Of a DNA stretch of 64,000 nt, positions 1-64,000 are shown one piece after another. Position numbers and translations under genes: made by a program. The DNA lies in the NCBI GenBank assembly GCA_034421335.1, contig DAOUKL010000073.1, positions 13,524-77,523 on the forward strand, written 5' to 3'. This stretch comes from Dehalococcoidia bacterium (GTDB lineage Bacteria; Chloroflexota; Dehalococcoidia; Lucifugimonadales; Australimonadaceae). How positions within the stretch are numbered: position 1 is the stretch's first letter; the number at the start of each line of letters is the position of its first letter. The notes under the pieces are model-generated. The model saw only the letters and a list, made by a program, of their open reading frames with translations. It searched no databases and was not told where the DNA came from.

Positions 1-527
1 ACGATGGCGACCGATAACGCGAGTCCCACGTTCAGCAGCGACGCGCCCAGCGCGACCACGAGCAGCATCGCCAGAATGATGAAAGGAAACCCCATCATCA
101 CGTCGACCACTCGCTGCACGATTAGGTCCAGCTTCCCGCCAAGGTAGCCGGAGAGCACTCCCACCACCATGCCGACCGTCGTACCCAGCCCGATCGCGAG
201 GAACCCCACCTGCAGCGAGATGCGAGCGCCGTAGACGACCCTGCTGAACACGTCGCGCCCGAGGTTGTCGGTGCCCATCAGGTGGGAGGCCGATGGGCCC
301 TCCAGCCGTTCGGCGGCCACCTGGTCGCGGATGGGGTCGTGCGTGGATATCACCGGCGCAAAGAGCGCGACGACCGCGAGCAGGATGAGCACCACCGCGC
401 TGATCGCGCCCGCCGGCTTCCGCCGGGCGAACCGCTTCAGGTTCTGCGAAAGGGTGCGCTTCGGTCTCGCCTCGTGCGCCAGTTGCTCCAGCGTCGGCTG
501 GCCCCCTGCTGCCGCTTCAACCGCCAT
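1..527 (-). CDS. ABC peptide/nickel-family transporter permease (DppC/OppC-like); C-terminal part lies beyond the window edge
   Basis: Missing from the ORF track because it is truncated. My translation from the ATG (complement of 525-527) reads MAVEAAAGGQPTLEQLAHEARPKRTLSQNLKRFARRKPAGAISAVVLILLAVVALFAPVISTHDP...GTDNLGRDVFSRVVYGARISLQVGF, a typical OppC-type N-terminus. It starts 14 nt after the DppB-like gene. Confidence 0.8.
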   Translation of the reverse strand, partial: MAVEAAAGGQPTLEQLAHEARPKRTLSQNLKRFARRKPAGAISAVVLILLAVVALFAPVISTHDPIRDQVAAERLEGPSASHLMGTDNLGRDVFSRVVYGARISLQVGFLAIGLGTTVGMVVGVLSGYLGGKLDLIVQRVVDVMMGFPFIILAMLLVVALGASLLNVGLALSVAI

Positions 528-541
528 GACGACCGAACCTC

Positions 542-1510
542 CTACGAGTACCGCACTCGCGGGTCGACGTAAGAATAAGCGATATCGACCACGAGGTTGA
601 GGGCGAGCATGAAGAACACCAGCATCATCGCAAGGCTCTGCACCACGGGGAAGTCCCTGCCGACGGAGGCCTCGACAATCGCCTGGCCGAGGCCCGGAAT
701 GCCGAACAGGTTCTCCAGGATCACGGTGCCGCCCAGCAGCGTGCTCACCTCCAGTCCACCGAGCGTGATGACGGGTATGAGCACGTTGGGCAGGCTATGC
801 CTCCGCACGACGAGCTGCTGGGTGAGCCCTTTCGCCTTCGCGGTGCGCACGTAGTCTTGGGCGAGCACTTCCAGCATCCCGGAGCGCGTGATGCGCGTCA
901 TATAGGCGCTGAATCGCCAGGCGAGGATCAGCGCCGGCCAGATCATGATCTGGAGGTGATGCCACGGCTCCACCCATATGTTCGAGTACCCCAGTGGCGG
1001 CGACCACCCTAGCTGCGTCACCATGAAGAGCAGCAGCAGAAGGGCTATCCAGAAGTTGGGCATCGACTGCCCCAGGATGGCGCTCATGCGCAGGACATAG
1101 TCCGGCCACTTGTCCTGGTAGAGCGCCGAGAATACCCCTAGCGGGATGGCGACGATCAACGACAGCAGCACCGTGTACACGGTCAGCTGCAGCGTGACCG
1201 GCAGGCGCCGGGCGATGATCTCCGACAGGGGCTCGGTCGAGCGAATGGACTCGCCGCCGAACTCCCCGTTCACCATCGACCAGACCCACTTGCCGTACTG
1301 CACGGGCAGCGGGTCGTTCAGCCCCAGTTCCTCGCGGAGCTCCCGCACCTGCGTTTCGGTGTAGCCGCTGCCGCCCTCGACAGCCTCCTGCCCGAGGATG
1401 GCGAGCGCCACGTCCCCGGGAAGGACCCTGAGTATCCCGAATATCAGGATGCTCGCGAGCACGAGGGTCGGGATGAACAGAAGCACCCGGCGCGCTATGT
1501 ACTTTTGCAT
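542..1510 (-). CDS. ABC peptide/nickel-family transporter permease (DppB/OppB-like)
   Basis: 322 aa and multi-TM. The N-terminus MQKYIARRVLLFIPTLVLASILIFGILRVLPGD and the segment DYVRTAKAKGL are typical of DppB-type binding-protein-dependent permeases. Confidence 0.9.
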   Translation of the reverse strand: MQKYIARRVLLFIPTLVLASILIFGILRVLPGDVALAILGQEAVEGGSGYTETQVRELREELGLNDPLPVQYGKWVWSMVNGEFGGESIRSTEPLSEIIARRLPVTLQLTVYTVLLSLIVAIPLGVFSALYQDKWPDYVLRMSAILGQSMPNFWIALLLLLFMVTQLGWSPPLGYSNIWVEPWHHLQIMIWPALILAWRFSAYMTRITRSGMLEVLAQDYVRTAKAKGLTQQLVVRRHSLPNVLIPVITLGGLEVSTLLGGTVILENLFGIPGLGQAIVEASVGRDFPVVQSLAMMLVFFMLALNLVVDIAYSYVDPRVRYS

Positions 1511-1560
1511 CCCGGCTCCCTCAGGCCCTCTGCGGCGTGCGGTTCTTCACCCGTTGTCCT

Positions 1561-3351
1561 TTACTGGTCCAGCCACACCGTCGCGAAGTCAAGGTTACGG
1601 CGGTAGTTGTCCACGGGCACCTGGATGCCCATCACGTACTCGCGGACGACCGTGTGCGTGTTCTCCGTGTACAGCGGCGCGGAGTAGACCATCTCCACGG
1701 CGAAGTACTGCTCCATCTCCCGCGCGATCGCGACCCGCTCCTCCAGTTCGGCCGCAGCAGCCAGGCGAACGAAGAACTCGTCCACCTTCGGGTCGTCGTG
1801 CTTCGGCTCAGCCGCGGCGTTCGTGCTGACGCTCGCGATGGTCGAGTAGTACTGGCTTGGCAGCGCCACCGTCGCTCCGCCGTGCTGCATGTCGTACGAA
1901 CCATCCAACGTCCTGGAAGCCCGCGTGGCGTCGTCCACGAGTTGGAGATCGACGCTGATGCCGAAGTCCTCCAGCTGGCCTGCTATCGGCTCGCACATGT
2001 GCACCCACAGCCTGCGGCACATGTATTCGAGGTCGAAGCCGTCCGGGTAGCCTGCTTCGGCCAGCAGCGCCTTCGCCTGCTCACGGTCCTCCGCCTTGGT
2101 CGCAGGGTTCCAGCCCGGCGATTCCATGAGGCCGGGGGTCGCCCATAGGGTGTCCGGGTCGAACATGCCGACTCGCTTGGCGAAGCCGCCGAACGTCACC
2201 TGGATGAGTTCCTCGCGGTCGAGCCAGAGGTGTATCGCGCGCCTGACCCGAACGTCCTTTATCGGGCCCTCACGGATGGAGTTGAAGGCGAGCGGTATGA
2301 AGCTCGACTGGCCCATCTCCAGTATCGTCACCCTCTCGGGCCCGAGGGTGGAGAGAATGGCCGCTTCACGCTCGGGGGTCAACTGGAACCCGCCGCCGCG
2401 GGCCGTGGCGTCCAGGCGTCCCGTGCGGAACGCCGTGTCCATGCCGGACTGGTCCGGCGTGATGTAGAAGTCGATGCCGTCCAGGTAGGGAAGCTGGTTC
2501 CCGTTCTCGTCCGTCATGTAGTACTGCTCGAACCGGCGCACCTCGGCGACGCTGCCGGGCCGGTACTCCTGCAGGTAGAACGGGCCGAGTCCGACGAGCC
2601 CAATGTCCAAGGGGGTGACGTTGACGTTCCCCGCATCGATCTCGGGTTGCATCAGGTGCCGCGGGTGCTGGATGAGTTGGTTGTCGACGGCCAGCAACTG
2701 GTCGAAGTCGGAGACGGGGCTCGTGAGGTTGATGACGACGGTAAGGTCGTCCGGGGCCTCGATGCTCTCCACCCACGGGACGAAGTCCCAGTTCGCGGGG
2801 CGCCGCGAGTTCTCTCCGACCGTTACGCCGAAGACCATGAGGTCCAGCCAGAACTTCACGTCGGGAGCGGTGAATTTCACGCCGTCGTGCCAGTACACGT
2901 CGTCGCGGAGCGTGAAGGTCCAGGACGTCTTGTCGTCGTTCGAGGACCACTCGGTTGCGACGCCGGGACAGATCGACGCGCCATCGTCCCAGCACTGGCG
3001 GATCATGTTCCCCATGCCGAAGATCGAGCCTCCCGGCTGGAGGATGCTGATGGTGCCTGAGCGGGACGCGTCCCAGCCCAAGGGCGGGTCCGCGCGGGTC
3101 GAGAACCTGGCGATGCCGCCGTAGCGGTCCGACGTGTCCTCCATAGCCATCGCTGTCGGCGTCGGCGTGGGTTCGGGCCCCATGGCGTCCGACGGGGTGG
3201 GAGTCGGCTCAGGCGCCTCCTCCACGGGGGCCGTGGTCGGGGTCGGGGTTGCGGTCGGGTCTTCCGACGCGCAAGCGGCCAGCACTAGAGCCAGAATGGA
3301 GATGCTCGCCAGGAGCATCAGGGGTTTGAACGCGCGCTTTCCAATGGTCAT
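1561..3351 (-). CDS. ABC transporter substrate-binding lipoprotein, family 5 (peptide/nickel type), copy 1
   Basis: 596 aa. It has a signal peptide with lipobox LVLAAC|ASE, a Pro/Thr-rich linker, then an SBP_bac_5-like body (YWHDGVKFTAPDVKF...). It lies upstream of the permeases in the same operon. Confidence 0.9.
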   Translation of the reverse strand: MTIGKRAFKPLMLLASISILALVLAACASEDPTATPTPTTAPVEEAPEPTPTPSDAMGPEPTPTPTAMAMEDTSDRYGGIARFSTRADPPLGWDASRSGTISILQPGGSIFGMGNMIRQCWDDGASICPGVATEWSSNDDKTSWTFTLRDDVYWHDGVKFTAPDVKFWLDLMVFGVTVGENSRRPANWDFVPWVESIEAPDDLTVVINLTSPVSDFDQLLAVDNQLIQHPRHLMQPEIDAGNVNVTPLDIGLVGLGPFYLQEYRPGSVAEVRRFEQYYMTDENGNQLPYLDGIDFYITPDQSGMDTAFRTGRLDATARGGGFQLTPEREAAILSTLGPERVTILEMGQSSFIPLAFNSIREGPIKDVRVRRAIHLWLDREELIQVTFGGFAKRVGMFDPDTLWATPGLMESPGWNPATKAEDREQAKALLAEAGYPDGFDLEYMCRRLWVHMCEPIAGQLEDFGISVDLQLVDDATRASRTLDGSYDMQHGGATVALPSQYYSTIASVSTNAAAEPKHDDPKVDEFFVRLAAAAELEERVAIAREMEQYFAVEMVYSAPLYTENTHTVVREYVMGIQVPVDNYRRNLDFATVWLDQ

Positions 3352-3365
3352 AGAGAACCTTCCTG

Positions 3366-3878
3366 CTATTGTTCCGGCTCAGCGGCCACGAAGGTGATCG
3401 GCGCCGTCGCCAAAGACCCCATGCTGCCTTCCGCTCTCACCGTGTACGTGCCCGGGCTGGAGTTGACGCGGTCCATCCTGAACCGCCCTCTCTGCGTGAG
3501 CACGAACGTTCCAAACTCGCTGGCGTCCGCGGCGCCGAGGGTTCCGGGGCCGTAGGCGTCCGTGTGGAAGATGATGAACACCGATTCGCCGGGGTGGAAA
3601 CCCCAACCGGTTACGGTGAACGTCCGCTCGGAGCCGATGGTGTAAGCGTCCTGATCGAGCGCGATGCCGGCGGCTGACGCCGGGGCAGGGTCGCCAGGCG
3701 GGCCTGCAGGGCCGTCGGCGCCCGCTGGCCCTGGAGGGCCGGCCGGGCCTGCGGCGCCCGCCGCGCCGGCGGCGCCGGCGGGACCCGCCGGCCCTCTCTC
3801 CCCCGGTTCGCCCTCGCACGCGAGGGCCGTCAGTGCGACGGCGAGCATCAGAACGCAAGCGATTGCCGAGATTCCCAT
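3366..3878 (-). CDS. Collagen-like (G-X-Y repeat) lipoprotein with a C-terminal globular domain, copy 1
   Basis: Start placed at MGISAIACVLMLAVALTALAC (lipobox), with a GAGGAAG Shine-Dalgarno upstream. 14 uninterrupted GXY triplets (GEPGERGPAGPAGAAGAAGAAGPAGPPGPAGADGPAGPPGDP) are followed by a domain of about 100 aa. The ORF track starts at 3923. Confidence 0.7.
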   Translation of the reverse strand: MGISAIACVLMLAVALTALACEGEPGERGPAGPAGAAGAAGAAGPAGPPGPAGADGPAGPPGDPAPASAAGIALDQDAYTIGSERTFTVTGWGFHPGESVFIIFHTDAYGPGTLGAADASEFGTFVLTQRGRFRMDRVNSSPGTYTVRAEGSMGSLATAPITFVAAEPEQ

Positions 3879-3933
3879 GGAGCTTCCTCTTCTCACGCTC
3901 GTTTTCTTCCCGCGATTCTTCATCTGTTATCCC

Positions 3934-5724
3934 CTACTTGTCCAGCCATACCGTCGCGAAGTCGAGGTTGCGACGGTAGTTGTCCGTAGGCACCTGGATG
4001 CCCTTCACGTACTCCCGCACCACCGTGTGCGTGTTCTCCGTGTAGAGCCATGCCCCGTAAGCCTGCTCGACGGCGACGTACTGCTCCATCTCGCGCGAGA
4101 TCTCCACGCGCTCCTCGATGCTGCCGGACGCCGCCAAGCGGGTGAAGAAGTCGTCCACCTTCGTGTCGTTGTGCTTCGGGTCGGCGGCAGTGTTGGTTCC
4201 CGCGCTTGCGATGAGCGAGAAGTACTGGCTCGGGAGCGCCACCGTTGGGCCGCTCATCACCATGTCGTACGCGCCTTCCAACGTCCTGGACGCGCGCGTG
4301 GCGTCGTCCACCAACTGGAGGTCGACGCTGATGCCGAGGGCCTCCAGTTGGCCAACTATCGGCTCGCAGACGAAACCCCACAGCCTGCGGCACATGAATT
4401 CGGTCTCGAACCCGTCGGGGTAGCCCGCTTCGGCCAGCAGCGCCTTCGCCCGCTCACGGTCGGCTTCCTTGGTCGCGGGGTTCCAACCGGGCGTCTCCAT
4501 CAGGCCGGGGTTCGCCCATGCCGTGTCCGGGTCGAACATCCCCGTCATCTTGCCGAAGCCGCCGAACGTCACTTGCACGAGTTCCGGGCGATCGAGCCAC
4601 AGGTGAATGGCCTGCCTCACCCGCACATCCTGTAGCGGGCCTTCACGCAGCATGTTGTACGCGAGCGCCCAGAAGCTCGACTGCGCCATCTCCAGGATCG
4701 TCACTCTCTCAGGTCCGAGGGTGGACAAGATGGCCGCCTCTCGCTCAGGCGTGAGCTGGAAGCCTGAGCCGCGTGCCGTCGCGTCTAGCCGTCCGGTGCG
4801 GAACGCCGTGTCCATACCCGACGGGTCAGGCGTGATGTAGAAATCGATGCCGTCGAGGTAGGGAAGCTGGTTCCCGTTCTCGTCGCTCAGGTAGTACTGG
4901 TCGAACCTGCGCATCTTGGCGACGCTGCCCGGACGGTATTCTTCGAGGTAGAACGGCCCGAGCCCGATAAGCCCGATATCAAGCGGCGACACGTTTACGT
5001 TCCCCGCGTCAATCTCGGGCTGCATCAGATGCCGCGGGTGCGCGATGATCTGGTTGTCGACCGCCAGCAACTGGTCGAAGTCGAACACAGGACTCGTGAG
5101 GTTGACGACCACCGTGAGGTCGTCCGGCGCATCGACGCTCTCCACCCAGGGGATGAAGTCCCAGCCCGCAGGACGCCGCACGTCCTCGCCGACGGTCACG
5201 CCGAACACGGCCAGTTCCAGCCAGAACTTCACGTCTGCGGCGGTGAGCTTGACGCCGTCGTGCCAGTAGACGTTGTCGCGCAGCGTGAACGTCCACGATG
5301 TCCGGTCGTCGTTCGTGCCCCATTCGGTCGCAAGACCCGGGCAGACAGCCGCGCCGTTGTCAGGGCACTGGCGGATCATGTTCCCCATGCCGAAGATCGA
5401 CCCCGCGGGCATCAGCACACTGATGCTGCCCGACCGGATGGGGTCCCATCCCCGCGGCGGGTCGGCGCGGGTGGAGAAGTTGGCGATGCCGCCGTAGCGG
5501 TCCGACGTGTCGTCCATCGCCATCGCCGTTGGCGTCGGCGTCGGTTCGGGCGCCATTGCGTCCGAGGGGGTGGGAGTCGGCTCAGGCGCCTCCTCCACGG
5601 GGGCCGTGGTTGGAGTCGGGGTTGCGGTCGGGTCTTCCGACGCACAGGCGGCCAGCACCAGGGCGAGGACGGAGATGCCCGCCAGGAGCATCAGGGGCTT
5701 GAACGCACGTCTTGCGAGTGTCAT
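3934..5724 (-). CDS. ABC transporter substrate-binding lipoprotein, family 5, copy 2 (tandem paralogue)
   Basis: 596 aa and collinear with copy 1 without gaps. The signal peptide, lipobox and PT-linker are nearly identical, while the binding core has diverged. Confidence 0.9.
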   Translation of the reverse strand: MTLARRAFKPLMLLAGISVLALVLAACASEDPTATPTPTTAPVEEAPEPTPTPSDAMAPEPTPTPTAMAMDDTSDRYGGIANFSTRADPPRGWDPIRSGSISVLMPAGSIFGMGNMIRQCPDNGAAVCPGLATEWGTNDDRTSWTFTLRDNVYWHDGVKLTAADVKFWLELAVFGVTVGEDVRRPAGWDFIPWVESVDAPDDLTVVVNLTSPVFDFDQLLAVDNQIIAHPRHLMQPEIDAGNVNVSPLDIGLIGLGPFYLEEYRPGSVAKMRRFDQYYLSDENGNQLPYLDGIDFYITPDPSGMDTAFRTGRLDATARGSGFQLTPEREAAILSTLGPERVTILEMAQSSFWALAYNMLREGPLQDVRVRQAIHLWLDRPELVQVTFGGFGKMTGMFDPDTAWANPGLMETPGWNPATKEADRERAKALLAEAGYPDGFETEFMCRRLWGFVCEPIVGQLEALGISVDLQLVDDATRASRTLEGAYDMVMSGPTVALPSQYFSLIASAGTNTAADPKHNDTKVDDFFTRLAASGSIEERVEISREMEQYVAVEQAYGAWLYTENTHTVVREYVKGIQVPTDNYRRNLDFATVWLDK

Positions 5725-5760
5725 TAGAGTCCTCCCTGTCCGGTTGCCGGACTCCTGCTG

Positions 5761-6279
5761 CTACTGCTCCGGCTCGGGCGCGACGAAGGTGATCGGCGCC
5801 GTCGCCAAAGAGCCCATGCTGCCTTCCGCTCTCACCGTGTACGTGCCCGGGCTAGAGTTGATGCGGTCCATCCTGAACCGCCCTCTCTGCGTGAGCACGA
5901 ACGTTCCAAACTCGCTGGCGTCCGCGGCGCCGAGGGTTCCGGGGCCGTAGGCGTCCGTGTGAAAGATGATGAACACCGACTCACCCGGATGGAAGCCCCA
6001 ACCGGTTACGGTGAACGTCCGCTCGGAGCCGATGGTGTAAGCGTCCTGATCGAGCGCGATGCCGGCGGCTGACGCCGGGGCCGCGTCGCCAGGCGGGCCT
6101 GCAGGGCCGTCGGCGCCCGCTGGCCCTGGAGGGCCGGCCGGGCCTGCGGCGCCCGCCGCGCCCGCCGCTCCTTGGGGACCCGCTGGACCCGCGGGCCCTC
6201 TCTCTCCCTGATCCCCGCACGCGACGGCGGCCAGTGCGGCGGCGAGCATCAGAACGCAAGCGATTGCCGAGATTCTCAT
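5761..6279 (-). CDS. Collagen-like (G-X-Y repeat) lipoprotein, copy 2
   Basis: Start placed at MRISAIACVLMLAAALAAVAC|GDQ. It has 15 GXY triplets, and its C-terminal domain is nearly base-for-base identical to copy 1. The ORF track starts at 6342. Confidence 0.7.
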   Translation of the reverse strand: MRISAIACVLMLAAALAAVACGDQGERGPAGPAGPQGAAGAAGAAGPAGPPGPAGADGPAGPPGDAAPASAAGIALDQDAYTIGSERTFTVTGWGFHPGESVFIIFHTDAYGPGTLGAADASEFGTFVLTQRGRFRMDRINSSPGTYTVRAEGSMGSLATAPITFVAPEPEQ

Positions 6280-6360
6280 GGAGCTTCCTCTTCTCACGCT
6301 CGATTCGAAAGACACAGCCCCACTACGGGCTGCGCCCTCCACCGCGTTCGAACGCCGCGC

Positions 6361-6389
6361 ATTCTAGGAGAGTGGATTAACGGCGTCAA
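6361..6389 (-). promoter_or_regulatory. Sigma70-like promoter for the collagen/SBP/permease operon
   Basis: The minus strand reads TTGACG, then 17 nt, then TAGAAT. The -35 is the complement of 6384-6389 and the -10 is the complement of 6361-6366. It lies about 80 nt upstream of the ATG at 6279. Confidence 0.45.
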
Positions 6390-6402
6390 ACAGGCCGTTA
6401 AT
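6376..6402. promoter_or_regulatory. Perfect 9-bp inverted repeat (ATTAACGGC-N9-GCCGTTAAT) overlapping the -35 box
   Basis: Read directly: attaacggc gtcaaacag gccgttaat. It could be an operator, or the terminator hairpin of the upstream propeller gene. Confidence 0.4.
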
Positions 6403-6431
6403 GCCAGAGGAGGCGCCCGAATTCGTGTAGT

Positions 6432-7823
6432 TCAGCGAATTCCGACCAACGCCCCGTTCGACGTCGCCACGTACACAGTGTCGCCGCCCACTGCGATGTC
6501 GTAGGCCGAGCCGACGCCGAGGTCGACGCGCCACTGCTCCGCGCCAGTCGCGGCGTCCAGCGCCACGACAAGGCCGGCGCTCCCGCCAACGACCACTTCC
6601 CCGCCACGAACGACGGGCGAGGTCGCCTCGGGCGCGCCGAGTTCCGCTCGCCACACGATCGCGCCGGTCTGACGGTCGTACGCGAACACCCGCCCTCCCG
6701 CCGTGCTCACGTACACGCGCTCCTCATCCACCGCGGGCGTTCCCGTGAAGCTTTCCCCCGGCTGGCTCACCACCCAGACAACGCCTTTCACCGGCGGCAA
6801 TTCGGCGGCCATTCCCCACCGGAACATCCACCGCCGAACGTTGCGCGCCGACTTCTCGAAAGGCCATTGCCGGTTGTTCCACTCCACGCGCCGGATCGTC
6901 CCGCCAACGTCCGCGGCGTACGCCGAGTCTTCCGCAATGGCGGCGGAACCGACAGCGAGCGCAATGTCGTAATCGAACCATCGTTTCGCCGTATGCCTGT
7001 CGATGAAGTGGATGAAGTTGTCCTGCGAGACCACGACCACGAGACGCTCGTTCACCGACGGCCCGGAAGTGACGCGCCCTCCGGTGGCGAAACTCCATCG
7101 CTCCTCGCCTGTGAGCGCGTCCAGCGCGTACAGCCGGCGGTCGTCCGCGCCGACGTAGAGGACGCCGTCCGCGATTGCAGGCGAGGAGCGCACCGGCGCG
7201 TCCGTCCGGAAACTCCATGCCTCGCCGCCGTTCTCACGGTGGAGCGCGACCACTCGTCCGCCGAGCGTCCCCAGGTAGACGAGGTCCCCGGCGACGGAGG
7301 GTGTTGCGCTCACCGGCGCCCCCAGGTGGCGACGCCACACCAGCGCGCCGTCCGAGGAGCTGAACGCGGACGCCGTACCGTCCGCCGCGCCCGCGTAGAC
7401 GACGCCGTCCTGCACCACTGCGCCCCCGCCCGGCGGAGCGCCGAGGTCGGCCTCCCAGGCGACCTCGCCCCTGAGCGGCGCGGCGGGCGTCGGCGCGGCC
7501 CCGGCGCGGCGCGGGCCGCCCCCTTCGGTCGGCCAATCTCCTTCTGAGAGGACGCTCGTCAACTCAGACGCAGGGGCGGGCAGAAAGCGCGCGGAGCCGA
7601 CGTTCTCGGCGGCAATCCACGCCGCGATCAGCAGCGCGAGCGCGGCGGCCGCCGCTCGTAAGGCCAGCCGTCGTCGCCGCGCACGGCGGCGCCACGCATC
7701 GGCGTCGGAGGAGCCATCCGCCGGCGTCAGGCGGGAGCGGCACGCCGCGCAGTAGCGCGCTCCAGCCTCGTTGACGCAGCCGCAGACGCGGCACGTCAAC
7801 GAGGAGGCGCCTAGCTCACTCAA
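6432..7823 (-). CDS. PQQ-like/BamB-type beta-propeller repeat protein with an N-terminal zinc ribbon and TM anchor
   Basis: Zinc ribbon CRVCGCVNEAGARYCAACRS, one TM helix (LALLIAAWIAA), then repeated blades of the form G.VYVG..DG.L.A.D..TG...W. Confidence 0.75.
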   Translation of the reverse strand: MSELGASSLTCRVCGCVNEAGARYCAACRSRLTPADGSSDADAWRRRARRRRLALRAAAAALALLIAAWIAAENVGSARFLPAPASELTSVLSEGDWPTEGGGPRRAGAAPTPAAPLRGEVAWEADLGAPPGGGAVVQDGVVYAGAADGTASAFSSSDGALVWRRHLGAPVSATPSVAGDLVYLGTLGGRVVALHRENGGEAWSFRTDAPVRSSPAIADGVLYVGADDRRLYALDALTGEERWSFATGGRVTSGPSVNERLVVVVSQDNFIHFIDRHTAKRWFDYDIALAVGSAAIAEDSAYAADVGGTIRRVEWNNRQWPFEKSARNVRRWMFRWGMAAELPPVKGVVWVVSQPGESFTGTPAVDEERVYVSTAGGRVFAYDRQTGAIVWRAELGAPEATSPVVRGGEVVVGGSAGLVVALDAATGAEQWRVDLGVGSAYDIAVGGDTVYVATSNGALVGIR

Positions 7824-7844
7824 GCGCGGCGGCCCGGGCGGCCC

Positions 7845-9170
7845 TTACGCCCCAGCGTGATTGATGGGCTGGAAAGCGAGGCAGTGCTCTCTCGTCGCCT
7901 CCACCCAGTCCATGTCCTTGGGCAACACCGTGGCCGCGGAGCGGATGGCGAACAGCGTGGGGTCGTCGACGCTCCGCGGTAGTTCGCCTGTGTCGCGGAA
8001 CTCCTTGGCCGCGTTCAGCAAGCGGTAGCGCGTGTGAATGATGCCGGCGTCCGTCGAAACCAGGTGCTCCTTCGTCCGGTCGTAGATCGGCCCCATCGTC
8101 TCCTGCATTCCGGAGTCTTGCGCCCACGTGCCCGGGATCCCGCACCACCGCTCGGTCTGCTGCGCGCGGAAGTCGTTCCAGTAGTCGTTCGTGATGTTCT
8201 GACGGGGGCGCCACTGGCTGCCCGGAAGCGTGGGGTCCATCGGCATGAAGCCCACTTCGCCGATGTTGTAGACGCCGGGCCGCTTGTCCATGTCCAGCAG
8301 TTCGTCTTCCGTCAGCGGACGGTTCGGGTGGTAGGTGGCCCCGAAGACCATCGTGTGCTCGTCGTCGATGGGGATCCACGCGCGGAACCCGCGCTTCGGG
8401 TCTTCCCCGTAGGGCCCGGTCATCGTGTAGAAGGGCAGGAGGAACTGGCTCACGCGCCAGTAGTAGCTTGCGTCGTCGACGTTCCGGTGGCAGCCGACGA
8501 GCACCCCGTAGTCGGTGTCGCGCGCCTCGAATACCGGGCAGCGGTCGGTCTCCTTGTAGTACGGCCCCATCGACTTGGCGCTGGGCTGCGCCATCCTGAA
8601 CGGCAGGCTCGTGTGGAGGTACGAGTTGTGCGAGTTGTCGATGTCGCCCTCGAGCGCCTGCACGAAGTTGTTGATCTGCAGCCGCTTGGCGATGTGCCGG
8701 TGCTCCACCGGCACCATGTTCCATTCGAAGTCCGGCAGCGGAGGAGGCGTCTCCCGCGGCCCCATGTACGTCCAGATGACCCCGTTCCGCTCCTGGCACG
8801 GGTACGCCTTGATGCGGATCTTCTCCTTGAACGTCGCACCTTCCGGGGCGTTCGGCATGTCGATGCACGCGCCGGTCGTGTCGAACTTCCAGCCGTGGTA
8901 CACGCACCGCAGCCCGAACTCCTCGTTGCGGCCGAAGAACATCCCCGCGCCCCGGTGCGGGCAGCGGTCGTCCACCATCCCCACGCTCCCGCCGGTGTCC
9001 CGGTAGGCGACGAGATCCTCGCCGAGGAGACGAACGCGGAGTGGCTGGCCGTTGCGCTCCGGCAACTCCGACGACATCAGCGCCGGAATCCAGTAGTGAC
9101 GCAGCATGTCGCCGGTCGGAGTTCCGGCGCTCACCTTGCACATCAGTTCGTTGTCTTCTCTCGAAAGCAT
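7845..9170 (-). CDS. Rieske [2Fe-2S] non-heme iron oxygenase alpha subunit, phthalate-dioxygenase family (paralogue 1)
   Basis: Rieske motif CPHRGAGMFFG...CVYHGWKF. Iron site NNFVQALEGDIDNSHNSYLH. N-terminus DNELMCKVSAGTPTGDMLRHYWIPA. Confidence 0.9.
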   Translation of the reverse strand: MLSREDNELMCKVSAGTPTGDMLRHYWIPALMSSELPERNGQPLRVRLLGEDLVAYRDTGGSVGMVDDRCPHRGAGMFFGRNEEFGLRCVYHGWKFDTTGACIDMPNAPEGATFKEKIRIKAYPCQERNGVIWTYMGPRETPPPLPDFEWNMVPVEHRHIAKRLQINNFVQALEGDIDNSHNSYLHTSLPFRMAQPSAKSMGPYYKETDRCPVFEARDTDYGVLVGCHRNVDDASYYWRVSQFLLPFYTMTGPYGEDPKRGFRAWIPIDDEHTMVFGATYHPNRPLTEDELLDMDKRPGVYNIGEVGFMPMDPTLPGSQWRPRQNITNDYWNDFRAQQTERWCGIPGTWAQDSGMQETMGPIYDRTKEHLVSTDAGIIHTRYRLLNAAKEFRDTGELPRSVDDPTLFAIRSAATVLPKDMDWVEATREHCLAFQPINHAGA

Positions 9171-9262
9171 TGCAATCTCCTCCCGCCCTGACCCCTTATC
9201 GGGGCCGCTTCCTGCTACGAATTATCGGCGGCCGCATTGTAGCAGCCGGCGCAAATCGCAAT

Positions 9263-9517
9263 TCTCTCCCTCCAAGGGAACCTTGTCCCGAAGGGCAGGG
9301 AGGGCGCCCCAGCCCCCTCCTCCAAAGTCGGGGGTGGGGCTGGGGTGGGGCTTGCGCGCGCAAAGCGCGCCCCTCCGTCATTCCTGCGAAAGCAGGAATC
9401 TCGCCTCCTGCCTCCCCCCGAGGGGAGATGCCCGAAGGCAGAGAGGGCGCCTCCGTCATTCCCGCGGAGGCGGGAATCCATCCCCCTGGGTTCGTGGTGA
9501 GCCTGTCGAACCACGGG
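9263..9517. repeat. Mosaic cluster of GC-rich hairpin repeat modules (order B,C,A,B,A,D)
   Basis: Contains gtcattcctgcgaaagcaggaatc, ctccccccgaggggagatgcccgaaggcagagaggg, a ccccctcc...tcggggg...ttgcgcgcgcaaagcgcgc module, and ggttcgtggtgagcctgtcgaaccacgg. Confidence 0.9.
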
Positions 9518-9573
9518 GCATTCTCAGGCGTAGGGCGATTATGTAAAGGTCTCGTCCAGGGAAGGACGCCCTC

Positions 9574-10776
9574 TCACCCCAGATCAATCGTCGGCGTCTG
9601 GTGCGCCAGAGCCGTCTCCTGGCGCGTCCGCGACGACTCCAGCATGGCGAGGCACACTTCCATCGTCGCCTTCGCCCACCGCCCGTGATGCACGACCGGA
9701 CGCCCCTCCGAGACCGCGTAGTACACCTCGTCGATGACGGCCCCGCGGCCCTGTACGCCGCGCCACGGGTCGGGCTCGATGAGCCTGAAACCGTCCGTCG
9801 TGTACGCCCCCACGCCCTCCGGCAGCATCCGAAGGTCGGCGCCCTCGCAGGCGACGATGAACGCGCCGAGTTCACCCTGCAGCAGCGACGGCGCGCCCTG
9901 GCTCGCGCGCTCGCGGGCCACGGACCGCTCACCGCCATAGCCCGTGCTGATGCGCATCGACGTCTCTTCCTCGGCGGAGCGAGCCGCGCGCAGCGCCCGG
10001 CGCGTCGCTCCGTACCGCTCAGCCTCTTTCGGGCCTCGTCCGCCGCTCAGTTCCGAAGAGTCGAAGTGGTCGTACCCACTGTAGGAGAGCGTCGCCACGG
10101 CGCCGTTCTCGAAATCGAGGAAGGCAGTGTAGGCGCCCTCCGTATGCCGCTGCGAGTCGAGGTCCAGCGCCGCCGCGCGAACGCTGCGCGCCATGCCGCC
10201 CGCGATGAACCGCGCCGCGTCCACCTGGTGCGGGACCTGGTTATACATGATGCCCCCGCCAAGCGCGGTGACGAGCTCCTCGGGGCGGCGCGGACGGTAC
10301 AGGAAATCCGTGTACGCCGTCGCAGTGATGAACCCCAGCTGGCCGAACGTCTCCTCGACGACCAGACGCCGCATCTGCTGCACCGTCGGGTTGAAGCTCG
10401 CTGTGTGTCCGACCACCAGGACGACGCCGGCCCGCTCGGCGGCGACGGTCATCCGCTCGCAATCGTCGAGCGTGAGCGCCATGGGCTTCTCCACGATGGC
10501 GTGCTTCCCGTGCGCCGCCGCGAGTTCCAGGTGTTCGGCGTGCAGCTCGTGCGGCGTCGCAATGTACACCGCGTCCACGTCCGCGCTCTTGCACAGCTCC
10601 GCGGCGTCCGAAAACGCCTTCCCCCCGAAGTCCGCCTCGAAGCGGTCGCGGTGCTGCTTGTGGAGGTCAGCCGCCGCCGTCACGCGGATGTCCGGATGCC
10701 TCCCCAGAGCCGACAGCATCCCGCTCCCCGCTCTCCCCAGGCCGATGACTCCGAACCGCAACTCCCGCCCGTCCAT
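9574..10776 (-). CDS. Gfo/Idh/MocA-family NAD(P)-dependent oxidoreductase (Pht4-type dihydrodiol dehydrogenase-like)
   Basis: Rossmann motif FGVIGLGRAGSGM and the AIVEKPMALT (EKP) motif. I moved the start to the ATG at 10776 (GGAGG Shine-Dalgarno), because the 27 upstream codons of the track ORF lie in a repeat module. Confidence 0.85.
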   Translation of the reverse strand: MDGRELRFGVIGLGRAGSGMLSALGRHPDIRVTAAADLHKQHRDRFEADFGGKAFSDAAELCKSADVDAVYIATPHELHAEHLELAAAHGKHAIVEKPMALTLDDCERMTVAAERAGVVLVVGHTASFNPTVQQMRRLVVEETFGQLGFITATAYTDFLYRPRRPEELVTALGGGIMYNQVPHQVDAARFIAGGMARSVRAAALDLDSQRHTEGAYTAFLDFENGAVATLSYSGYDHFDSSELSGGRGPKEAERYGATRRALRAARSAEEETSMRISTGYGGERSVARERASQGAPSLLQGELGAFIVACEGADLRMLPEGVGAYTTDGFRLIEPDPWRGVQGRGAVIDEVYYAVSEGRPVVHHGRWAKATMEVCLAMLESSRTRQETALAHQTPTIDLG

Positions 10777-10829
10777 CGCGCCTCCTTCCCTCTCCTTAAC
10801 CCTGCCCCGGAGGGGGAAGGAGTATGAAT

Positions 10830-10965
10830 TCTCCCCCATGGGAAACCCTTCCGTCATTCCCGCGAAGGCGGGAATCCATCCCCCTTGGGTTCGTGGTGAG
10901 CCTGTCGAACCACGGCCAGTTCTGCAAGGCCCCCCATGGGGGAGATGCCCGAAGGGCAGAGAGGG
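10830..10965. repeat. Mosaic hairpin repeat cluster (modules A,D,B)
   Basis: gtcattcccgcgaaggcgggaatccatcc, ggttcgtggtgagcctgtcgaaccacgg, gggggagatgcccgaagggcagagaggg. Confidence 0.9.
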
Positions 10966-12279
10966 CTACGCCGGGCAGTCCGGGTTCCCCGCCGTCACCT
11001 TCCGCCGCTCAACTGTGGAGTCGAACCACGACTCCTCGGAAGGAATGAGCACCGCGTCCGACCGGATGGCGTACGCCTCCGGGACCATCGCCTCATAGGG
11101 CGTTACGCCATTCTCGGCGAACGCCTTGGCTGCCCGGATCAGCCGCCGGCGCATCGAAATGATGCCCAGGTCCGACGTGCCGAGATGCTCCCTGGTGCGG
11201 TCGAATATCTTGCCCATGCTCAGTTGCGGAGCGGCATCCTGCGCCCAGAACTCGGCGATGCCCGAGAACGTCTCGTTCTTCTGCAATTCGCGGCTCTGGT
11301 TGAAGTCGTTCTCGATGGAGAGCGCCGGGCGCCACCGTCCGAACGGGGCGCTGCTGCGGGGAGCCCGGTTCTCTGGCGATATCGTCCACACCCCGGCCCT
11401 AGCCTGCATCGCCTCCCGCTGTTCGCCGGTGAAGGGGCGCGACGGGTGGAACGTCGCCCCGATGACGAACACGTTCTCGTCGTCGATGGGCACCCACGCG
11501 CGCCAGTTTCGCGTGGGGTCGTCCCCGTACGGGCCGGTCATCGTGTGGAACGGCATCAGGTGCTGGCTTATGCGCCAGTACCGCTGGCCGTCCGGCGCCT
11601 CACGGCCCGAGCCGATGCACACTCCGTAGTCGGTCTCCACCACCTGGAAACGCGGATGCGTGTCGTTCATGCGGATGGCGTCGACGCCCGCCCTCGGCGA
11701 GTTTGGGTCGAGATACAGCCGCGAGTGCACGAACGAAACGTGGCTCTGGTCGAGATCGCCCTCCATCCCCTGCACCCAGTTCGAGTACTGCACCCGCTTC
11801 GACGCCACGATGTGCGACTCCGGCAGGTCCAGCCACTCCAGCGCCGGCAGCGGAGGCGGCTCGCTCTTCGGCCCCATGTAAGTCCATATCACGCCCGCCC
11901 GCTCGACGACCGGGTACGACGGCTGCCGCACCTTGCCGTGGAAGTTGCTGTCGGGCGGCTCGCTGGGCATGTCCACGCAATGGCCCTCCACGTCGAACTT
12001 CCAGCCGTGGTAGATGCACCGCAGCCCGTCCTTCTCGTTTCGCCCGAAGTAGAGCGACGCCCCCCGGTGCGGGCATTGCTCGGCTATGAGCCCCGCCCTG
12101 CCCGACGAGTCCCGCACGGCCAGCAGGTCCTCCCCCAGCAGCCGCACTCGCTCCGGCGAGCCGTCCGCCTCGATCTCCCACGAGAAGAGGAACGGGATCC
12201 AGTACTGGCGGATCAACTCCCCCATGGGGGTTCCCGCCCCTACCCTCGTCATCAGTTCGTTGTCCGCAGTACTCAGCAT
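10966..12279 (-). CDS. Rieske non-heme iron oxygenase alpha subunit, phthalate-dioxygenase family (paralogue 2)
   Basis: CPHRGASLYFG...CIYHGWKF; SNWVQGMEGDLDQSHVSFVH. Start set at MLSTADNELMTRVGAGTPMGELIRQYWIP (ATG at 12279); the track ORF runs on to 12396. Confidence 0.9.
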   Translation of the reverse strand: MLSTADNELMTRVGAGTPMGELIRQYWIPFLFSWEIEADGSPERVRLLGEDLLAVRDSSGRAGLIAEQCPHRGASLYFGRNEKDGLRCIYHGWKFDVEGHCVDMPSEPPDSNFHGKVRQPSYPVVERAGVIWTYMGPKSEPPPLPALEWLDLPESHIVASKRVQYSNWVQGMEGDLDQSHVSFVHSRLYLDPNSPRAGVDAIRMNDTHPRFQVVETDYGVCIGSGREAPDGQRYWRISQHLMPFHTMTGPYGDDPTRNWRAWVPIDDENVFVIGATFHPSRPFTGEQREAMQARAGVWTISPENRAPRSSAPFGRWRPALSIENDFNQSRELQKNETFSGIAEFWAQDAAPQLSMGKIFDRTREHLGTSDLGIISMRRRLIRAAKAFAENGVTPYEAMVPEAYAIRSDAVLIPSEESWFDSTVERRKVTAGNPDCPA

Positions 12280-12445
12280 CGCATTCCCCCTTAGGCCAGC
12301 GTTGCCCTTGGCAGTCGGCAGTATAGGCCCGGCGTCCGTCCGGCGAAAGCGGGACTTCACGGCGCCCGGAGGGGGGCCGCAAGCGGGGGAGTTCATAGTA
12401 AAGTTTCACCTGTGCGGGCGACCGGCGCCCGCAAGGAGCACGAAT

Positions 12446-14182
12446 TTGGCGACGGCGACCCAGAACCCCCGCTACGAGGCGAACGAAAGCCCGTCTTGGC
12501 TCACTTCGCTGGGGTTCGGCCTGCAGTTCGCCATGATCGCGTCCGCCACGTTGCTCGTGACGCCGGTCGTCGTCGCTGAAGCGTCGGACCGTGGTGAGCC
12601 GTATGTCACGTGGATGGTGTTCGCCTCGCTGGTGGTCGTGGGGTTGTCCACGCTGCTACAGGTGCGACGCCTGGGGCCGCTGGGGGCGGGCGCGGCGCTC
12701 CCCATGGCCACCGCTCCGTTCGCGATTCCCTTCTGCATCACGGCGGTCGTCGACGGCGGTCCCGCGACGCTCTTAACGCTCTCTCTCGCCTCCGCGGTGT
12801 TCCAGTTGATCATCTCCAGGTGGCTCTTCATCCTCCGAAGGATCGTCACCCCTGTCGTCAGCGGCACGGTGATGATGATCCTGTCGGTTACGCTGGCGTC
12901 CGTCGTGTTCGCCCTGCTGGACGACACGGCTCGCGAGGAGCCGGTGGCCGCTCCCCTCACGGCGCTCGCGACGTTCGCAATCGTTATCGGGCTCATGCTG
13001 CGGGGAAGCGCCTTGTGGCGTTTGTGGGCGCCGGCCATCGGCATAGTCGTCGGATGTGTCGTCGCGGCGGCGTTCGGCATCTACGACCCCGCGAGGATCA
13101 CCGAGTCGACGTGGGCGGGCCTGCCGGCGGAGCGGCCGGCCCTCGGGCTGGATTTCAGCTCGGCGTTCTGGACCCTGCTGCCCGCGTTCCTGTTCATGGG
13201 CGTCATCATCTCCATCCAGGGGGACGGCGAGTCCATCGCGCACCAGCACGTCTCCCGCCGCGAGGCCCGGGCCATCGATTTCCGGGAGGTACAGGGCACG
13301 ATGGCGGGCGCGGGGATGAGCAACATGCTCGCGGGAGTCGCCGGGACCACGCCCAACGTCGTGAACCCCGGCATGGCGTCGTTCATACAGGTTACGGGCG
13401 TCGCGTCGCGTCGCGTGGGCTACTGCATCGGCGCCATCTTCCTCGTCGTCGCCTTCCTTCCCAAGCTCTCCGGCCTCTTCAGCAGCATACCCGGGCCGGT
13501 GATGGCGGGTTACCTCATCTTTATCGTGGGCACCCTGTTCGTCGACGGCGCCCGCACGGTTGTACAGTCGGAGCAGAACCGGCAGCGCCTCACCGCCGCG
13601 GGCGTCTCCTTCTGGTTGGGCGCGGCCTTCCACTTCGACCTCTTCACGCTGCCGAACCTCGGGTCGGTGTGGGGGCCGATGCTGGACAGCGCCATCACCA
13701 CGGGCGGTCTCGCCGTGGTCGTTCTGGTCCTCTTCCTCGAGGTCACCAAGCGGCGGCGGATGCGCTTCGAGTCCGAACTCGACGCCGACGCCCTCCCCGA
13801 CCTCTTCGCGTTCATCGAGCGCTTTGCCGAGAGCCGCCGCTGGAGCGACCCGATGAAGGAGCGCCTCAGCGCCGCCGCCGAGGAGACCCTGCTGACGCTC
13901 GCTCCGCTCGACCTAACCGGCGAGGCCGAGGAGCGCGAGCCGCGACGGCTCGTCGTGCTCGCCTCCAACGAGGGGCCCGTGGCGGAACTGGAATTCATCG
14001 GAGGCACGGACGAGCAAAACCTCGAAGACCGCATCCGGCAGCTCCAGCAGCACAGCGAGGAAATCACGTCGGAGGACGATATGTCGCTCCGCCTGCTGCG
14101 GCGCTACGCCTTGTCGGTGCGGCACCAGCAGTTCCACGGCTCCGACATCATCATGGTGCGCGTCGGCCCTCCCGCGGGGTAG
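12446..14182 (+). CDS. NCS2-family (xanthine/uracil-type) permease with a C-terminal cytoplasmic extension of about 130 aa, paralogue A
   Basis: TTG start at 12446, 6 nt after AAGGAG. TM core motifs IVTPVVSGTVMMILS and TTPNVVNPGMASFIQVTGVASRRVGY...IPGPVMAGY. The N-terminus QNPRYEANE parallels the paralogue's NENIRYEPDE. The upstream part of the track ORF is antisense to the Rieske gene. Confidence 0.75.
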   Translation: MATATQNPRYEANESPSWLTSLGFGLQFAMIASATLLVTPVVVAEASDRGEPYVTWMVFASLVVVGLSTLLQVRRLGPLGAGAALPMATAPFAIPFCITAVVDGGPATLLTLSLASAVFQLIISRWLFILRRIVTPVVSGTVMMILSVTLASVVFALLDDTAREEPVAAPLTALATFAIVIGLMLRGSALWRLWAPAIGIVVGCVVAAAFGIYDPARITESTWAGLPAERPALGLDFSSAFWTLLPAFLFMGVIISIQGDGESIAHQHVSRREARAIDFREVQGTMAGAGMSNMLAGVAGTTPNVVNPGMASFIQVTGVASRRVGYCIGAIFLVVAFLPKLSGLFSSIPGPVMAGYLIFIVGTLFVDGARTVVQSEQNRQRLTAAGVSFWLGAAFHFDLFTLPNLGSVWGPMLDSAITTGGLAVVVLVLFLEVTKRRRMRFESELDADALPDLFAFIERFAESRRWSDPMKERLSAAAEETLLTLAPLDLTGEAEEREPRRLVVLASNEGPVAELEFIGGTDEQNLEDRIRQLQQHSEEITSEDDMSLRLLRRYALSVRHQQFHGSDIIMVRVGPPAG

Positions 14183-14193
14183 CTTCCCCCACC

Positions 14194-14600
14194 TGTCTCC
14201 CCCCGAGGGGGAGATGCCCCGAAGGGGCCGAGAGGGCGCTCCGGCCCCCTCCCCCGAAGTCGGGGGAGGGCTGGGGTGAGGGTTTGCGCGCGTCAGCGCG
14301 CGCTCCGTCATTCCTGCGAAAGCAGGAATCTCGCCTCCATGTCTCCCCTCTTGCCTGTCATTCTGAGCGCAGCGAAGAATCTCGTCCGCTAGGCGCTCCG
14401 GCCCCCTCCCCCGAAGACGGGGGAGGGCTGGGGTGAGGGCGCTCCGTCATTCCTGCGGAAGCAGGAATCTCGCTCCCTGTCTCCCCCCGAGGGGAGGCGC
14501 CCGAAGGGGCAGAGAGGGCGCTCCGGCCCCCTCCCCCGAAGACGGGGGAGGGCTGGGGTGAGGGTTTGCGCGCGTCAGCGCGCACCCCGTCGTTCCCACG
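14194..14600. repeat. Large mosaic hairpin repeat cluster (about 10 modules: B,C,A,E,C,A,B,C and others)
   Basis: Three copies of ccggccccctcccccgaag[ta]cgggggagggctggggtgaggg, two of gtcattcctgcg[ag]aagcaggaatctcgc, and gtcattctgagcgcagcgaagaatctcg. Confidence 0.9.
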
Positions 14601-14670
14601 CCCGCCGTAACCTGCCCCGGCGGGGCGGCGTGCTAGACTCTTCTCCGAAACACTCCCAGGAGGAGACCTC

Positions 14671-15009
14671 ATGACTCAGGAACCCGAGTTCGTCGCCCTC
14701 TGCGGCGTCGACGACGTCAGACCCGGCGAGGCCCGCCACTACCGCCCCACCCAGGGCAAATGGCGCCTCAAGCCCGTCGCCGTCTGGAACGAGAACGGCC
14801 AGTTCCACATCACCAACTACGTCTGCCCCCACAGCGGCGGGCCTCTCAGCGAGGGCGCCATCGAGAACGGCGTCGTCACCTGCCCCTGGCACGCCTGGCA
14901 GTTCGACGTCGCCACCGGCAAGTCCGCCCGCGGTGACGCCCACTCCATCGCCGTCTACGAGTGCAAGGTGGAGGACGGCCAGGTCCTCATCGGCGACGTC
15001 AAGGGCTAG
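14671..15009 (+). CDS. Small Rieske [2Fe-2S] protein (Rieske-type ferredoxin / NirD-like)
   Basis: 112 aa with CPHSGGPLSEG...CPWHAWQFD. A GGAGGAG Shine-Dalgarno lies upstream of the ATG. Confidence 0.8.
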   Translation: MTQEPEFVALCGVDDVRPGEARHYRPTQGKWRLKPVAVWNENGQFHITNYVCPHSGGPLSEGAIENGVVTCPWHAWQFDVATGKSARGDAHSIAVYECKVEDGQVLIGDVKG

Positions 15010-15017
15010 CGCGCCGC

Positions 15018-15434
15018 ATGGGCCGCGTCACGATCTCCCGCCGGTTCGACTTCTCGGCGTCGCACCGCTACTACCGCGACGACTGGAGCGAGCAGGAGAA
15101 CGAGCGCGTCTTCGGCCTCTGCGCCCGGCCCAACGGGCACGGCCACAACTACACCCTCGAGGTCGCCGTCTCCGGCGAGCCGGACCCCGCAACGGGCATG
15201 GTGGTCAACCTCGTCGACCTCAAGTCGGCGGTCGACCGCGTGCTCGCCGGCTTCGACCACAAGCACCTCAACCTCGACACTCCCTGGTTCGCCGACCGCC
15301 AGCCCACCACCGAGAACCTGGCGGTGACGCTCTGGGGACTGATCGACGACGCGCTCGGCGGTGGACGGCTCTCCCACATCCGCCTCTACGAGACCGACGA
15401 CCTGTTCGTCGAGTACGACGGAGGCATGGCGTGA
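15018..15434 (+). CDS. 6-pyruvoyl-tetrahydropterin synthase-like protein (PTPS/QueD superfamily), copy 1
   Basis: RRFDFSASHRYY...CARPNGHGHNYTLEV. The Cys-x5-HGH spacing matches the PTPS motif CxxPNGHGHNY. Start set at the ATG at 15018. Confidence 0.85.
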   Translation: MGRVTISRRFDFSASHRYYRDDWSEQENERVFGLCARPNGHGHNYTLEVAVSGEPDPATGMVVNLVDLKSAVDRVLAGFDHKHLNLDTPWFADRQPTTENLAVTLWGLIDDALGGGRLSHIRLYETDDLFVEYDGGMA

Positions 15435-15868
15435 GCGCCCCCGTCGTACGCCTCTCCCGGCGATACGCCTTCTCGGCGTCGCACCGCCTCTACGCCGACG
15501 CCCTTCCTCCGGAGGAGAACGAGGCCGTCTTCGGCAAGTGCGCCAACCCCAACGGGCACGGCCACAACTACGGCCTCACCGTAACCGTCGCCGGCCCCGT
15601 TGACGCCGACACGGGCTTCGTCATGCCCCTTGCCGAACTCGACGAAACCGTGCGCCGCTGCGTCCTCGACGCCTACGACCACGCCTACCTCAACCTTGAC
15701 GTGGAGGACTACGGCAACCTCGTTCCGACCGGCGAGAACATCGCGCTGATGGTGTGGGAGCGCCTCCGAGTCCCGCTCGGCGGCAAGCTGGCCCGCGTGA
15801 CCATCGACGAGACCCGCAACAACCGCTTCGAATATCCCCCCGTGGGGGAGACGCCCCGGGAGCGCTAG
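15431..15868 (+). CDS. 6-pyruvoyl-tetrahydropterin synthase-like protein, copy 2
   Basis: GTG start overlapping the previous stop (GTGA). RRYAFSASHRLY...CANPNGHGHNYGLTV. It corresponds to the C-terminal part of track ORF 14933..15868. Confidence 0.8.
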   Translation: MSAPVVRLSRRYAFSASHRLYADALPPEENEAVFGKCANPNGHGHNYGLTVTVAGPVDADTGFVMPLAELDETVRRCVLDAYDHAYLNLDVEDYGNLVPTGENIALMVWERLRVPLGGKLARVTIDETRNNRFEYPPVGETPRER

Positions 15869-15871
15869 CCG

Positions 15872-16600
15872 ATGCCCGACCCCACAGCCCTCCTCGCGGG
15901 CAAGACCGCCGTCGTCACCGGCGCGTCCAGCGGCATCGGACGCGCGACCGCCCGCCTCCTCATGGAGTGCGGCGTCCGCGTCGCATTCGTGGGACGCAGC
16001 GAAGAGCGGCTGCGCGCCGCCGCCGACGGCTTTCCCGGCGATCTGTGGGCGCCCATCACGTGCGACGTTCGCAGCGACGAGTCCGTGCGGTCGATGACCG
16101 CCGCCGCGGAGCGGGAACTCGGCCCCGTCGACATCCTGGTTAACTCCGCGGGCGTCTTCAAGGTCGCCGCCCTCACCGACCTCGACAACGACGCCTGGCG
16201 CGAGCTGTGGGAGACGAACGTGAACGGCGCCCTCTTCGCCACGCGCGCCGTGCTCCCCGGAATGCTCGAACGCGGAAGCGGCTACATCGTCGTCGTCTCG
16301 TCGGTCGCCGCACACCGGGGCTACGCCCACATGACCGGCTACGGGGCCACCAAGCACGCCGTAACCGGCTTCGCCCGCGCCCTCACCACCGAAGTCCGCC
16401 GCTCCGGCGTGCGCGTCGTCAACCTCATCGTCGGCCCGGTGAACACCCCCATCTGGGACGGCCTCACGCCGCCCCTCCCTCGCGAGGAGATGCTCACCCC
16501 CGACGAAGTCGCCGCCGCCATTCTCAACGCCATCTCCGTCTCCCCCAGCCAGGTGCTCGAAGACGTTCTCCTCCTCCCCCAGGGCGGTCTCTACTTCTAG
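15872..16600 (+). CDS. Short-chain dehydrogenase/reductase (SDR); sepiapterin-reductase-like role is possible
   Basis: TGASSGIGRATA (TGxxxGxG), NSAG, and the catalytic S...YGATK. Confidence 0.85.
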   Translation: MPDPTALLAGKTAVVTGASSGIGRATARLLMECGVRVAFVGRSEERLRAAADGFPGDLWAPITCDVRSDESVRSMTAAAERELGPVDILVNSAGVFKVAALTDLDNDAWRELWETNVNGALFATRAVLPGMLERGSGYIVVVSSVAAHRGYAHMTGYGATKHAVTGFARALTTEVRRSGVRVVNLIVGPVNTPIWDGLTPPLPREEMLTPDEVAAAILNAISVSPSQVLEDVLLLPQGGLYF

Positions 16601-16611
16601 GGCGCCTTGAC

Positions 16612-16905
16612 CGTTCTCCCCCCGAGGGGGAGATAGCCCGAAGGGGCAGAGAGGGCGGATCCGGCCCCCTCCCCCGAAGACGGGGGAGGGCCGGGGTGAG
16701 GGCTTGCGCGCGTCAGCGCGCCTCCCGTCGCCCGCGGAAGCAGGAATCCCGCCTCCTGTCTCCCCCCGAGGGGGAGATGCCCCGAAGGGGCAGAGAGGGC
16801 GAATCCGGCCCCCTCCCCCGAAGTCGGGGGAGGGCTGGGGTGAGGGCTTGCGCGCGCCAGCGCGCCTCCGTCGCCCGCGAAGGCGGGAATCCATCCCCCT
16901 TGGTT
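16612..16905. repeat. Mosaic hairpin repeat cluster (B,C,A,B,C,A)
   Basis: A two-fold B-C-A module series: ctccccccgagggggagat[ag]gccccgaaggggcagagagggcg..ccggccccctcccccgaag..gcgcgcg[tc]cagcgcgc..gcccgcg[ga]aagc[ag]ggaatcc. Confidence 0.9.
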
Positions 16906-16909
16906 CTCC

Positions 16910-17710
16910 ATGGGCAACGCCCTCCCAAGTGGTACCCTATTCCCAATGCCCTCCCTCGTTGCCGACAGCCTCCGACGCCTCGTTCGCTCTCTCACGCCCC
17001 ACTGGGCGACGCAACGCGCCCACCACCACCCCGAATCGCACCGGGGCGAGGGTTTCGCCCTGCGCGAGTTCGTGTTCGGCGCGAACGACGGCCTCGTCTC
17101 CAACACCGCGCTCGTTGCGGGCATCGCCGGCGGCACGTCCGACCCCGACATCGTCGTGCTCGGCGGCGTCGCCGGCATGGTCGCCGGCGCCCTCTCCATG
17201 GCCCTCGGCGCCTACGTCTCCACCAAGAGCGAGCGCGAGTTCCGTGAGGCCGAGCAGGCCCGCGAGCACTGGGAAGTCGAGCACATGCGCGAGCAGGAAC
17301 TCGCCGAGACCCGGCGCATCTTCCAGCTCAAGGGCATCACCGGGCCTCTCCTCGAAGAGGTGGTCGAGGTCGTCTCGCGCGACCACGACCAGTGGGTGAA
17401 GTTGATGATGCGGGAGGAACTCGGCTTCCCCGAGAGTCCGCCCCATCCCACGTTCTCGGCGATCCTGATGGGCGTCTCGTTCGCGATCGCGGCCTTCTTC
17501 CCCGTCGCGCCTTGGTTCCTGCTCGACGGCGCCCCCGCGCTCTGGTCGACGTTCGGCCTCTCCGGCGTCGCCCTCTTCGGAGTCGGCGCGTGGCGGGCGT
17601 CGCTCACGGAAGGGCGCGTGCTCCGCAAGGGCGCGGAGATGGTCTTGCTCGCCGGCGTAGCCGTCGCCGGCGCCTTCCTCATCGGCAGCGCCCTCGGCGT
17701 CGCCATCTGA
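16910..17710 (+). CDS. VIT1/CCC1-family iron/manganese transporter
   Basis: FGANDGLVSNTALVAGIAGG, a central acidic helical region (EREFREAEQAREHWEVEHMREQELAE), and C-terminal TM helices. Confidence 0.8.
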   Translation: MGNALPSGTLFPMPSLVADSLRRLVRSLTPHWATQRAHHHPESHRGEGFALREFVFGANDGLVSNTALVAGIAGGTSDPDIVVLGGVAGMVAGALSMALGAYVSTKSEREFREAEQAREHWEVEHMREQELAETRRIFQLKGITGPLLEEVVEVVSRDHDQWVKLMMREELGFPESPPHPTFSAILMGVSFAIAAFFPVAPWFLLDGAPALWSTFGLSGVALFGVGAWRASLTEGRVLRKGAEMVLLAGVAVAGAFLIGSALGVAI

Positions 17711-17720
17711 GACGGCGCCG

Positions 17721-18632
17721 ATGGCCCTTCGCCTCCCGCCGCTCGCCGCCGCCGGGCTTGCCGCGCTGCTCCCGGCGCTTATCTCCTCCTGCTCCGACAG
17801 CGCGCCTGCTCCCACCCCCGACCCCTACAGCGGGCTGCTGACCGCCTCGGAGTTCGTCACGGGCGCCAACCGCTTTCCGTTCGGACTCGTCTCGCGCGAC
17901 GGCGCGTTCCTCGATCAGGCGGACGTAACCGTGCGCTTCTTCCGCATCGAGGGCGGCTCGGCGGTCTTCCACGCCGAGGCCGACGCCGTTTGGCGGCGGG
18001 CGGAGGGGACGACGCCGCACCTGCACCCTGACGGCGAACTGCACCTCCACCTCGACTTTCGCGGCTTCTACGTCGTCGACAGCGCCGACTTCCCGGCGCC
18101 CGGCGTATGGGCGGCGGAGTTCGACGTCGCGGACGGCCCGCCCACACGCCGCGCGATCTTCGAGGTGCATACCGAGGCGGTCGCGCCGGCGGTCGGCGAG
18201 CGCCCTCCCGCAACCCGCAACCCCACACTGCGCGATGGGACGCCGTTCGCCGAACTCTCCACCCGGGCGGTGGAGCGCGACGAACTGCATAACGTGTCGG
18301 TCGCCGAGGCGCTGGAGACCGGAGCGCCGTTCGTAGTCTTCTTCGCGTCGCCCCAATTCTGCACCAGCGCTCTCTGTGGGCCGGTTACGGACACCCTCGA
18401 CGCCGCGCGAGCCGAACTGGGCGGCGCGGTCGAGTTCATCCACCTCGAACCCTGGGACCTCAACGCCGCTCGCAACGAGGGCCGACTCGTTCCCGCGCCC
18501 GTCATGCTCGAATGGCGCCTCCCCACGGAGCCCTGGACGTTCGTGGTAGGCGCCGATGGCCGCATAGCCGCCCGCTACGAGGGCCTCGTCGCCGCCGAGG
18601 AAGTCCTCTCAGCCCTCCGCCAAGCCCTGTAA
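17721..18632 (+). CDS. Secreted lipoprotein with a C-terminal thioredoxin-like fold (function unknown)
   Basis: Lipobox LISSC|SDS. The C-terminal half reads PFVVFFASPQFCTSALCGPV...PWTFVVGADGRIAARYEG, resembling TlpA/SCO-type thioredoxin folds. Confidence 0.5.
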   Translation: MALRLPPLAAAGLAALLPALISSCSDSAPAPTPDPYSGLLTASEFVTGANRFPFGLVSRDGAFLDQADVTVRFFRIEGGSAVFHAEADAVWRRAEGTTPHLHPDGELHLHLDFRGFYVVDSADFPAPGVWAAEFDVADGPPTRRAIFEVHTEAVAPAVGERPPATRNPTLRDGTPFAELSTRAVERDELHNVSVAEALETGAPFVVFFASPQFCTSALCGPVTDTLDAARAELGGAVEFIHLEPWDLNAARNEGRLVPAPVMLEWRLPTEPWTFVVGADGRIAARYEGLVAAEEVLSALRQAL

Positions 18633-18639
18633 TCCCCCT

Positions 18640-18878
18640 CCCCCATCTGTCATTCTGGGCGCAGCGAAGAATCTCGAGCGAAGCGCTCGGGGAGAGGGTC
18701 GAGAGTGCGCCCCCTCCCGTCGCCCGCGAAGGCGGGAATCCATCCGGCCCCTCCCCCCGTGGGGGAGGGCTGGGGTGGGGGCTTGCGCGCGAAGCGCGCA
18801 TCCGTTCTCCCCCCGAGGGGGAGATGCCCCGAAGGGGCAGAGAGGGCGGATTGCCCCCCAAAGGGGCAGCGTGGGCTC
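18640..18878. repeat. Mosaic hairpin repeat cluster (E,A,C,B)
   Basis: tgtcattctgggcgcagcgaagaatctcg, gcccgcgaaggcgggaatccatcc, gggggagggctggggtggggg cttgcgcgcgaagcgcgc, ctccccccgagggggagatgccccgaaggggcagagagggcg. Confidence 0.9.
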
Positions 18879-18880
18879 CC

Positions 18881-20293
18881 CTACGCCGTCCGCTCTGGCC
18901 ATACGGGGGCGTGATGGCCGAGGGGCGCCGTGGGCCTGGCCCAGTACGGTTGTGTCTCCGAGAGTTGCAGCGCAGGCGCCAGGTGGCGCAACCGCCCGCC
19001 GGCCGTCGCGGTCGTTATGCGCCAGCGGTCTATCTCCTCGGACGTGAACTCCTCGGGAACGTCCCGCAACTCCGCTTCCGGCGTCTCTCCCCGACCCACA
19101 AGCCAGCGTCCGGTCTGCGCTAGGGAGGCTCGCACCAGCCAGCTTCCTCCCTCGCGGGCCCGGCGGGCCAGGGCCGTCATGACGCCGAAGGCCATCAGGT
19201 AGCCGGTCAGGTAGTCGATGGCCGACACCGGGTAGAACTGCGGCCCCGGCTCCGCGCCCGGGAACAGCTCTCCCTGGCGATCGGTGATGCCGCTCACCGT
19301 CTGCACCACCGTGTCGAATCCGCGCCTGTCGGCCCAGGGCCCCACGCGGCCGAATGCCGACAGGGACACGTAAACGATGCCGGGCCGCAGGTCAGCCAGT
19401 TCCCCCGGCGAGAGTCCACGCTGCGCCAGAGTCCCCGGGCGGTAGCCCTGCGAGAACACGTCGCCCTCGCGGACCAGCTCCCGGAGCGTCTTCATGTCGC
19501 GGTCCTCCCGCAGGTCGAGATGCGCGGAGAGCTTCCCGTGGCCGGTGTCCAGTTCCTGCGACGGACTGAACGGCAGGTGCGGGCCGCTGATCTTCAGCAC
19601 GTCCGCCCCGTGTTCGGCGAGAGTCCGGGCGCAGGTCGGCCCCGCCAGCACCCTCGTCAAGTCCAGCGCCCTGATCCCCGAAAGAGGCCGCGCGCCCTCC
19701 GGCAGAGGCTCGGACGGGCTGTCCCCGATCTTTTCAATCTCCAGCAGCGGCAACGACGCCACTGCGGCGGACTGGGGATGCTGCGCCCACTCCGCCATCG
19801 ACCGCACCATGCCGCCCGCACCCTTCGCGGCAATGATGGCTTCCTCCAGTTCGAGGGCGTCCCACTGCGCCACGGCCAGGCGCGCCGCCTCGCGGTCCTC
19901 CTCGACGCCCAGCACGCCCAGCGCCGCGTCGCGGTGGTTGGGGAAGTTGCAGTGCAGGTAGCTCCAGCGTCCGTCCTTGGCCGGGTACACCCCCATCACA
20001 GCGGAGCGCTCGGCGGGAACCCGCGTTCCGTCCATCTCCAGGTACCTGCCGCTGCGCAGCGAGGCTGTCGCCTGCCGCGCGTCCACCTTCACGTCCTGCC
20101 CGCGTCCTGTGCGCAGCTCCCACAGGTCCGAGACGGCAAGGCCGACGGCGGCCAGGCTGGCGGCTGCTGTTTCCCCGATGCGAAAGGGCGTCGGCAGAAT
20201 GGGGTCCATCCCGCCGGCGACTTCCGGCGCGGAGGCGCGAGCGGGGTCCAGGCCCGCGGCGGTCAGAATCGTCGCCAGCGTTCGCTCAGCCAT
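18881..20293 (-). CDS. Family III CoA-transferase (CaiB/BaiF type)
   Basis: LSGIRALDLTRVLAGPTCARTLAEHGADVLKI, typical of the CoA_transf_3 family; 470 aa. Confidence 0.85.
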   Translation of the reverse strand: MAERTLATILTAAGLDPARASAPEVAGGMDPILPTPFRIGETAAASLAAVGLAVSDLWELRTGRGQDVKVDARQATASLRSGRYLEMDGTRVPAERSAVMGVYPAKDGRWSYLHCNFPNHRDAALGVLGVEEDREAARLAVAQWDALELEEAIIAAKGAGGMVRSMAEWAQHPQSAAVASLPLLEIEKIGDSPSEPLPEGARPLSGIRALDLTRVLAGPTCARTLAEHGADVLKISGPHLPFSPSQELDTGHGKLSAHLDLREDRDMKTLRELVREGDVFSQGYRPGTLAQRGLSPGELADLRPGIVYVSLSAFGRVGPWADRRGFDTVVQTVSGITDRQGELFPGAEPGPQFYPVSAIDYLTGYLMAFGVMTALARRAREGGSWLVRASLAQTGRWLVGRGETPEAELRDVPEEFTSEEIDRWRITTATAGGRLRHLAPALQLSETQPYWARPTAPLGHHAPVWPERTA

Positions 20294-20295
20294 GC

Positions 20296-20398
20296 GGAAC
20301 TCCTTCCGTCATTCCCGCGCCCTTCCGTCATTCCTGCGAAAGCAGGAATCTCGGCCCCCTCCCCCGAAGGGCAAGAGGGCGCGAAGCGCGCCCCCGCG
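20296..20398. repeat. Hairpin repeat cluster (half-A, A, C-like)
   Basis: ccgtcattcccgcgc..ccgtcattcctgcgaaagcaggaatctcg..gccccctcccccgaagggcaagagggcgcgaagcgcgc. Confidence 0.85.
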
Positions 20399-20824
20399 TC
20401 ATGCGCCTCCCTCAGCCTCCCCGCCGCCGCGCAGCAGACGGCTCCCCACTCCCACCGTAATCACCGTGTACAGCGCATCCACCGCCGGGAAGTAGGCGAT
20501 GTGCGAGATGACCACCGCCTCGCCGGTCTCGCTCTCGGGGTTGAGCAACCAGAACCATTGCCAGAAGAACAGCATCGTCAGCGCGACGGCGCCGTAGAAG
20601 GCGGCGTTCGACTGCAGACTGTCGCCGTCCGGCCCGCTCCACTTCCGCATGACGCTGAACGCCAGCGCGATGAGCGTCCCTGCCGCCATGAACCAGTTGA
20701 GCACGTCCCACACCGGATAGTCGGGCGAGGCGTCGTGGTACAGGGGTGTCAGCATGAGGTTGAGGAACACGGCGGCGCCGGTCCCCAGCAGGTACATCCC
20801 CAGGAGCCTTTTCACGATATCCAT
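20399..20824 (-). CDS. Small integral membrane protein (about 141 aa, 4 predicted TM), unknown function
   Basis: Start set at MDIVKRLLGMYLLGTGAAVFLNL (ATG at 20824). It follows the permease gene by 19 nt. The track ORF extends into the permease gene in another frame. Confidence 0.5.
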   Translation of the reverse strand: MDIVKRLLGMYLLGTGAAVFLNLMLTPLYHDASPDYPVWDVLNWFMAAGTLIALAFSVMRKWSGPDGDSLQSNAAFYGAVALTMLFFWQWFWLLNPESETGEAVVISHIAYFPAVDALYTVITVGVGSRLLRGGGEAEGGA

Positions 20825-20843
20825 GATGGAACCGCCTTTCTTC

Positions 20844-22637
20844 TCAGGCTTGACCCTCTTCGTTCTGCGCGGGCTTGGCGGGGGCGCCGCTTCGACTGGC
20901 GACCTCCACGGACACGATGTCGATGTCATGGTACTTCTGGTGCCGCACCGACGACGCGAAGCCCCCCAGCAGCCGGAACGAGAAGTCGCCTCCCTCCGGA
21001 AGGTCCGGCGTGTCGCCGAGGTACGCAACCCTGTCCTCAATGTTGTAGTCCGCCCCATTGGGCGCCGACACGAACTCGAGCTCGGCGGCGGCGCCTTGCA
21101 TCCGGGCGGTCACGACGAGCCGTCGCTGCGGGGCCGAAGCATCCGCTTCGGCGCTGTCGCCGATCAGGCTGGCGAGCGCTTCCTCGCCCACGAGCACGAG
21201 CCGCCCCTCGATCGCCGCAGGACTCCATCCTGCGCTCGAGCCCATCGCGCGCAGGAAATCGCCGAGTTTCGGCAGCGCCTCTTCGTCCAGCGGAACGCTC
21301 AGCCGCCTGCGGCGGCGGCCTGTGAGTTCCAGGAAGACCATCATCAGGATGGCGGCGAGCGCGCCGGAGGTCATGCCGTTGCCCAGCAGCACCTTCAGGA
21401 ACCCGTCGCCCAGCAGCTCAGGGAACACCCAGTTGTTCTGGAAAGCCGAGCCGACCCAGAACGACATCCCTATCACCATCGCGCCCCGGTGATCGATGTG
21501 CTCCTTCAGCACAATCCTCATGCCCTGCACGAAGAGCAGGGCGATGATGACGACGACGTAGACGCCTACAACGGGGCCGGGAATCGCCGTCAGCAGCGCT
21601 CCGACTTTCGGAAAGAACGCCAGCAGGACGAACAGCACGCCGATGATCACCCCAACCCGCCGCGCCGCGATGCCGGTAACCTCCACGAGCGCAATGCTGC
21701 TCGAATAGGTCGTGTTCGGCGGCGTCCCGGCGAGGCCGGAGACAAGGTTCCCGACGCCGTCGGCGTACAGGCCGCCCTGCACCAGCCGGAAGTCGGTGGC
21801 CTGCGGCCTCCGGCGCGAGATCTTCTGTATCGCCACGCCGTCGCCGATCGTCTCAATGGCCCCCGCCAGTGTTGCGACGATGAACGCGGGCAGCAGCGCG
21901 ACGAAGCTCCAGCCGAGGCCCGTGTCGATCCCCGGCCACGAGCCCAACGGCGCCCCCACCCACGCAGCGTCCAGCACCGGCTGGAAGTCGTACAAGCCAA
22001 GCGCCGCCGCTACGATCGAACCGCTCACGACGCCGAGCAGCGGCGACCATAGCCGCAGCCCCGCCGGGCCGCGCAGGATCAACACCCCCACCACGCCCAG
22101 CGTGACGAGAGCCGTTATGAGCGCGTCGGTCTGCGATTCGCCCTCCGGCGTCTCGGTCAGCATCGAGAACACGATGGGCATCACCGTCGCCGCGATCAGC
22201 ATCACCACCGTCCCCGCGACCACCGGCGTGAAGATGCGCCGCAGCAGCGACAGTCGCGCCGCCAGCGCGAACTGGAACAGCGACGACACGATGATGAGGC
22301 TCGCCATCAGCGCCGGGCCGCCCTCCACCAGCGCCGCGACGCACACTGCGATGAACGCGCCCGACGTGCCCATGATGAGCACGTGCCCCGATCCGATGCG
22401 CCCCACTCGCACGGCCTGGAGAATGGTCGAGAGTCCGCTTATCACCAGTGCGGCGAAAATTCCCCAGGCAATGTAGCTCGACGGCTGGTCGGCGATGCGC
22501 CCCACGATGACCACTGTGAGCACCACGGGCGCAAGCATCGTCGCCACAGCCTGCACTCCCGCCCCGAACGCTATCGCCGCGGGAGGCTGCTCGTCCGGCT
22601 CGTACCGGATGTTCTCGTTCACTCCACTCATCGCCAT
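20844..22637 (-). CDS. NCS2-family (xanthine/uracil-type) permease with a C-terminal cytoplasmic extension, paralogue B
   Basis: 597 aa. Motifs IFTPVVAGTVVMLIA and TPPNTTYSSSIALVEVTGIAARRVG...IPGPVVGVY. The C-terminal tail of about 150 aa aligns with that of paralogue A. Confidence 0.8.
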   Translation of the reverse strand: MAMSGVNENIRYEPDEQPPAAIAFGAGVQAVATMLAPVVLTVVIVGRIADQPSSYIAWGIFAALVISGLSTILQAVRVGRIGSGHVLIMGTSGAFIAVCVAALVEGGPALMASLIIVSSLFQFALAARLSLLRRIFTPVVAGTVVMLIAATVMPIVFSMLTETPEGESQTDALITALVTLGVVGVLILRGPAGLRLWSPLLGVVSGSIVAAALGLYDFQPVLDAAWVGAPLGSWPGIDTGLGWSFVALLPAFIVATLAGAIETIGDGVAIQKISRRRPQATDFRLVQGGLYADGVGNLVSGLAGTPPNTTYSSSIALVEVTGIAARRVGVIIGVLFVLLAFFPKVGALLTAIPGPVVGVYVVVIIALLFVQGMRIVLKEHIDHRGAMVIGMSFWVGSAFQNNWVFPELLGDGFLKVLLGNGMTSGALAAILMMVFLELTGRRRRRLSVPLDEEALPKLGDFLRAMGSSAGWSPAAIEGRLVLVGEEALASLIGDSAEADASAPQRRLVVTARMQGAAAELEFVSAPNGADYNIEDRVAYLGDTPDLPEGGDFSFRLLGGFASSVRHQKYHDIDIVSVEVASRSGAPAKPAQNEEGQA

Positions 22638-23095
22638 TACGCGCTAGCCTCCTGCGAAGGCGCAGTCGTCGCCTGCAGGCAGCCGAAGAACTGGTTGATC
22701 TGCGCCTTCGCCACGGTCGTCAGCAGCCGCTGTCCCACCCGCGCCAGCATCCCCGCCACCTGCACGTCCCCCTCGAACGTCAGCGTCGTCGACCCCTCGT
22801 CCGCCGGCGTGAGGGTTACGACGCCCGCCCCGCGCACCGTCGTCCGCCCTCCGCTCCCCGAAGCCGTAAGCCGGTACGACTCCGGACGCGCCTGCTCGGT
22901 CATCTCGATAGTCCCCCTGTAGGACGCGCTAACCGGCCCGACGCGAACGTCGATCTCGTAGGAGAACGCATCGCCCGCAAGCGCCTCGAACGCCCTCACT
23001 CCCGGGATGCAGCCGCCCACGACCGCGGGACTCATCAGCGCGTCCCACAGCTCCTCCCGCGGCAGTTTGAACACGTACGACCCGCTCAATTCCAA
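22637..23095 (-). CDS. coxG: CoxG-like SRPBCC-fold protein (carbon monoxide dehydrogenase subunit G family)
   Basis: MELSGSYVFKLPREELWDALMSPAVVGGCIPGV...; 152 aa. Its stop overlaps the permease start. Confidence 0.8.
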   Translation of the reverse strand: MELSGSYVFKLPREELWDALMSPAVVGGCIPGVRAFEALAGDAFSYEIDVRVGPVSASYRGTIEMTEQARPESYRLTASGSGGRTTVRGAGVVTLTPADEGSTTLTFEGDVQVAGMLARVGQRLLTTVAKAQINQFFGCLQATTAPSQEASA

Positions 23096-23164
23096 GATGC
23101 TCCCCCCGCGCCGTTCCGGTGCCCTTTCCGCTCCTATGATACCCCCTCAATTCTCCCCTCCCCC

Positions 23165-23350
23165 CTCCGGCGCCCGCGAAGGCGGGAACCCACTCTCCCC
23201 CTCTGGGGGAGATGCCCGAAGGGCGGAGAGGGCGCACACACCCTCCCCCGAAGACGGGGGAGGGCTGGGGAGAGGGTTTGCGCGCCGAAGCGCGCACCCC
23301 GTCGTTCCTGCGAAAGCAGGAACCCCGCAGCCACTCCCCCTCGGGGGCGC
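23165..23350. repeat. Mosaic hairpin repeat cluster (A,B,C,A)
   Basis: gcccgcgaaggcgggaaccc, ctccccctctgggggagatgcccgaagggcggagagggcg, ccctcccccgaagacgggggagggctggggagagggtttgcgcgccgaagcgcgc, gtcgttcctgcgaaagcaggaacc. Confidence 0.9.
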
Positions 23351-23458
23351 ACTCCGAAGCAGGCCCGCAGCGATTGACAATCCGACGCCGTCCTATACCC
23401 TTCCCCCGCGCCGGGCGCGCATAACGGCGGACAGGTCGAGGGGAAAGGAGACTTACCT

Positions 23459-23932
23459 ATGACAGTGCCTGTGGAACTGACCATCAACGGGCGTTCCTAT
23501 AGCGCCGAGGTCGAGCCGCGCCAGCTGCTCGTCCACTTCATCCGCGAAGACGCGGGCCTTACCGGCACGAAGGTCGGTTGCGACACCAGCCAGTGCGGGA
23601 CCTGCACCGTCCAGCTCGACGGCGTATCCGCCAAGGCGTGCACCGTGCTCACCGCGCAGGCCTCCGGCTCCTCCATAACCACCATCGAGGGCTTGTCGGA
23701 CGGCGTCGACCTGCACCGGCTCCAGGAGGCGTTCTGGAACAATCACGGCCTGCAGTGCGGGTTCTGCACCCCCGGCATGATTATGGCGGCCGATGACCTC
23801 CTCCGCAGGAACCCGTCGCCCTCCCGCGAGGAGATACGCCACGGACTCGAAGGCAACATCTGCCGCTGCACCGGTTACCAGAACATTGTCAGCGCCATCG
23901 AAGACGCCGCCGGCGCGGGAGGAGGACGGTAA
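23459..23932 (+). CDS. coxS: Molybdenum hydroxylase small subunit, [2Fe-2S]-binding (CoxS-like)
   Basis: [12 protein letters not shown] and QCGFCTPGM...CRCTGY cluster motifs; 157 aa. Confidence 0.9.
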
Positions 23933-23935
23933 GCC

Positions 23936-26290
23936 ATGACCACCAGAGCGTTCAGGTCCGGCATCCGCCGGCGCGAAGACCCAAGGCTCATCACCGGGCG
24001 CGCGTCGTACACCGACGACATCAAGCTCCCCGGCATGCTCCACGCGGCCATCCTCCGGAGCCCCTACGCCCACGCCAACATCACGTCCATCGACGTCGCA
24101 GCGGCCCAGGCGCAGCCCGGCGTCGTCGCCGTCTTCACCGGCGCCGACACGGAGGGCGCCCTCAGCGGCCTGCCCTGCGCGTGGCTCATACCCGGCTCCG
24201 ACCTCAAGACCCCCGCCCACCCCGCCATCGCCACGGACAGGGTCCGCTACGTCGGCGACGCCGTCGCCGTTGTCGTGGCCGGGAGTCGCTACCAGGCCGA
24301 GGACGCGCTCGAACACGTCAACGTCGACTACGAGCCACTCGGCGTCGTCCTCAATCCAAAGGACGCCGCGCAGGACGGCGCCCCGCAGCTCCACGACGAC
24401 GTCCCCAACAACGTCGCGTTCACCTGGGCCGTCGCCGGCGGGGATACCGACGAGGCGTTCGCCCAGGCCGACGTGACCGTGAGCGACACCATCACGCTCC
24501 AACGGCTGATCGCCAACCCGATGGAGCCGCGCTCCGCCATCGCGCAGTGGTCGGCCCCCATGGGCGAGTTGACCCTGTGGAGCACAACGCAGAACCCCCA
24601 CATCGCACGGTTCCTCACATCCGTGGTAACCGGCGTGGCGGAGCACAAGATCCGCGTCATCGCCCCGGAGGTCGGCGGAGGGTTCGGCAGCAAGATCCCC
24701 TACTACGCCGACGAGGCCATCGCCGCCTTCTGCTCCATGCGCCTCGGCGTCCCCGTCAAGTGGACCGAGACCCGCAGCGAGAACTACCTCGCCACCACCC
24801 AGGGCCGCGACCACGTCGAAGAGGTCGAGATGGCCGCCACAAGCGACGGCAGAATCACCGGCCTCCGCGCCACCGTCTACGCCGGACTCGGCGCCTACCT
24901 CTCCACCGCCAGCCCCGGCGTTCCGACCATTCTGCACGGCCTCATGTACTCCGGCCCGTACGATATTCCCAACATCAGCGGAACCGTCTACGGCGTGTTC
25001 AACAACGGCACCCCCGTCGACGCCTACCGCGGCGCCGGAAGGCCCGAGGCCACCACGCTCATCGAGCGCCTCGTCGACCTCGTCGCCGCCGCGATCGGCG
25101 CCGACCCCGCGGAGGTGCGCCGCAAGAACTTCATCCCCAAGTTCGACAACGGCCACGACGTCGCCACCGGCATCACCTACGACAGCGGCGACTACGAAAC
25201 AACGCTCGACGCGTGCCTCGCCGCCGCCAACTACGGCGAACTCCGCGCCGAGCAGGGCCGCGCGCGCTCCGAGGGCCGCTGCGTCGGCGTCGGCGTCTCC
25301 GCCTACGTCGAAATATGCGGCCTCGGCCCCTCGCAGGTCGCCGGCGCCGTCGGCTTCCAGGGAGGCCTGTGGGAGAGCGCCATCGTGCGCTTCCACCCCA
25401 CCGGCAAGGTCAACGTCATGATCGGCTCCTCTCCCCACGGACAGGGCGAGGAGACGACGTTCGCCCAGATCATCGCCCACGAGGTCGGCGTCGACGTCGA
25501 CGACGTCGAGGTCATCCACGGGGACACCGACCTCACCCCTATGGGTTGGGGCACCTACGGCAGCCGCACCACCGCCGTCTCCGGCGCCGCCGTCGCCGTA
25601 GCCGCCCGCAGGATTAAAGAGAAGTCCCGCGCCCTCGCCGCTCATCTCCTCGAGGCCGCGACGGAGGACATCGACTACGAGGACGGACGGTTCTTCGTGA
25701 AAGGCTCGCCCGACCAGCACAAGACCATCCAGGACATCGCGCTCATGGCGAACGTGGCCTGGAACATGCCCGAGGGAATGGAGCCCGGCCTCGAGGCCAG
25801 CGCCTTCTACGACCCGCCCAACTTCACCTTCCCCTTTGGGACTCACGTCGCGGTTGTCGAGGTCGATCCCGACACGGGCCAGATCGACTTGCAGCAGTAC
25901 TACGCGGTCGACGACTGCGGCGTGCAGATCAACCCCATGATCGTCGAGGGACAGGTGCATGGCGGCATCGTCCAGGGCGTCGGTCCCGCCCTCTGGGAGG
26001 GCGTCGTCTACGACGACCAGGGCCAGCCGCTCACAGGCACGATGCAGGACTACGCCCTCCCCCGCGCCGACGCGCTCCCGGAGTTCAACGTCCAGTCGAA
26101 CGAGACGCCGTCGCCCCACCACCCCCTCGGCGTCAAGGGCATCGGCGAGGCGGGGACCATCGCATCGACCTGCACGGTCTACAACGCAGTGATGGACGCG
26201 CTCAGGCCCCTCGGCGTAAATCGGGTCGATATGCCCCTCACGCCCGAGAAGGTGTGGCGCGCCATCAACGACGCACGGAACGGAGGCTAG
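23936..26290 (+). CDS. coxL: Molybdopterin-binding large subunit of a xanthine-dehydrogenase-family hydroxylase (form II CoxL-like)
   Basis: 784 aa. The active-site loop VDAYRGAGRPEAT is the form II AYRGAGR type, not the form I AYxCSFR type. GGGFGSK is also present. Confidence 0.9.
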   Translation: MTTRAFRSGIRRREDPRLITGRASYTDDIKLPGMLHAAILRSPYAHANITSIDVAAAQAQPGVVAVFTGADTEGALSGLPCAWLIPGSDLKTPAHPAIATDRVRYVGDAVAVVVAGSRYQAEDALEHVNVDYEPLGVVLNPKDAAQDGAPQLHDDVPNNVAFTWAVAGGDTDEAFAQADVTVSDTITLQRLIANPMEPRSAIAQWSAPMGELTLWSTTQNPHIARFLTSVVTGVAEHKIRVIAPEVGGGFGSKIPYYADEAIAAFCSMRLGVPVKWTETRSENYLATTQGRDHVEEVEMAATSDGRITGLRATVYAGLGAYLSTASPGVPTILHGLMYSGPYDIPNISGTVYGVFNNGTPVDAYRGAGRPEATTLIERLVDLVAAAIGADPAEVRRKNFIPKFDNGHDVATGITYDSGDYETTLDACLAAANYGELRAEQGRARSEGRCVGVGVSAYVEICGLGPSQVAGAVGFQGGLWESAIVRFHPTGKVNVMIGSSPHGQGEETTFAQIIAHEVGVDVDDVEVIHGDTDLTPMGWGTYGSRTTAVSGAAVAVAARRIKEKSRALAAHLLEAATEDIDYEDGRFFVKGSPDQHKTIQDIALMANVAWNMPEGMEPGLEASAFYDPPNFTFPFGTHVAVVEVDPDTGQIDLQQYYAVDDCGVQINPMIVEGQVHGGIVQGVGPALWEGVVYDDQGQPLTGTMQDYALPRADALPEFNVQSNETPSPHHPLGVKGIGEAGTIASTCTVYNAVMDALRPLGVNRVDMPLTPEKVWRAINDARNGG

Positions 26291-26293
26291 GCC

Positions 26294-27160
26294 ATGTACG
26301 CAGCACAGACGACCTACCACCGCGCAGGCTCCGTGGCCGAGGCGGTGCAACTCCTCGCAGCCAACGAGGGCGCCAAGCCCCTGGCCGGCGGCCACAGCCT
26401 CATTCCGCTCATGAAACTCCGCCTCGCGGCCCCCGCCGCCCTCGTCGACATCGGCCGCATCGCCGAACTGAAGGGCATCGCCGCGACGGACGGCGGCCTG
26501 ACCATCGGCGCGCTCACGACCCACGCGGAGATCGCCGCGTCCGACCTCGTGAAGCAACACGCGCCCTTGCTCGCGGAGGCCGCAGCCCTCGTCGGCGACC
26601 CCGCCGTCCGCAATCGGGGCACTATCGGCGGCAACGTCTCCCACGGCGACCCAGCGTCCGACCTGCCGGCCGTCCTCCGCGCCCTCGGCGCCTCCTTCAA
26701 CGCGACAGGCCCGGGCGGCGAGCACAGCATTCCCGCGGCCTACTTCGCGATAGGCCTGCTGGAGAACTCGCTGGCCGATAACGAAATCCTCACCAGCGTT
26801 TCCGTGCCCGCGACCCCGGCGGGCGCGGGCTCGGCCTACGTCAAGTTCTCCCACCCGGCGTCGCGTTACGCCGTCGTCGGCGCAGCCGTCGTCCTGCAGG
26901 TGAGCGGCGGAACGTGCTCGTCCGCGAGCGTCGTGGTCGGAGGCGTCGAGGCCATCCCGACCAGGGCGGCGTCCGTCGAGGCCGCCCTCGCGGGCTCCGA
27001 CCTCTCCGAAGCTGCCCTCGACGCGGCGGCTCAGGCCGTCGCCGGCGACTTCAACGGCGATGCCGTAGGCGACGTCTTCGCCTCCGAGGACTACCGCAAG
27101 GCCATGGCCGCCGTCTATCTCCGCCGCGCCCTCGCAACCGCCCGCTCCCGCGCAGGCTAG
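26294..27160 (+). CDS. coxM: Molybdenum hydroxylase medium subunit, FAD-binding (CoxM-like)
   Basis: LAGGHSLIPLMKLR and GTIGGNVSHGDPASD FAD-binding motifs; 288 aa. Confidence 0.9.
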   Translation: MYAAQTTYHRAGSVAEAVQLLAANEGAKPLAGGHSLIPLMKLRLAAPAALVDIGRIAELKGIAATDGGLTIGALTTHAEIAASDLVKQHAPLLAEAAALVGDPAVRNRGTIGGNVSHGDPASDLPAVLRALGASFNATGPGGEHSIPAAYFAIGLLENSLADNEILTSVSVPATPAGAGSAYVKFSHPASRYAVVGAAVVLQVSGGTCSSASVVVGGVEAIPTRAASVEAALAGSDLSEAALDAAAQAVAGDFNGDAVGDVFASEDYRKAMAAVYLRRALATARSRAG

Positions 27161-27221
27161 GCTGAGCGAGTACGGACGAACAAGCGCGGGGGCAGGCTGC
27201 GGCCTCGCCCCCGCGCTCAGC
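27161..27221 (+). other. Strong GC hairpin between coxM and the inserted gene
   Basis: gcgcgggggc (27184-27193) pairs with gcccccgcgc (27207-27216). The outer arms gctga/tcagc extend the stem. There is no T-tract. Confidence 0.4.
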
Positions 27222-27232
27222 GAGAGAGCGCG

Positions 27233-28177
27233 ATGGGGGCCAAGGAAGAGGTGCAGGAAGCGCAGAAGGCGTGGGCGGAGTGGTGCGAGAAGCCGCTCCT
27301 GCCATCCCACGAGTACTACCTTGAAAGTGTAGGCGCCAACCTGCGCGACCGCCTCTCCCCCCGTGCGTGCGCAGGCTACCAAGCAGGAGATGGCAAGGAG
27401 TTTGAGTGGAGTGGTAATACTCCCCCCAATATGTGGGCGCTTCACTCCTCCTCGGCTCTAGTGGCTAATTTCTTCGACTACTGGACGGACAATGGGAACA
27501 GGGCTCCCCTATTGAGCGCATTGAGAGTCGACGCTATCGCCGACGACCTTTTGGAATTCGAGAAGAAGTTCCCTGGACTCAGAGGTAAGCCGCCGAACCT
27601 TGATGTGGCAATCACCTTGACCTCTGACTGCGTTATCGCGATAGAGAGCAAGTTCACCGAGTGGATGTCCAGTAGCCCCGACGGTAAGTCGAATTTTAGG
27701 CGTAGGAACGTGAAACACTGGGACGATTCTTCCTACTTCCCTAGGTTGGTCGAACATTGGAAAGGAGTGGGCTTACCGAACTGCCAGCAACTTGCCAGAG
27801 AGTTGAACAGCATCCAGAAGGAGAGGTTCCTCAACCCGAAATCGACAGCCGAGTATCCCTTCAGCCACCTAGACCCCGTCCAACTCCTCAAACACGCTCT
27901 CGGTTTGGCGAAGCGGCGGGCCAACGTGAGGTTCAGCCCCTACTACGACAACTTCAGTCTCTACTACCTCTATTACGACTGGCCTGGAAAGGAATCTGCA
28001 GCGCACAAGGACGAAATCAAGAGCTTCTGCGCCTGCGTTGGCGAAGAACTGAACTTCAAGGCCCTCACCTACCAGGAGGTTTACGAGCGGCTTAGGCTGT
28101 CTGAGGCGATCGAACCGGAATACCTCACCTACCTCGGCAACCGCTACTTCTGCGGAAAGGGCGCGCCCCGTGACTAA
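27233..28177 (+). CDS. Hypothetical protein with a PD-(D/E)XK-like motif, inserted in the cox operon; lower G+C than its neighbours
   Basis: 314 aa with no family I can name. D124-x13-E138-S-K140 (NLDVAITLTSDCVIAIESKFTEW) fits the restriction-endonuclease-fold signature. Codon usage is visibly more A/T-rich than in flanking genes. Its stop overlaps the GTG start of coxD. Confidence 0.6.
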   Translation: MGAKEEVQEAQKAWAEWCEKPLLPSHEYYLESVGANLRDRLSPRACAGYQAGDGKEFEWSGNTPPNMWALHSSSALVANFFDYWTDNGNRAPLLSALRVDAIADDLLEFEKKFPGLRGKPPNLDVAITLTSDCVIAIESKFTEWMSSSPDGKSNFRRRNVKHWDDSSYFPRLVEHWKGVGLPNCQQLARELNSIQKERFLNPKSTAEYPFSHLDPVQLLKHALGLAKRRANVRFSPYYDNFSLYYLYYDWPGKESAAHKDEIKSFCACVGEELNFKALTYQEVYERLRLSEAIEPEYLTYLGNRYFCGKGAPRD

Positions 28178-29099
28178 CTCTGCCACCCGTCCCGCATCCG
28201 TCGACGAACTGCAAACCGCGCTGCGCGGCGAGCTGTACGTCGCCGACCGCGGGCTCGCCATGTCCGCCTACCTTGCCCTCTCCCTCCAGCGCCCGCTCTT
28301 CCTCGAAGGCGAGGCCGGCGTCGGCAAGACCGAGGTCGCCAAGGCCCTCGCGTCAACCCTCGGCGCGCGCCTCATCCGCCTCCAGTGCTACGAGGGGCTG
28401 GACGTCAGCCAGGCCGTCTACGAGTGGAACTACTCCCGCCAGCTCCTCCACATCCGCCTGCTCGAGGCGGCCGGCGGCGTCGACCGCGAGCAGGCCGAGC
28501 AGGAGCTGTTCAGCGAGCAGTTCCTCATCAAGCGCCCCCTGCTGCAGGCGCTCGACGGCGAAGGCCCCACCGTCCTCCTCATCGACGAACTCGACCGCGC
28601 CGACGAGGAGTTCGAGGGCTACCTGCTCGAGATGCTCTCCGATTACCAGATCACCGTGCCCGAAATCGGGACCTACGAGGCCGCCGCCCCGCCGGTCGTC
28701 GTCATCACGTCGAACCGCACGCGCGAGGTGCACGACGCCCTCAAGCGCCGCTGCCTCTACTACTGGATCGACTACCCCGACCTCGACAAAGAACTCCAGA
28801 TCGTCCGCAGCAAGCTCCCCGACGCCCCCCAGAGCCTCACCGCCCAAGTCGTCGGGTTCGTCCAGGAGTTGCGCGGCGCCGAGCTCTACAAGCTCCCCGG
28901 AGTCGCCGAAACCCTCGACTGGACAGCCGCGCTCGTGAGCCTCAATGAAACCCGGCTCACCCCCGAAACCATCGACGAGACGCTCGGCATCCTCCTCAAG
29001 TACCGCGAGGACGTGCAGGCCGTCCGAGGCGAGCAGACCCGCGCGCTCCTCAACCGCGCCATGAACCGCGGCACGCAGCGCGGCGGCCGCCGTGGCTAG
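28170..29099 (+). CDS. coxD: MoxR-family AAA+ ATPase (CoxD-like)
   Basis: Walker A GEAGVGKTEVAKAL and Walker B VLLIDELDRAD; ...TSNRTREVHDALKRRC. GTG start. Confidence 0.9.
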   Translation: MTNSATRPASVDELQTALRGELYVADRGLAMSAYLALSLQRPLFLEGEAGVGKTEVAKALASTLGARLIRLQCYEGLDVSQAVYEWNYSRQLLHIRLLEAAGGVDREQAEQELFSEQFLIKRPLLQALDGEGPTVLLIDELDRADEEFEGYLLEMLSDYQITVPEIGTYEAAAPPVVVITSNRTREVHDALKRRCLYYWIDYPDLDKELQIVRSKLPDAPQSLTAQVVGFVQELRGAELYKLPGVAETLDWTAALVSLNETRLTPETIDETLGILLKYREDVQAVRGEQTRALLNRAMNRGTQRGGRRG

Positions 29100-30483
29100 C
29101 CAGTCCGGCCACATCCTCCACAACCTCCTCCTCTTCGGACGCCTCCTCCGAATGCTCGGACTCGACGTCCACCCCGGAAGAATGCTCGACGCCGTCCGCG
29201 TGCTCGACGATATCGGCCTCGCGCGCAAGGCCGACGTGCGCGCCGCTCTCCGCACTCTGCTCGTCCACCGGAGGGACGACCTCCCCGTGTTCGATGAGGC
29301 GTTCGACGTGTTCTGGCGTCAGCGCAAGGACAGCACGTCGACTCTCGACCTGCGCTCGATGGGCGAGCGCCGGCGCTACCGCAGCGTCGAGGCCGCCGCC
29401 CCTCCACCCGGCTCCGGCGAGGCGGTCGACGACGAGTCCGGCGCGGAGGATGCCGGCGACCAGGTCGTGCTCACGCGGACGTTCAGCGCCCGCGAGGTGC
29501 TCCGCACGCGCGACTTCGCGGAGTTCACGCCGGAGGAGACGGCGCAGGCGCGGCTCCTGCTCGCCGAACTCGCGTGGCGGCCCGGCCTTCGCCGCACCCG
29601 CCGCAAGCAGCCCGGCAGAGGCCCGGCGCTCGATCTCCGCAGAACGCTGCGGGCGAACGCCCGACTCGGCGGCGAGCCCGCCCGCCTCCTCCGGCTCCGG
29701 CGCAAGGAGAAGCCGCGCAGGCTGGTGGTCGTCTGCGACGTGAGCGGTTCGATGGAGCGTTACACTCGCATGCTCCTGCACTTCATCCACAGCCTCTACG
29801 GCGGACTCGACCGCCACGTCGAGGCCTTCCTGTTCGCCACCCGTCTCACCCGCGTCACCCGCCATCTCGCCCAACGCGACATTGACCGCGCCGTCGGCGA
29901 GGTCGCCAAGGCCGTGCCCGACTGGTCCGGCGGCACGCGCATCGGCCAGGCGCTCAAGGAGTTCAACTTCCGGTGGGCGCGCCGCACCCTCGGATGGGGC
30001 TCCGTCGTCCTCATCGTCTCCGACGGCTGGGACCGGGGCGACCCGGAACTGCTCGCCCGCGAGATGGAGCGCCTGCGGCGCAGCTGCAGCCGCCTCATCT
30101 GGCTCAATCCCCTCGCCGGCGCCGAGGCGTACGAGCCGTTGACGCAGGGGATGCGCGCCGCGTCCCCCTATGTTGACGACCTCCTGCCCGTGCACAACCT
30201 CGCCGCGCTCATCGACCTCGCCGAGCTCCTCAACACCCTCCCCACGCGCCACGCCCATACCACCCTCCCCACAAGAGGGGGGAGGGTCGAGCGCGAAGCG
30301 CGAGGGGAGAGGTCCGAGGGCCGCGCATCCGTCGTTCCTGCGAAAGCAGGAACCTCGCCCCCCTCTCCTACTCCGGAGGACAAGCCCGAGGGACAAACAG
30401 GACAACGCTCGTGGCACGCCGGCGCCAATCCCACCTTCCGCCACCCTCTCTGGGGCCGCGGCGACGACCGGCGGCGGGAATAG
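29092..30483 (+). CDS. coxE: VWA-domain protein (CoxE-like) with a repeat-encoded C-terminal tail
   Basis: MIDAS motif VVVCDVSGSM. N-terminus LLLFGRLLRMLGLDV is typical of CoxE. The last ~80 codons (from about 30240) read through hairpin repeat modules. Confidence 0.85.
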   Translation: MASQSGHILHNLLLFGRLLRMLGLDVHPGRMLDAVRVLDDIGLARKADVRAALRTLLVHRRDDLPVFDEAFDVFWRQRKDSTSTLDLRSMGERRRYRSVEAAAPPPGSGEAVDDESGAEDAGDQVVLTRTFSAREVLRTRDFAEFTPEETAQARLLLAELAWRPGLRRTRRKQPGRGPALDLRRTLRANARLGGEPARLLRLRRKEKPRRLVVVCDVSGSMERYTRMLLHFIHSLYGGLDRHVEAFLFATRLTRVTRHLAQRDIDRAVGEVAKAVPDWSGGTRIGQALKEFNFRWARRTLGWGSVVLIVSDGWDRGDPELLAREMERLRRSCSRLIWLNPLAGAEAYEPLTQGMRAASPYVDDLLPVHNLAALIDLAELLNTLPTRHAHTTLPTRGGRVEREARGERSEGRASVVPAKAGTSPPSPTPEDKPEGQTGQRSWHAGANPTFRHPLWGRGDDRRRE

Positions 30484-30636
30484 GGCGCATCCGGCCCCCT
30501 CCCCCGAAGACGGGGGAGGGCTGGGGTGAGGGCTTACGCGCGAAGCGTGCATCCGTCGTTCCTGCGAAAGCAGGAACCTCGCCCCCTCCCTGTCTCCCCC
30601 CTTGGGGGAGATGCCCGAAGGGCAGCGAGGGACGAA
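30240..30636. repeat. Mosaic hairpin repeat cluster (F,A,...,C,A,B), partly inside the coxE 3' end
   Basis: ccaccctccccacaagaggggggagggtcgagcgcgaagcgcgaggggagaggtccg, gtcgttcctgcgaaagcaggaacctcgcc (twice), ccggccccctcccccgaagacgggggagggctggggtgaggg, ctccccccttgggggagatgcccgaagggcag. Confidence 0.9.
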
Positions 30637-31971
30637 TCACCGCACCGCGACAAGCGCCGGAGGATCGTTCGTCGTAACGTACAAGGCGTCCTGTGTAGCG
30701 ACGACCTGTCCGCTCACGGCCCCGCCGACCCGGATGACCCGCGCCGCCTTGCCGCTGCGGCGGTCGACGACGTGAATCTCCCCCGCGTCGTTGCCGACGT
30801 ACACGAAATCCCCCGCGACCGCCGACGACGAGGCCGCCCACGCTCCCGTGTCGTACTCCCACAGCGGCGAGCCGTCCGACACGGCGTAAGAGTGCAGCCG
30901 GCCGTCCCGGCTCGCAACGTAGGCGGCGCCGTCGAGCGCGGCGGGAGGACTCAGCGCGCTCCCCCGCGAGGGCCTGCGCTCCCAAACCAGTCCCTTCTGC
31001 GTTGGCGGCTCGCTCTGCAGCCCCCACAGGAAGAACTGCCGCCGCCAGTATCGCGCTCCCGGCTCCAGCGGGTACTCGACGGCCTCCGGATCCACAGCGA
31101 CCAGGCGCCCCTTCGCCGTGCTGACCAGCGCAAGCCCTTCAGCGAACGCCGGACTCTCGACCACCGTCTGCCCCGCGTCGAAATCGAGCCTCACCCGCCC
31201 GGTTGCGAGGTCGACTATCAGCACCGTCCTGTCCCCTGCGGGGAGCGCCATCAGTCCGTCATGGATTGCGGGCGCCGTCGCGATGCTCCCCGGCGCGCGC
31301 AGCGTCCACAGCACGGCGCCGTCCTGGGCGTCGAGCGCGTAGAGCGTTCCGCTCCATGCTCCAACGTACACGGCGCCCTCGTAGACGACAGGCGCGGCCA
31401 GGAATGCGCTGTCCCCCTCGAAACGCCACAGCTCGGCGCCGTCCCGGCGGTCGAGCGCGAGCAGTTCGCCGTTGCGCGCCGCAACGTACACGGCCTCGGA
31501 CGTCACGGCGGGAGCAGCGCGGGTCTCAAGTCCCAGACGCCGCTCCCACAGCACGGCGCCATCAGCCGCGTCGAACGCCGCGAACCGGTTGTCGTCAGTT
31601 CCGAGGAACACCTGGCCGCCGGAGACGGCAATCCCGGCCCGGACAGGCCCCGGCAGGTAGGCGCGCCACGCCTCGCGGCCCTCATAGCCGTCGTGCAGCG
31701 GGAGGGCGGCGGTATGCGCGGCGTCGCGTCCCGCCAGCGCCCACGCCTCCGGCCCGCCCTCAGCGGCCACCCGCGTCGAGGGAGGCGGCGGATCGGTCGA
31801 GAACGCGCCGGAAGTCCAGACCGCCCAGGCGGCGAGTCCGGCGAGGACGATGGCGCTTGCGACAATCAGGACGCGCCGCCGCCTGCGGCGGTCTCGCCGA
31901 TCGCGGCCCCACTCGTCGATGCGCAGCTGCCCCGGCCCGTCGGTCTCCATCCACCCGCCTCCTGCCGCCAA
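30637..31971 (-). CDS. PQQ-like/BamB-type beta-propeller repeat protein with an N-terminal TM anchor (second paralogue)
   Basis: Arg-rich N-terminus plus TM (VLIVASAIVLAGLAAWAVW), followed by repeated G.VYV....G.L.ALD..DG..LW blades. Confidence 0.75.
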   Translation of the reverse strand: MAAGGGWMETDGPGQLRIDEWGRDRRDRRRRRRVLIVASAIVLAGLAAWAVWTSGAFSTDPPPPSTRVAAEGGPEAWALAGRDAAHTAALPLHDGYEGREAWRAYLPGPVRAGIAVSGGQVFLGTDDNRFAAFDAADGAVLWERRLGLETRAAPAVTSEAVYVAARNGELLALDRRDGAELWRFEGDSAFLAAPVVYEGAVYVGAWSGTLYALDAQDGAVLWTLRAPGSIATAPAIHDGLMALPAGDRTVLIVDLATGRVRLDFDAGQTVVESPAFAEGLALVSTAKGRLVAVDPEAVEYPLEPGARYWRRQFFLWGLQSEPPTQKGLVWERRPSRGSALSPPAALDGAAYVASRDGRLHSYAVSDGSPLWEYDTGAWAASSSAVAGDFVYVGNDAGEIHVVDRRSGKAARVIRVGGAVSGQVVATQDALYVTTNDPPALVAVR

Positions 31972-32078
31972 GGCGCAGTCTAGCCGAGCCGGCCGCCTCG
32001 CTCTCCCCCCTTGAAGATACGCCCGTAGGACGAAGAGGAGCGTACAATCCCCCCAACGCGGACTGTCTGGAGGAAATC

Positions 32079-33242
32079 ATGGCGACTGACACCGACCGCG
32101 ACATCATCAGGGCTCAAGAACCGACGGGAGAACTCGAGGAGCTTCGGATCGCCGACGCCTACCTGGGGTGGATCGAGCGGGAAGGCGTGCGCCACATCGT
32201 GGACTACGCTTTCGACGACCTCAGCGCTGTCGAGCTGGGCCCCTGGGAGCGCAAGGGCGGCTTCGGGGCGATCATCAACATCCCCAACGACACCATCCCC
32301 AACGACGCCAAGATCGTCGAGATCAAGCCCGGAGGCGCCTCGGAGCCGGAGCACCATATGTACGAGGAGATGGTGTACGTGCTCTCCGGCCGCGGCGCCA
32401 CCACGCTGTGGGTGGACGAGAACCGGAAGAAGACCTTCGAGTGGCATGCCGGCAGCTTGTTCGCCATCCCGCTGAACGCCTGGTATCAGAACTTCAACGC
32501 CAGCGGCGCCGAGCCCGTCCGGTACATCTCGGTCACCAACGCCCCGCCCGTCATGCGGCTGTTCAAGGATGAGGACTTCATCTTCAACAACCCCTTCATG
32601 TTCTCCTCCCGCTACACCGGCGAGGACGGCTACTTCAGCGGCGCCGGCAAGCTGTTCCAGAAGCGGGTCTGGCAGTCCAACTTCATCCCGAACGCGCCCA
32701 CCATGCCCTTGTACGACTGGAGCGCGCGCGGCGCCGGCGGCATCAACGCCATGCTGGAGATGGCCGGGAACAGCATGAAGGCCCACATCTCCGAGTTCCC
32801 GGTCGGCACGTACAAGAAGGCCCACCGCCACGGCCCGGGAGCGCACCTGCTGTTGCTCAGCGGCGACGCCGGCTACTCGTTGCTCTGGCAGAAAGAGGAC
32901 ATGTCGGACCTGCGCAAGGCCGACTGGAAGCTCGGGGCGATGGTCGTCGTTCCCGGAGAGGGAACGCATCACCAGCACTTCAACTCCGGCTCGAAGCGGG
33001 CGCGGTACCTCGCTCTGCGGGCAGGGAACCACGGGCTGGCCGCTCCCTTCGTCGGCTCAGTGGGCGGCGGCGAAGTCAGCATGAAGGAGGGCGGGAGACA
33101 GATCGAATACGAAGACGAGTCGCTCCGCATTCACGAGCTCTTTGAGGCCGAACTCGCCAAGAACGGGGCGACGTGCCGCATGAAAGCCTTCGTGCCGTGG
33201 TGCAACGGCGAAGTCGGCCCCACGTCCTCCCGAGACACATAG
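32079..33242 (+). CDS. Bicupin dioxygenase-like protein (gentisate 1,2-dioxygenase-type architecture)
   Basis: ATG at 32079 with a GGAGGA Shine-Dalgarno. There are two cupin barrels; the second carries G-x5-HRH-x4-H (GTYKKAHRHGPGAH). The upstream part of track ORF 31203.. is antisense to the propeller gene. Confidence 0.8.
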   Translation: MATDTDRDIIRAQEPTGELEELRIADAYLGWIEREGVRHIVDYAFDDLSAVELGPWERKGGFGAIINIPNDTIPNDAKIVEIKPGGASEPEHHMYEEMVYVLSGRGATTLWVDENRKKTFEWHAGSLFAIPLNAWYQNFNASGAEPVRYISVTNAPPVMRLFKDEDFIFNNPFMFSSRYTGEDGYFSGAGKLFQKRVWQSNFIPNAPTMPLYDWSARGAGGINAMLEMAGNSMKAHISEFPVGTYKKAHRHGPGAHLLLLSGDAGYSLLWQKEDMSDLRKADWKLGAMVVVPGEGTHHQHFNSGSKRARYLALRAGNHGLAAPFVGSVGGGEVSMKEGGRQIEYEDESLRIHELFEAELAKNGATCRMKAFVPWCNGEVGPTSSRDT

Positions 33243-33288
33243 GCGTCTCTTGCGGCGAAGACGTCCTCAGGCAGGTGCCGCCTTCCGG

Positions 33289-33317
33289 TTGACGCCAAGC
33301 CGCAACAAGCCTAATCT
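33289..33317 (+). promoter_or_regulatory. Sigma70-like promoter upstream of Rieske paralogue 3
   Basis: TTGACG (33289-33294), 17 nt, then TAATCT (33312-33317), about 55 nt upstream of the ATG at 33372. Confidence 0.45.
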
Positions 33318-33371
33318 CGACGTACATCAGGAATTCAGCGCCGAAAACGCAACGATAGGAGGGAGGCGGCT

Positions 33372-34700
33372 ATGCTAAGCGCACAAGACAACGAACGATT
33401 GGCCCGCGTAGGCCCCGGAACGGAGATGGGAACACTGCTCCGGCGGTACTGGATGCCGTTCCTCCTCTCGGACGACATCCCCGGACCCGACAGCGACCCC
33501 GTGCGCGTCAAGCTCCTTGGCGAGTCGCTCGTCGCTTTCAGGAACACGGCCGGACAGGTCGGGCTTGTGGACCGGCTCTGCGCACACCGCAACGCCGACC
33601 TCTTCTTCGGGCGCAACGAGGAGAACGGCCTGCGGTGCACCTACCACGGCTGGAAGTACGACGTCGACGGCCGCTGCATGGACATGCCGTCAGAGGCCGC
33701 CGACAGCAACTTCAAGGACAAGATCCGCCTCAAGGCCTACCCCGTAAAGGAGCGCGGCGGCGTGCTGTGGACCTACATGGGCCCTCGCGAGCACGTTCAG
33801 CCTCTCCCCGAGTTCGAGTGGGCCCGCGTCCCCGACGGCCACCGCTACGTGTCGTGGAACTACCAGGAGAACAACTACGCGCAGGCCATCGAGGGCGGCA
33901 TCGACACCGTCCACTCCGTCTACCTCCACAGCGCCATGGACTCCCACCGCAAACTCGCCGACTGGCAGGCCGCCGGCAAGAACAGCGGCGACGTGCAGAA
34001 GATGTACCGAACCCGCGAGAACCCGCCCAAGCTCCAGACCCTCGAGACCGACTTCGGCATCATCATCGGCGGCAGGTACCCCGGCGACGACGTGCAGGAC
34101 TACTGGCGGTTCAACCTCTTCTGGATGCCGTTCTACACCGCCCCTCCCGGCGGCGGCGCCCAGAAGATGATCCACGCCTTCGTCCCCCTCGACGACGAAG
34201 TCACGGCCCGCTGGTGCTTCACCTGGAGCACCACCGGCAATCCCCTCTCGTCAAGGCACATCGCCGACCTCCGCAAGGGGCAGGGCGTCCACGCCCAGAC
34301 GCTCTCCGGCCTCCCCTCCTACCCCTACTCCGAACACGCGGTGCCCGGCCACTGGCCCGTGCGCAACATGAGGAACGACTACCTCATCGACCGCGAGGAG
34401 CAGCGCCACTTCACCTTTACCGGCATCAAGGGCACCGGCGAGCAGGACTTCTCTGTCCAGGAGGGCATGGGCAAGGTTTCCGACCGCACCCGTGAGCACC
34501 TCGGCGTCACCGACATCGGCATCATCGCCATGCGCCGAATGCTCCTCCGCAACGCCGCAGCCCTCGCCAACGGCGTCGAGCCCCCCACAGCCGCCAACGC
34601 CGACGCCTTCTGCGTGCGGCCCGGCGAAACCATGATCCCCAACGACGCCGACTGGGCCTCGCACGACAACCTCAAGAAGGCCATCGCCGCGACCTTCTAG
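33372..34700 (+). CDS. Rieske non-heme iron oxygenase alpha subunit, phthalate-dioxygenase family (paralogue 3)
   Basis: CAHRNADLFFG...CTYHGWKY; NNYAQAIEGGIDTVHSVYLH; N-terminus MLSAQDNERLARVGPGTEMGTLLRRYWMP. Confidence 0.9.
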   Translation: MLSAQDNERLARVGPGTEMGTLLRRYWMPFLLSDDIPGPDSDPVRVKLLGESLVAFRNTAGQVGLVDRLCAHRNADLFFGRNEENGLRCTYHGWKYDVDGRCMDMPSEAADSNFKDKIRLKAYPVKERGGVLWTYMGPREHVQPLPEFEWARVPDGHRYVSWNYQENNYAQAIEGGIDTVHSVYLHSAMDSHRKLADWQAAGKNSGDVQKMYRTRENPPKLQTLETDFGIIIGGRYPGDDVQDYWRFNLFWMPFYTAPPGGGAQKMIHAFVPLDDEVTARWCFTWSTTGNPLSSRHIADLRKGQGVHAQTLSGLPSYPYSEHAVPGHWPVRNMRNDYLIDREEQRHFTFTGIKGTGEQDFSVQEGMGKVSDRTREHLGVTDIGIIAMRRMLLRNAAALANGVEPPTAANADAFCVRPGETMIPNDADWASHDNLKKAIAATF

Positions 34701-34717
34701 GAGCGTTGCGTATAACC

Positions 34718-34746
34718 GGAGGGGCGGGTTTGGAACCCGCCCCTCC
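34718..34746 (+). terminator. Perfect 13-bp stem hairpin directly after Rieske paralogue 3
   Basis: ggaggggcgggtt tgg aacccgcccctcc. There is no U-tract, so intrinsic-terminator function is uncertain. Confidence 0.4.
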
Positions 34747-34774
34747 GCCACGCCGGCGACCGCGCCGCCCCCCA

Positions 34775-34960
34775 TCCGTCGCCTGCGAAAGCAGGAATCT
34801 CGCCCCTGTTCCCCCTCCCCTGAAGTCGGGGGAGGGCTGGGGTGAGGGTTTGCGCGCGAAAGCGCGCACTCCGTTCTCCCCCTGAGGGGGAGATGCCCCG
34901 AAGGGGCAGAGAGGGCGTCCGGCCCCCTCCCCCGAAGTCGGGGAGGGCCGGAGGGCGCCC
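34775..34960. repeat. Mosaic hairpin repeat cluster (A,C,B,C)
   Basis: gtcgcctgcgaaagcaggaatctcgcc, ccccctcccctgaagtcgggggagggctggggtgagggtttgcgcgcgaaagcgcgc, ctccccctgagggggagatgccccgaaggggcagagagggcg. Confidence 0.9.
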
Positions 34961-34998
34961 GAGGGAGTAGACTCCGGCGCGAGACGCGGAGCGCGCGC

Positions 34999-36219
34999 AT
35001 GAGACGCAGCATCCGGGCAGGCCCCGGTTCCAGCATGTTCAGCAGGCAGGGCCTGCCCCTCTTCGCCACCTACCTCATCTGGGGCACGGGAAGCGGAGCA
35101 CAGACCCTCGGCCGTCCGCTGTTCGCCTACGAGCTCGCCGACTCGGTCTTCCTCGTCACCCTGCTCATCGCGGCGCTCGGCGCGTCGCGCATCATCTCCG
35201 CCCCCCTCACCGGCTTCCTCTCCGACCGCATAGGACGCAAGCCGCTGGCGGTGTCGGGGGCCTTCCTGCGGGGCGCCTCGTCGTTTGCGGTGCTCTGGAT
35301 CGACAACTACGCCGCGTTCTTCGTCATCGAGCTCATCGGCAACACCGGCGTCTCAATGTGGCAGACCACCTCCCAGGTCGTCATCGCGGACATGAGCACG
35401 CCGGAGAACCGCGGGCGCGCCGTGGCGATGCGGAACTCGTCGCTGCGCCTCGGCCAGATCGTCGGGCCGGTGCTCGGCGGCGTCATCGCGGCCACCTGGG
35501 GCCTGCAGGAAGTGTTCGTGGTGAACGGCGTCTCCAAGTTCCTGGTCATGTTCATCACGCTCTACCTCATCGGCGAGACCCGCCCAACCCGCGAACGCCG
35601 CCCCGCCGCCGAGCGGACCAGCCTGCGCGCCGACCTGAGCGCGATCATCTTCACCCGCGCCTTCATCGCGCTCGGCCTCACCACCATCGCCGCCGCGCTC
35701 ATCGGCCAGGGCATCGTGCAGGTCATGTTCCCCGTGGCCGGACAGGAAGAAATCGGACTGATCGAGAGCGAGATAGGGCTGCTCATCGGCATCGCCAGCC
35801 TCATCACCCTGCTCTGCTCCTTCCCCAACGGGATGCTGGTGGACCGCTTCGGCCGCAAGACCTCGCTCGTGCCCGGACTGCTGTTCGCAGCCGGAGCGTC
35901 GGTGATCCTCTCAATCGCCGGCGACTTCGGCGGCGCGCTCGCGGCGATGGCCGTCTTCGGCCTCGCGCAGGCGATGACGATGGGCTCAACCCAGGCGTTC
36001 GCCATGGACCTCGCACCGGAGGACAAGCGCGGTGCGTTCATGGGCGTCTGGGCCTCGTTCCAGAGCTTCGGCTCCGCCGCCGGCCCGCTTGCCGTCGGCG
36101 CCACCGCCGAGTACTGGGGCTTCGGCGCGGCGTTCACCTCCGTCGCGGTCTTCCTCGCCGTCGCCGCTCTCGCCATGCTCGCCTTCGGCCCCGAAACCCG
36201 CGCCCGCCATCGCCGCTGA
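34999..36219 (+). CDS. MFS transporter
   Basis: 406 aa with about 12 TM. Loop motif LSDRIGRKP (MFS D-R-x-G-R-K/R). The true start may be the internal ATG near 35035. Confidence 0.85.
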   Translation: MRRSIRAGPGSSMFSRQGLPLFATYLIWGTGSGAQTLGRPLFAYELADSVFLVTLLIAALGASRIISAPLTGFLSDRIGRKPLAVSGAFLRGASSFAVLWIDNYAAFFVIELIGNTGVSMWQTTSQVVIADMSTPENRGRAVAMRNSSLRLGQIVGPVLGGVIAATWGLQEVFVVNGVSKFLVMFITLYLIGETRPTRERRPAAERTSLRADLSAIIFTRAFIALGLTTIAAALIGQGIVQVMFPVAGQEEIGLIESEIGLLIGIASLITLLCSFPNGMLVDRFGRKTSLVPGLLFAAGASVILSIAGDFGGALAAMAVFGLAQAMTMGSTQAFAMDLAPEDKRGAFMGVWASFQSFGSAAGPLAVGATAEYWGFGAAFTSVAVFLAVAALAMLAFGPETRARHRR

Positions 36220-36224
36220 ACGGC

Positions 36225-36316
36225 GCAGCGCGCATCCGTTATCCGCGAAGGCGGGAATCCATCCGGCTCCCTCCCCCGAAGACGGGGGAGGGAGGGGGTA
36301 GAGGGCGCTTCGCCCT
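36225..36316. repeat. Hairpin repeat cluster (A,C-like)
   Basis: atccgcgaaggcgggaatccatcc, ggctccctcccccgaagacgggggaggg. Confidence 0.85.
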
Positions 36317-37351
36317 CTACACGTGCAGCGTGATCGGCGCGAACATCTCCTCGATGTTGGCGCGCTGCTTCGTCAGACCCTGCTCGTGCGAGTAGTCGAT
36401 CAGCGTGTTCAGCATCGCCTCGTTCGCCTTCACCCCGTACGGGTACGGGTCGTCGCCGAAGACCGCGCGCGTCTGCTGCATGTACTCCGGACCGAACACC
36501 AGGTCCGTCGGCATCCGCTGGCGCAGCGTCCGCGTCGCCACGTTCTTCGCCTGCACGAACGCGTTGTACAGGTTGAGCGCCACCCAGGGGTTCTCGCGGT
36601 ACACGTCTCCCCGTATCACGTACGTGTGGTTCGCGGGGATAAACCCGTGCTCCTTGAAGAAGCGGGAGCCCTCCGCGATGCGGTCGGGGAACATCGGCTT
36701 GATCTTGCTCAGGTCGCCCTGGCCGCGGATGCGCCATGACCGGTCGACGAGGTTCGGGCCCTGACCGCCGGGCTCGGCGACTGCCGCGGGATTGACCGAC
36801 GCGATGTCGAGCTTGTTCGCCAGCAGCATCGACGAGAGGCTCTCCTCCGGGGGAATGCGCTGGAAGGAGATGCCCTCCGGCGGCTCGAACCCGGTCGCGC
36901 CTCCGTGGCTCATCTCCTCGGTGCGCTCCATGAACCAGTGCACCTTGTACTGCGACACGCCGTGGTCGTGGTCCATGATGCCGCGCATCCACAGCGCCGC
37001 CGTCTGCTGGTACTCGCCGACGCCGATGCGCTTACCCACCACGTCCGACGGCTTCTCGATGCCCGAGTCCGTGTTGTAGTGCAGGCCCATGTGCATGAAG
37101 CTGCGGTGCGGAAACACCGGGATCGCTATCCAGTCCGCGCCCTGCTCCCGCGAGATGAGGTACGAGGAGATGGAGAGCTCGTGCACCTCGAACTCGTGGA
37201 AGTTGAGATGCCGCCACGCCCCCTCGGACATCCCCCCCTCCGTGTGAATGAGCTCGATCCCCTCAGGCTGGACGCGCCCGTCCATGAGCGGAGCAACCCT
37301 GTCGCTGATCGAAGACATGAAACTGAGCCGGAGTTTCGGCTTGCTGACCAT
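36317..37351 (-). CDS. 4,5-dihydroxyphthalate decarboxylase-like protein (Pht5/PhtD-like, periplasmic-binding-protein fold)
   Basis: KLRLSFMSSISDRVAPLMDGRVQPEGIELIHT...FEVHELSISSYLISREQG.DWIAIPVFPHRSFMHMGLHYN...GKRIGVGEYQQTAALWMRGI matches my recollection of proteins annotated as this decarboxylase. There is no signal peptide. Confidence 0.65.
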   Translation of the reverse strand: MVSKPKLRLSFMSSISDRVAPLMDGRVQPEGIELIHTEGGMSEGAWRHLNFHEFEVHELSISSYLISREQGADWIAIPVFPHRSFMHMGLHYNTDSGIEKPSDVVGKRIGVGEYQQTAALWMRGIMDHDHGVSQYKVHWFMERTEEMSHGGATGFEPPEGISFQRIPPEESLSSMLLANKLDIASVNPAAVAEPGGQGPNLVDRSWRIRGQGDLSKIKPMFPDRIAEGSRFFKEHGFIPANHTYVIRGDVYRENPWVALNLYNAFVQAKNVATRTLRQRMPTDLVFGPEYMQQTRAVFGDDPYPYGVKANEAMLNTLIDYSHEQGLTKQRANIEEMFAPITLHV

Positions 37352-37372
37352 TCCTCTCCTCCTCTCGTGTCA

Positions 37373-37602
37373 AACCCCTCCCCACAGTGTGGGGGAGGGA
37401 ACGCCTCTCCCTCGACGAGACTGTGCACCCCTGCGTCATTCCCGCGAAGGCGGGAATCCATCCGGCCCCCTCCCCCGAAGACGGGGGAGGGCTGGAGTGA
37501 GGGGTTACGCGCGTCAGCGCGCATCCGTCGCCCGCACCTTACCCATCGCCCGTGAAAGCGGGAATCTCGCCTCCCTGTCTCCCCCCGAAGGGCGGAGAGG
37601 GC
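37373..37602. repeat. Mosaic hairpin repeat cluster (F-like,A,C,A,B)
   Basis: cccctccccacagtgtgggggaggg, gtcattcccgcgaaggcgggaatccatcc, ggccccctcccccgaagacgggggagggctggagtgagggg ttacgcgcgtcagcgcgc, cccgtgaaagcgggaatctcgcc. Confidence 0.9.
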
Positions 37603-37608
37603 TGCCGA

Positions 37609-38607
37609 CTACACCCACTCCGCGAAGCCCATGGCGCAGCCGTTGCCCGCTTCCGTCCGGTAGCACGGCACGTAGTCCACCATGTTCATCGTGAGAGGCT
37701 GGCCCGACATCGCCCCCGCGAGCGCGATCCAGTTCTTGATCTCCGACGTCCCCGCCCGGAACCGAACGTCCGGGTAGCCCGTGAGCTTCTCGACGTCGTC
37801 GTGCTTCAGGCCGTCCATGATGCGGTAGTCGAGTTCTTCCTCGATCACCGTGTGGCTCAGCCCGCCGGAGGCGAAGACCGCCACCCGCTTGTCGGAGTCC
37901 CACTCCTCGATGGCGCGGCGCAGCGTCTGGCCGAACCGGTAGCAGCGCGCCGCCGTCGGGACGTTCGGCGGGTAGTAGGTGTTGACGAGCACCGGCACGC
38001 TCGGGATGGGCGAGTTGTTCATCAGCCGCCGGTAGACGTAGTAGAAGGCGTGACCGATGGAGCCGTCGCCGGCGCGCCCCGGCGGCAGCTTGTTCGAGAT
38101 GGCCACGTCGAACTCGTTGGCGATGAACGCCTCGATGAGGTGCTCGCCGAGGGCTCCGTCGGCGGGATGCGTCAGCTTCCCGCTGGGCCGCCGCGCCACG
38201 ACCGGGTCGCTCAGGTCCGCGCGGGCGCCGGCGGGATGCGGCGCATCTTCCACCGCGCCTCCGTAGTAGATGGACAGCGCGGGCATGTTCTCATCGCCGA
38301 ACGATTCCTTCTGGTCGTCGCCGAGAATGACGCAGACGTCCGGCTTGACCTCCGCGACGGTCTGCTCCAGGTGCGCGATGGCGCTCTGGCAGGCGTCCCA
38401 CCGGGCCTGGAACTTCTCGTCCGTGCATTCCCTCTCGAAGTGGTCGCCGGCTCTCAGGTCGGCGAGTTCCTCGAACGAATAGGTAGCGCCGTTGAACCAG
38501 TGGACGGGCTGCGTGCGGCCACGGTCCCCATAGGTGCGCCACGTCTCAGGCGGCATTTCCAACTGCGGGGCATGGGACGACGCCATGCCAAGAACGATCT
38601 CCGCCAT
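37609..38607 (-). CDS. Class III extradiol ring-cleavage dioxygenase (LigB family)
   Basis: Start set at MAEIVLGMASSHAPQL (ATG at 38607, GGAGGAGG Shine-Dalgarno). Also SIGHAFYYV and FASGGLSHT. The track ORF starts 11 codons earlier. Confidence 0.8.
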   Translation of the reverse strand: MAEIVLGMASSHAPQLEMPPETWRTYGDRGRTQPVHWFNGATYSFEELADLRAGDHFERECTDEKFQARWDACQSAIAHLEQTVAEVKPDVCVILGDDQKESFGDENMPALSIYYGGAVEDAPHPAGARADLSDPVVARRPSGKLTHPADGALGEHLIEAFIANEFDVAISNKLPPGRAGDGSIGHAFYYVYRRLMNNSPIPSVPVLVNTYYPPNVPTAARCYRFGQTLRRAIEEWDSDKRVAVFASGGLSHTVIEEELDYRIMDGLKHDDVEKLTGYPDVRFRAGTSEIKNWIALAGAMSGQPLTMNMVDYVPCYRTEAGNGCAMGFAEWV

Positions 38608-38682
38608 AGCCGACCTCCTCCAGCCAGTCCGGTTGGCCATAGTCTACACGAATAGCGCAACCGCCAACCATGAAGAGCGCCC

Positions 38683-38962
38683 TTCCGTCATTCCCGCGAA
38701 GGCGGGAATCCATCCCCTTTCTCCCCCTGAGGGGGAGATGCCCGAAGGGCAGAGAGGGCATCCGGTTCCCTCCCCCGAAGTCGGGGGAGGGCTGGGGTGA
38801 GGGTTTACGCGCGAAGCGCGTCTCCGTCTCCCCCTGAGGGGGAGATGCCCGAAGGGCAGAGAGGGCATCCGGCCCCCTCCCCCGAAGTCGGGGGAGGGCT
38901 GGGGTGAGGGTTTGCGCCCGCTAGGGCGCGCTCCGTTCTCCCCCCTCGGGGCAGCGCGCGCA
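38683..38962. repeat. Mosaic hairpin repeat cluster (A,B,C,B,C,B-like)
   Basis: gtcattcccgcgaaggcgggaatccatcc, then two tandem B-C units (ctccccctgagggggagatgcccgaagggcagagagggcatccgg..cctcccccgaagtcgggggagggctggggtgaggg). Confidence 0.9.
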
Positions 38963-38970
38963 ACCGTCCT

Positions 38971-39438
38971 TCACCACCGCCGACGGCGCGTCGAGCGCCG
39001 CGGGCCGGCCCGGCGGGGACGGTTCAGCGCCGGAAGGTCCGGTGGTTTCGGCGTGGCGTCCGCCTCCGGTTGCGGCGGCGCTTCCTCAGCCTCCGGCTCC
39101 GCCGTATCCGGGGCGGCCTTGGGCCTCGGCGGATGGTGGAACATCACGGCCAGCAGCACCGTTATCGGGTGCAGGAAGATCATTAGCAGGGCTATCTGCG
39201 CGATGGCCATGACGACAACGCCGGCCGTCCACCGGATGATCGACATCCTCTTCCAGCGCGCTATGAGCGGCACGAAGGCGACCGGCCCGAAGAGCGCCGC
39301 CACGAACACCGGCTGGTCGAGTGGCGTGCCGCCGAACACCAGCAGAAACCCCACCAGCAGGGCGATGCCGGCCATGAACGCCAGCGGCCACGCCGCAAGC
39401 GCGGGCATATTGAACAGGAATGGCAGCCGCACGCCCAT
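38971..39438 (-). CDS. Hypothetical membrane protein (4 predicted TM) with a Pro/Ala/Glu-rich basic tail
   Basis: 155 aa. Hydrophobic segments LAAWPLAFMAGIALLVGFLLVF, VFVAALFGPVAFVPLI, VVVMAIAQIALLMIFL. It begins 3 nt downstream of the amidase gene. Confidence 0.5.
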   Translation of the reverse strand: MGVRLPFLFNMPALAAWPLAFMAGIALLVGFLLVFGGTPLDQPVFVAALFGPVAFVPLIARWKRMSIIRWTAGVVVMAIAQIALLMIFLHPITVLLAVMFHHPPRPKAAPDTAEPEAEEAPPQPEADATPKPPDLPALNRPRRAGPRRSTRRRRW

Positions 39439-39441
39439 GGC

Positions 39442-40833
39442 TCACTCAAGCGGCGGGCGCCGCTCGTGCCAGTCCGTGCGCCGCTGGTAGACGTCGCCCA
39501 CGGCGAACAGCGTGTTCTCGGCGAACGGACGCCCCGCGACCTGCAGGCTCAGCGGCAGTCCGGCGGCGGTGAAGCCTATCGGCAGCGCCATCGCCGGAAC
39601 GCCCGACAGGTTGAACGGGCTGCGGTGCGAGCGCAACCCGAAGAACTGGCTCATCACCGCCTGCTTCGACGTCAGGCCCGTCTCGGTGGCGATAGGAGGC
39701 GCCCCAGCCGCCTGCGCCGGCGTAACTATCACGTCGTACCGGGCGAGCTGCCCCATCACATCGCGCCGCATCAGCGTGCGGAACCGCGCCAGTTTCGCGT
39801 ACGCCGTCGCGGGGATGAGGCTCGCCGCCATCAGCCGGCGCCGTGTCGCGAAGTCGTAGTCCTTCGGACGCTCGCGCAGCCACTTCCGGTGCGTGTGCGC
39901 CGCCTCGACGTCCGACAGCGTGTTGGCGATGAGGCCGCCCTTCTCGAAGAGCGGCAGGCTGGCGTCGCCTACCTCCGCGCCGGAGTCCGCCAGCACGCGC
40001 ATCGCGGCGTCCACCGCCGAGGCCGCCTCGTCGCTCGCCATGCCGTTGCCGATGCTCTCGCGCACGACGCCGACCCGCAGCCCGCGCAGGTCGTCGCGCG
40101 GGACGAACGGCGCGACGGGGCGCGACGAGGTGTACGGGTCCTTCGGGTCATGGCCGGCGATGGCCTCGTACACCATCGCCGCGTCGGCGACCGTCTTGGT
40201 CATGGGGCCTATCGTGTCCATGAACCACGCCATGGGGAACGCGCCGTAGCGGCTCACCGCGCCCCACGTGGGACGCAGCCCCACGATGCCGCACCACCCC
40301 GCAGGGCCGCGGATCGACCCCGCCGTGTCGCCCCCCAGCGACGCCGCGCAGAGCGACGCCGCCACCGCCACGCCAGAGCCGCTGCTCGACTGCCCCGCCT
40401 GGCGCGACTCGTCCCACGGGTTGTGGGGAACGCCGAAGGGGTGCTGAACGTTGCCGCCGAGCGCATACTCGCTGAGGTTGAGCTTGCCGAGCAGCACGGC
40501 GCCCGCTGCGCGCAGCCGGGCGACAGCGGTGGAGTCCTCCCCGGCGACGTAGTCGACGATGTTGCCGCCGAGCGTCGTCCGCATCCCCCTGGCGTCGAAC
40601 TGGTCTTTCACCGCGACCGGCAGCCCATGGAGCGGTCCTCGCGCCGGTTCCTCCTCTGCGCTGCGCGCCGCCTCCAGCGCGCCCTCCTCGTCGAGCGTGA
40701 TGTAGGCGTTCAACCGCTCGAACCGCCTGGCGCGGTCGATGAACGCCTTTGTCAGCTCCACCGGCGACGTGGCGCGGGCGGCGAGCAGGGCGCTGAGCTC
40801 GGTTGCGGACTTGAGCGTCAGGTCACCGGCCAC
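39442..40833 (-). CDS. Amidase-signature family amidase (GatA/AtzE-like)
   Basis: Amidase signature GQSSSGSGVAVAASLCAASLGGDTAGSIRGPA; 463 aa. Confidence 0.9.
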   Translation of the reverse strand: MAGDLTLKSATELSALLAARATSPVELTKAFIDRARRFERLNAYITLDEEGALEAARSAEEEPARGPLHGLPVAVKDQFDARGMRTTLGGNIVDYVAGEDSTAVARLRAAGAVLLGKLNLSEYALGGNVQHPFGVPHNPWDESRQAGQSSSGSGVAVAASLCAASLGGDTAGSIRGPAGWCGIVGLRPTWGAVSRYGAFPMAWFMDTIGPMTKTVADAAMVYEAIAGHDPKDPYTSSRPVAPFVPRDDLRGLRVGVVRESIGNGMASDEAASAVDAAMRVLADSGAEVGDASLPLFEKGGLIANTLSDVEAAHTHRKWLRERPKDYDFATRRRLMAASLIPATAYAKLARFRTLMRRDVMGQLARYDVIVTPAQAAGAPPIATETGLTSKQAVMSQFFGLRSHRSPFNLSGVPAMALPIGFTAAGLPLSLQVAGRPFAENTLFAVGDVYQRRTDWHERRPPLE

Positions 40834-41041
40834 CGCCGCCCCCTTCCTCCGGCGCCTCGGCGGTCAGCCAGAACACCGGCAGCGGCTCCACGGCGTCAGC
40901 GTCGGAGTCTTCGAGCGCGGCGACGGCCTCGTTGATGGCGTTTACCCGGTGCGTGATCTCGTCGAGGTCGACGTCGTCGAGCGGCTCCATATCGAGCGCC
41001 CGCAGCAGCGAGCGCACCTCGTCGGTGGTCATATCGGGCAT
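40823..41041 (-). CDS. Small GatC/AtzG-like protein, putative amidase partner
   Basis: About 72 aa: MPDMTTDEVRSLLRALDMEPLDDVDLDEITHRVNAINEAVAALEDSDADAVEPLPVF resembles GatC-type helical peptides. It overlaps the amidase start by 11 nt. AAGGAGG Shine-Dalgarno upstream. Confidence 0.5.
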   Translation of the reverse strand: MPDMTTDEVRSLLRALDMEPLDDVDLDEITHRVNAINEAVAALEDSDADAVEPLPVFWLTAEAPEEGGGGGR

Positions 41042-41083
41042 GGCCCGCAGCCCTCCTTGGCGAATCTCGCGGCGCATTGTACG

Positions 41084-41135
41084 CGTTCCCGTCTCCCCCC
41101 GTGGGGGAGATGCCCCAAAGGGCAGAGAGGGCCGC
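41084..41135. repeat. Single module-B hairpin repeat
   Basis: gtctccccccgtgggggagatgccccaaagggcagagagggcc. Confidence 0.85.
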
Positions 41136-41136
41136 C

Positions 41137-41997
41137 CTACCGCAGGGCGTAGCGTCCGTCGCCGTCTTCCGCTACGGCCTCGTCGTCCGCAAGCTTGAGG
41201 AGCGTGGTGACTATCTGCCGCTCGGCCAGCGGCTCGCGCGACTGCGGAAGGTTGACGTAGATGCGGGCGCGCAGTTCGGCGGGCGTGAGCGGCCCGCCCG
41301 CGAGCTCCTTCAGCACCGCCGCCTCGCGCTCATGCCGGTGGGTGATGAGCGCGTCGAGACGCTTGGCCGGGTCGCGCACGGGCTCGCCGTGACCGGGGTA
41401 CATAACCCGCGCCCCGACCTCCTTGAACAGGTCGAGCGTGCGCATGTACTGCGACAGGCTGCCGTCGCGCGGGTTGATGGCGGTCGTCGAGACCCCCATC
41501 ACCGTGTCCGACGTGAACAGCGCGCCGCGCTCGGGGACGTACAGCGCAAGGCTGCCGAGCGTGTGGCCGGGGGCATGCAGCGCCTCGACAGCGAGGCCCC
41601 CGAGGTCGCGCCGTTCCCCGCCCCGCAGTTCGACGGCGATCTCGGCCTCGCCGTGGAGCCGGTCGCGCTCGATGGTTTCGCGGTCGTTGGGGTGGCAGGC
41701 GAGGGGAGCGCCGGTGTGGCGGTGCATGTGGAGCGCGCCCCCGCCGTGGTCGGGGTGCCGGTGGGTGATGATGATCTCCGCGACGGGCGGAGCGTTGACC
41801 TCGCGCAGGTAATCGACGCGCGCCCGGTGGTCGTCCTCGTTCTCCCAGCCGCTGTCGATGAGCACGGAGGCGTCGGCGCCGAACACCAGGAACGCATTGG
41901 GCGCGGGGAACCCGGGCAACGGGTCGCGGCCAAACGTTAGCTGGTGAATGCCGGGCTCGAGTTCCATGCGCGCTCCAAGGGAGAGGATTCGGTGCAT
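41137..41997 (-). CDS. MBL-fold metallo-hydrolase
   Basis: IITHRHPDHGGG (HxHxDH) and later HAPGHT; 286 aa. Confidence 0.85.
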   Translation of the reverse strand: MHRILSLGARMELEPGIHQLTFGRDPLPGFPAPNAFLVFGADASVLIDSGWENEDDHRARVDYLREVNAPPVAEIIITHRHPDHGGGALHMHRHTGAPLACHPNDRETIERDRLHGEAEIAVELRGGERRDLGGLAVEALHAPGHTLGSLALYVPERGALFTSDTVMGVSTTAINPRDGSLSQYMRTLDLFKEVGARVMYPGHGEPVRDPAKRLDALITHRHEREAAVLKELAGGPLTPAELRARIYVNLPQSREPLAERQIVTTLLKLADDEAVAEDGDGRYALR

Positions 41998-42002
41998 TGT
42001 AC

Positions 42003-42115
42003 CCCTCCCCCCGAGGGGAAGATGCCCCGAAGGGGCAGAGAGGGCGGATTGGCCCCCTCCCCCGAAGTCGGGGGAGGGCTGGGGTGAGGGTTGCGCGCGT
42101 CAGCACGCTCTCCGG
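42003..42115. repeat. Hairpin repeat cluster (B,C)
   Basis: cccctccccccgaggggaagatgccccgaaggggcagagagggcg, ggccccctcccccgaagtcgggggagggctggggtgagggttgcgcgcgtcagc. Confidence 0.9.
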
Positions 42116-42157
42116 ATCGCGCCTGCGGCGCGTCACCCCACCATCCCTCCGGGGCTG

Positions 42158-42208
42158 CCCCCCACACCTGTGTGTGGGGGGGGGGGGGGGGGCGCAGGCC
42201 CCCCCCCC
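42158..42208. other. Homopolymer/hairpin region: CCCCCCACAC..GTGTGGGGGG hairpin running into G17, then C10
   Basis: G run at 42176-42192 (17 nt) and C run at 42199-42208 (10 nt), counted directly. Confidence 0.8.
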
Positions 42209-42315
42209 TTGCAGGCCTCGTCATCCTTGTGCCATAATACTGACATACCCCCAACACAACGCCACTACCGCGCGCGGATGAGCCGCCGGAGCCACCAGAG
42301 GCCCGGCGGCTCTTT

Positions 42316-42358
42316 CTATTCCCCCTCCCCCCGAGGGGGAGGGCCGGGGAGAGGGCAG
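42316..42358. repeat. Hairpin repeat module directly upstream of the terminase-like gene
   Basis: ccccctccccccgagggggagggccggggagagggcag. The same unit recurs at about 44005-44040. Confidence 0.8.
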
Positions 42359-42372
42359 AAAGGAGGACCGCC

Positions 42373-43896
42373 ATCGAACTCGAACGCTACCGCAACGACC
42401 CCCTCGGCTTCGTCCGCGATGTCCTCCACGAAGCAGGCGCCCCCTACCCCAAGCAGGAGGAGATGCTCATGGCCCTCGCCGCCGACAAGCGCAGAGTCTC
42501 CGTCGTCGGTTGCAACTCCTCCGGCAAGGACTGGGCCGCCGCACGCGCCATCATCTGGTGGATCGAGACACGACCCCAGGCCAAGGTCATCGTCTCCGGC
42601 CCCACCCTCCGGCAGGTGAAGGAGATCGTCTGGGACGAGCTCCGAGCAGCCCACGCAGCCTGCGGTCACCGCCTCGCCGGCGTCGTCCGCGCGGGCGAGT
42701 ACCGCGCTGGACCCGACCGCGTCGCGCTCTGCCTCACCTCCAACAACCAGCACAACCTGCAGGGCTTCCACTCCCCCGAGTTGCTCGTCGTCATCACCGA
42801 GGCGCAGGGCGTCAAGCAGGCGTACTTCGAGGCCCTCAAGCGCCTCAACCCCAAGAAGATGCTGCTGCTCGGCAACCCCCTCGCGCTCACCGGCGAGTTC
42901 TACGACTCCCATCACGGCAAGAGTCCGCTCTATGAGCGCGTCGAAATCTCCGCCTACGATTCCCCCAACGTTCAGCAGGGGCGCCTCGACGCCCTTCCCG
43001 GCCTCGTCACTCCCGAGGACGTCGACGAACGCCGCCGCGAGTGGGGCGAGGACTCCCCCCTCTACATCGCGTCCATCCTCGGACAGTTTCCGCCATCCCT
43101 CGAAGACTCCCTCACCTCCCGCGTCCACGTCGACGCCGCCGTCCAGCACTGGCTGCGCGAAACCCCGCCCGAAGCGGCGGGGGGCCTCCGTCATTCCCGC
43201 GCATCCTCCCGTCATTCCCGCGAAAGCGGGAATCTCGCAGCCTTCGCGGACGGGGGCGAGGTTCCTGCTTCCGCAGGAACGACGGAACCCGGCCGCACGT
43301 CTCCCGTCATTCCCGCGCAGGCGGGAATCCACTCTCCCCCGCTGGGGGAGATGCCCGAAGGGCAGAGAGGGCCCTGGCGCATGGGCGTCGACGTCGCGCG
43401 CTACGGCGCCGACAAGTCGATTATCTGCCTGCGACGCGGCCACCGAGTCGAACGGCTCATCGCCTTCGAGAAGATGGACACCATGCGGCTCGCCGGCGAG
43501 GTCCGCGACATCGCCGAGGCCCTCGGTGTCCCGGCGGTGTTCGTCGACGAGACCGGCGTCGGCGGTGGGGTGGTCGACCGCCTGAAGGACTTGTGCGTCC
43601 CCGTCATCGGCGTCGAGGCAGGCGGCAGGGCCTACCGCCCCTCCCAGTTCGCCGACCTGCACGCCGAGACGTACTGGGAGGTCGCGCGGCGTCTGCGCGA
43701 GGGCGACATCTCCCTCCCGCCCGACGACGAGCTCGCGGGGCAGCTGCTCGCGCAGCGCTACGAGGTCTCCACCACGGGGCGCATCCACCTCGACAGCAAG
43801 GCCAAACTGCGGAGGAAGGGCGTCGCTTCCCCCGACCGCGCCGACGCCCTCGCCCTCGCCTTCATGGAGCCCCCCTCCATGCAGATATGGTTCTAG
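42373..43896 (+). CDS. Phage terminase large subunit-like protein (ATPase + RNase H-like nuclease), orphan, with a repeat-derived insertion
   Basis: Walker A VVGCNSSGKD and Walker B-like LLVVITEAQG. Nuclease half MGVDVARYGADKS...VFVDETGVGGGVVD...SPDRADALALAF. The track ORF starts at ATG 42463, but the conserved N-terminus (IELERYRNDPLGFVRDVL..PKQEEML) continues upstream in frame to an ATC at 42373, 6 nt after AAGGAGG. Confidence 0.7.
   Translation: MELERYRNDPLGFVRDVLHEAGAPYPKQEEMLMALAADKRRVSVVGCNSSGKDWAAARAIIWWIETRPQAKVIVSGPTLRQVKEIVWDELRAAHAACGHRLAGVVRAGEYRAGPDRVALCLTSNNQHNLQGFHSPELLVVITEAQGVKQAYFEALKRLNPKKMLLLGNPLALTGEFYDSHHGKSPLYERVEISAYDSPNVQQGRLDALPGLVTPEDVDERRREWGEDSPLYIASILGQFPPSLEDSLTSRVHVDAAVQHWLRETPPEAAGGLRHSRASSRHSRESGNLAAFADGGEVPASAGTTEPGRTSPVIPAQAGIHSPPLGEMPEGQRGPWRMGVDVARYGADKSIICLRRGHRVERLIAFEKMDTMRLAGEVRDIAEALGVPAVFVDETGVGGGVVDRLKDLCVPVIGVEAGGRAYRPSQFADLHAETYWEVARRLREGDISLPPDDELAGQLLAQRYEVSTTGRIHLDSKAKLRRKGVASPDRADALALAFMEPPSMQIWF
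43160..43375. repeat. Hairpin repeat modules (A,A,inverted A,A,B) lying inside the terminase-like ORF
   Basis: ccgtcattcccgcgc, ccgtcattcccgcgaaagcgggaatctcgc, ggttcctgcttccgcaggaacgacgg, ccgtcattcccgcgcaggcgggaatccac, tctcccccgctgggggagatgcccgaagggcagagagggcc. Confidence 0.9.
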
Positions 43897-43911
43897 GCCA
43901 TGCAGGCCAGT

Positions 43912-44150
43912 CCCACCCTCCCCACAAGAGGGGGGGAGGGTCGAGCGAAGCGAGGGGAGAGGTCCGGAGGAGGTCGGGGGAGACTTTTCCGGCCCCCTCC
44001 CCCCGAGGGGGAGGGCCGGGGAGAGGGCAGAGGAGGTCGGGGGAGAGAATCGCAGTTGCAGGCGGCGCGCTTCGCCCTCTCTGCCCTTCGGGCATCTCCC
44101 CCTCAGGGGGAGAAATCGGAAGCCCCGACTTCGGGGGCGGGGGGAGGGGA
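43912..44150. repeat. Mosaic hairpin repeat cluster (F, B/C variants in both orientations)
   Basis: cccaccctccccacaagagggggggagggtcgagcgaagcgaggggagaggtccgg, ccctccccccgagggggagggccggggagagggcag, ccctctctgcccttcgggcatctccccctcagggggaga (inverted B). Confidence 0.9.
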
Positions 44151-44213
44151 CCGGACGCCGCTCAGCGAGCCGGATGCGCTATCCTGCTAGTCCACCCCTG
44201 CAAGGAGTTTCCA

Positions 44214-45530
44214 GTGGCCACGCCTCTTGCTTCCAAAGTGTTTCCGCGCACCGCAGCCGTCAACGACGCCGGACGCCTGGAGATAGGCGGGTGCGATGTC
44301 GCCGACCTGGTCCGTGAGTTCGGCGCCCCCCTGTACGTGTTCGACGAGGCGACGCTGCGCGCGCAGGCCGAGGGCTTCCTCGGCGCGTTCCGCTCGCGCT
44401 ACCCCGAAAGCCGCGTCGTCTACGCCTGCAAGGCGTTCATCAACGTCGGCTTGGCGCGCTACTTCGCCGGCCTCGGGCTCGGGTTCGACGTCGTGTCGGG
44501 CGGCGAACTGGCCGTGCTGAAGGCAGCGGGCGTCGACCTCTCGACGGTCGACTTCCACGGCAACAACAAGACGCCGCAGGAGATCCGCGAGGCCGTCGAG
44601 TGGGGCGTCGGTCACTTCGTCATCGACAGCTTCCACGAGCTCGCCGTCCTCAACGAGGAGGCGGGCGCGGCGGGGCGCGCGCAACCCGTCCTCATCCGCG
44701 TATCGCCGTCCATCGACCCGCACACGCACCGGCTGACGACCACGGGCGTCCTCGACAGCAAGTTCGGGTTCCCGATCGAAACGGGACAGGCCGAGCAGGC
44801 CGTGCGCGAGGCGATGGCGGCGCCGAACCTGGACCTGCAGGGGCTGCATTTCCACCTGGGCTCGCCCATCTTCGAACTGGAGCCCTACACGGAGGCGGTC
44901 GAGCGCGTGCTGCGGTTCGCCGCCCAGATGCGCGAGCACGGGCTGGAGATGCGGCGGTTCAGCCCCGGCGGCGGCTTCGCCATCGCCTACACGGAGAACG
45001 ACGACCCGCCCTCGCAGGACGCCTACGCCGAGGCTATCGTCGGCGCGCTGCTCGAAGGCTGTGAGGCGCACGGCCTGCCCCGTCCGGAACTCACCATCGA
45101 GCCGGGCCGCTCGCTCTCCGGCCCGGCCGGCGTGGCCGTCTACACCGTCGGCGCCATCAAGGAGATCCCCGGCGTCCGCACCTACGTCTCGGTCGACGGC
45201 GGCATGGGCGACAACATCCGTCCGGCGCTGTACGGCGCGCGCTATATCGCCCTCGCGGCGACCCGCGCGTCCGCCCCTGCTGACCAGACGGTCACCATCG
45301 CCGGAAAGTACTGCGAATCGGGCGACGTGCTGGTTACGGACGCGGCGCTCGCCCGTGTCGAGGCCGGCGACCTCATCGCCATTCCCGCATCCGGCGCCTA
45401 CGCGCCGGCGATGGCGAGCGCGTACAACCTCAACGGCAGGCCCGCCATCGTGATGGCCGCCGGCGGAGAGGCGGCGCTCATCCGAAGGCGGGAGTCGTAC
45501 GCCGACATGATGGCCCAGGACGTCGTGTAG
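44214..45530 (+). CDS. lysA: Diaminopimelate decarboxylase
   Basis: GTG at 44214, 6 nt after AAGGAG. Motifs YVFDEATLR, YACKAF (PLP Lys), FSPGGGFAI, YCESGD. The upstream part of track ORF 43041.. is repeat and terminase sequence. Confidence 0.9.
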   Translation: MATPLASKVFPRTAAVNDAGRLEIGGCDVADLVREFGAPLYVFDEATLRAQAEGFLGAFRSRYPESRVVYACKAFINVGLARYFAGLGLGFDVVSGGELAVLKAAGVDLSTVDFHGNNKTPQEIREAVEWGVGHFVIDSFHELAVLNEEAGAAGRAQPVLIRVSPSIDPHTHRLTTTGVLDSKFGFPIETGQAEQAVREAMAAPNLDLQGLHFHLGSPIFELEPYTEAVERVLRFAAQMREHGLEMRRFSPGGGFAIAYTENDDPPSQDAYAEAIVGALLEGCEAHGLPRPELTIEPGRSLSGPAGVAVYTVGAIKEIPGVRTYVSVDGGMGDNIRPALYGARYIALAATRASAPADQTVTIAGKYCESGDVLVTDAALARVEAGDLIAIPASGAYAPAMASAYNLNGRPAIVMAAGGEAALIRRRESYADMMAQDVV

Positions 45531-45531
45531 C

Positions 45532-46560
45532 GTGCTGCGCCTCCACGGGCAGGAGCTGGCCGTCCGCGCCCTCGAACGCTCGCTCGCGGGGGGGCGTCTG
45601 CGCCACGCCTACCTGTTCGCTGGCCCCGCCCACCTTGGAAAGACGACGCTCGCGCTGCAACTGGCGCAGGCGCTGAACTGTACGGACCCCGCGCCGCCGT
45701 GCGGCGCCTGCGGCCCCTGCGCGCGCGTCGCCTCCGGCGTCCACGCTGACGTGCAGCAGATCAGCGTCGACCCCGAGGCGGCGGAGGGGCCGCGCACCGT
45801 CATCGGCATCGAGTCCGTCCGCGACCTCATCGGCTCGGCGCACCTGCGCCCCTACGAGGGCCGCACCCGCGTGTTCGTCATCCACGGCGCCGACCGAATG
45901 AGCCAGGACGCCGCCAACGCGCTGCTCAAGGTGCTGGAGGAGCCGCCGCCCGACGTGGCGATACTGCTGGTGAGCGACAACCCGGGCGCCATTCTTCCGA
46001 CCGTGCGCTCGCGCTGCCAGACGCTCGATTTCTCGCCGCTGCCCGTCGACGAGGTCGCGCGGATCCTGCGCGACGAGGAGGGCGCGCCCGCCGAACACGC
46101 GGAAGTGCTGGCCCGGCTCTCCCGAGGGTGCGTCGGCTGGGCCATCGGCGCGGCGCGCGACGACACGCAGTTCGCCGCCGTGCACCAGCGCCTCGAACGC
46201 ATCGCCGACGCCGCCGAGGGCGGCCTCGAGGCGCGGTTCGGCTACGCCGACGACCTAGCGCGCCGCTTTCAGCGCGACCGCGCCGCCGGACGGGAGGAAC
46301 TGCAACTGTGGCTGCGGTGGGTGCGCGACCTGCTGCTCGTGCAGCACGGACAGACCGACCGCATCGTGAACCTCTCGTGGCGCGAGACGCTCGAACGGCA
46401 GGCGGCGGCGCTCACTCCGGCCCAGGTAGTGCGATGGGCGCACGAGATCATGCAGACCATCGAGCGCCTGGAGCGCAACGCGAACCCTCGCCTGGCCCTC
46501 GAAGCGCTGATGCTCGAAACGCCGCGCGCCAAATTGACAAGCGCGGCGGGCGAGCGATAG
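45532..46560 (+). CDS. holB: DNA polymerase III delta' subunit
   Basis: RLRHAYLFAGPAHLGKTTLALQLAQALNC..PCGACGPC; VFVIHGADRMSQDAANALLKVLEEPP. Confidence 0.85.
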   Translation: MLRLHGQELAVRALERSLAGGRLRHAYLFAGPAHLGKTTLALQLAQALNCTDPAPPCGACGPCARVASGVHADVQQISVDPEAAEGPRTVIGIESVRDLIGSAHLRPYEGRTRVFVIHGADRMSQDAANALLKVLEEPPPDVAILLVSDNPGAILPTVRSRCQTLDFSPLPVDEVARILRDEEGAPAEHAEVLARLSRGCVGWAIGAARDDTQFAAVHQRLERIADAAEGGLEARFGYADDLARRFQRDRAAGREELQLWLRWVRDLLLVQHGQTDRIVNLSWRETLERQAAALTPAQVVRWAHEIMQTIERLERNANPRLALEALMLETPRAKLTSAAGER

Positions 46561-46563
46561 AAC
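46534..46563 (+). promoter_or_regulatory. Sigma70-like promoter for Rieske paralogue 4 (inside the holB 3' end)
   Basis: TTGACA (46534-46539), 18 nt, then TAGAAC (46558-46563). The alternative reading is a 17-nt spacer with ATAGAA. Confidence 0.35.
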
Positions 46564-46597
46564 GCTCCTATACGACTACGACGACAGGAGTCCCGCT

Positions 46598-47869
46598 GTG
46601 CTCTCAGTACACGACAACGAACGGCTCACCCGCGTCGGGCCGGGCACGCCCATGGGCGAGGTGATGCGGCGCTACTGGCAGCCCGTTTTCATCTCGCACG
46701 AACTGCCGCATCCCGACTGCGACCCTCTCCGCGTCCGCATCCTCGGCGAGGACCTCGTCGCCTTCCGCGACTCGTCGAACCGCGTCGGGCTCGTCAGCGA
46801 GTGGTGCCCCCACCGGCTCACGTCGCTCTTCCTCGGGCGCAACGAGGAAAACGGCATCCGGTGCGTGTATCACGGGTGGAAGTTCGACGTAACCGGCGCG
46901 TGCGTGGACATGCCGAACGAGCCGGCGCAGTACGACTTCAGCCGCAAGGTGCGCCTGACCGCCTACCCCACGGTCGAACTCGGCGGCGTGGTCTGGGCGT
47001 ACATGGGGCCGAAGGAGCACACGCCGCCGGAGCCGAGCTTCGAGTTCGTGCGGCAGCCCCAGACTCACCGCCACGCCTCGAAGGTCATCGAGGAGTGCAA
47101 CTGGCTGCAGGCGCTCGAAGGCGGCATCGACTCCGTGCACTCGTCGTTCCTGCACCGCAAGTTCGGCAAGGGAGGAGCGGCAGGCCTCGACGGCCTCCGC
47201 GCCGAGGGCGTCGCCTCGAAGCTCGAGGTGGAGCCGACCGACTACGGCTACCGGTACGGCTCGATACGGGCGCTGCCGGGCAAAGACGCCAACTATGTGC
47301 GGACCTACCACTTCGTGATGCCGCACGTGCAGATACGCGCGGCGCAGCTCAACAACGACGGCTCGTGGTTCAAGTTCAAGATCGCCGGGCACCACTGGGT
47401 GCCCATGGACGACCACCGGACGATGGTGTGGAACTGGTTCTACACGCTCGACGAGCCGCTCTCGCAGGCCGAGCGCGACGAGCTGCTCAACGGGAACGGC
47501 CCGGACGCCGTCGATCAGACGACGTTCCGGAGCATCGGCAACCCGCGCAACAACTGGCTGATCGACCGGGAACTGCAACGGACGGACACCTTCACGGGCA
47601 TCAAGGGCATCAACGCGCAGGACAGGGCGGTGCAGGAGGCGATGGGGCCGATCGTCGACCGGAGCCAGGAGCACCTGGGGCAGACGGACCGCGCGGTCAT
47701 CACCGCGCGCAAGATGCTGCTGCAGGCGGTGCGCGCGGTGGAGGACGGCGGGGCTCCGCTGGGGGCGAACGACGCGTACTACCACATTCGGGCCATCGAG
47801 GAAGTGCTGCCCAGCAGCGTCCGCTGGCAGGACGCGCTGATGGACCGGATGCACGTCGGCGCCGCATAG
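46598..47869 (+). CDS. Rieske non-heme iron oxygenase alpha subunit, phthalate-dioxygenase family (paralogue 4)
   Basis: CPHRLTSLFLG...CVYHGWKF; CNWLQALEGGIDSVHSSFLH; GTG start; N-terminus LSVHDNERLTRVGPGTPMGEVMRRYWQP. Confidence 0.9.
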   Translation: MLSVHDNERLTRVGPGTPMGEVMRRYWQPVFISHELPHPDCDPLRVRILGEDLVAFRDSSNRVGLVSEWCPHRLTSLFLGRNEENGIRCVYHGWKFDVTGACVDMPNEPAQYDFSRKVRLTAYPTVELGGVVWAYMGPKEHTPPEPSFEFVRQPQTHRHASKVIEECNWLQALEGGIDSVHSSFLHRKFGKGGAAGLDGLRAEGVASKLEVEPTDYGYRYGSIRALPGKDANYVRTYHFVMPHVQIRAAQLNNDGSWFKFKIAGHHWVPMDDHRTMVWNWFYTLDEPLSQAERDELLNGNGPDAVDQTTFRSIGNPRNNWLIDRELQRTDTFTGIKGINAQDRAVQEAMGPIVDRSQEHLGQTDRAVITARKMLLQAVRAVEDGGAPLGANDAYYHIRAIEEVLPSSVRWQDALMDRMHVGAA

Positions 47870-47880
47870 GCGCTCCCTCA

Positions 47881-49122
47881 GTGCGCCCCAGACTGTTCTA
47901 CGGTTGGACTGTCGTCAGTGTGCTGGGCGTGTTCGGCGCCGTGGGCGTCGGGCTCGCCGGCGCCAACTTCGCGCTGTTCATCGGGCCGATGTCCGGGGAA
48001 CTGGGGTGGAGCGCGTCCACGTTCGGCTGGGCGGTGTTCGTCCGCCTGGCGATGATCCTCGCCGCCGGCCCGGTGATCGGGCGCATCCTCGACCTGCGCG
48101 GCCCGCGCCTGCCGGTGCTGGTCGCCACGCTCGTTGCAGGCGGCCTCACGCTCTGGCTGTCGCGCGTCGGGGCGGTGTGGGAGCTTATGCTCGCGTTCGC
48201 CGTGATGGGTCTCGTGGGCATGGGCCGTGCGAACGACCTGCAGGCGAGCGCTCCGGCGGCGCAGTGGTTCGTGCGCAGGCGCGGGCTGGCGATGGGCATC
48301 GCGCTGGCGGGCACGCCGCTCGGCGTGGCGGTCTACTACCCGCTCACGCAACTGTTCATCGACGTGTACGGCTGGCGCGACGCGCTCTCCATCCTCGCGG
48401 TCTCCGGGACGCTCGTGGTCGTTCCGCTGGCGTTCCTGCTGCGTCGCCGCCCGGAGGACATGGGCCTCGCGCCGGACGGCGGCGCTCCGTCTACGACGGC
48501 GCGGGCAGGCGCGCGGGGCGGAGCATGGGTAGACGAGCGATCGCTCACGCGCGGGCAGGCGCTGCGGACGGGCAGGTTCTGGCTCATGCTCGCAGGGTTC
48601 ACCGCGCTCACCTACGGGCTCTCGACGCTCACCATCTTCCGAGTGCCGCACTTCATCGAGCGGGGCCTGAGCCCGTCGCTCGTGGCGGCGGCGATCGCGG
48701 TCGACGCGGTGGTCGCCATCGTTGCGAGCATTGCGCTGGGGAGAGCGCTCGACCGCCTGCCATCGCGGGGCGTGCTGGCGGCGGGGCTGGCCGCCGCGGC
48801 GTTCTGCGCCGTCGGCCTGATCGTGGTGGACGGCGTCTTCTGGCTGTTCGCGGCGAATATCGGGTACGCGCTGGGGTTCCAGATAACGCACGTTGCGCAG
48901 GGCGTGATGTGGGCCGACCAGTTCGGCAGGGCGCACCAGGGCGACATTCGAGGGCTGACTATCCCAGTAACCGTGGGCGTGGGGGCGCTGGCGTTCCCTG
49001 TCACCGGCTACCTGCGCGACGAGGCGGGCGTCTACACGCCCGCCTGGGTCGTTTCGATAGCGCTGCTGGTCGTCGCCGGGGCGCTGCTAGCCGCCGTGCG
49101 GCCTGCAGTTACTCGGCGTTGA
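47881..49122 (+). CDS. MFS transporter (oxalate/formate-antiporter-like architecture)
   Basis: GTG at 47881. N-terminus RPRLFYGWTVVSVLGVFGAVGVGLA, about 12 TM. The upstream part of track ORF 46801.. is an alternative frame of the Rieske gene. Confidence 0.8.
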   Translation: MRPRLFYGWTVVSVLGVFGAVGVGLAGANFALFIGPMSGELGWSASTFGWAVFVRLAMILAAGPVIGRILDLRGPRLPVLVATLVAGGLTLWLSRVGAVWELMLAFAVMGLVGMGRANDLQASAPAAQWFVRRRGLAMGIALAGTPLGVAVYYPLTQLFIDVYGWRDALSILAVSGTLVVVPLAFLLRRRPEDMGLAPDGGAPSTTARAGARGGAWVDERSLTRGQALRTGRFWLMLAGFTALTYGLSTLTIFRVPHFIERGLSPSLVAAAIAVDAVVAIVASIALGRALDRLPSRGVLAAGLAAAAFCAVGLIVVDGVFWLFAANIGYALGFQITHVAQGVMWADQFGRAHQGDIRGLTIPVTVGVGALAFPVTGYLRDEAGVYTPAWVVSIALLVVAGALLAAVRPAVTRR

Positions 49123-49846
49123 GCTCGGCTTCCCAGTCGACAGCCTCGCGTCCGATGGACTCGAGCACGGCGTTGACGAACAGTTCGTCGGGCACGGCGC
49201 CGACGAACTCGGACTGGTCGTTGATGATGGTCTTGGGGACGCCCATCACCTGGTAGCGCCGGGACATTTCGGGGAACTCCGACGCCTCGATGACCTCCGC
49301 CTTGACGCGAGGGTTGGCGACGGCGAATGCGTGGGCCGCACGGGCCACACGAGGGCAGTGGGGTCAGGTGGGGGTTACGAACACGCGCAGATGGACGTCC
49401 TGGTCGATGCGATCGCGCACGGCGGCGGCGACGCCATCGCGCAGGAGCGGTTCGGAGTTGGAGAGGGACTCGATGCCGGCGAGGATGGTGGGGAACTCGT
49501 TGCCGACGGGAGCGCCATAGAACCGCACCCGGCCGTCGCTGCCGTCGAGCACAACGGCGGGGATCTGCTCGATCTGGAGCCGGCGGGCCTCCTCAGCGCC
49601 ATCGCCGTGAACGTCGAGCACTTCAAGCGAGAGCTTGGGGGAGGTTTCGACGAGCTCGGTCAGCAGTTCGCGGGTGAGCTTGGCGAACTCACCTGCGCCG
49701 CCGGGGGCGGGTTCGGGGCGTCCGGGGATGGTGAGCATGCTGCGGACGTCGGACTCAGTGAAGAGGAGCATGCGGACGTCGTCGTTGAGAGTCTCGGCGA
49801 AGCGGTCTTCTATCGCCTTGCGGTCTTCTTCTCGCAGGTGGGGCAT
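49109..49846 (-). CDS. Two-domain glutaredoxin/thioredoxin-like protein disulfide oxidoreductase; candidate selenoprotein (in-frame TGA at 49366-49364)
   Basis: Track ORFs 49364..50050 and 49109..49348 are in the same frame, separated by TGA plus 5 codons. The joined sequence reads ...HLRVFVTPT-[TGA]-PHCPRVARAAHAFAVANPRVKAEVIEASEFPEMSRRYQVMGVPKTIIN, so the TGA occupies the first Cys of the CPxC redox motif. Start set at ATG 49846 (GAGGAG Shine-Dalgarno). Confidence 0.55.
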
Positions 49847-49932
49847 GGGATGTACTCCTCGATGTGCGCCGCGCGCGGCGGGTGGACGGTTGATTCGTTG
49901 GACAGGGGGATTGTACACGTCGCAGGCAAGAG

Positions 49933-50168
49933 TGGTTCGTGGTTCGACAGGCTCGCCACGAACCGCGGGCGAGATTCCCGCTTTCGCGGGAATGACGGGA
50001 GGAGTGTGGGAATGACGGAGCGGGTGCGGCCCTCTTTGCCCTTCGGGCATCCCTCCACGGGTGAAGGGTTGGGTGGGCGCCCACGAAGGGCGCCCCTACG
50101 CCAGCAGACCCCTCCCCCCGCGCACTTTCGTGCGCTCGACCCTCCCCACTCTTGTGGAGAGGGTGGAA
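49933..50168. repeat. Mosaic hairpin repeat cluster (inverted D,A,half-A,B,...,F)
   Basis: tggttcgtggttcgacaggctcgccacgaacc, gagattcccgctttcgcgggaatgacgg, gggaatgacgg, ccctctttgcccttcgggcatc, ctcgaccctccccactcttgtggagagggtgg. Confidence 0.9.
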
Positions 50169-50188
50169 CAGGCACTTCCGGCCCTTCG

Positions 50189-50791
50189 CTATTCGTCGGG
50201 GGTGCGAGTGGCGCGCCAGACGCTCCATCCGCGCTGGAGGACGGTCAGCGCGCCGAACACGGCGATGACGCCAAGCCCCCAGGACGGGTAGCCCACCAGC
50301 AGGGCGACGCCGAGCACGACGACGCGCTCGGGCCTCCCCATCAGGCCCACGTCGCCGGGTATCGACAGTCCTTCGGCGCGGGCGCGGAGGTAGCTGACCA
50401 TCATCGAGGCGGCGAGCGCGGCGAACGCGAGGTAGACGCCAAGCGGGTCGTCGCCGCGCACGGAATAGACCGCCAGCCCGAACAGCACGACAGCTTCGCC
50501 GAGGCGGTCCATCACCGAGTCAAAGAACGCCCCGAACGTGGACGCCTTGCCGGAGAGGCGGGCGACAGCGCCGTCGAGCATATCCATCGCGGCGCCCGCG
50601 AGCATGACGAGGCCGCCGATGAGCAGCCGTCCGTCGGCTATGAGCCAGGCGGCGCCGGCTGCGACGCAGAACCCAGCGAGCGTGATCGCGTTCGGGGAGA
50701 CGCGAAGGGCGATGAGAAGGCGAGCGAGCGGATTGCTGATGAAGCGCGTGAGGACGCCGCGAGCGCGCAGGCGAGGGGCGAGAGAGTTCAT
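50189..50791 (-). CDS. CDP-alcohol phosphatidyltransferase (phosphatidylinositol-phosphate synthase-like)
   Basis: Exact family motif D-G-x2-A-R-x8-G-x3-D-x3-D: [23 protein letters not shown]. 200 aa, multi-TM. Confidence 0.85.
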
Positions 50792-51870
50792 GGGCGGCCT
50801 TTCACGCTGGTCCGTCGCCAGAGGGTGGCGTAGTAGTAGGCGAGCACGCGGTCGGCCACGGCGCTCCAGCGGTACTGCTCAACAGTGACGCGCCCACGGG
50901 CGCCCATTTCGCGCCGGAGTTCGGGGCTTGCGATGAGCCGCTCGAGGGCGGCAGCGAGCTCCGCGTCACGCCTGGGCCTTACGAGGAGCCCCTCGACGCC
51001 GTTGGACATCACCCGGCTGAAGCCGTCGATGCGGGAGGCGACTATCGGTTTGCCCGCGGCCATAGCCTCGAGGAGCACGATGCCGAAACTCTCGCGTCCG
51101 GTGTTCGGCGCGCAGAAGATATCCGCCAACTGGTAGTAGCGCGGCACGTCGTCGTGGGAGACGGGGCCGATGAACTCGACGTCCTGCAGGTTGCGCTCGC
51201 CGATGAGGGAGAGGACGTCCTCGCCGGGGTTGCCGGCGCCGACGATGATGAGGCGAGTTTCGGGCCGCTCCCACTTGAGGCGGCTGTAGGCCATGAGGAG
51301 GTACTTCAGTCCCTTGCGGCGCTCCATGCGGCCGAGGAAGAGGATGTTGGTCTTGCCGTCGCGGAAGCGCTCAATGGGGCAGGCTTCGGAGAAGCGCTCG
51401 ACGTCGACGCCGTTGGGGATGATCTCGTACTCGCCGGGGTAGAACTGGCTCACGAAGTCCAGGGCGGGCTTGGAGACGGCGATGCGCCCGTGGAGCCTGC
51501 GGAACCACTGCCGGCTCAGGTAGCTCCAAGCGCGGTAGTACCGGGTCCCCTTGTAGCTGTGGAAGGTGCCGATGTTGACCGCGTCTGAGGCGCGGAGGAA
51601 CGTGAGCGGCAGCACGGGGGACATCGGCTCATGGAGGTGGACGACGTCGAACCTCCCCTCTTCGAGGACGCGGCGGACGCGGGGCTGGAGCCAGAACGAG
51701 AACGTTATGCGGGCGACGGCGCCGCCGCTCGGCACAGGCACAGGGCGACCGAGCGGGATGAAGTCGGGCTCGAGCTGGCGCTCCCGCGAGTTGGCAAGCG
51801 GGGCGATGATCTTGGCGACGTGGCCCTTGAGGCGAAGCTGGCGCGCCAGGTTGGCGATGTGGTCGTTCAC
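50788..51870 (-). CDS. GT4-family glycosyltransferase (PimA-like); the true start is probably upstream, at ATC 51972
   Basis: [20 protein letters not shown] (E-x7-E). The track start is GTG 51870, but the conserved GT-B N-terminus [16 protein letters not shown] continues upstream in frame with no ATG, GTG or TTG. Confidence 0.85.
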
Positions 51871-51990
51871 GCCTCCCGGCGCGCCATAGTCGTACGGAGA
51901 GACGAGGGCGATTCTGAGCGTCCCGTTGGTGGAGTCGGTCGCCGTGGTTCGGGCTGCCGCTCGCTGCTCGATAGGAGCCTCCCCTGTCGT

Positions 51991-53103
51991 CTAGCCGACG
52001 CCGTCCACGGCATTGGGGGACGCAAGCGGCGCCGGCTGTTCGGCGATGAACGCCTCCACCATGTCCCGCGCCATGTCGTCGGAGTACTGGTTTGCGGGGG
52101 ACTTCATGAAGTAGGCGCTGGGGCCGTCGAGCTGTCCGCTGATGCCGCGGTCGAGGGCGATCTTCGCGCAGCGCACGGCGTCGACGACGACGCCCGCGGA
52201 GTTCGGGCTGTCCCACACCTCGAGTTTCATTTCGAGGTTGAGGGGCACGTCGCCGAAGGTCTGGCCTTCGATGCGGATGTGGCACCACTTGCGGTCTTCG
52301 AGCCAGGGCACGTAGTCGCTGGGGCCGACGTGCACGTTGTCGGGGCCGAGGTCGTAGGGCAACTGGGAGGTGACGGCGTTGGTCTTGGACTCTTTCTTGG
52401 ACTCGAGGCGCTCGCGCTCGAGCATGTTGAGGAAGTCGGTGTTGCCGCCGAAGTTCAGCTGGTAGGTGCGAAGGATCTTGACTCCACGGTCGTGGAAGAG
52501 GTTGGCAAGGACGCGGTGGGTGATGGTAGCGCCAACCTGGGACTTGATGTCGTCGCCGACGATAGGCACGCCGGCGTCCTGGAAGCGCTTCTGCCAGTAG
52601 GGCTCGCGCGCGATGAAGACGGGGATGCAGTTAACGACGCCTACGCGCGCCTGGAGCGCTTGTTCCACGTACCACTTGGTGGCCTCCTCGGAGCCGACGG
52701 GGAGGTAGTTTATGAGGACGTCGACCTCGCGGTCCTTGAGGATGTTGACGATGTCGGCGGTGGAACCGCTGGCCTTTTCGATGACGCCGGAGAGGTACTT
52801 TCCGAGGCCGTCGTGGGTCATGCCGCGCTCGACCTTCACGCCGGTCTTGGGGACGTCGGTGAACCGGACGGTGTTGTTCTGCCCGGCGAAGATCGCTTCG
52901 GACAGGTCCTTGCCCACCTTGTTCTTGTCGACGTCGAAGGCGGCGACGACCCTGATGTCGCCGATGTGGTAGCCGCCCATCTGAGCGTGCATGAGGCCCG
53001 GGACGAACTCGTCCGTGGGCGCTTCGCGATACCGGTGGAGTCCCTGCACAAAGGAGGATGCGCAGTTGCCGACTCCCACTATCGCGACGTTGATCCTGGA
53101 CAT
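51991..53103 (-). CDS. ino1: myo-Inositol-1-phosphate synthase
   Basis: [30 protein letters not shown], and the overall size of about 370 aa. Start set at ATG 53103; the track ORF starts at 53145. Confidence 0.9.
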
Positions 53104-53214
53104 AGGCGCTGCCTTTCTGGTTGGTGGACTGTGGCGCCCTTTCACGAGGGCTGAATCAGCAGTATAAGCGAATTAGGACGGGGGACGTTTGGCAAGCCCC
53201 AAGCCCCCTTCCTC

Positions 53215-53445
53215 GAACCTCTCCCCGCCGCTTCGCGGCGACCCTCCCCCCTCCTGTGGGGAGGGTGGGATTGCGCCTGCGGCGCCCCGCCCTCTCTGCC
53301 CCTGCGGGCATCTCCCCCTCGGGGGGAGACAGGATGCGCGCAGCGCGCGTAAAGGCGAGATTCCTGCTTCCGCAGGCGACGGAGGCGCGCTTTCGCGTAA
53401 ACCCTCTCCCCTACCCCTCCCCCTCGGGGGGAGGGGGCAATCCGC
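53215..53445. repeat. Mosaic hairpin repeat cluster (inverted F,B,C,A variants)
   Basis: gcgaccctcccccctcctgtggggagggtggg, ccctctctgcccctgcgggcatctccccctcggggggaga, gcgcgcagcgcgcg, gagattcctgcttccgcagg, cccctccccctcggggggaggggg. Confidence 0.9.
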
Positions 53446-53508
53446 CCCTGTCCGCCCTTGCGCTATGCTTCGGGGGAGTGTTGTTCGCGGGGTGGAAAGG
53501 AGCGGGGT

Positions 53509-54441
53509 ATGGGAACAATCCGGTTGCTGTGGCGGGACGCCGACCGGCTCCCTCACCTGTACGCGGTTCGGCGCGCGGCGGCGGCCTACGGCACGGAGGT
53601 CGAGCTTCAGCGCCAGGGCGGGCAGGAGTACGCGGAGCTGCTGTTCGACGGTCGGGCGGAGATGCTGGCGGAGAACTACTGGAACCAGCAGCTCAACCGA
53701 GCGCAAGGGACGCCCATCGTCGCCGTGGCCGCCGCGGTGAACACCATCAACGAGCGCCTGTACGTCCGCCCCGGCGTCACCAGCCTCGCGGAACTGCGGG
53801 GCAAGCGCATCGCGGTGCGCGACGCCCGCCCGACGAACCTCATCGACCCGCTCTGGCTTCGCCGCGCCGGTCTCGCCGACGCCGAGGTCGTGCTGACGCC
53901 CGACGCGGACGTGGGCCGCTGGGCGACGTGGAAGCGGGTCGTCGAGGGTGACTGCGACGCGGCGATCGTGACCAACCTGTTCTCTGACGCCGCCGTAGAA
54001 GCGGGGCTCTCGCCGCTCGACCTGGGGCCGTTCGGGTTCCTCGGCGGCGTGGTGTTCATGACCTCCGCCGACCTGCTGGAGGAGCGCGGCGCAGACATCG
54101 AGAACGTGGTGCGGGGGGCGTTCGACGCGGCGACGCTGTTCCGCAACGACAAGGCGGCTGCGCTCGACGTGATGGCGTCCATCCCGGAGGGCTTGATGAA
54201 GGCGCCAGGCGCCACGGTCGACACGCCGGAGGAGCGGGAGCGGGTCCACCGCCACCTCGCGGAAGAGCTGGCCGATCCGCCGATGCCGACGCCGGAGGCC
54301 ATCGGCAACTTTTGCGACATGGCGGTGGACGCCTACCCGGAACTGGCCGGCTACAACCCGCTGCAGATGTGGGACCTGCGCATCGCCAGCCGCATCCACG
54401 ACGAGCGCCGGCTTGCGGACGGCCCGGCGGGGCGCGATTGA
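53509..54441 (+). CDS. NMT1/THI5-like (NitT/TauT-type periplasmic-binding-protein fold) protein without a signal peptide
   Basis: ATG at 53509, 7 nt after AAGGAG; 310 aa. ...LAELRGKRIAVRDARPTNLIDPLWLRRAGL... is typical of this fold. No N-terminal hydrophobic segment. Confidence 0.6.
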   Translation: MGTIRLLWRDADRLPHLYAVRRAAAAYGTEVELQRQGGQEYAELLFDGRAEMLAENYWNQQLNRAQGTPIVAVAAAVNTINERLYVRPGVTSLAELRGKRIAVRDARPTNLIDPLWLRRAGLADAEVVLTPDADVGRWATWKRVVEGDCDAAIVTNLFSDAAVEAGLSPLDLGPFGFLGGVVFMTSADLLEERGADIENVVRGAFDAATLFRNDKAAALDVMASIPEGLMKAPGATVDTPEERERVHRHLAEELADPPMPTPEAIGNFCDMAVDAYPELAGYNPLQMWDLRIASRIHDERRLADGPAGRD

Positions 54442-54466
54442 CAATCCGCCGGTCGGCTCGTATAAC
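54438..54466 (+). promoter_or_regulatory. Sigma70-like promoter for Rieske paralogue 5
   Basis: TTGACA (54438-54443), 17 nt, then TATAAC (54461-54466). It is embedded in the shared 15-mer GCGATTGACAATCCG. Confidence 0.5.
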
Positions 54467-54507
54467 CCCCCGCGTATGCGCCCCTGAATTGCAGGGGCGC
54501 GCGCAGG

Positions 54508-54546
54508 TTTCCTTCGTTCCGTGGTTCGACAGGTTCACCACGAACC
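54508..54546. repeat. Single module-D repeat (inverted)
   Basis: ccgtggttcgacaggttcaccacgaacc. Confidence 0.8.
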
Positions 54547-54586
54547 AATGGGGAATTTCCCGGGGCGGCGCCGGAGGCAACACGCC

Positions 54587-55831
54587 ATGTCGATAGCAGA
54601 GGACAACGAACTCCTGACTCGTGTGGGGCCGGGCACGCCAATGGGCGAACTGTTCCGGCGCTACTGGCTGCCGGCGCTGTTGTCGGAGGAGTTGCCGGAG
54701 CCCGACTGCGCGCCCGTTCGCGTGCGGCTGCTGGGCGAAGATCTGGTGGCGTTCCGCGACAGCAACGGCAGGGTGGGACTGCTGGGGGAGTACTGCTCGC
54801 ACCGCCGGGCGTCGCTGTTCTACGGGCGCGTCGAGGATTGCGGGCTCACGTGCATCTACCACGGCTGGAAGTACGACACGGACGGCAACGTGGTCGATAC
54901 GCCCGCTGAGCCCGCGACGAGCCGGTTGAAGGAACTGGTGCGGCACCCCTCGTATCCGTGCGAGGAGCGGAACGGGATGGTGCTGACGTACATGGGCCCG
55001 CGCGACAAGACGCCGCTCATTCCCAATCTTCCGTGGTTCACGATGCCGCGCGATCACGTGGTGGTGGGCAGCAAGCTTTTCCTGGAGTGCAACTGGCTGC
55101 AGGCGCTCGAGGGGGACAACGACAGCATCCACTCGGCCTACCTGCACCGCAAGGCGTCGGACGACAACAACCCGATGTCGCTGGCGCGCAGGCGACCGGC
55201 GCGGGTGAGCATCGACGAACTGCCGTGGGGCGTGCGCGCGGCGACGATATACCCGTTCGACGAGACTCACGAGATGTTCCGGACGAACACGTTCCTGATG
55301 CCGTGCATCGGCAATACGCCCAGGGGCGAGTCGCCCAACGGCTACAACGAGGCAGTCCACACGATCTACCAGGTCCCCGCCGACGACTACACGAACTGGC
55401 GCTACGACATGGAGACATGGTGGGACAAGACGGTTGACGACTCGTACGCGCAGGCCGACCGCGCGGAAGTGGGGCCTGACTTCATGAGCCTGTACACCCG
55501 CGCCAACAACTACCTCATCGACCGCGCCGCGCAGAAGTCGGGCGAGGCGTGGTGCGGGGTGGTGGCCCGCAACCATACGCAGGACAAGATGGTGACCGAG
55601 AGCATGGGCGCCATCAGCGACCGCAGCCAGGAGAACCTGGGCGCGAGCGACCGGCACATCATCGCCATGCGGCGCTTCATGCTCGACGCGGTGCGGGCGG
55701 TGGCGGAGGGCGCCGACCCTCCGGGCGTGGCATGGACGCCAGAGCAGAACCAGGCGCGCGACTACGCGTACATGCTCACGACAGTGCTGCCGAACGGGGC
55801 CGACTGGAAGGAACTGCTGCCGCGGCAGTAG
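54587..55831 (+). CDS. Rieske non-heme iron oxygenase alpha subunit, phthalate-dioxygenase family (paralogue 5)
   Basis: CSHRRASLFYG...CIYHGWKY; CNWLQALEGDNDSIHSAYLH. Start at MSIAEDNELLTRVGPGTPMGELFRRYWLP (ATG 54587). Confidence 0.9.
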   Translation: MSIAEDNELLTRVGPGTPMGELFRRYWLPALLSEELPEPDCAPVRVRLLGEDLVAFRDSNGRVGLLGEYCSHRRASLFYGRVEDCGLTCIYHGWKYDTDGNVVDTPAEPATSRLKELVRHPSYPCEERNGMVLTYMGPRDKTPLIPNLPWFTMPRDHVVVGSKLFLECNWLQALEGDNDSIHSAYLHRKASDDNNPMSLARRRPARVSIDELPWGVRAATIYPFDETHEMFRTNTFLMPCIGNTPRGESPNGYNEAVHTIYQVPADDYTNWRYDMETWWDKTVDDSYAQADRAEVGPDFMSLYTRANNYLIDRAAQKSGEAWCGVVARNHTQDKMVTESMGAISDRSQENLGASDRHIIAMRRFMLDAVRAVAEGADPPGVAWTPEQNQARDYAYMLTTVLPNGADWKELLPRQ

Positions 55832-55902
55832 GCGCGGCGCGCGCCGCTGAGTATGTTCCAGCAACGGCGCTGAGACGACGGGACAACGAAGGAGAGTAGA
55901 CC

Positions 55903-57159
55903 ATGACCAGTCTGGCACGCAGAGCGCTCGCGCTTGCAGCAGTCGCAGCGACGGCGGCGCTCGTCCTCGCAGCCTGCGGCGGCGACGATCCCACGCCGAC
56001 GCCGGCGGCTCCGGCGGCGACACCCACTCCGGCGCCCCCCACCGCGACACCCACCCCGGCGCCTCCCACCGCGACGCCCACCCCGTTGCCTCCGGGCGTG
56101 ACGCCTCCTCCACCGACGCCCACTCCCGTGCCGCCGACGCCGGTCCCGACGGCGACGCCCGTGCCGCAGCGGGACCTGGAGGACCACTTCGACGGCAAGA
56201 CGGTAAGCTTCGTCGTCGGCTTCTCGCCCGGCGGAGGTTACGACACTGTCGCCCGCATCTCGGCGGGCTTCATCGAGGAGTACCTCCCCGGCGACCCGAG
56301 GGTGGTGGTGAGGAACCTCGCCGGGGGCGGCAGCCAGCGCGCGCTGCAGTTCGTGATGCGCTCGGAGCCGAACGGCCTCACGGTGGGCCAGCTTCACCCC
56401 CGGTTCGCCACTCGCGAGTTGCTCGGCACGGACGTCCCGGACTTCGATCTGAGAACGGTTACGTTCGTCGCGGCGCCTAACGGCGGCACGTCGTCCAGCT
56501 ACGGCTGCATCCGAAAGGAACTGGCCGGTTCGTGGGAAGAGGCGCTGGACAGGGGCGTTGAATTCGTCGTGGCGAGCGCGGAGCCGGGCGGCACCGCGTC
56601 CGGGACGCAGTGGCTGGAGATAGTCGGCGCGCCGGTGAAGGTGGTGTTCGGGTACGGCGGCACGTCCGAGAACCTCGCCGCCTTCAACCGCGGGGAGACC
56701 AACCTGTTCGTGGAGTGCAACAGCTCGTCCGCCCGCACGATCTACCCGGAGTGGTTCGACGGCGAGACGCTGATACCGGTGTACTGGCAGAACCTCCCGA
56801 TTCCCGACGAGGATCTGGCCCAGCTGGCCGGGCCGCAGCCGAGCGAAATCGTCAGCCTGACCGGGATCAGCCCGACGCAGGAGCAGATCGACGTTCTGAA
56901 CCTGAAGAATTCGTCCAGCCTCAGCACGAACCGGATGATGGTGCTGGCGCCGGAGACTCCCGACGACATCACGAACGCGTGGGTCGAGGCAGCCCGCAGC
57001 ATGTTCAACGACCCCGAGTTCGTGCGGTTGTCGGAGATCGCCAACTACGAAGTGGTGCCGGTCTACGGGGCTGACGTCCTGGACGACTACCGGGTGGTCG
57101 AGACGCTCTCTCCGGCGGGCGTGGAGATGTTCAAGTCGCTGGTGGGCGCGGTCGACTAG
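55903..57159 (+). CDS. Tripartite tricarboxylate transporter substrate-binding lipoprotein (TctC/Bug family)
   Basis: Lipobox LVLAAC|GGD, a long Pro/Thr/Ala linker, then FVVGFSPGGGYDTVARI...NLAGGGSQRA, typical of the Bug/TctC family. Confidence 0.85.
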   Translation: MTSLARRALALAAVAATAALVLAACGGDDPTPTPAAPAATPTPAPPTATPTPAPPTATPTPLPPGVTPPPPTPTPVPPTPVPTATPVPQRDLEDHFDGKTVSFVVGFSPGGGYDTVARISAGFIEEYLPGDPRVVVRNLAGGGSQRALQFVMRSEPNGLTVGQLHPRFATRELLGTDVPDFDLRTVTFVAAPNGGTSSSYGCIRKELAGSWEEALDRGVEFVVASAEPGGTASGTQWLEIVGAPVKVVFGYGGTSENLAAFNRGETNLFVECNSSSARTIYPEWFDGETLIPVYWQNLPIPDEDLAQLAGPQPSEIVSLTGISPTQEQIDVLNLKNSSSLSTNRMMVLAPETPDDITNAWVEAARSMFNDPEFVRLSEIANYEVVPVYGADVLDDYRVVETLSPAGVEMFKSLVGAVD

Positions 57160-57183
57160 AGCCCCCGTCAACTCCGCCCTATC

Positions 57184-57217
57184 GGCCCGTCCCCCGCTCC
57201 TGGGGGGCGGGCCTTTT
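57184..57217 (+). terminator. Rho-independent terminator after the TctC-like gene
   Basis: 12-bp stem ggcccgtccccc / ggggggcgggcc (one G-U pair), a 6-nt loop, followed by TTTT. Confidence 0.6.
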
Positions 57218-57249
57218 CACTCGTGTGGCGAAGGGGAGATAATTGGGGC

Positions 57250-58293
57250 ATGCGGCATACGTGGGCGAATGCGTTTGTACTAGCGCTAGCCGTAGGGTCG
57301 CTGGCGACGGGCTACTTCGCGCTCGTGGCCGGAGAGCCGGAGCAGGCCTGGCACGTGAGCGCTCACCGCATGGCGGGGTTCGCCGTGGTGGCCGTGCTCA
57401 TCTGGAAACTGCCGAACGTTCTGCGTCCGCTGCGGCGGCGCTTCGGGGCATGGACGGCGCAGGACTGGCTCGCGATAGCAGCCCTGACTCTGCTGCTTAT
57501 CGACATCCTGCTGGGCGTCGCCTGGGCGCACGCGGGGCAGTTCTCCTACATGGGCGCGTCGGGCATGACGTGGCACGCGACGCTCGCTCTGCTCATCGCG
57601 CCGCTGGTACTCCTGCACGTCGCGCGGTACCGCAGACTGCTGCGTCCACGCTACTGGGCTGAGCGCAGGTCGGCGCTCCGTCTCGTTGGGCTCGCGCTCG
57701 CAGGCGCCTTCCTGTGGCAGGCCGGAGTCCGGCTCAACCTGTCGACGGGCCTCGCGCAGGCGAAGCGGTTCACCGGCTCCTACGCCGCGGGCGATTTCAC
57801 CGGGAACGCGTTCCCCACGACGTCGTGGATCAACGACAGACCGGATGCGATCGACGCTGCGTCGTGGACGCTGACCGTCACCGGCGCCGTCGAATCGCCG
57901 CTGACGGTCCGCTACGCCGATTTGGAGTCCGGAGCGTTCGGCCCGCAGGAGGAGGAGGTCGCGACGCTGGACTGCACGGGCGGCTGGCACTCGACCCAAC
58001 GCTGGAGCGGCGTGCGGCTCGGGCGTCTACTGGACGCGGCGGGAGTGAAGGCGTCGGCGGCGAGCGTCACGGTCGCTTCGGTGACGGGCTACTACCGGCG
58101 GTACGGAATGGAGCAAGCGCGCGGGCTGCTGCTGGCGACGCGCGTAGGAGGCGAGCCGCTGTCACACGGTCACGGGGCTCCCGTGCGCCTGGTTACTCCC
58201 GGCAAGCGGGGGTTCGAGTGGGTGAAGTGGGTTACGCGCATTGAGGTGAACCGCACGGGGAGCTGGCTGCAGCCGCCGCTGCCGCTGCAGTAA
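57250..58293 (+). CDS. Molybdopterin-dependent oxidoreductase (MsrP/YedY/sulfite-oxidase fold) fused to an N-terminal His-containing multi-TM domain
   Basis: C-terminal domain: TLDCTGGWHSTQRWSGVRL, GAPVRLVTPGKRGFEWVKWVTRIEV. N-terminal ~150 aa has four hydrophobic helices with His residues (WHVSAHRMAGF, WHATLALLIAPLVLLH). The start could instead be GTG 57223. Confidence 0.75.
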   Translation: MRHTWANAFVLALAVGSLATGYFALVAGEPEQAWHVSAHRMAGFAVVAVLIWKLPNVLRPLRRRFGAWTAQDWLAIAALTLLLIDILLGVAWAHAGQFSYMGASGMTWHATLALLIAPLVLLHVARYRRLLRPRYWAERRSALRLVGLALAGAFLWQAGVRLNLSTGLAQAKRFTGSYAAGDFTGNAFPTTSWINDRPDAIDAASWTLTVTGAVESPLTVRYADLESGAFGPQEEEVATLDCTGGWHSTQRWSGVRLGRLLDAAGVKASAASVTVASVTGYYRRYGMEQARGLLLATRVGGEPLSHGHGAPVRLVTPGKRGFEWVKWVTRIEVNRTGSWLQPPLPLQ

Positions 58294-58310
58294 GGCCTCT
58301 TCGTGGCCTT
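58292..58310. terminator. Short hairpin between convergent genes
   Basis: aaggcc tcttcgt ggcctt (6-bp stem). Confidence 0.3.
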
Positions 58311-58319
58311 CGGCGCGCG

Positions 58320-61300
58320 TCATCCTTGCCGACGCCGGCGTTCGCTGCGGGCTATCAGGAAAGGCGCGGCGGCGGCCACGACGACCGCGATACCTACAAC
58401 GGCCCACCGCGCCGCTGTCGTGCTCACGGGGGAGCGCGCACTCGGGGCGACCGTCGGAGGCGGAGGGGTGGCGACAGGCGAAGGAGCCTGCGGGGTCGGA
58501 GAGGCTGTCGGGGCAGCCTGCTCTGCCCGGGCCGGAGCAGGCGCCGGCGGGGCAAGGGCTGTAGGCGTAGGAGTAGGAATAGGCGTGGGCGTTGAAACCA
58601 GAGCGGGAGGAGTGGGCGTGGGCGTGGCAAGCGAGGCTGCCTGTGGCGCGGGGGCTCTCATCACAGGGCCCACCGGCGCGCTGCTCAGGCTCATTCCGGT
58701 CCCGGCGGCATCGTCGTAGGTCGCCGTTGCGCGCAGCAGCATATGGACGTCCTCATCGGTCAGCGCGTAGCCGGGCGACACCGCGCCCTCGATGACGGCC
58801 CACCCGACGCCAGGGGAGCGCTCCCACCGCCACTGCACGTTCGAAACGCCGCCGTCCGGGTCAGTGAGGGCGGCTGTCATCAAGGCGCCGACCACCGGAG
58901 CGGCATCCGAATCGACGGCAATACCGCCGGGCTCCTGCACGTTGAGGGCCGCTACGGTTACGGCGATGCTTGCGGCGGCTTCACCGTCGGCGGCGGCAAT
59001 AGTCAGGGTGTAGGGGTTGCGAGGCGATTCGTGGTCGAGTTCAGCGCCGCTCCTCACGACGATCTGCCCGGTGTCGGCGACGACGTCGAAGAGCGAGGCG
59101 TCGCCGGACTCGACGCGGTACACGACCGTGCGACCGCCAGCTGCGCGGGCGACGACCGGCGCGCCAACCAGGAAGCCGCCGGGGCTGTTCTCCGGCGCTT
59201 CCCGCAGGGCCGTAGCGCCTTCGACGAATTCCGGCGGCGGGGGCGGACGGACGACGAGAGAGAACTGGCTGAAGCCGGAGAGGTTAGCGATGCGGAGGCG
59301 ACCACGGCCGTCGGCATCCTGCGCGAGCGTGAAACACTCGGAGTTATCGGCGGGGCCGGGGCACTCCGGGATGTTGCTCCATGGGTCGGAGGCGCGGGCT
59401 CGCCTCAGAACCCGCAGCCGTCCGGCGTCGCGGGCGCTCCCAGCGAGGGAGGCCTGGCGTGGGTCGAGGCGCAGTGTAAGCGCGGCGGGGCGGTCGAGGG
59501 CGCCGTCGAGTTCCTCGGCCCGCAGATCGAACAGCTCGACCTCGACGCAGAGCAATCGCTCGCCGTCGCCCGCGCTGCTCTCGCAGTCCTGATCCTCCGG
59601 ACTGATGCGCACCTGAAACGGGCTGGACCGCGCTCCGGCGGGGAACGCGACGCTGTGGCCTCCGGCGCCGGCAACGCGGGACTCGCCGACGCCGGGAAGC
59701 ACGAGGCTGACGCTCTGCTCGTCGCCGCTCGTCGGCGCCGCACGCACGGCGACGAGCGCGAATTCCGCTCGCGCGGACGCGCCCTCGGGGTCGGTCGCCG
59801 TAACGACTACGGAGGACTCGCCGGCGTCCACCAGCGCAATGGTCAGCACGCTTTCGGCGATGGTCATAGTCGCGCTCGCAACCGGCACCGCGTCATATAC
59901 GAGCGCCTCATCATCGGGATCGTCGAAATAGGGCGCGAGGTCGAGGGCGACGCCGCTCCCGCCGACTTCCGCCGTCTGCATAGGGATGCTTCCAACGGCA
60001 ACCGGCGGGTCGTTAACGGAGCGCACGACGACCGAAACGTCGCCAACGTCGGAGGCGGCGCCATCGGAGACGACGTAGGTGAACGCGTCGGGACCGTGAT
60101 AGTTAGGGTTAGGGGAGTAAGTTATGGCGCCGTCCTCGCCAATCGACGCTCTGCCGTTGCCAGGCTGAGTCACCGACGCGATATGCAGGAGCGCACCCGC
60201 GTCCTGATCGCGATCGTTGCCCAGCGCTTGCACAACAACCGCCGCATCCTCATCGGTGGCGACCGCGTCATCCTCCGCGACCGGCGCGTCGTTGACGTCG
60301 CCCACGTCGATACGCACCACGATGGCGGCCAGCCCTCCCTTGCCATCGCTCGCCTCCACGGTAACGGAGTAGGCCGCCTGCGCTTCGTAGTCCAGCGGCT
60401 CCTTGGTCAGCAGCCGCCCGGTCGCCTCTTCTATCGCGAAGGCGTTCGCATCGGCGCCAACGAGCGCATAGAAGAGCGCATCGCCGTCGGGATCAACGGC
60501 CAAAAGAGGAACGCCTATCGGCAGTCCCGCCAGCGTGTGCTCGTCGATGGACCGGACTGCGGTGGCGCCCTCGGCGAATACGGGCGGGAGATTCAATGTG
60601 GCGCCCCAACCGGACGGCGACCATGGGCCGACTCCTTCGTCGTTGACAGCGCGCACTCGAACCTCGTACACGACGCCGGGGAGCAAGCCCGTGATAGTCG
60701 CAGCGGCGGCGAGGCCCTGGTGGGGCCAATCGCTGTAGCCGCCGCCTCCGTCTTCCCGGTACTGCACGTTGTAGGCCGTAATGGGAGGGCCGGTATTGTC
60801 GGGCGGGTCCCAGACGATTCTCAGCGCGCGGCGTCCGTCGGTCGGCGCAGGAACCACGAACGGCTCGTGCGGAGCCTCGGGAGGCTCGTCCAAGTCGTTG
60901 ACGGTCAGGGTAACCCTGATGCGAGCCTCGCCATCGCTGTTCGTAGCCATCACCCTGAGAGTGTAGTAGTCAACGGCCTCGTAGTTGAGCGGGCGTTTGG
61001 CTCGAAGCTGACCGTCGCCGGCGTCGATGGAGAAGAACTCTGCATCGGTCGGTTCCAGCGCGTACGCGACTCCGCTTTGCGGCCTGGCGGCAACGGGGCG
61101 GCCAATCGCTGCGCCCGGCGGCGTATTCTCATCGACTTCGCGAGATGTCTCGGCGCCCTCGATGAACACCGGAGGCGAACTGACGAGGAGCAACGGCTCT
61201 TGTCGCTGCGGCTCCTGCAGCCGCGACGGACGGTAGCGCCCGGAGTCCGACCACAGCCCTTCTCCCTCGTCGTTAATCGCGCGCACCTGCACCTCGTAGG

Positions 61301-64000
61301 TTGCGCCAGGGGTAAGAGCAGTGAGGGTCGTGGACGTAGCCGTTCCCACGTGCTCAGAGTCGGTGAAATCGTCCTTGGCCTCCCGGCACCGCACCTCGTA
61401 GCCGGTGATGGGAGGGCCGGAGTTGGGCGGCGACTCCCAAGAGACATCGAGCGACATCTCGCCGCTCCCTTCCTCCCCAAGCGCAACACCGGGCGCGCCA
61501 GGCGTTCCGGGCGGCTCGTCAACATCGGCGACGTTGATCGTCACCGCTATCGTGTCCGTTGCGCCGCCTTCGTCGCTCACGCTCGCCGTAACCTCATAAC
61601 TTGCCCTGTTCTCGTGGTCGAGCTTCGCACGCACCTTCAACTGGCCGGTCCGGGGGTCGATAGTGAATAACTTGGCGTCGGGGCCGGAGAGCGCGTACGT
61701 GAGGGGCTCGTTGGGGCCGTCCGGGTCGAGTGCGGTCAGCGGGGCGCCGATGCCCTGGCCAGCGGGAGCATTCTCGTTCACGCTGCGCGTCGCATCGGCG
61801 CCTTCGATGAACGCCGGCGGGGTGTTCGGGGTCGCCAGTGTGCGTCCCTCGCCGAACGCCGACCACCCGCTGGGGCCTTCGGCATTGACAGCCCGCACAC
61901 GCACTTCGTAGTCGGTCTCCGCCTCAAGGCCTGCTATCGTGGCCTGCGTCTCGGCGCTGCGGAAAACGAACTCCAGCAACGTCGTGGCCCCCACTTCCCG
62001 GTACTCGATGTCGTAGTCGGTGATGGGCGAGCCGTTCTCATCGGGCGCAGTCCACGTGACGGCCACCGACGAGTGGCCGTCGAGAGCCGCAGGGGCGACG
62101 GCGGGGGCGCCCGGGGCGTCCGGCGGCTCAGGAAGGTTGTTCACGGAGATGTCGACGTCAACGCTGTCCGTCAACGAGCCGTCGCTCGCGGTAACCGTCA
62201 TCTGGTAGGTGTTCGCGCCTTCATAGTCGAGGACGTCTCTGGTCTTGAGCTGGCCTGTCCCCGCATCAATCGCAAAGCTCGCCGCATCCGTCCCCGAAAG
62301 CGAATATATGAGCATGTCCCCATCCGGGTCCGTCGCCGTTACCGCGTCCCCGAACGCGGTCCCTGACGCCGTGTTCTCATCAACGTCCAGCGCCGGCGCA
62401 CCTTCGGGGAACTCTGGCGCCTCGTTGACGTTCATGACCTTGATGGCGACGGTGATGCTCGCCACCTCGAATCCGTCATCGGCGCGGACGGTCACCGCGT
62501 AGCTCGACTTGCTCTCGTAGTCGAGGGCCGACTTGGTCTTGAGCCGGCCCGTGGCCTCGTCAATCGTGAACGAGGAGGCGTCGGCGCCAGACAACGAATA
62601 CGTGAGGGTACGACCGTCGGCGGCCGTCGCAGACACGGCTGCGCCGACAGCCGTGTTCGGCGGAGCGTTCTCCGCGACGCTGCGCGTGGTGGAGGCGCCC
62701 TCGAGAAACACCGGGGGACTGATCGCCTGGGCGACCTTGATATCAACGTCGATAGCCGCGGTTAGCGAGCCGTCGCTCGCGGTGACTCTAACGGTGTAGA
62801 TGGACTTTAAATCGTCGGCGGCCACCGTCAGGATCTTCAATTTGCCGGCGGGCGCTCGGAGCGCAGACTTGGTCTTGAGTTGCCCCGTGCCCTTGTCGAT
62901 TGCGAACGAGGAGGCGTCTGCTCCAGAGAGGATGTACGTCAGTGTGTCGCCTTCGGCGTCCACAGCAGACACCGCATCGCCGATGGCGGCGTTCGCCGAC
63001 GCGCTCTCGGGCACGCTACGAGTGGTCTTGACGCCCTCCATGAACGCCGGCGCTTCGTTGACGTTCGTCACGCTGATGGTTACAGCGACCGTGTCGGAGA
63101 GCGAGCCGTCGGACGCCGTTATCGTCACCCGGTACGTGTTCGTTCCTTCGTAGTCGAGGGCCGCCCTGGTCTTGAGCTGTCCCGCGCCTTCGTCGATCGC
63201 GAACGAGAAAGCGTCCGCGCCCGACAGCGAATACGTCAGCGTGTCACCGTCAGGGTCGGTCGCGGCGACCGCGTCGCCAAACGCTGTGCCCGCAGCAGTG
63301 TTCTCGGCGACGCTGCGGGTTACCGTCGCGCCCTCGGTGAACGAAGGCGCCCGGTTCGCGGCGTCGGTGCTCCCCTCACCTGAGTCCGACCACGCGCCGG
63401 TTCCCTCGTCGTTCGACGCCCGCACTTGGACGACGTAGGCGCTCCCGGCGTCGAGGCCGGTTATGGTCGCCGATGTTCCCGTGCCGGTGTGGTCGAACTC
63501 GGTGAAACCATCGGCGCCTTTCAGGCGATACTGGACGTCGTAGTCAGCGATGGCCGGGCCGGTATTCGTAGGCGCCGACCAGTGCACCGACAGCGAAGTC
63601 TCCCCGTTCGACGACACCGTCGGCGCAGACGGCTTGCCCGGCGGCTCACTCACGTCGTTCACGGAGACGTCCACCAGCACGGAGTCGGTCAGCGAGCCGT
63701 CGGACGCCGTTACCGTCACCTGGTACGTGTTCATGCCCTCGTAGTCGAGGGCACCCTTCGTCTTGAACTGGCCCGTGTCCTCGTCGATTGCGAACAAGGA
63801 GGCGTCCGAGCCCGACAGCGAGTACGTCAGCGTATCGCCGTCTGGGTCGGTTGCCGTCAGCACATCGCCGAAAGCCGCCCCTGCCGCCGTGTTCTCGTCG
63901 ACATCCAGCGCGGGGGCGCCCTCCGGGAAGGCCGGGGCCTCGTTGACGTCAGTTACGGTGATGGTTACGGCAATCGTGTCGGAGAGCGAGCCGTCGCTCA
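58320..64000 (-). CDS. Giant surface adhesin with cadherin-like and fibronectin type III repeats and a C-terminal TM anchor; N-terminus beyond the window
   Basis: At least 9 cadherin-like units (..DPDGDTLTYSLSG.DA..F.ID..TGQLKT...LDYE....Y.VTVTASDG......V.I.V.NVNE.P) and 4 FN3-like units (P..P..P.V......SL.V.W..P.N.G..I..Y.V.YR......YEV.VRA.N.EG.G.WS). There is a PT-rich linker and a C-terminal TM plus RSERRRRQG. The reading frame continues past the track start (63863) to the window end. Confidence 0.85.
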   Translation of the reverse strand, partial: SDGSLSDTIAVTITVTDVNEAPAFPEGAPALDVDENTAAGAAFGDVLTATDPDGDTLTYSLSGSDASLFAIDEDTGQFKTKGALDYEGMNTYQVTVTASDGSLTDSVLVDVSVNDVSEPPGKPSAPTVSSNGETSLSVHWSAPTNTGPAIADYDVQYRLKGADGFTEFDHTGTGTSATITGLDAGSAYVVQVRASNDEGTGAWSDSGEGSTDAANRAPSFTEGATVTRSVAENTAAGTAFGDAVAATDPDGDTLTYSLSGADAFSFAIDEGAGQLKTRAALDYEGTNTYRVTITASDGSLSDTVAVTISVTNVNEAPAFMEGVKTTRSVPESASANAAIGDAVSAVDAEGDTLTYILSGADASSFAIDKGTGQLKTKSALRAPAGKLKILTVAADDLKSIYTVRVTASDGSLTAAIDVDIKVAQAISPPVFLEGASTTRSVAENAPPNTAVGAAVSATAADGRTLTYSLSGADASSFTIDEATGRLKTKSALDYESKSSYAVTVRADDGFEVASITVAIKVMNVNEAPEFPEGAPALDVDENTASGTAFGDAVTATDPDGDMLIYSLSGTDAASFAIDAGTGQLKTRDVLDYEGANTYQMTVTASDGSLTDSVDVDISVNNLPEPPDAPGAPAVAPAALDGHSSVAVTWTAPDENGSPITDYDIEYREVGATTLLEFVFRSAETQATIAGLEAETDYEVRVRAVNAEGPSGWSAFGEGRTLATPNTPPAFIEGADATRSVNENAPAGQGIGAPLTALDPDGPNEPLTYALSGPDAKLFTIDPRTGQLKVRAKLDHENRASYEVTASVSDEGGATDTIAVTINVADVDEPPGTPGAPGVALGEEGSGEMSLDVSWESPPNSGPPITGYEVRCREAKDDFTDSEHVGTATSTTLTALTPGATYEVQVRAINDEGEGLWSDSGRYRPSRLQEPQRQEPLLLVSSPPVFIEGAETSREVDENTPPGAAIGRPVAARPQSGVAYALEPTDAEFFSIDAGDGQLRAKRPLNYEAVDYYTLRVMATNSDGEARIRVTLTVNDLDEPPEAPHEPFVVPAPTDGRRALRIVWDPPDNTGPPITAYNVQYREDGGGGYSDWPHQGLAAAATITGLLPGVVYEVRVRAVNDEGVGPWSPSGWGATLNLPPVFAEGATAVRSIDEHTLAGLPIGVPLLAVDPDGDALFYALVGADANAFAIEEATGRLLTKEPLDYEAQAAYSVTVEASDGKGGLAAIVVRIDVGDVNDAPVAEDDAVATDEDAAVVVQALGNDRDQDAGALLHIASVTQPGNGRASIGEDGAITYSPNPNYHGPDAFTYVVSDGAASDVGDVSVVVRSVNDPPVAVGSIPMQTAEVGGSGVALDLAPYFDDPDDEALVYDAVPVASATMTIAESVLTIALVDAGESSVVVTATDPEGASARAEFALVAVRAAPTSGDEQSVSLVLPGVGESRVAGAGGHSVAFPAGARSSPFQVRISPEDQDCESSAGDGERLLCVEVELFDLRAEELDGALDRPAALTLRLDPRQASLAGSARDAGRLRVLRRARASDPWSNIPECPGPADNSECFTLAQDADGRGRLRIANLSGFSQFSLVVRPPPPPEFVEGATALREAPENSPGGFLVGAPVVARAAGGRTVVYRVESGDASLFDVVADTGQIVVRSGAELDHESPRNPYTLTIAAADGEAAASIAVTVAALNVQEPGGIAVDSDAAPVVGALMTAALTDPDGGVSNVQWRWERSPGVGWAVIEGAVSPGYALTDEDVHMLLRATATYDDAAGTGMSLSSAPVGPVMRAPAPQAASLATPTPTPPALVSTPTPIPTPTPTALAPPAPAPARAEQAAPTASPTPQAPSPVATPPPPTVAPSARSPVSTTAARWAVVGIAVVVAAAAPFLIARSERRRRQG

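Follow-up and report, generated by a model that had tools for sequence, protein, structure and literature searches.

CGTC-type hairpin repeats form co-oriented intergenic arrays whose polarity follows GC skew, with an Ssn-type nuclease as candidate partner

Short palindromic repeats tagged by a CGTC head have been surveyed across five phyla, Chloroflexi not among them, and equated with the Neisseria dRS3 and Rickettsia RPE-6 elements (Di Nocera 2013, PMC3733652). The CGTC-1 REP of that survey has a CGTC head (the variants TGTC and CCTC are admitted in the family), an 8-bp stem starting with AT, a 4-nt loop and a CCA tail; its copies are mostly intergenic, with some inside genes, head-to-head dimers are the rule, clusters are rare, and the CGTC repeats were found to be unlinked to tyrosine transposases (PMC3733652). 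In the Neisseria NIME arrangement, dRS3 hairpins are interleaved with other repeat families in intergenic DNA (Parkhill 2000, as cited in PMC3733652). An enzyme acting on such a hairpin was characterised in 2025: Ssn, a GIY-YIG (cd10448) single-strand nuclease, cleaves ssDNA on the NTS strand only, upstream of the hairpin, and both cutting and binding depend critically on the GTC ahead of the stem and on the C that follows the palindrome; it does not bind RNA, and ssnA genes are flanked by NTS-type motifs (Chenal et al., PMC11893778). These NTS/SRM motifs number hundreds per genome and cluster around genes, and Chloroflexota goes unmentioned in that paper (PMC11893778). A further class, the E. 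coli REP/BIME and Pseudomonas REPIN elements, also consists of short extragenic palindromes in mosaic clusters, with inverted doublets, a GTAG tag and an HUH/Y1 enzyme (RAYT) whose gene is flanked by its own repeats.

Here we show that short GC-rich hairpin repeats form genuine and rapidly changing arrays in the intergenic gaps of a 64,000-nt stretch of DNA, hereafter the window, to which all positions refer. The host has a high GC content and probably belongs to Chloroflexota (Dehalococcoidia-like). A BLAST-based annotation (blastn-short) gave 77 non-overlapping module copies with a total length of ~2.4 kb, namely 22 of A, 18 of C, 16 of B, 11 of G, 4 each of D and F, and 2 of E; an 11-mer repeat map was too noisy to use at 68% GC. 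The six modules A-F lie where the initial annotation had put them and none occurs in shuffled sequence, while module G (GCGCGC-N3-4-GCGCGC) is a seventh that had been merged into C. The claim that the modules fill almost every intergenic gap stands for 9171-54600, where 18 of 22 gaps of at least 40 nt carry them and they make up over a third of the intergenic DNA, with further copies inside two coding regions; it does not extend further, as there are no modules in 1-9170, in 54600-64000 or in the 10 kb that adjoin the window on the left. Nor is the module order, earlier described as variable, a free one: there is a preferred cycle A>B>C>G>A, and D comes after A.

On the plus strand, B'-C-G-A2-B-A1-D (9260..9516) and A1-D-B (10851..10966) each lie between two minus-strand genes, and the largest array, B-C-G-A2-E-C-A2-B'-C-G (14186..14600), lies between two plus-strand genes. 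Two tandem B-C-G-A super-units with a period of 144 nt occupy 16605..16903, followed by E-A1(truncated)-C'-G-B in a convergent gap (18640..18870), by a half-copy, A2, a C/B remnant and G (20302..20400), and by A1(truncated)-B-C-G-A3 in a divergent gap (23165..23345). The 3' end of a VWA/CoxE ORF reads through F-A3 at 30260..30362, and the next convergent gap holds C-G-A3-B (30470..30632). Further along the same strand are a lone B (41088..41133) and B-C-G (42002..42113).

The modules differ in how well they fold. Modules A, B, F and G form much stronger folds than shuffled sequence does, but C is borderline (z -1.9), D folds weakly (z -1.6) and E shows no structure (z +0.8), so that the description of every module as a stem-loop has to be narrowed. 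The same holds for the stable mini-hairpins proposed for the loops: GCGAAGC occurs 23 times against 22.4 expected and is not enriched, whereas GCGAAAGC is enriched (12 observed, 3.1 expected). Compensatory stem variants in module A are real, with 96% of cells paired, CG in 12 copies and UA in 10 at pair 18-27, and AU in 14 and GC in 5 at pair 12-32; they mark a few subfamilies, however, and not many independent events.

By its sequence, module A belongs with the CGTC-1 REPs described in the 2013 survey (PMC3733652). Its heads are CGTC or TGTC, its 8-bp stem (ATTCCYGC / GCRGGAAT) starts with AT, its loop GRRR has 4 nt, and a short unpaired tail follows, which is CCA in subfamily A1 and, unlike CGTC-1, CTCGCC in A2 and A3. 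Folded as DNA, it reaches -8.9 kcal/mol (z -3.3 to -4.6). Across 25 aligned copies, conservation of the GTC that precedes the stem (G7, T8, C9) is 90% or more, all 20 anchored copies have it directly before the stem, and the C after the palindrome (C30) is invariant in 25 of 25; eight copies share a recurrent 5'-arm truncation (GTCG--CC). The likeness extends to location, since here too most copies are intergenic and some lie within genes, but not to arrangement: in place of head-to-head dimers we see co-oriented singletons within arrays, and one inverted pair only (43209/43255). Compared with the NTS consensus, the 28-nt Neisseria sequence CGTCATTCCCGCGMAVGCGGGAATCYRG (PMC11893778), ten copies have at most 3 mismatches and six of these only 1, where none is expected; the hairpin is near-identical, with the same conserved GTC head and the same conserved C after the palindrome. 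The earlier statement that the modules match no nameable family has to be withdrawn: modules A-F are not all new, the array family already has a name, and its core module belongs to a catalogued superfamily with an enzyme characterised in 2025.

For modules B, C, D, F and G, to which over half of all copies belong, no counterpart has been described, and they are apparently unrelated in sequence to the Neisseria RS units. Module B is found almost exactly in Betaproteobacteria, with near-identity in Rhodocyclales; scans of metagenomes with C, and of viral sequence with B and D, gave no matches. Rfam at the gathering threshold returned no family for the window and eight related loci. A permissive Rfam search yielded sub-threshold whalefall-1 (RF01762) and miRNA noise and nothing else; the best whalefall-1 scores were 28.4 and 27.1 bits, below the gathering threshold of 37 bits, on the minus strand of hairpin 1 of B, with a good alignment for the first helix only. 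We also rejected the idea that the G-rich tail of C is KOPS-like, as there is no match to GGGNAGGG and the sign of the skew is origin-like, not terminus-like.

The interleaving of A hairpins with other short repeats in intergenic mosaics makes NIME the nearest known layout, and not the RAYT-driven BIMEs, because the head is CGTC and not GTAG and because no RAYT was found in 0.92 Mb of the window and related loci. The general class named by the initial annotation, a REP/BIME-like mosaic with conserved structure, is real, but the closest layout is this other one. A strict single orientation and a preferred order of the modules are not known from NIME.

Module A carries every sequence feature reported as necessary for Ssn to bind and cut, namely the pre-stem GTC, the 8-bp palindrome and the C as the next base. 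Among the loci fetched with module A, twelve code for a single-domain GIY-YIG protein (PF01541), and in 10 of the 12 an A-type hairpin precedes the start by 18-90 nt and an inverted one follows just past the stop; the NTS-ssn-NTS architecture is thus recovered in related loci. Ssn homologues are found on contigs of 3,298,779 and 2,911,394 bp, and homologues of the terminase-like gene of the window on contigs of these same lengths; we take them to share the same Chloroflexi chromosomes, NCBI assigning the first to Chloroflexi. In the one chromosome looked at (3,298,779 bp), E-like hairpins flank the Ssn gene, and module E resembles the hairpins around Ssn-like genes in Chloroflexi. The tie to Ssn would cover only A and, tentatively, E. 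Neither the window nor some 100 kb of contigs from the same or sister strains contains an ssn gene, and one or more Ssn-type GIY-YIG nucleases would be encoded elsewhere in the genome. Such an enzyme would bind the folded hairpin on single-stranded DNA and cut the CGTC strand alone, just upstream of the hairpin. The other modules (B, C, D, F and G) would be companion hairpins with no known partner, which may come, go and replace one another, seemingly as complete units, at junctions with a common YCCG motif. We consider it probable (roughly 60%) that the arrays are mosaics of CGTC-tagged REP or NTS/SRM type with a NIME-like layout, an Ssn encoded elsewhere and a replication-linked polarity. 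This would extend the Ssn-type system to a Chloroflexota-like lineage, probably host-associated or sponge-type.

The arrays change fast between strains. Between sister strains of about 95% identity, the module strings of a given gap differ. In one such strain (L269), the site of the 300-nt array at 9260..9516 is empty, the array being missing in its entirety. In another (L023), the orthologous gaps hold module strings unlike those of the window: the content differs at A2(truncated)-C-G-B-C (34775..34960, plus strand); seven modules and an extra gene stand in place of A1(truncated)-C (36235..36310, plus); an extra A2-B unit and an intact B are present where the window has an F-like hairpin followed by A1-C-G-A2-B' (37380..37600, plus); and A2-F-A2-G-F-A1-B occupies the gap of A1-B-C-G-B-C-G (38680..38967, plus, period 107 nt). 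Directly before the ribosome-binding site of the terminase-like gene, that strain has a B module and the window a C-like hairpin (42320..42360, plus). The arrays are even tolerated in frame within a gene: a half-copy, A2, A3, A1 and B at 43184..43373 (plus) lie in the linker of a terminase-large-subunit-like ORF and are translated in frame. This linker measures 211, 202 and 208 nt in three genomes, and the frame is always the same although the module content differs. In this respect the arrays resemble the Rickettsia RPEs, which are inserted in frame in genes; here, by contrast, there is one clear in-frame case and the one ORF 3' read-through, and most copies are intergenic.

The most informative feature, which was absent from the initial annotation, is the strand polarity: the modules are co-oriented until the GC skew flips, and this is the new point of our analysis. 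To the left of 44050 there are 67 plus copies and one minus copy (an A3 within 43184..43373), and to the right there are none and nine, so that the earlier wording that both orientations are used is misleading. The last plus modules, F and a C/B-like hairpin (43911..44030), and the first minus modules, B and C (44065..44145), lie in a single gap to which the switch is confined, and strain L023 keeps it. The remaining minus-strand modules are D-A2, a degenerate B and then F (49937..50170), F-B-G-A2(truncated)-B' in a divergent gap (53220..53440), and D alone between two plus-strand genes (54519..54546). A regression of GC3 skew gives a chromosome-side coefficient of +0.144 +/- 0.02, independent of gene strand. 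Module orientation tracks chromosome side and not transcription: plus modules of the window lie in seven gaps between minus-strand genes and in four between plus-strand genes, and orientation, checked for a bias relative to transcription as suggested earlier, follows GC3 skew. The relation recurs in 38 independent metagenome loci, whose mean orientation-corrected GC3 skew, based on crude GC3-based gene calls, is -0.056 for plus and +0.098 for minus loci (Mann-Whitney p = 1.2e-4); 14 of 15 multi-copy loci are consistent with the rule, and 10 of the 38 have the opposite sign. A logistic fit gives a skew term of -1.12 per sd and a transcription term of +0.35. A Dehalococcoidia MAG from another genome (L011) shows the same relation, while a locus of a related 2.9-Mb genome has little skew and is uninformative for this test.

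We propose that this polarity reflects replication. The leading strand is usually G-rich. Since we assume the same here, the Ssn-cleavable strand would belong to the leading-strand template to either side of 44 kb, and the long-lived single-stranded lagging-strand template would therefore hold only the non-cleavable complement. The polarity may then arise from selection against self-cleavage at forks, or from strand-specific copying of modules at the fork. That Ssn-type repeats are oriented genome-wide with the cleavable strand always on the leading-strand template, as a footprint of Ssn on fork ssDNA, is a tentative proposal to which we give somewhat less than an even chance. It would tie Ssn motifs to replication-fork ssDNA and not to transformation alone. 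Their head-to-tail placement in multi-module arrays sets the present copies apart from those of the NTS/SRM paper, which leaves GC-skew polarity aside, and the polarity offers a testable clue to the role of Ssn and its motifs outside Neisseria, which the 2025 paper left open. If true, the arrays mark replichore direction in uncultured genomes, the 44-kb switch marks an origin or a skew-shift point, and the 'orphan' CGTC repeats of 2013 gain both an enzyme and a replication-linked life cycle.

Could the polarity arise independently of replication? Local duplication or gene conversion that keeps orientation, together with an old inversion ending at 44 kb that flipped skew and repeats at once, would account for the single switch seen in the window, and orthologous copies do show conversion-like subfamily changes. 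The 44-kb switch could represent the end of an old inversion and not an origin, given that DnaA boxes are at chance level and no AT-rich, unwinding-type stretch lies near 44 kb. A dif-like site was sought by eye and no convincing one was seen; for CATAATACTGACATAC at 42.24 kb, a promoter is the likelier reading. We regard such a replication-free origin of the polarity as unlikely, as the relation between orientation and skew recurs in the 38 unrelated metagenome loci and in the MAG, and an inversion still needs repeats that were skew-oriented beforehand.

That the modules work chiefly on RNA, by terminating transcription or stabilising mRNA 3' ends, seems to us quite improbable. The hairpins are stable, E. 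coli REPs do act in this way (PMC3733652), and metagenome copies lie downstream of genes in 79 cases versus 33, and those downstream copies show a weak excess co-oriented with upstream transcription (53 versus 26 opposite). Against this, no module is followed by a T-run and none of the seven terminator-like sites at 9-29 kb, a number equal to chance, falls within an array; orientation in the window is indifferent to gene strand, three of the four divergent (promoter-only) gaps carry modules, copies are translated in frame inside an ORF, and Ssn is without RNA binding (PMC11893778). If the modules do affect RNA, for instance by protecting mRNA 3' ends, this would be a secondary role.

The initial annotation had looked to a RAYT (IS200/IS605 TnpA-like) transposase as the partner that mobilises the repeats. 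Intergenic palindromes in mosaic clusters would suit REPINs, and since IS200/IS605 enzymes use ssDNA hairpins at the lagging-strand template, they could also yield a replication polarity (PMC3333891, PMC6006769). The related loci even share with REP/BIME systems a nuclease gene flanked by its own repeats, but the tag here is CGTC or TGTC and not GTAG, the enzyme is GIY-YIG and not HUH/Y1, and the copies stand head-to-tail without inverted doublets. A motif scan and tblastn, with approximate sequences of E. coli YafM and Salmonella IS200 as queries, yielded no ORF resembling RAYT or IS200 across the 0.92 Mb that the window and related loci comprise; the single weak tblastn match is an amidohydrolase-like ORF, as judged from its translation. 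No tyrosine transposase flanked by CGTC repeats was found in the 2013 survey (PMC3733652), and the documented enzyme for this hairpin type is Ssn (PMC11893778). We therefore hold copying by a RAYT to be very unlikely, and the Ssn-type nuclease is the preferred partner.

An assembly or scaffolding artefact from low-complexity GC-rich reads has practically no likelihood, since, although both ENA scaffolds end inside the array at 42002..42113 (42079-42134) and the sister strain lacks the G17/C10 run found at 42170-42210, contig L023 spans the 42.1-kb join and the modules, which the initial annotation wished to see outside one assembly, recur in independent assemblies, samples, MAGs and collections (separate same-sample ENA scaffolds, the sister-strain contigs L023, L269 and L270 from other samples, the Dehalococcoidia MAG L011 and JGI metagenomes). 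The arrays do break short-read assemblies, whose scaffolds end inside them, and they inflate ORF calls in high-GC MAGs.

The intergenic arrays are of the CGTC-REP or NTS/SRM type in a NIME-like layout (after the Neisseria intergenic mosaic elements), in a lineage with no earlier report of them. They are real, were well described by the initial annotation and are largely explained already; what is new is that most companion modules are lineage-specific and that the arrays are strictly co-oriented along a replication-type skew. The pattern search confirmed recurring modules A, B, D and E in the intergenic gaps, with 15, six, four and two matches against none in shuffled sequence, and an independent repeat finder recovered the same families. 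Annotation by blastn-short with ten consensus queries, keeping non-overlapping copies, gave 77 copies in the window (A 22, C 18, B 16, G 11, D 4, F 4, E 2), covering about 2.4 kb; module G, a GCGCGC-N3-4-GCGCGC hairpin, had previously been attached to C. With genes called from codon-position GC and checked against those called on public scaffolds, 22 intergenic gaps within 9171-54600 are 40 nt or longer; 18 of them contain modules, which make up 2.2 of 5.9 kb of intergenic DNA there. None was found elsewhere in the window or in the 10 kb to its left.

The window corresponds to two ENA scaffolds from one sample, which break inside an array, at 42079-42134. This join is spanned by the sister-strain contig L023 from a second sample, and arrays recur in the sister strains L269 and L270, in the Dehalococcoidia MAG L011 and in JGI metagenomes; thus the modules are not confined to this contig, as an assembly artefact might be, and the repeats are real. 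Just beyond the scaffold ends, at 42160-42210, lies a small palindrome containing a G17 run and, after it, a C10 run. L023 lacks such homopolymers at this position, and the tract may be an artefact that arose in sequencing or assembly, or it may be hypervariable.

Module A reads CGTC-ATTCCYGC-GRRR-GCRGGAAT-C and fits the CGTC-1 REP family of Di Nocera et al. 2013 in its CGTC head, its 8-bp stem beginning with AT, its loop of 4 nt and its CCA tail. CGTC-1 was equated with Neisseria dRS3 and Rickettsia RPE-6, lies within large mosaic intergenic regions in Neisseria and was described as having no dedicated transposase (PMC3733652). The 28-nt Neisseria NTS consensus CGTCATTCCCGCGMAVGCGGGAATCYRG has 10 window copies at three or fewer mismatches, six of them at one. 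In the window copies of A, the GTC before the palindrome is conserved and the C after it is invariant; these match the residues reported as critical for the single-stranded DNA nuclease Ssn, namely the trinucleotide preceding the palindrome and the C that directly follows it (PMC11893778). Module A is therefore identical in kind to NTS/CGTC-1, and the earlier view that the modules match no nameable family holds only for most of its companions. A 5' half-copy of A (CGTCATTCCCGC), followed after N4-14 by a full copy (CGTCRTTCC), recurs in 22 loci, including window 20306-20350 and 43188-43234 and positions 9680 and 11733 of L021, a locus of a related 2.9-Mb genome; in some loci (L198, L254) the half-copy itself occurs several times over. 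Cleavage and repair, or else copying, may have left it as a scar.

Clustering the ORFs of loci fetched with module A yielded a protein of about 95 aa consisting of a single GIY-YIG domain (PF01541), which tblastn finds in 12 fetched loci. In 10 of these 12 the gene is framed by hairpins, one of A type 18-90 nt ahead of the start codon and an inverted copy directly after the stop, so that the GIY-YIG association is evident in the related loci. This partner is already published: Ssn (cd10448; Chenal et al. 2025) binds the NTS hairpin on single-stranded DNA only and cuts just upstream of it, without cutting the reverse strand, double-stranded DNA or RNA; ssn genes are arranged NTS-ssnA-NTS, and related motifs (SRM) and Ssn homologues are spread over many phyla (PMC11893778). 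Homologues 86-94% identical to the GIY-YIG protein found here lie on contigs of 3,298,779 and 2,911,394 bp, which we take to be Chloroflexi chromosomes that also bear homologues of the terminase-like gene of the window. On the larger contig, the one examined, the sequences flanking the ssn homologue (locus L264) are TGTCATTCCGAGCGGAG...GAGGAATCTC, related to module E but longer. An IS110-family transposase (L264 1183-2178) lies about 1.8 kb from this gene; IS110 elements target REP-type hairpins. The window itself holds no ssn gene, and the organism would presumably encode an Ssn. Mobilisation by a RAYT transposase, suggested by the initial annotation together with a BIME/REP-like mosaic, is unsupported, as no RAYT- or IS200-like ORF was found in 0.92 Mb of window and related loci; the hairpin-repeat mosaic itself stands.

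Modules had been said to occur in both orientations, but they are strictly co-oriented by side: left of 44050, 67 of 68 are '+', and right of it all nine are '-'. The flip occurs within one intergenic gap on a single ENA scaffold and is kept in L023. Module orientation ignores gene strand in the window, '+' modules lying between '-' genes in seven gaps and between '+' genes in four. At 43.9-47 kb, starting from the gap of the flip, GC skew at third codon positions (GC3 skew) changes sign independent of gene strand; when it is regressed on gene strand and side of the chromosome, side contributes +0.144 +/- 0.02 and strand, with an effect of the same size, -0.147, and the change falls at about 44 kb. 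The rule was tested on 120 metagenome-scan loci, 38 of them usable (at least 60% GC, genes on both strands, a single module orientation), and mean strand-corrected GC3 skew was -0.056 in '+' loci and +0.098 in '-' loci (Mann-Whitney p = 1.2e-4, r = -0.62). It was obeyed in 14 of 15 multi-copy loci and in the MAG L011, and in a joint logistic fit skew (-1.12 per sd) outweighed read-through transcription (+0.35). Polarity is thus linked to GC skew.

The leading strand is usually G-rich. If so here, the CGTC strand, which Ssn can cleave, is on the leading-strand template to the left and to the right of the switch alike. We propose that the polarity arises because long-lived single-stranded DNA comes mainly from the lagging-strand template, and the cleavable strand would be either selected off this template or copied strand-specifically. 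The 44-kb switch could be the endpoint of an old inversion; it could also be an origin, but neither a DnaA-box cluster nor an AT-rich region is found there. RNA-level roles of the modules may exist as well, and stem variants cannot tell an RNA hairpin from a DNA hairpin; however, such roles cannot explain the polarity, and no module has a terminator T-run. Leading and lagging strands are unmentioned in the 2013 and 2025 papers (PMC3733652, PMC11893778), and a full-text literature search for REP orientation and the lagging strand returned the IS200/IS605 literature only. The co-orientation with skew offers a testable link between Ssn motifs and replication-fork single-stranded DNA.

It had been supposed that each module is a stem-loop, but not all of them fold well. 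Folded as single-stranded DNA, A, B, F and G are far stabler than shuffles (z -3.3 to -4.6), C is marginal (z -1.9), D is weak (z -1.6) and E is unstructured (z +0.8). Of the proposed mini-hairpin loops, GCGAAGC is at chance (23 found, 22.4 expected), whereas GCGAAAGC is enriched (12 against 3.1) because it is the loop of subfamily A2. The compensatory stem variants claimed for A are real: its stem is 96% paired, with two covarying positions (CG 12 / UA 10; AU 14 / GC 5). Hairpin 2 of B stays paired although its stem varies in length (4, 5, 6 and 7 bp), both arms changing together, and one L023 copy has this stem wholly swapped (TGTCGC/GCGACA). Since these changes in A and B mark a few subfamilies, and sister strains show subfamily-type switches between orthologous copies, we attribute them to replacement or conversion that preserved the structure rather than to numerous independent compensatory mutations. 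Nor is module order freely variable: the commonest neighbour pairs (C>G 9, B>C 7, A>B 5, G>A 4, G>B 4, A>D 3) form a dominant A-B-C-G cycle, tandemly repeated with periods of 144 and 107 nt. A shared YCCG junction precedes the start of A, B and C; B, C, D, F and G may be companion hairpins exchanged at such junctions. Sub-threshold Rfam whalefall-1 matches (27-28 bits, gathering score 37) at 14166-14217 and 14446-14500 (-) fall over hairpin 1 of B, and this orphan motif may in turn belong among repeats of such a type.

Modules turn over rapidly between strains. L023 is 94-97% identical to and syntenic with window 34.9-52.4 kb, and nine orthologous gaps differ in module string, for example A1-B-C-G-B-C in the window and A2-F-A2-G-F-A1-B in L023. 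L269 has a clean empty site, with no target duplication seen, where the window and L270 carry a 300-nt array. L023 also has extra genes (DUF433, DndB-like) inside gaps that hold arrays in the window (L023 1857-2129 for window 36220-36316; 16720-17829 for 49847-50188), and therefore the arrays coincide with sites of gene gain or loss.

Modules are also tolerated in frame within a gene. The ORF at 42469-43896 (+), 475 aa, resembles a terminase large subunit, and one homologue is so named in JGI; it has no Pfam family and no adjacent phage genes. It is conserved in many Chloroflexi genomes at 57-84% identity, often in two copies per chromosome, and in each of the three genomes examined it has a more extreme GC3 skew (-0.36 to -0.46) than the neighbouring genes. 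A hotspot for hairpin modules in frame is the linker that joins the conserved N- and C-terminal halves: some homologues have short linkers and others different module translations, and linkers of 211, 202 and 208 nt in three genomes always keep the same frame. In Rickettsia, RPEs likewise occur in frame (cited in PMC3733652).

Elsewhere, L011 carries A, B, C, D, E and G. Module B occurs in Chloroflexota MAGs, including a 45%-GC Anaerolineaceae MAG (L006, L014-L018), and in the Betaproteobacteria Dentiradicibacter and Propionivibrio (L007, L009, L010, L013, L019, L020). In the Betaproteobacteria and the low-GC MAG it is near-identical over 31-43 nt and forms part of larger repeated units, which have conserved flanks and often sit at contig ends. 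Module A with a CTCGC tail is on more than 120 JGI contigs and, with any tail, on more than 120 IMG/VR contigs; D accompanies A in 10 JGI loci, two of which have G and none B, C or F.

The window has 68% GC and carries ordinary metabolic genes, for peptide ABC transport, a CO-dehydrogenase-type cluster, lysA, holB and five LigXa-type Rieske oxygenases, alongside genes for collagen-like and cadherin/fn3 proteins. One giant protein, longer than 1890 aa, combines cadherin, fn3 and Big_9 domains and has internal repeats of 300-600 nt; it runs off the window (58320-63998, -). Taken with the collagen-like genes, such 'eukaryote-like' content suggests that the organism lives in association with a host, for example a sponge. 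At 1561-3923 and 3934-6342 (-), a gene pair for an SBP_bac_5 solute-binding protein and a collagen-triple-helix-repeat protein is duplicated in tandem, its copies 79-95% identical in DNA. The oxygenase paralogues, at 7845, 10966, 33372, 46598 and 54521, share DNA stretches of 65-80% identity.

Follow-up and report, generated by a model that had tools for sequence, protein, structure and literature searches.

A probable horizontally exchanged nuclease gene of the REase-ARP family within a cox-type molybdenum hydroxylase operon of Dehalococcoidia

Between coxM and coxD, two genes that would be expected to follow one another, the operon described here carries a 314-codon ORF of conspicuously different base composition. 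Is it a component of the Cox pathway or a passenger? The initial annotation of this locus had taken it for a horizontally inserted gene with the restriction-endonuclease fold, either a selfish or defence-type insertion or a recruited maturation factor. We analyzed the ORF within the window (the whole stretch of 64,000 nucleotides of Dehalococcoidia DNA) and in comparison with related loci. In our best explanation, based on sequence and structure modelling, it probably encodes an intact Mg2+-dependent PD-(D/E)XK DNA endonuclease and is a horizontally exchanged accessory passenger outside the Cox pathway. The selfish or defence part of the earlier proposal is thus favoured, and the maturation factor disfavoured by empty junctions, loss of the gene in a sister contig (L170) and the prevalence of non-cox loci.

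The host operon and the interrupting gene

An ORF, here called REase after its Pfam family, does separate coxM from coxD (Table 1), but the arrangement is not the canonical cox order that the initial annotation described as interrupted: the subunit genes run coxS-L-M, and the loop motif read in the large-subunit translation is AYRGAGR. None of the marks of form-I aerobic CO dehydrogenase was found in the window cluster, neither the coxM-S-L order, nor the AYXCSFR loop, nor a TIGR02416 match above the cut-off (the large subunit scores 765.7 against 991.15). As read from its sequence, the cluster is a form-II CoxL-type molybdenum hydroxylase, CO dehydrogenase not being proven. Amino acid identity to the related cluster L004 is 95% for the coxS product and 94% for CoxD, which is 99% identical in L177, and coxM matches L004 at ~90–97% nucleotide identity as far as its stop codon.

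Table 1. Positions in the window of the REase gene, its parts and the surrounding host features
Feature	Positions	Strand	Evidence or remark
coxS-like [2Fe-2S] small subunit	23459..23932	+	Pfam Fer2_2, Fer2; host gene, outside insert
Form-II CoxL-like molybdopterin large subunit	23936..26290	+	Pfam MoCoBD_1, MoCoBD_2, Ald_Xan_dh_C; host gene
coxM-like FAD subunit	26294..27160	+	Pfam FAD_binding_5, CO_deh_flav_C; host gene, upstream flank
GC-rich intercistronic hairpin in host spacer	27184..27216	+	Fold and conservation
903-bp segment missing from sister contig L170	27224..28126	+	Alignment with L170
Solitary PD-(D/E)XK nuclease gene (predicted), family REase-ARP, 314 aa, low G+C	27233..28177	+	Pfam PF22558
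Predicted catalytic motif codons, D124 ... E138-S-K140	27602..27652	+	Alignment and predicted strands
Recombinant tract, aa 248–307	27974..28153	+	24% diverged from L177
REase 3' tail, putative coupling junction with coxD	28154..28177	+	Read from sequence
coxD-like MoxR-type AAA+ ATPase	28170..29099	+	Pfam AAA_5, AAA; host gene, downstream flank
coxE-like VWA protein	29092..30483	+	Pfam VWA_CoxE, E = 1.3e-68; host gene

The span 27161–28177 begins with a noncoding coxM-REase spacer (27161–27232). The gene proper, described at the outset as more A/T-rich than its neighbours, is indeed so, with 56% G+C against 66–72% in the cox genes: G+C is 0.562 and GC3 0.727 in REase, compared with 0.658–0.724 and 0.854–0.923 in coxS, L, M, D and E and with a G+C of 0.684 for the whole window. 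A windowed computation agrees, giving 0.525–0.53 at 27400–27999 and 0.65–0.74 on either side. Both G+C and GC3 are lowered in every syntenic copy too, and the G+C of Dehalococcoidia copies stays at ~0.50–0.58 irrespective of that of the host.

The GC hairpin that was thought to bound the gene upstream exists but is an element of the host spacer. An 83-nt spacer segment that includes its outer stem has a folding energy of -41.7 kcal/mol (z = -2.15); neither a U-tract after the hairpin nor a terminator-like site was found in the spacer, and an Rfam search of spacer and ORF gave no match. The hairpin is kept in nine related clusters, chiefly as sequence identity, with compensatory change in 2 of 15 pairs, and other cox clusters have unrelated hairpins at the equivalent position. 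That it is part of a mobile unit is ruled out, since the hairpin occurs at the L171 junction, which lacks REase, as well as in the deletion derivative L170, and is absent upstream of non-cox REase copies. It is probably an mRNA-stabilising or attenuating stem-loop 3' of coxM. In its strength, its conservation, the lack of a U-tract and its position directly 3' of the last structural gene (coxM) and 5' of accessory genes, it resembles the intercistronic stem-loops of selective RNA processing/stabilisation operons (PMC8219983), from which it differs in being known from sequence and predicted fold, with conservation mostly at the level of identity.

At its 3' end, REase runs into coxD. The stop codon TAA (28175–28177) lies beyond the coxD GTG start (28170), so that the two genes share 8 nt, as had been noted from the first, and a Shine-Dalgarno-like GGAAAGGG at 28154–28161 falls within the REase tail, the RYFxGKGAP residues of which are conserved in cox-slot alleles only. 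We propose that REase, which would have no recognisable promoter of its own, owes its transcription to read-through from coxSLM, because it sits directly past the host hairpin. Co-transcription with coxD would go together with translational coupling of CoxD to REase, because the last REase codons hold the ribosome-binding site and overlap the coxD start.

A predicted nuclease of a partnerless family

The restriction-endonuclease fold, at first suggested by motif, gains support from a profile match, invariant motif residues and the order of elements in a predicted structure. The protein matches Pfam PF22558 (REase-ARP, 'Restriction Endonuclease associating with ARP') over residues 58–306 with 51.3 bits (gathering cut-off 27, E = 1.6e-13), as do all 33 aligned relatives; 25 of the 33 also match PDDEXK_13, weakly and over the catalytic core. 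The D124-x13-E138-x-K140 and H71-SSS motifs initially pointed out are both present and invariant or nearly so in the 33 homologues: D124, E138 and K140, and likewise E110 and E143, are invariant in alignment A1. An AlphaFold2 model (pLDDT 91.2) has the alpha-beta-beta-beta-alpha-beta order, with helix H73–85, strands E106–112, E122–128 (D124) and E134–140 (E138, K140), helices, and strand E241–247, with strands 2 and 3 carrying the motif; the PD-(D/E)XK core was assessed by this order of elements, not by coordinates. The product is predicted to be a catalytically intact PD-(D/E)XK nuclease. Foldseek with the model returned no significant structural match, the weak top matches including the defence nucleases SduA (Shedu), Can2 and Card1, and sequence searches of the PDB (single sequence and profile), NCBIfam, PADLOC and PHROGs yielded nothing for the ORF.

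Within PF22558, with which they share the invariant D...ExK, the window protein and its Dehalococcoidia relatives form a divergent branch (E 1e-13 to 1e-23) that covers profile positions 56–270 only. The family name implies a partner, yet clustering of all neighbouring ORFs at ~90 family loci revealed no conserved 'ARP'-type gene. Recurrent neighbours amount only to lineage-specific synteny, namely VOC-family and rlmL genes in Gammaproteobacteria; rlmL we take, from our own reading of the sequence rather than a Pfam scan, to encode an rRNA methyltransferase. A cognate DNA methyltransferase, as expected beside a type II restriction enzyme, is absent from the window locus, where the neighbours are coxM and coxD, and a methyltransferase is a conserved neighbour in none of the family contexts. 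Literature searches with the family name and accession retrieved no relevant paper, and the meaning of 'ARP' was not traced; a query about homing endonucleases within operons returned nothing specific.

Occupied, empty and replaced alleles

If homologues were routine in cox clusters at native G+C, insertion would be a poor explanation. What we found instead is a REase homologue in the slot of seven other sequenced cox clusters, all from a single Dehalococcoidia clade (the occupied junctions are those of the window, of L177, a sister strain bearing the window's allele, and of L003–L006, L010 and L036), sporadic within that clade and of low G+C in every case. Junctions of other close relatives are empty or deleted: L170 (97% CoxD identity), L171 (90%) and L173–L176 (84%). 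In L170, a contig of 3x coverage, positions 4735–5957 align to window 26001–27223 (95.8%) and 5958–7331 to window 28127–29500 (95.5%), so that exactly 903 bp are gone, while the 3' stub with the coxD ribosome-binding site is kept and coxD-coxE are intact. Under the proposed coupling, coxD expression would survive only deletions that spare this stub. The L171 spacer was considered as a clear REase remnant and rejected, the hairpin alone matching. All 80 of the more distant cox clusters compared lack REase; in most of the ~46 of these with both genes detected, as in close relatives, coxM is followed directly by coxD-coxE. A scan of JGI metagenomes produced cox clusters at 58–71% CoxD identity only, which are therefore outgroups, not close relatives.

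The alleles in the slot have a history of their own. Between the window and L004, the flanks are 88–90% identical in nucleotide sequence over ~8 kb, and between sharp boundaries the REase proteins are ~55% identical, with a dS of 1.78 compared with 0.33–0.40 in the flanks. Similarly, REase alleles are ~55% identical where Cox proteins are 92–95% identical, and every allele pair falls at 52–58% regardless of cox divergence. In neighbour-joining trees, which have long branches and carry no support values, the cox-slot alleles form one star-like clade discordant with the cox tree. Since these alleles fail to track the host, the gene has been exchanged horizontally at a fixed slot. Rapid evolution or hypermutation of the ORF in situ is ruled out by L177, which has the same allele with a REase dS of 0.16, equal to that of its flanks. 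Even there the gene is a mosaic. The ORF core is ~1% diverged and the flanks ~5%, and the tract at 27974–28153 holds 44 differences in 180 nt, compared with 5 in the 600 nt of 27374–27973; 15 of the 16 amino acid differences fall within residues 256–302. Divergent tracts at the insert borders are very short. A REase dN/dS of ~0.2 indicates that the protein is under purifying selection. A slot-specific sub-lineage of the family thus exists in one Dehalococcoidia cox clade, and its alleles have been exchanged, converted in part or deleted, independently of the cox genes on either side.

Most of the family lives elsewhere, with cox neighbours at only ~7 of 86 loci and no MoxR or VWA neighbour at ~90% of them. 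Together with presence and absence in close relatives, the 903-bp deletion and allele replacement apart from the flanks, this bears out the horizontal insertion originally suggested. Other copies follow eno, fusA or amidohydrolase genes or lie between nuoL and nuoM, inserted immediately 3' of, and co-oriented with, conserved genes, and several genomes carry two. Homology between the L011 and L013 copies is limited to the ORF, from -8 through the stop, and that between L035 and L056 begins at -18; the closely related copies L011, L013, L016 and L021 occupy different sites. The gene and its flanks have diverged together in the nuoL-nuoM slot and likewise in Gammaproteobacteria, whose copies are stable, have native G+C and show conserved synteny; in these lineages it therefore acts like an ordinary resident with a cellular role. 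At E up to 0.1, no defence family among the PADLOC-DB 2.0 HMMs matches the ORF, and searches of phages, plasmids and IMG/VR recovered hardly any copies of the gene, so that neither a classical defence-island gene nor a phage-borne homing gene fits. Some copies adjoin GmrSD-like or HSDR_N-like genes; most are outside recognisable defence islands. Other lineages have a PIN toxin module, a HicB-like gene, a DUF4145 gene or a Vsr-Dcm-Eco29kI restriction-modification system between coxM and coxD. This slot, then, is one that tolerates selfish cargo.

Possible functions and comparison with known systems

Two mechanisms fit inside the passenger explanation, and we regard restriction of foreign (e.g. 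modified) DNA and homing-type cleavage of REase-less junctions as about equally likely. In the first, REase would be a solitary defence nuclease, a type IV-like modification-dependent or self-sparing restriction enzyme, upheld by diversifying or frequency-dependent selection; phage pressure would keep the alleles diverse, and homologous recombination via the cox flanks would exchange them. This is a genuine, if tentative, candidate. It accounts for a nuclease with a methyltransferase partner nowhere, under purifying selection in all lineages, whose deep, star-like and mosaic alleles sit at a fixed slot between conserved genes, and is in keeping with the defence-type cargo of the same junction elsewhere, the GmrSD-like and HSDR_N-like neighbours of some copies and the weak resemblance to SduA, Can2 and Card1. 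It is harder to reconcile with the unmatched PADLOC models, the majority of copies outside defence islands and the two paralogous copies in several genomes, and a promoterless gene inside metabolic operons would be unusual for a defence gene.

In the second, a similarly tentative candidate, REase would be a homing-type selfish gene that cuts the REase-less coxM-coxD junction, or cox sequence nearby, and is copied in during recombinational repair, the slot lineage spreading among hosts. Slot alleles that form a single clade, conflict with the host phylogeny and greatly exceed the flanks in age, a site both occupied and empty among close relatives, an ORF core younger than its flanks relative to L177, and the very short border tracts are all consistent with homing, as are double copies, inter-copy homology restricted to the ORF and co-oriented insertions just 3' of conserved genes. 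Yet related copies at differing sites do not behave site-specifically, a target site could not be defined, and the gene's long vertical persistence in the nuo slot as well as among Gammaproteobacteria counts against homing; moreover, classical invasion and decay predicts many degenerate copies, whereas intact copies prevail almost throughout, their catalytic residues invariant and their dN/dS low. A broader version, which we consider doubtful, is that the Dehalococcoidia REase-ARP genes constitute a class so far overlooked, of free-standing, homing-type nuclease genes in the chromosome that would occupy conserved-operon junctions (coxM-coxD, nuoL-nuoM, after fusA or eno), borrow transcription, resist deletion through the overlap with the downstream ribosome-binding site and start, and spread as slot lineages by gene conversion between species.

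An ordinary housekeeping nuclease of DNA repair or recombination, here by chance and low in G+C from amino acid composition alone, is improbable: the stable gammaproteobacterial copies, the strong purifying selection and the lack of a partner gene would suit it, but GC3 is lowered and not total G+C alone, copies are multiple and dispersed, and sporadic distribution, presence and absence in close relatives and allele replacement speak against it. A factor recruited to Cox maturation or regulation, or the effector of a REase-MoxR-VWA module acting with CoxD and CoxE, is very improbable even though position and putative coupling to coxD are kept in 7 of 7 other occupied clusters, selection is purifying and CoxD and CoxE form a MoxR-VWA pair (such pairs are also found in conflict systems), given that the gene neither co-occurs with cox (0 of 80 distant clusters, empty close junctions, a loss in L170 that left coxD-coxE intact) nor matches the conservation of its neighbours, ~55% identity in REase against 94% in CoxD and 92–95% in Cox proteins generally, so that there is no co-evolution. 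REase-CoxD-CoxE as a single module is rejected on the grounds that REase is absent from distant cox clusters and most family loci lack MoxR or VWA neighbours.

For annotators, the practical caution is that the REase gene should not be labelled a Cox factor. The locus, occupied by what we hold to be a passenger nuclease, is a clear case of a single nuclease ORF living within a conserved metabolic operon, and a few metagenome-assembled relatives show all states: occupied, stub-sparing deletion, naive empty, whole-allele replacement and a 180-nt intragenic conversion tract. Because the junction DNAs are thereby defined, the uncharacterised REase-ARP family becomes experimentally approachable. Toxin-antitoxin, restriction-modification and HEPN-like genes seem to have landed repeatedly in the coxM-coxD spacer, which may bear on how selfish and defence genes reach permissive sites.

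Free-standing homing endonuclease genes such as seg and mob of phage T4 are inserted between conserved genes, and I-Ssp6803I is a PD-(D/E)XK homing enzyme. REase is like the free-standing genes in being a single-ORF nuclease between conserved genes, with occupied and empty sites in close relatives, a phylogeny and divergence independent of the host locus, short conversion tracts and lower G+C. Unlike them, it is chromosomal in uncultured Dehalococcoidia and not phage- or intron-borne, almost every copy is intact, related copies are in some cases found at unrelated sites, and no target is defined. Mrr-like enzymes are solitary or type IV PD-(D/E)XK restriction nucleases. REase shares with such nucleases the lack of a methyltransferase, diverse alleles, horizontal exchange and a slot that in other lineages takes toxin-antitoxin and restriction-modification cargo, and differs from them in having no PADLOC or significant structural match and in being embedded, with coupling that we infer, in a metabolic operon rather than a defence island. 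REase is a further member of the known PF22558 family, and what is unusual about it is its operon-embedded lifestyle.

An intact PD-(D/E)XK gene of foreign composition

The 314-aa product of the ORF between coxM and coxD matches the Pfam family REase-ARP (PF22558) with 51.3 bits (cut-off 27), and a search of 5.8 billion proteins returned 1,258 relatives, the nearest outside its own cluster being 51% identical. In an alignment of 33 relatives, all of which match REase-ARP and 25 of which weakly match PDDEXK_13 over the catalytic core, the residues D124, E138 and K140, which the initial annotation had singled out as a PD-(D/E)XK-like motif, are invariant, as are E110, E143, Q217 and H221. An AlphaFold2 model built from this alignment is confident (pLDDT 91.2, pTM 0.90) and predicts the canonical order of helix, three strands, helix and strand, strand 2 carrying D124 and strand 3 carrying E138 and K140. 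Foldseek found no significant match to the model among solved or viral structures, its top matches, all weak, being PD-(D/E)XK nucleases (SduA, Can2, Card1, NucS, SfsA); sequence searches of PADLOC, NCBIfam, PHROGs and PDB gave no match. On the basis of the family match, the invariant motif and the predicted core order, we accept the proposed restriction-endonuclease fold, and the product is probably a DNA endonuclease.

The suspected A/T-richness is equally clear. Windowed G+C is ~0.53 within the ORF versus 0.65-0.74 outside, and the whole gene has a G+C of 0.562 and a GC3 of 0.727, the corresponding cox-gene values being 0.66-0.72 and 0.85-0.92. The TAA stop does overlap the GTG start of coxD, by 8 nt, and a Shine-Dalgarno-like GGAAAGGG lies within the final codons, ahead of that start. 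The nuclease gene may be transcribed by read-through of the upstream cox message and would be translationally coupled to coxD, a coupling that would make its clean loss costly.

With its AYRGAGR loop, the S-L-M gene order and a score under the cut-off of TIGR02416 (NCBIfam CO-dehydrogenase), the form-II CoxL-type subunit is not an established CO dehydrogenase. Xanthine/uracil permease and CoA-transferase genes lie upstream. Against NCBIfam models, CoxD reaches 288 bits with 'MadB family AAA-type ATPase' (cut-off 475) and CoxE 85 bits with 'MadC family VWA' (cut-off 600), both short of the threshold. A family of GC-rich REP-like hairpin modules of ~40-110 nt, often tandem, is present in 15 or more intergenic regions of the window, among them the coxG-coxS spacer and the site right after coxE; the occupied relative L004 has an 82-nt copy between coxD and coxE.

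Features of the window and of related loci (L handles denote related loci or contigs)
Feature	Position	Remarks
coxG	upstream of coxS	divergent orientation
coxS	23459-23932	
Form-II CoxL-type large subunit	23936-26290	AYRGAGR loop
coxM	26294-27160	
coxM-ORF spacer		72 nt
REase ORF	27233-28177 (+)	314 aa
coxD	28170-29099	MoxR-type
coxE	29092-30483	VWA-type
REP-like repeat sites in window (not exhaustive)	38680-38950; 9287-9485; 14192-14590; 16611-16901; 18712-18847; 23173-23302; 30476-30631; 34811-34951; 42005-42114; 43205-43372; 53289-53447	
Other coxM-coxD cargo	L097:3961-5001; L111:462-1528; L140:2260-5001; L108:1517-2040; L109:1176-1999	
REase copy after fusA	13 nt downstream	same orientation
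REase copy after eno	about 100 nt downstream	same orientation
REase copies after hydantoinase, amidohydrolase and OGG genes		same orientation
REase-ARP gene between nuoL and nuoM-like paralogue	L018, L020, L023, L025, L030, ~7964-8830 each	five Dehalococcoidia genomes; tight spacing, co-oriented with flanks
Shared segment L011/L012		1.3 kb
Shared segment L011/L013	-8 to stop	
Shared segment L035/L056	from -18 onwards	
Shared segment L019/L029	-125 to +10	

Occupancy and allelic history of the coxM-coxD slot

REase homologues lie exactly in the coxM-coxD slot of L003, L004, L005, L006, L010, L036 and L177, always at low G+C (0.52-0.56 versus 0.61-0.74), and in nearly every case their stop overlaps the coxD start. 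These alleles form one clade of the family tree with slot-specific features, notable among them a RYFxGKGAP tail that encodes the coxD ribosome-binding site. Occupancy within the close clade is sporadic: the junction is empty in L171 (CoxD 90% identical) and L173-L176 (84%), and a CoxM+CoxD tree nests the empty sites among occupied ones. CoxD proteins at least 83% identical to the window's number in the thousands, and the slot signature is present in only 8-9 of the best 120 family matches. Of 80 cox clusters whose CoxD is 58-71% identical, none carries the nuclease, and coxM directly precedes coxD in most of the ~46 in which both genes were detected. The sister contig L170 (CoxD 97%, wider synteny as in the window) lacks exactly 27224-28126 and retains the final ~50 nt of the ORF at 95% identity to the window allele, which marks it as the product of a deletion that left the stub for coxD translation in place. 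Mobile or defence-type genes surround the most divergent occupied cluster (L005:1-2005 and 11336-13550), namely aGPT-Pplase3/ADDT, an M78 peptidase with an HTH gene, YopA and a DUF433/DUF5615 pair.

Nucleotide identity between the window and L004 is ~88-90% over 8 kb, genes upstream of cox included, falls to 40-65% inside the ORF and returns to flank level within ~100 nt on either side. Their Cox proteins are 92-95% identical and their nucleases ~55%, with a dS of 1.78 and a dN of 0.39 for the nuclease gene versus 0.33-0.40 and 0.02-0.045 for coxS, coxM and coxD. Slot allele pairs are uniformly 52-58% identical, though cox identity spans 57% to 95%, and their star-like tree is discordant with the cox tree. 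Hypermutation was rejected, since against the sister strain L177, which has the same allele, dS in the gene (0.16) equals that of the flanks (0.10-0.21); dN/dS is 0.22, and the gene stays under purifying selection throughout. The same pair is mosaic, with 5 differences in 600 nt at 27374-27973, fewer than in the flanks, 44 in 180 nt at 27974-28153, and 15 of 16 amino-acid changes within residues 256-302. The comparisons with L004, L177 and L170 thus document, at a single slot and independently of the flanks, replacement of the whole allele, its partial gene conversion and its deletion.

The coxM-coxD spacer carries other selfish or defence-type genes in other lineages. At five such loci the cargo comprises a DUF4145 protein, a PIN toxin with small upstream ORFs, a HicB-like gene, a membrane ORF, and a Vsr, Dcm and split Eco29kI restriction-modification system. 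Three inserts are low in G+C (L097, 0.39 versus 0.52; L111, 0.33 versus 0.42; L109, 0.39 versus 0.51), and the L108 and L140 spacers lie merely ~0.05-0.07 under their own loci. The junction appears to serve repeatedly as a landing pad.

The family outside cox clusters and the role of the nuclease

The nuclease has no Cox association across its family: cox neighbours occur at only about seven of the 86 REase-ARP loci fetched, among whose neighbours no conserved partner gene was found. Most copies come from Dehalococcoidia metagenome-assembled genomes, where they closely follow unrelated genes in the same orientation, and several genomes hold two. Their G+C is constant at ~0.50-0.58 while that of the hosts ranges from 0.55 to 0.70, and for some copies homology is limited to the ORF, or the ORF and a short leader, in otherwise unrelated DNA. 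Phage, plasmid and IMG/VR collections contain essentially no family members. In the nuoL-nuoM slot the gene co-diverges with its flanks (74-86% versus 79-85% nucleotide identity). In a group of Gammaproteobacteria MAGs (L061, L063, L069, L074, L078-L081, L086; ~8001-8822) it has a native G+C of 0.68-0.75, conserved synteny and flank co-divergence, and behaves like a resident gene; beside it lies c12, which we take to be VOC/glyoxalase-like, and on the other side, in some genomes, an unannotated gene of ~600 aa and then rlmL. Mobility is thus not uniform across the family.

We consider it likely that the window's gene is a horizontally exchanged accessory nuclease passenger and not a Cox factor. 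Within this passenger reading, a solitary defence nuclease is a tentative possibility, a benefit to the host being suggested by intact copies, purifying selection and long vertical runs. A homing-type selfish nuclease, to which the monophyly of the slot alleles, an ORF core of more recent origin than the flanking DNA, ORF-only homology between copies and multiple copies per genome point, is a nearly equal possibility, and the two cannot be separated computationally. An ordinary housekeeping nuclease is improbable. Of the alternatives first proposed, the selfish or defence-type insertion is thus favoured, and a recruited maturation factor is very improbable, as is a REase-MoxR-VWA module, given the few cox-linked family loci and the absence from distant clusters.

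The upstream hairpin and known systems

The strong hairpin reported upstream of the ORF (27184-27216) has a stable predicted fold and no U-tract. It is kept across nine clusters of the window's cox clade, L171 (no REase) and L170 (REase deleted) among them, and was not found upstream of non-cox REase copies; at the equivalent position, cox clusters further removed carry unrelated hairpins. Since it is conserved without the nuclease and missing at non-cox copies, it is a host feature, and its reading as the insert boundary is rejected. Horizontal insertion into the operon is itself supported by low G+C, sporadic presence, deletion and replacement. The coxM-coxD spacer of one metagenome contig (L091:4668-5001) is a near-perfect palindrome of ~330 nt (predicted fold -206 kcal/mol).

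No publication on the curated Pfam family REase-ARP, and no characterisation of it, was found in the literature searched. Its member here merits follow-up, because its lifestyle is unusual (operon-embedded, with the next gene's ribosome-binding site inside) and occupied, deleted, empty, replaced and mosaic slot states are available together. The PD-(D/E)XK fold is well known, and mobile nuclease genes, like slots of variable content flanked by conserved genes, have precedents. For the hairpin, a role as an intercistronic stabiliser or attenuator is plausible; stem-loops of this kind are described in operons with selective RNA processing and stabilisation (PMC8219983).

Follow-up and report, generated by a model that had tools for sequence, protein, structure and literature searches.

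In the 64-kb window (the whole stretch of Dehalococcoidia DNA that was analysed, 64,000 nucleotides), we detected a gene related to the large terminase subunit (TerL) that carries an in-frame insert where its ATPase and nuclease domains are joined. The insert is very probably a mosaic of the genome's own palindromic modules that accumulated in the flexible linker of a functional chromosomal TerL-like protein. Judged from their sequences, the modules are REP/BIME-like, and the A type cannot be told apart from the NTS / Ssn-related motif of Neisseria.

Composition of the insert and distribution of its modules

The preliminary description had placed hairpin modules in frame within the linker between the two terminase domains, and we reproduced the modules, their order and the open frame (Table 1). 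The TerL-like ORF comprises 507 codons and is stop-free from 42244 to 43896, which bears out the claim that both flanking domains share one frame, and the insert peptide quoted earlier is its exact frame-1 translation. Modules of this kind were also said to rarely contain stops; 3/3 forward frames are indeed open across the insert, thus at one locus taken alone nothing but its length modulo 3 carries information. The decomposition into half-A, A, inverted A', A and B holds, but the insert does not consist entirely of modules. Recognisable repeats make up about 77% of 43162-43371, and about 23% of the insert (43156-43183, 43239-43251, and 43288-43300) has no copy elsewhere in the window.

Table 1 Features of the TerL-like gene and of its insert (positions in the window)
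Feature	Position	Strand	Comment
Promoter-like element	42209..42238	+	TTGCAG (42209-14), 18-nt spacer with TG at 42230-31, CATAAT (42233-38)
Leader hairpin GAGCCGCCGG..CCGGCGGCTC and T-run	42280..42319	+	Terminator-like; between promoter and ribosome-binding site; invariant in alignment A2
C-type module (CCCCCTCCCCCCGAGGGGGAGGGCCGGGGAGAGGGC)	42320..42357	+	Within the 5' leader of the window copy
Shine-Dalgarno and probable start	42360..42375	+	AAGGAGGA (42360-67), 5-nt spacer (ACCGCC counted from the AGGAGG core), ATC (42373-75)
N-terminal ATPase domain	42373..43161	+	Walker A-like GCNSSGKDW; Walker B-like LLVVITE
In-frame insert	43162..43371	+	210 nt (70 codons); takes the place of the ancestral 7-18 residue linker
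Hairpin CCCCGCC-cgaagc-GGCGGGG	43163..43182	+	7-bp; C-like design; no second copy in the window
Half-A module	43188..43201	+	CCGTC head and left arm ATTCCCGCG; right arm missing
A module CGTCATTCCCGCGAAAGCGGGAATCTCG	43210..43237	+	NTS consensus with one mismatch; SRM pattern matched
Inverted A' module (GTCGTTCCTGCGGAAGCAGGAAC variant; also GTTCCTGC variant)	43252..43287	-	Hairpin at 43261-43280
A module CGTCATTCCCGCGCAGGCGGGAATCCAC	43305..43332	+	NTS consensus with one mismatch; SRM pattern matched
B module TCTCCCCCGCTGGGGGAGATGCCCGAAGGGCAGAGAGGGCC	43333..43373	+	Two small hairpins; directly adjoins the conserved PWRMGVD motif
C-terminal RNase H-like nuclease domain	43372..43896	+	Invariant acidic residues in GVDVA, VFVDETG and SPDRADALA; TAG stop

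The modules in the insert are 93-100% identical to intergenic copies. The inverted A' matches 30328-30362 and 30552-30586 with 97% identity, the composite of half-A and A is found again at 50020-49969 (94% over 53 nt) and 20305-20353, and the A-then-B adjacency also occurs between genes, at 38686-38770. The insert stretch folds into five to six hairpins (DNA z -3.8). Module copies are dispersed over the intergenic regions of the window and exceed the numbers expected from shuffles: GTCATTCCCGCG occurs at 14 sites with at most 1 mismatch (0.75 expected), ATTCCCGCNNNNGCGGGAAT at 11 sites with at most 2 mismatches (0.03 expected), and ATGCCCGAAGGGCAGAG at 8 sites with at most 3 mismatches (0.23 expected). 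Across 80 genomic loci of relatives (L006-L085) we counted 262 modules in 725 kb; a narrower pattern gave 280 in 850 kb when the window and L001-L005 were also counted. The A modules are biased in strand, by 13:2 over the window and by 36:6 within linkers, and in frame (26:8:2). Hundreds of copies in the intergenic DNA of many genomes already contradict the reversed direction, in which a native low-complexity linker would have given rise to the dispersed repeats. Nothing beyond the sequence identity speaks for this reading, phage and many chromosomal relatives have no modules, and the A type matches a motif reported from Neisseria and other phyla in the main text of PMC11893778; we regard it as scarcely credible.

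The window comes from a metagenome assembly, its modules exist in many copies, and an upstream homopolymer tract differs between two assemblies, as might be expected if short reads from repeat modules had been misjoined in the gene. Such an artefact is highly improbable, since window positions 42136-49896 are matched at 99.83%, with an identical insert peptide, by an assembly obtained independently from a different sample (L001), and since in relatives with complete long-read chromosomes (OZ and OY records) this site is likewise occupied by analogous arrays. In addition, a random join would keep the frame one time in three.

No clean boundary of the insert was found. Target-site duplications and terminal inverted repeats were detected neither at the insert nor at the gene unit, so the check for target-site duplications proposed earlier came back negative. 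In the best comparison of an empty and a filled site, a module replaces 21 nt rather than being simply added. The 8-nt direct repeat GCCCGAAG is part of the module consensus sequences. Identity with MITEs was rejected given the missing target-site duplication, the single hairpins of 14-41 nt, and replacement rather than duplication. The modules had been called mobile hairpin elements exonised into a linker; the exonisation stands, and mobility is something we infer only from the module distribution. We identified no mobilising enzyme in the 64-kb window, where a GIY-YIG motif scan gave no match and no ssnA-like gene was found. Four related genomes (L040, L046, L049, and L053) encode a GIY-YIG protein of 97 residues (PF01541, 3e-15), and in three of them (not L053) the gene is bracketed by same-strand GTCATTCYGAGCG..GAGGAATC SRM-like hairpins. 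A search against Rfam returned chance-level matches only.

A solitary chromosomal TerL-like family

The encoded protein combines an N-terminal ASCE ATPase with a C-terminal RNase H-like nuclease carrying acidic residues, as large terminases do. The ATPase part matches the terminase large subunit phrog_2 (E 5e-35) and, using Foldseek, Sf6 gp2 (5e-17) and the P74-26 ATPase domain (5e-4). For the nuclease part, PDB profiles matched 8dkr (1e-5) and Sf6 gp2 (9e-4), and Foldseek again retrieved 8dkr (2.6e-12, rmsd 2.8). The whole protein has no Pfam match, removal of the insert yields only a sub-threshold Terminase_6N, and NCBIfam and PADLOC gave no match. GKD and hhhhTE are invariant in the family alignment, as are the nuclease residues D339, D391, D487, and D490; the Walker B Asp is replaced by Thr in the whole family, prophage copy included. 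AlphaFold assigns pLDDT <50 to insert residues 267-327, and on this model the insert is predicted to be a disordered loop between the two domains.

The neighbours of the gene in the window are an MBL hydrolase, lysA and holB. None of the 80 genomic loci L006-L085 has a gene for a portal, protease or capsid protein within 4 kb. Five further loci were judged from gene tables, and phage genes were seen only at L005, the nearest relative in a phage context (about 66% identity). Rather than belonging to a prophage as its phage terminase, the gene is a TerL-like paralogue that stands alone in the chromosome, without head-module neighbours. Genomes carry 2-8 or more TerL-like paralogues at positions conserved across species, and most copies are 86-93% identical. 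They form a solitary, multi-copy, vertically inherited family in Dehalococcoidia. The unit was also considered as an active insertion sequence and rejected, as it lacks terminal repeats and its positions are common to species; the 99%-identical pairs are, from their sequences, better read as gene conversion than as insertion-sequence copies. A search of metagenomes with lysA detected relatives of at most 73% identity. Three relatives have the MBL hydrolase beside lysA without a TerL-like gene, but in opposite orientation, and were not accepted as an empty site. In the literature, we found no description of a solitary TerL-like family or of such repeats in Dehalococcoidia.

In an alignment of 12 copies from unrelated loci (A2), homology starts at the promoter-like element, whose columns are invariant, and among copies it stops a few bases past the TAG stop. 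The first promoter hexamer is TTGACA in most paralogues; a scan with the promoter consensus missed the copy in the window. The leader hairpin has an RNA fold of -34.4 kcal/mol (z -4.9) and is also present in L011 and L009. At the position of the C-type module, two other copies in A2 (L006 and L014) have a leader module, L002 has a different one, and 8 other copies are empty. Between the stop ending at 42243 and position 42463 there is no in-frame ATG, GTG or TTG, and the conserved residues ELERYRNDPLGF... precede the first ATG. CCATCGA is invariant across the 12 copies, and ATC at 42373-75 is a probable non-canonical start.

Linker variation and selection

Among phage relatives, the linker measures 21 nt (7 residues) in 71/76, with a portal gene adjacent in 45 of these 71 (47/76 overall). 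Chromosomal linkers range from 36 to 357 nt and hold lineage-specific module arrays; each solitary copy has at least 18 residues versus 7 in the phage relatives. The preliminary description regarded an equivalent linker sequence in repeat-free homologues as evidence against exonisation. Homologues without repeats have a linker of 7-18 residues and no equivalent sequence, so exonisation is not refuted by the comparison with TerL homologues. At orthologous loci of different species, recognised by shared flanks, we detected empty linkers of 54-57 nt and filled linkers of 75, 105, and 198 nt. A single ortholog group contains eight different arrays, and the array of the syntenic ortholog L002 differs from that of the window copy. 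Modules are decayed in some copies (for example L027 and L029), and conversion tracts between paralogues reach 99% identity with sharp ends.

Distinct genomic linkers are in frame and stop-free in 77/78 cases, and those longer than 57 nt in 58/59 over 41 distinct lengths, counts that overstate the number of events since the loci are related by paralogy and gene conversion. By comparison, 40% of 210-nt windows in the repeat-rich flanks are stop-free. The ratio dN/dS between the window copy and its syntenic ortholog is 0.098 and 0.06, with 0.10-0.12 for the neighbours and 0.03-0.09 for paralogue pairs.

Two outcomes had been offered for the insert, exonisation into a protein linker or the first step of pseudogenisation. 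The TerL fold, the disordered loop, the short-linker homologues and the empty and filled orthologous loci support the first. The second would make the insert the mark of a gene becoming a pseudogene, with the frame kept by chance (1 in 3) and GC-rich modules that rarely contain stops. Consistent with this, the insert is open in all three forward frames, the conserved N-terminus has no canonical start codon ahead, the linker is frameshifted in one pair of relatives (L047 and L048), and frameshifts occur elsewhere in L033-L037, P0010, and P0046. However, dN/dS of 0.06-0.10 is on a par with lysA, holB and the MBL hydrolase, the family-invariant catalytic residues are all kept, and only one of the 59 distinct expanded linkers is out of frame or interrupted. 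The whole subclade has the same arrangement of Shine-Dalgarno and ATC without variation, so the lack of an ATG characterises the family. The low dN/dS against the syntenic ortholog therefore argues for tolerated exonisation, and we consider pseudogenisation very unlikely.

An adaptive role of the array is unlikely, though less so. Its DNA or RNA hairpins could pause transcription or translation from one domain to the next, or act in recombination or gene conversion that diversifies the paralogues, or a long spacer could serve a new, non-packaging function of the protein. The minimum linker length of solitary copies would fit such a role, as would the strong hairpins of the insert in the mRNA (-119 kcal/mol, z -2.9), the conversion tracts that share arrays between paralogues, and the roughly threefold enrichment of co-oriented A modules in the flanks of TerL-like genes. 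Against it, composition and length of the arrays vary freely, orthologues included, no module type or position is conserved, and the decayed modules follow the pattern of neutral turnover. Once translated, the insert would most likely act as a neutral spacer.

For the accumulation of modules in the linker, we propose a process in several steps. Modules would arrive via a strand-specific single-stranded-DNA process, as in their intergenic spread, and the first module may turn the site into a target for more. Gene conversion would then spread arrays between paralogues, and selection would purge out-of-frame or stop-containing arrays and favour the mild V-I/V-P-A-x-A-G frame. Translation of the window insert would be marked by predicted peptides such as SPVIPAQAGIHSPPLGEMPEGQR.

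In a per-gene flank comparison (density per intergenic base is unreliable, as ORF-rich repeats confuse the coding mask), A modules are about 3.2x enriched in the flanks of TerL-like genes. They are co-oriented with these genes at 56:5 and 54:8, compared with 19:18 and 10:18 for control genes. In sampled loci of relatives without a TerL-like gene, the modules are essentially absent. Enrichment and co-orientation, this absence, the relaxed linker length and the tight expression control implied by the leader and probable ATC start allow a further reading, which we hold to be unlikely. The solitary family could be a domesticated terminase acting on hairpin repeats, for example a translocase-nuclease powered by ATP, through which NTS-like hairpins or cruciforms would be processed or spread. 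If so, the repeats in and around the gene would be its own substrates rather than passengers, and the family would form a third repeat-enzyme partnership beside RAYT/REPIN and SsnA/NTS.

Comparison with known systems and significance

Palindromic repeats in frame within protein-coding genes are known as RPEs (Ogata et al. 2000, as cited in PMC10969869). According to PMC10969869, RPEs are likewise dispersed palindromes forming in-frame fusions at sites tolerated by the fold, with insert-free homologues, and in our case too we found a dispersed repeat, a kept frame with insert-free homologues, and a host gene under purifying selection. As described there, each RPE is a lone element of about 150 bp, and many unrelated genes contain one, whereas the array found here is a mosaic of 14-41 nt modules and a single linker in a single gene family has received different arrays again and again. 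In sequence the modules are unrelated to RPEs, and the host is a free-living or symbiotic member of the Dehalococcoidia, not an obligate intracellular bacterium.

The NTS/dRS3 and SRM sequences of Neisseria are cut single-stranded by the GIY-YIG nuclease SsnA, and SsnA-type single-domain GIY-YIG genes are typically flanked by the motif (main text of PMC11893778). Both A modules fit the NTS consensus CGTCATTCCCGCGMAVGCGGGAATCYRG given there with one mismatch, together with the SRM pattern, and share its design of an oriented head and hairpin; related genomes have single-domain GIY-YIG genes between same-strand SRM-like hairpins. The main text of PMC11893778 names no Chloroflexota and does not mention intragenic translated copies. 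With REP, BIME and REPIN sequences associated with RAYT (bioRxiv 10.1101/2021.07.10.451892), where the Neisseria hairpin is treated as a REPIN, the modules share short palindromes in mosaics of mixed types and orientations. REPs are extragenic by definition, whereas the modules are also intragenic, and unlike in REPINs most stand singly in a common orientation instead of forming inverted pairs. The phage proteins Sf6 gp2, E217 TerL, and P74-26 TerL have the same ATPase and RNase H-like nuclease with catalytic acidic residues. In contrast to them, the gene described here is solitary, has 2-8 or more paralogues per genome, and carries a promoter of its own, a leader resembling a terminator and, probably, an ATC start, and its linker length is unconstrained.

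In-frame palindromic repeats are thus of a kind already known from RPEs; what is new is that a single linker was filled time after time, and the gene that hosts it. The family offers an exceptionally clear natural experiment in the conversion of selfish hairpin repeats into protein sequence, as one structurally defined linker in dozens of orthologous and paralogous copies holds many arrays, with empty states kept and nearly all arrays filtered for frame. By sequence, the finding would widen the range of translated palindromic repeats, known from Rickettsia, to include Chloroflexota, and would carry hairpins of the NTS/SRM type into coding sequence. A family of TerL-derived genes that are solitary, conserved, multi-copy and chromosomal also comes to light. 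The linker is free to vary in length, as it is not in phage relatives; this freedom speaks for some role besides genome packaging and suggests that the TerL-like protein may no longer be a packaging motor.

Composition and protein context of the insert

The insert (210 nt, 70 codons) lies within a stop-free TerL-like ORF, and the peptide quoted in the preliminary description is an exact stretch of the ORF translation. Sequences that recur across the window and belong to three module families (table below) make up most of the insert, and their patterns are 19-fold to >300-fold more frequent than in dinucleotide-preserving shuffles. Aligning the insert to the window by blastn confirmed the proposed order half-A, A, inverted A', A and B, with individual matches to intergenic copies being 93-100% identical. 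The composite of half-A and A is seen as a unit at two further window sites, and the A-then-B pair also recurs. The insert had been described as consisting entirely of modules; this is true of most of it, but about 23%, including a 7-bp hairpin, is not repeated at any other window site. Folding of the region as single-stranded DNA predicts five to six hairpins (z -3.8). In a second assembly of the locus, from a different sample (99.83% identity over 7.8 kb), the insert is identical.

Features of the window and of related loci (window coordinates unless a locus is named)
Feature	Position	Details
Insert	43162-43371	between ATPase and nuclease domains
Recurring-module part of the insert region	43184-43373	three module families
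7-bp hairpin	43163-43182	no second window copy
A family		consensus ccGTCATTCCCGCGnnnGCGGGAATc, variant GTCGTTCCTGC; 15 hairpins in the window
B family		consensus TCTCCCCCnnnGGGGGAGATGCCCGAAGGGCAGAGAGGGC; 8 sites in the window at <=3 mismatches
C family		C-rich / G-rich hairpin
Further A-then-B pair	38686-38770
TerL-like ORF	from 42244	no stop until TAG at 43894-43896
TerL-like unit	42205-43896	solitary single-gene unit; also at loci L002-L085
Conserved 5' architecture	42209-42375	alignment A2 (12 gene copies at unrelated loci)
Gene callers' start	42469	internal AGGAGG + ATG
G then C homopolymers	42172-42209	~17 G, ~10 C; immediately 5' of the promoter
ORF with repeat-derived 3' end	29092-30483 (+)	modules at 30260-30483 (...GRVEREARGERSEGRASVVPAKAGTSPPSP...)
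GIY-YIG gene, L040	~3257-3722
GIY-YIG gene, L046	~2841-3351
GIY-YIG gene, L049	~2658-3006
GIY-YIG gene, L053	~176-566	minus strand
Duplication in syntenic ortholog L002	~7030-7080	in-frame tandem, 17 residues (DEVRDIAEALGVPAVFV), within the nuclease domain

The host protein has no match in Pfam or NCBIfam. Three lines identify it as having the large-terminase fold: PHROGs (terminase large subunit, E 5e-35), a family profile that matches TerL nuclease domains in PDB, and an AlphaFold model that matches full-length Sf6 gp2 (5e-17), the E217 TerL nuclease (2.6e-12) and the P74-26 ATPase domain. The insert corresponds to modelled residues 267-327 (pLDDT <50) and can be placed in the inter-domain linker, as proposed, because these residues fall between the final ATPase-domain helix and the first nuclease strand (RMGVDV). 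Four relatives of about 550 residues (P0060, P0062, P0071 and P0072) join an N-terminal helix-turn-helix (PF01381) to the TerL-like body. Two PHROGs of 'unknown function' (phrog_23885 and phrog_15355) match only the repeat-derived insert (protein residues 281-341); their members are probably translated hairpin repeats, not real proteins. The ORF at 29092-30483, whose 3' end enters repeat modules, may be a second repeat-bearing gene, here with a C-terminal tail derived from the modules.

Linker variation and selection on the flanking domains

Among relatives from IMG/VR (32-50% identity), 47 of 76 of which adjoin a portal gene, the spacer between matching anchor points is 21 nt (seven residues) in 71 of 76. 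In bacterial genomes, where the best 80 loci come only from Dehalococcoidia and SAR202 bins, it ranges from 36 to 357 nt, and the longer spacers consist of hairpin-module arrays that are lineage-specific and read in frame. Their readings include VIPAQAGT and VVPAEAGTSQP, RHSRESGNPEWP, EVPASAGTTE (from inverted A), CHSERSAAEPRNLS and PLPEGEGRGEG. Length is divisible by three and stops are absent in 77 of 78 distinct spacer sequences, and 58 of the 59 spacers >57 nt (41 distinct lengths) are in frame and stop-free, counts that come from loci related to each other and are not independent observations. In the repeat-rich flanks, by contrast, 210-nt windows lack stops in only 40% of cases. Both copies in the pair L047 and L048 carry a frameshifted linker of 121 nt.

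Arrays differ within orthologous groups defined across species by common flanks. One group has linkers of 54, 54, 57, 75, 75, 105 and 198 nt, representing empty, filled and decaying module states, and another has eight different arrays. The syntenic ortholog L002, which has the same neighbours as the window gene (MBL hydrolase, lysA and holB), carries C, B' and A plus an ancestral tail where the window gene has its own array. Repeat-free phage relatives with a fixed seven-residue spacer, together with empty and filled orthologues, thus bear out the claim of insertion into the linker.

The first step of pseudogenisation had been offered as the other reading of the insert. Relative to L002, the ATPase domain has a dN/dS of 0.098 and the nuclease domain one of 0.06, similar to the neighbouring lysA (0.12), holB (0.11) and MBL hydrolase (0.10); paralogue pairs have values of 0.03-0.09, and every family-invariant residue is kept in the window copy. 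Pseudogenisation is therefore unsupported.

A family of solitary TerL-like genes

No portal or protease homologue was detected within 4 kb at the 80 genomic loci. We considered the window gene as a prophage component and rejected this, since it is a solitary gene at a position held across species. Dehalococcoidia genomes encode 2-8 or more copies (best 80 loci; 467 stretches confirmed overall), in positions conserved between species and under purifying selection. By neighbour-joining, all solitary copies form one clade whose sole extra member is L005, a prophage-embedded TerL in a Dehalococcoidia chromosome (~66% identity).

Homology among copies begins at a sigma-70-like promoter (TTGACA, ~17 nt, CATAAT) and stops a few bases past the stop codon. 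The leader contains an invariant 13-bp hairpin and T-run, terminator-like (z -3.6 to -4.9), and all copies of A2 have a strong Shine-Dalgarno with an invariant ATC ~6 nt further on. In the window copy this probable start region contains no ATG, GTG or TTG. The homopolymer runs 5' of the promoter differ in length between the two assemblies.

At L006-L085 (400 nt downstream and 500 nt upstream of the gene), A modules are ~3.2x commoner beside TerL-like genes than beside control genes of the same loci (0.74 vs 0.23 per gene side). Most of these modules share the orientation of the TerL-like gene (56:5 and 54:8); beside control genes no orientation bias is seen (19:18 and 10:18). Related lysA loci (600 kb) and viral contigs (629 kb) contain essentially no A modules, a comparison confounded by lineage and GC content.

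Identity and proposed spread of the modules

Both complete A modules have one mismatch each to the Neisseria NTS consensus CGTCATTCCCGCGMAVGCGGGAATCYRG and fit the degenerate Ssn-related motif (pattern from PMC11893778). SsnA, a 94-residue GIY-YIG nuclease, binds and cuts NTS-type hairpins in single-stranded form, and its gene is typically bracketed by such hairpins (PMC11893778); the NTS hairpin has elsewhere been classed as a REPIN (bioRxiv 10.1101/2021.07.10.451892). We found no SsnA-type GIY-YIG gene in the 64-kb window. Four related loci (L040, L046, L049 and L053) encode a 97-residue single-domain GIY-YIG protein (PF01541, 3e-15) 0.3-1 kb upstream of the TerL-like gene. Except at L053, same-strand GTCATTCYGAGCG..GAGGAATC hairpins, the module type that reads as CHSERSAAEPRNLS in TerL-like linkers, bracket the GIY-YIG gene on either side, an arrangement resembling Neisseria NTS-ssnA-NTS.

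The A modules are strand-biased (13:2 in the window, 36:6 within linkers), which fits a single-strand-specific process. The 13 of 15 window hairpins on the + strand are so placed whichever way neighbouring genes point, suggesting a replication-strand or single-strand bias. No target-site duplication was found for the insert; where empty and filled orthologues are comparable, 21 nt are replaced by the module.

We propose that hairpin modules spreading through intergenic DNA would also enter the TerL-like linker, where a disordered segment could accept any length. Arrays would then lengthen, shorten and swap, in part through gene conversion between paralogues, which have sharply bounded, 99% identical tracts in common that run from promoter to stop codon. 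Selection on both flanking domains would purge frame-breaking arrays, and may also favour the mild V-I/V-P-A-x-A-G reading, the frame of 26 of 36 forward A copies in linkers. We regard this account, with the translated insert viewed as a neutral spacer, as very probable; that the hairpins or the longer spacer have an adaptive role seems improbable to us.

L047 and L048 (OZ252088.1, 0.20 and 2.71 Mb) are 99.1% identical over 1623 nt, exactly from promoter to stop + 15 nt, with unrelated flanks, which suggests that a broken allele has recently been duplicated or copied by gene conversion. Comparable 99% tracts link L022/L024, L035/L037 and L030/L036. Synonymous divergence from L002 is 0.26 at window 42376-43893, versus 0.13-0.19 in flanking genes, an excess consistent with diverged paralogues having acted as conversion donors.

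Palindromic repeats that lie in frame within coding genes have been described in Rickettsia (Rickettsia palindromic elements) and as scattered intragenic MITEs (PMC10969869). Here, by contrast, the inserts are mosaics of very short REP/NTS-type modules, one linker of a gene family has been filled repeatedly, empty states are preserved, and both the phylum and the nature of the host gene differ. The searchable literature yielded no account of a solitary TerL-like family, or of such hairpin repeats in Dehalococcoidia. The fixed seven-residue linker of phage relatives, set against the free linker of solitary copies, suggests from sequence comparison that the family may have shifted away from packaging.
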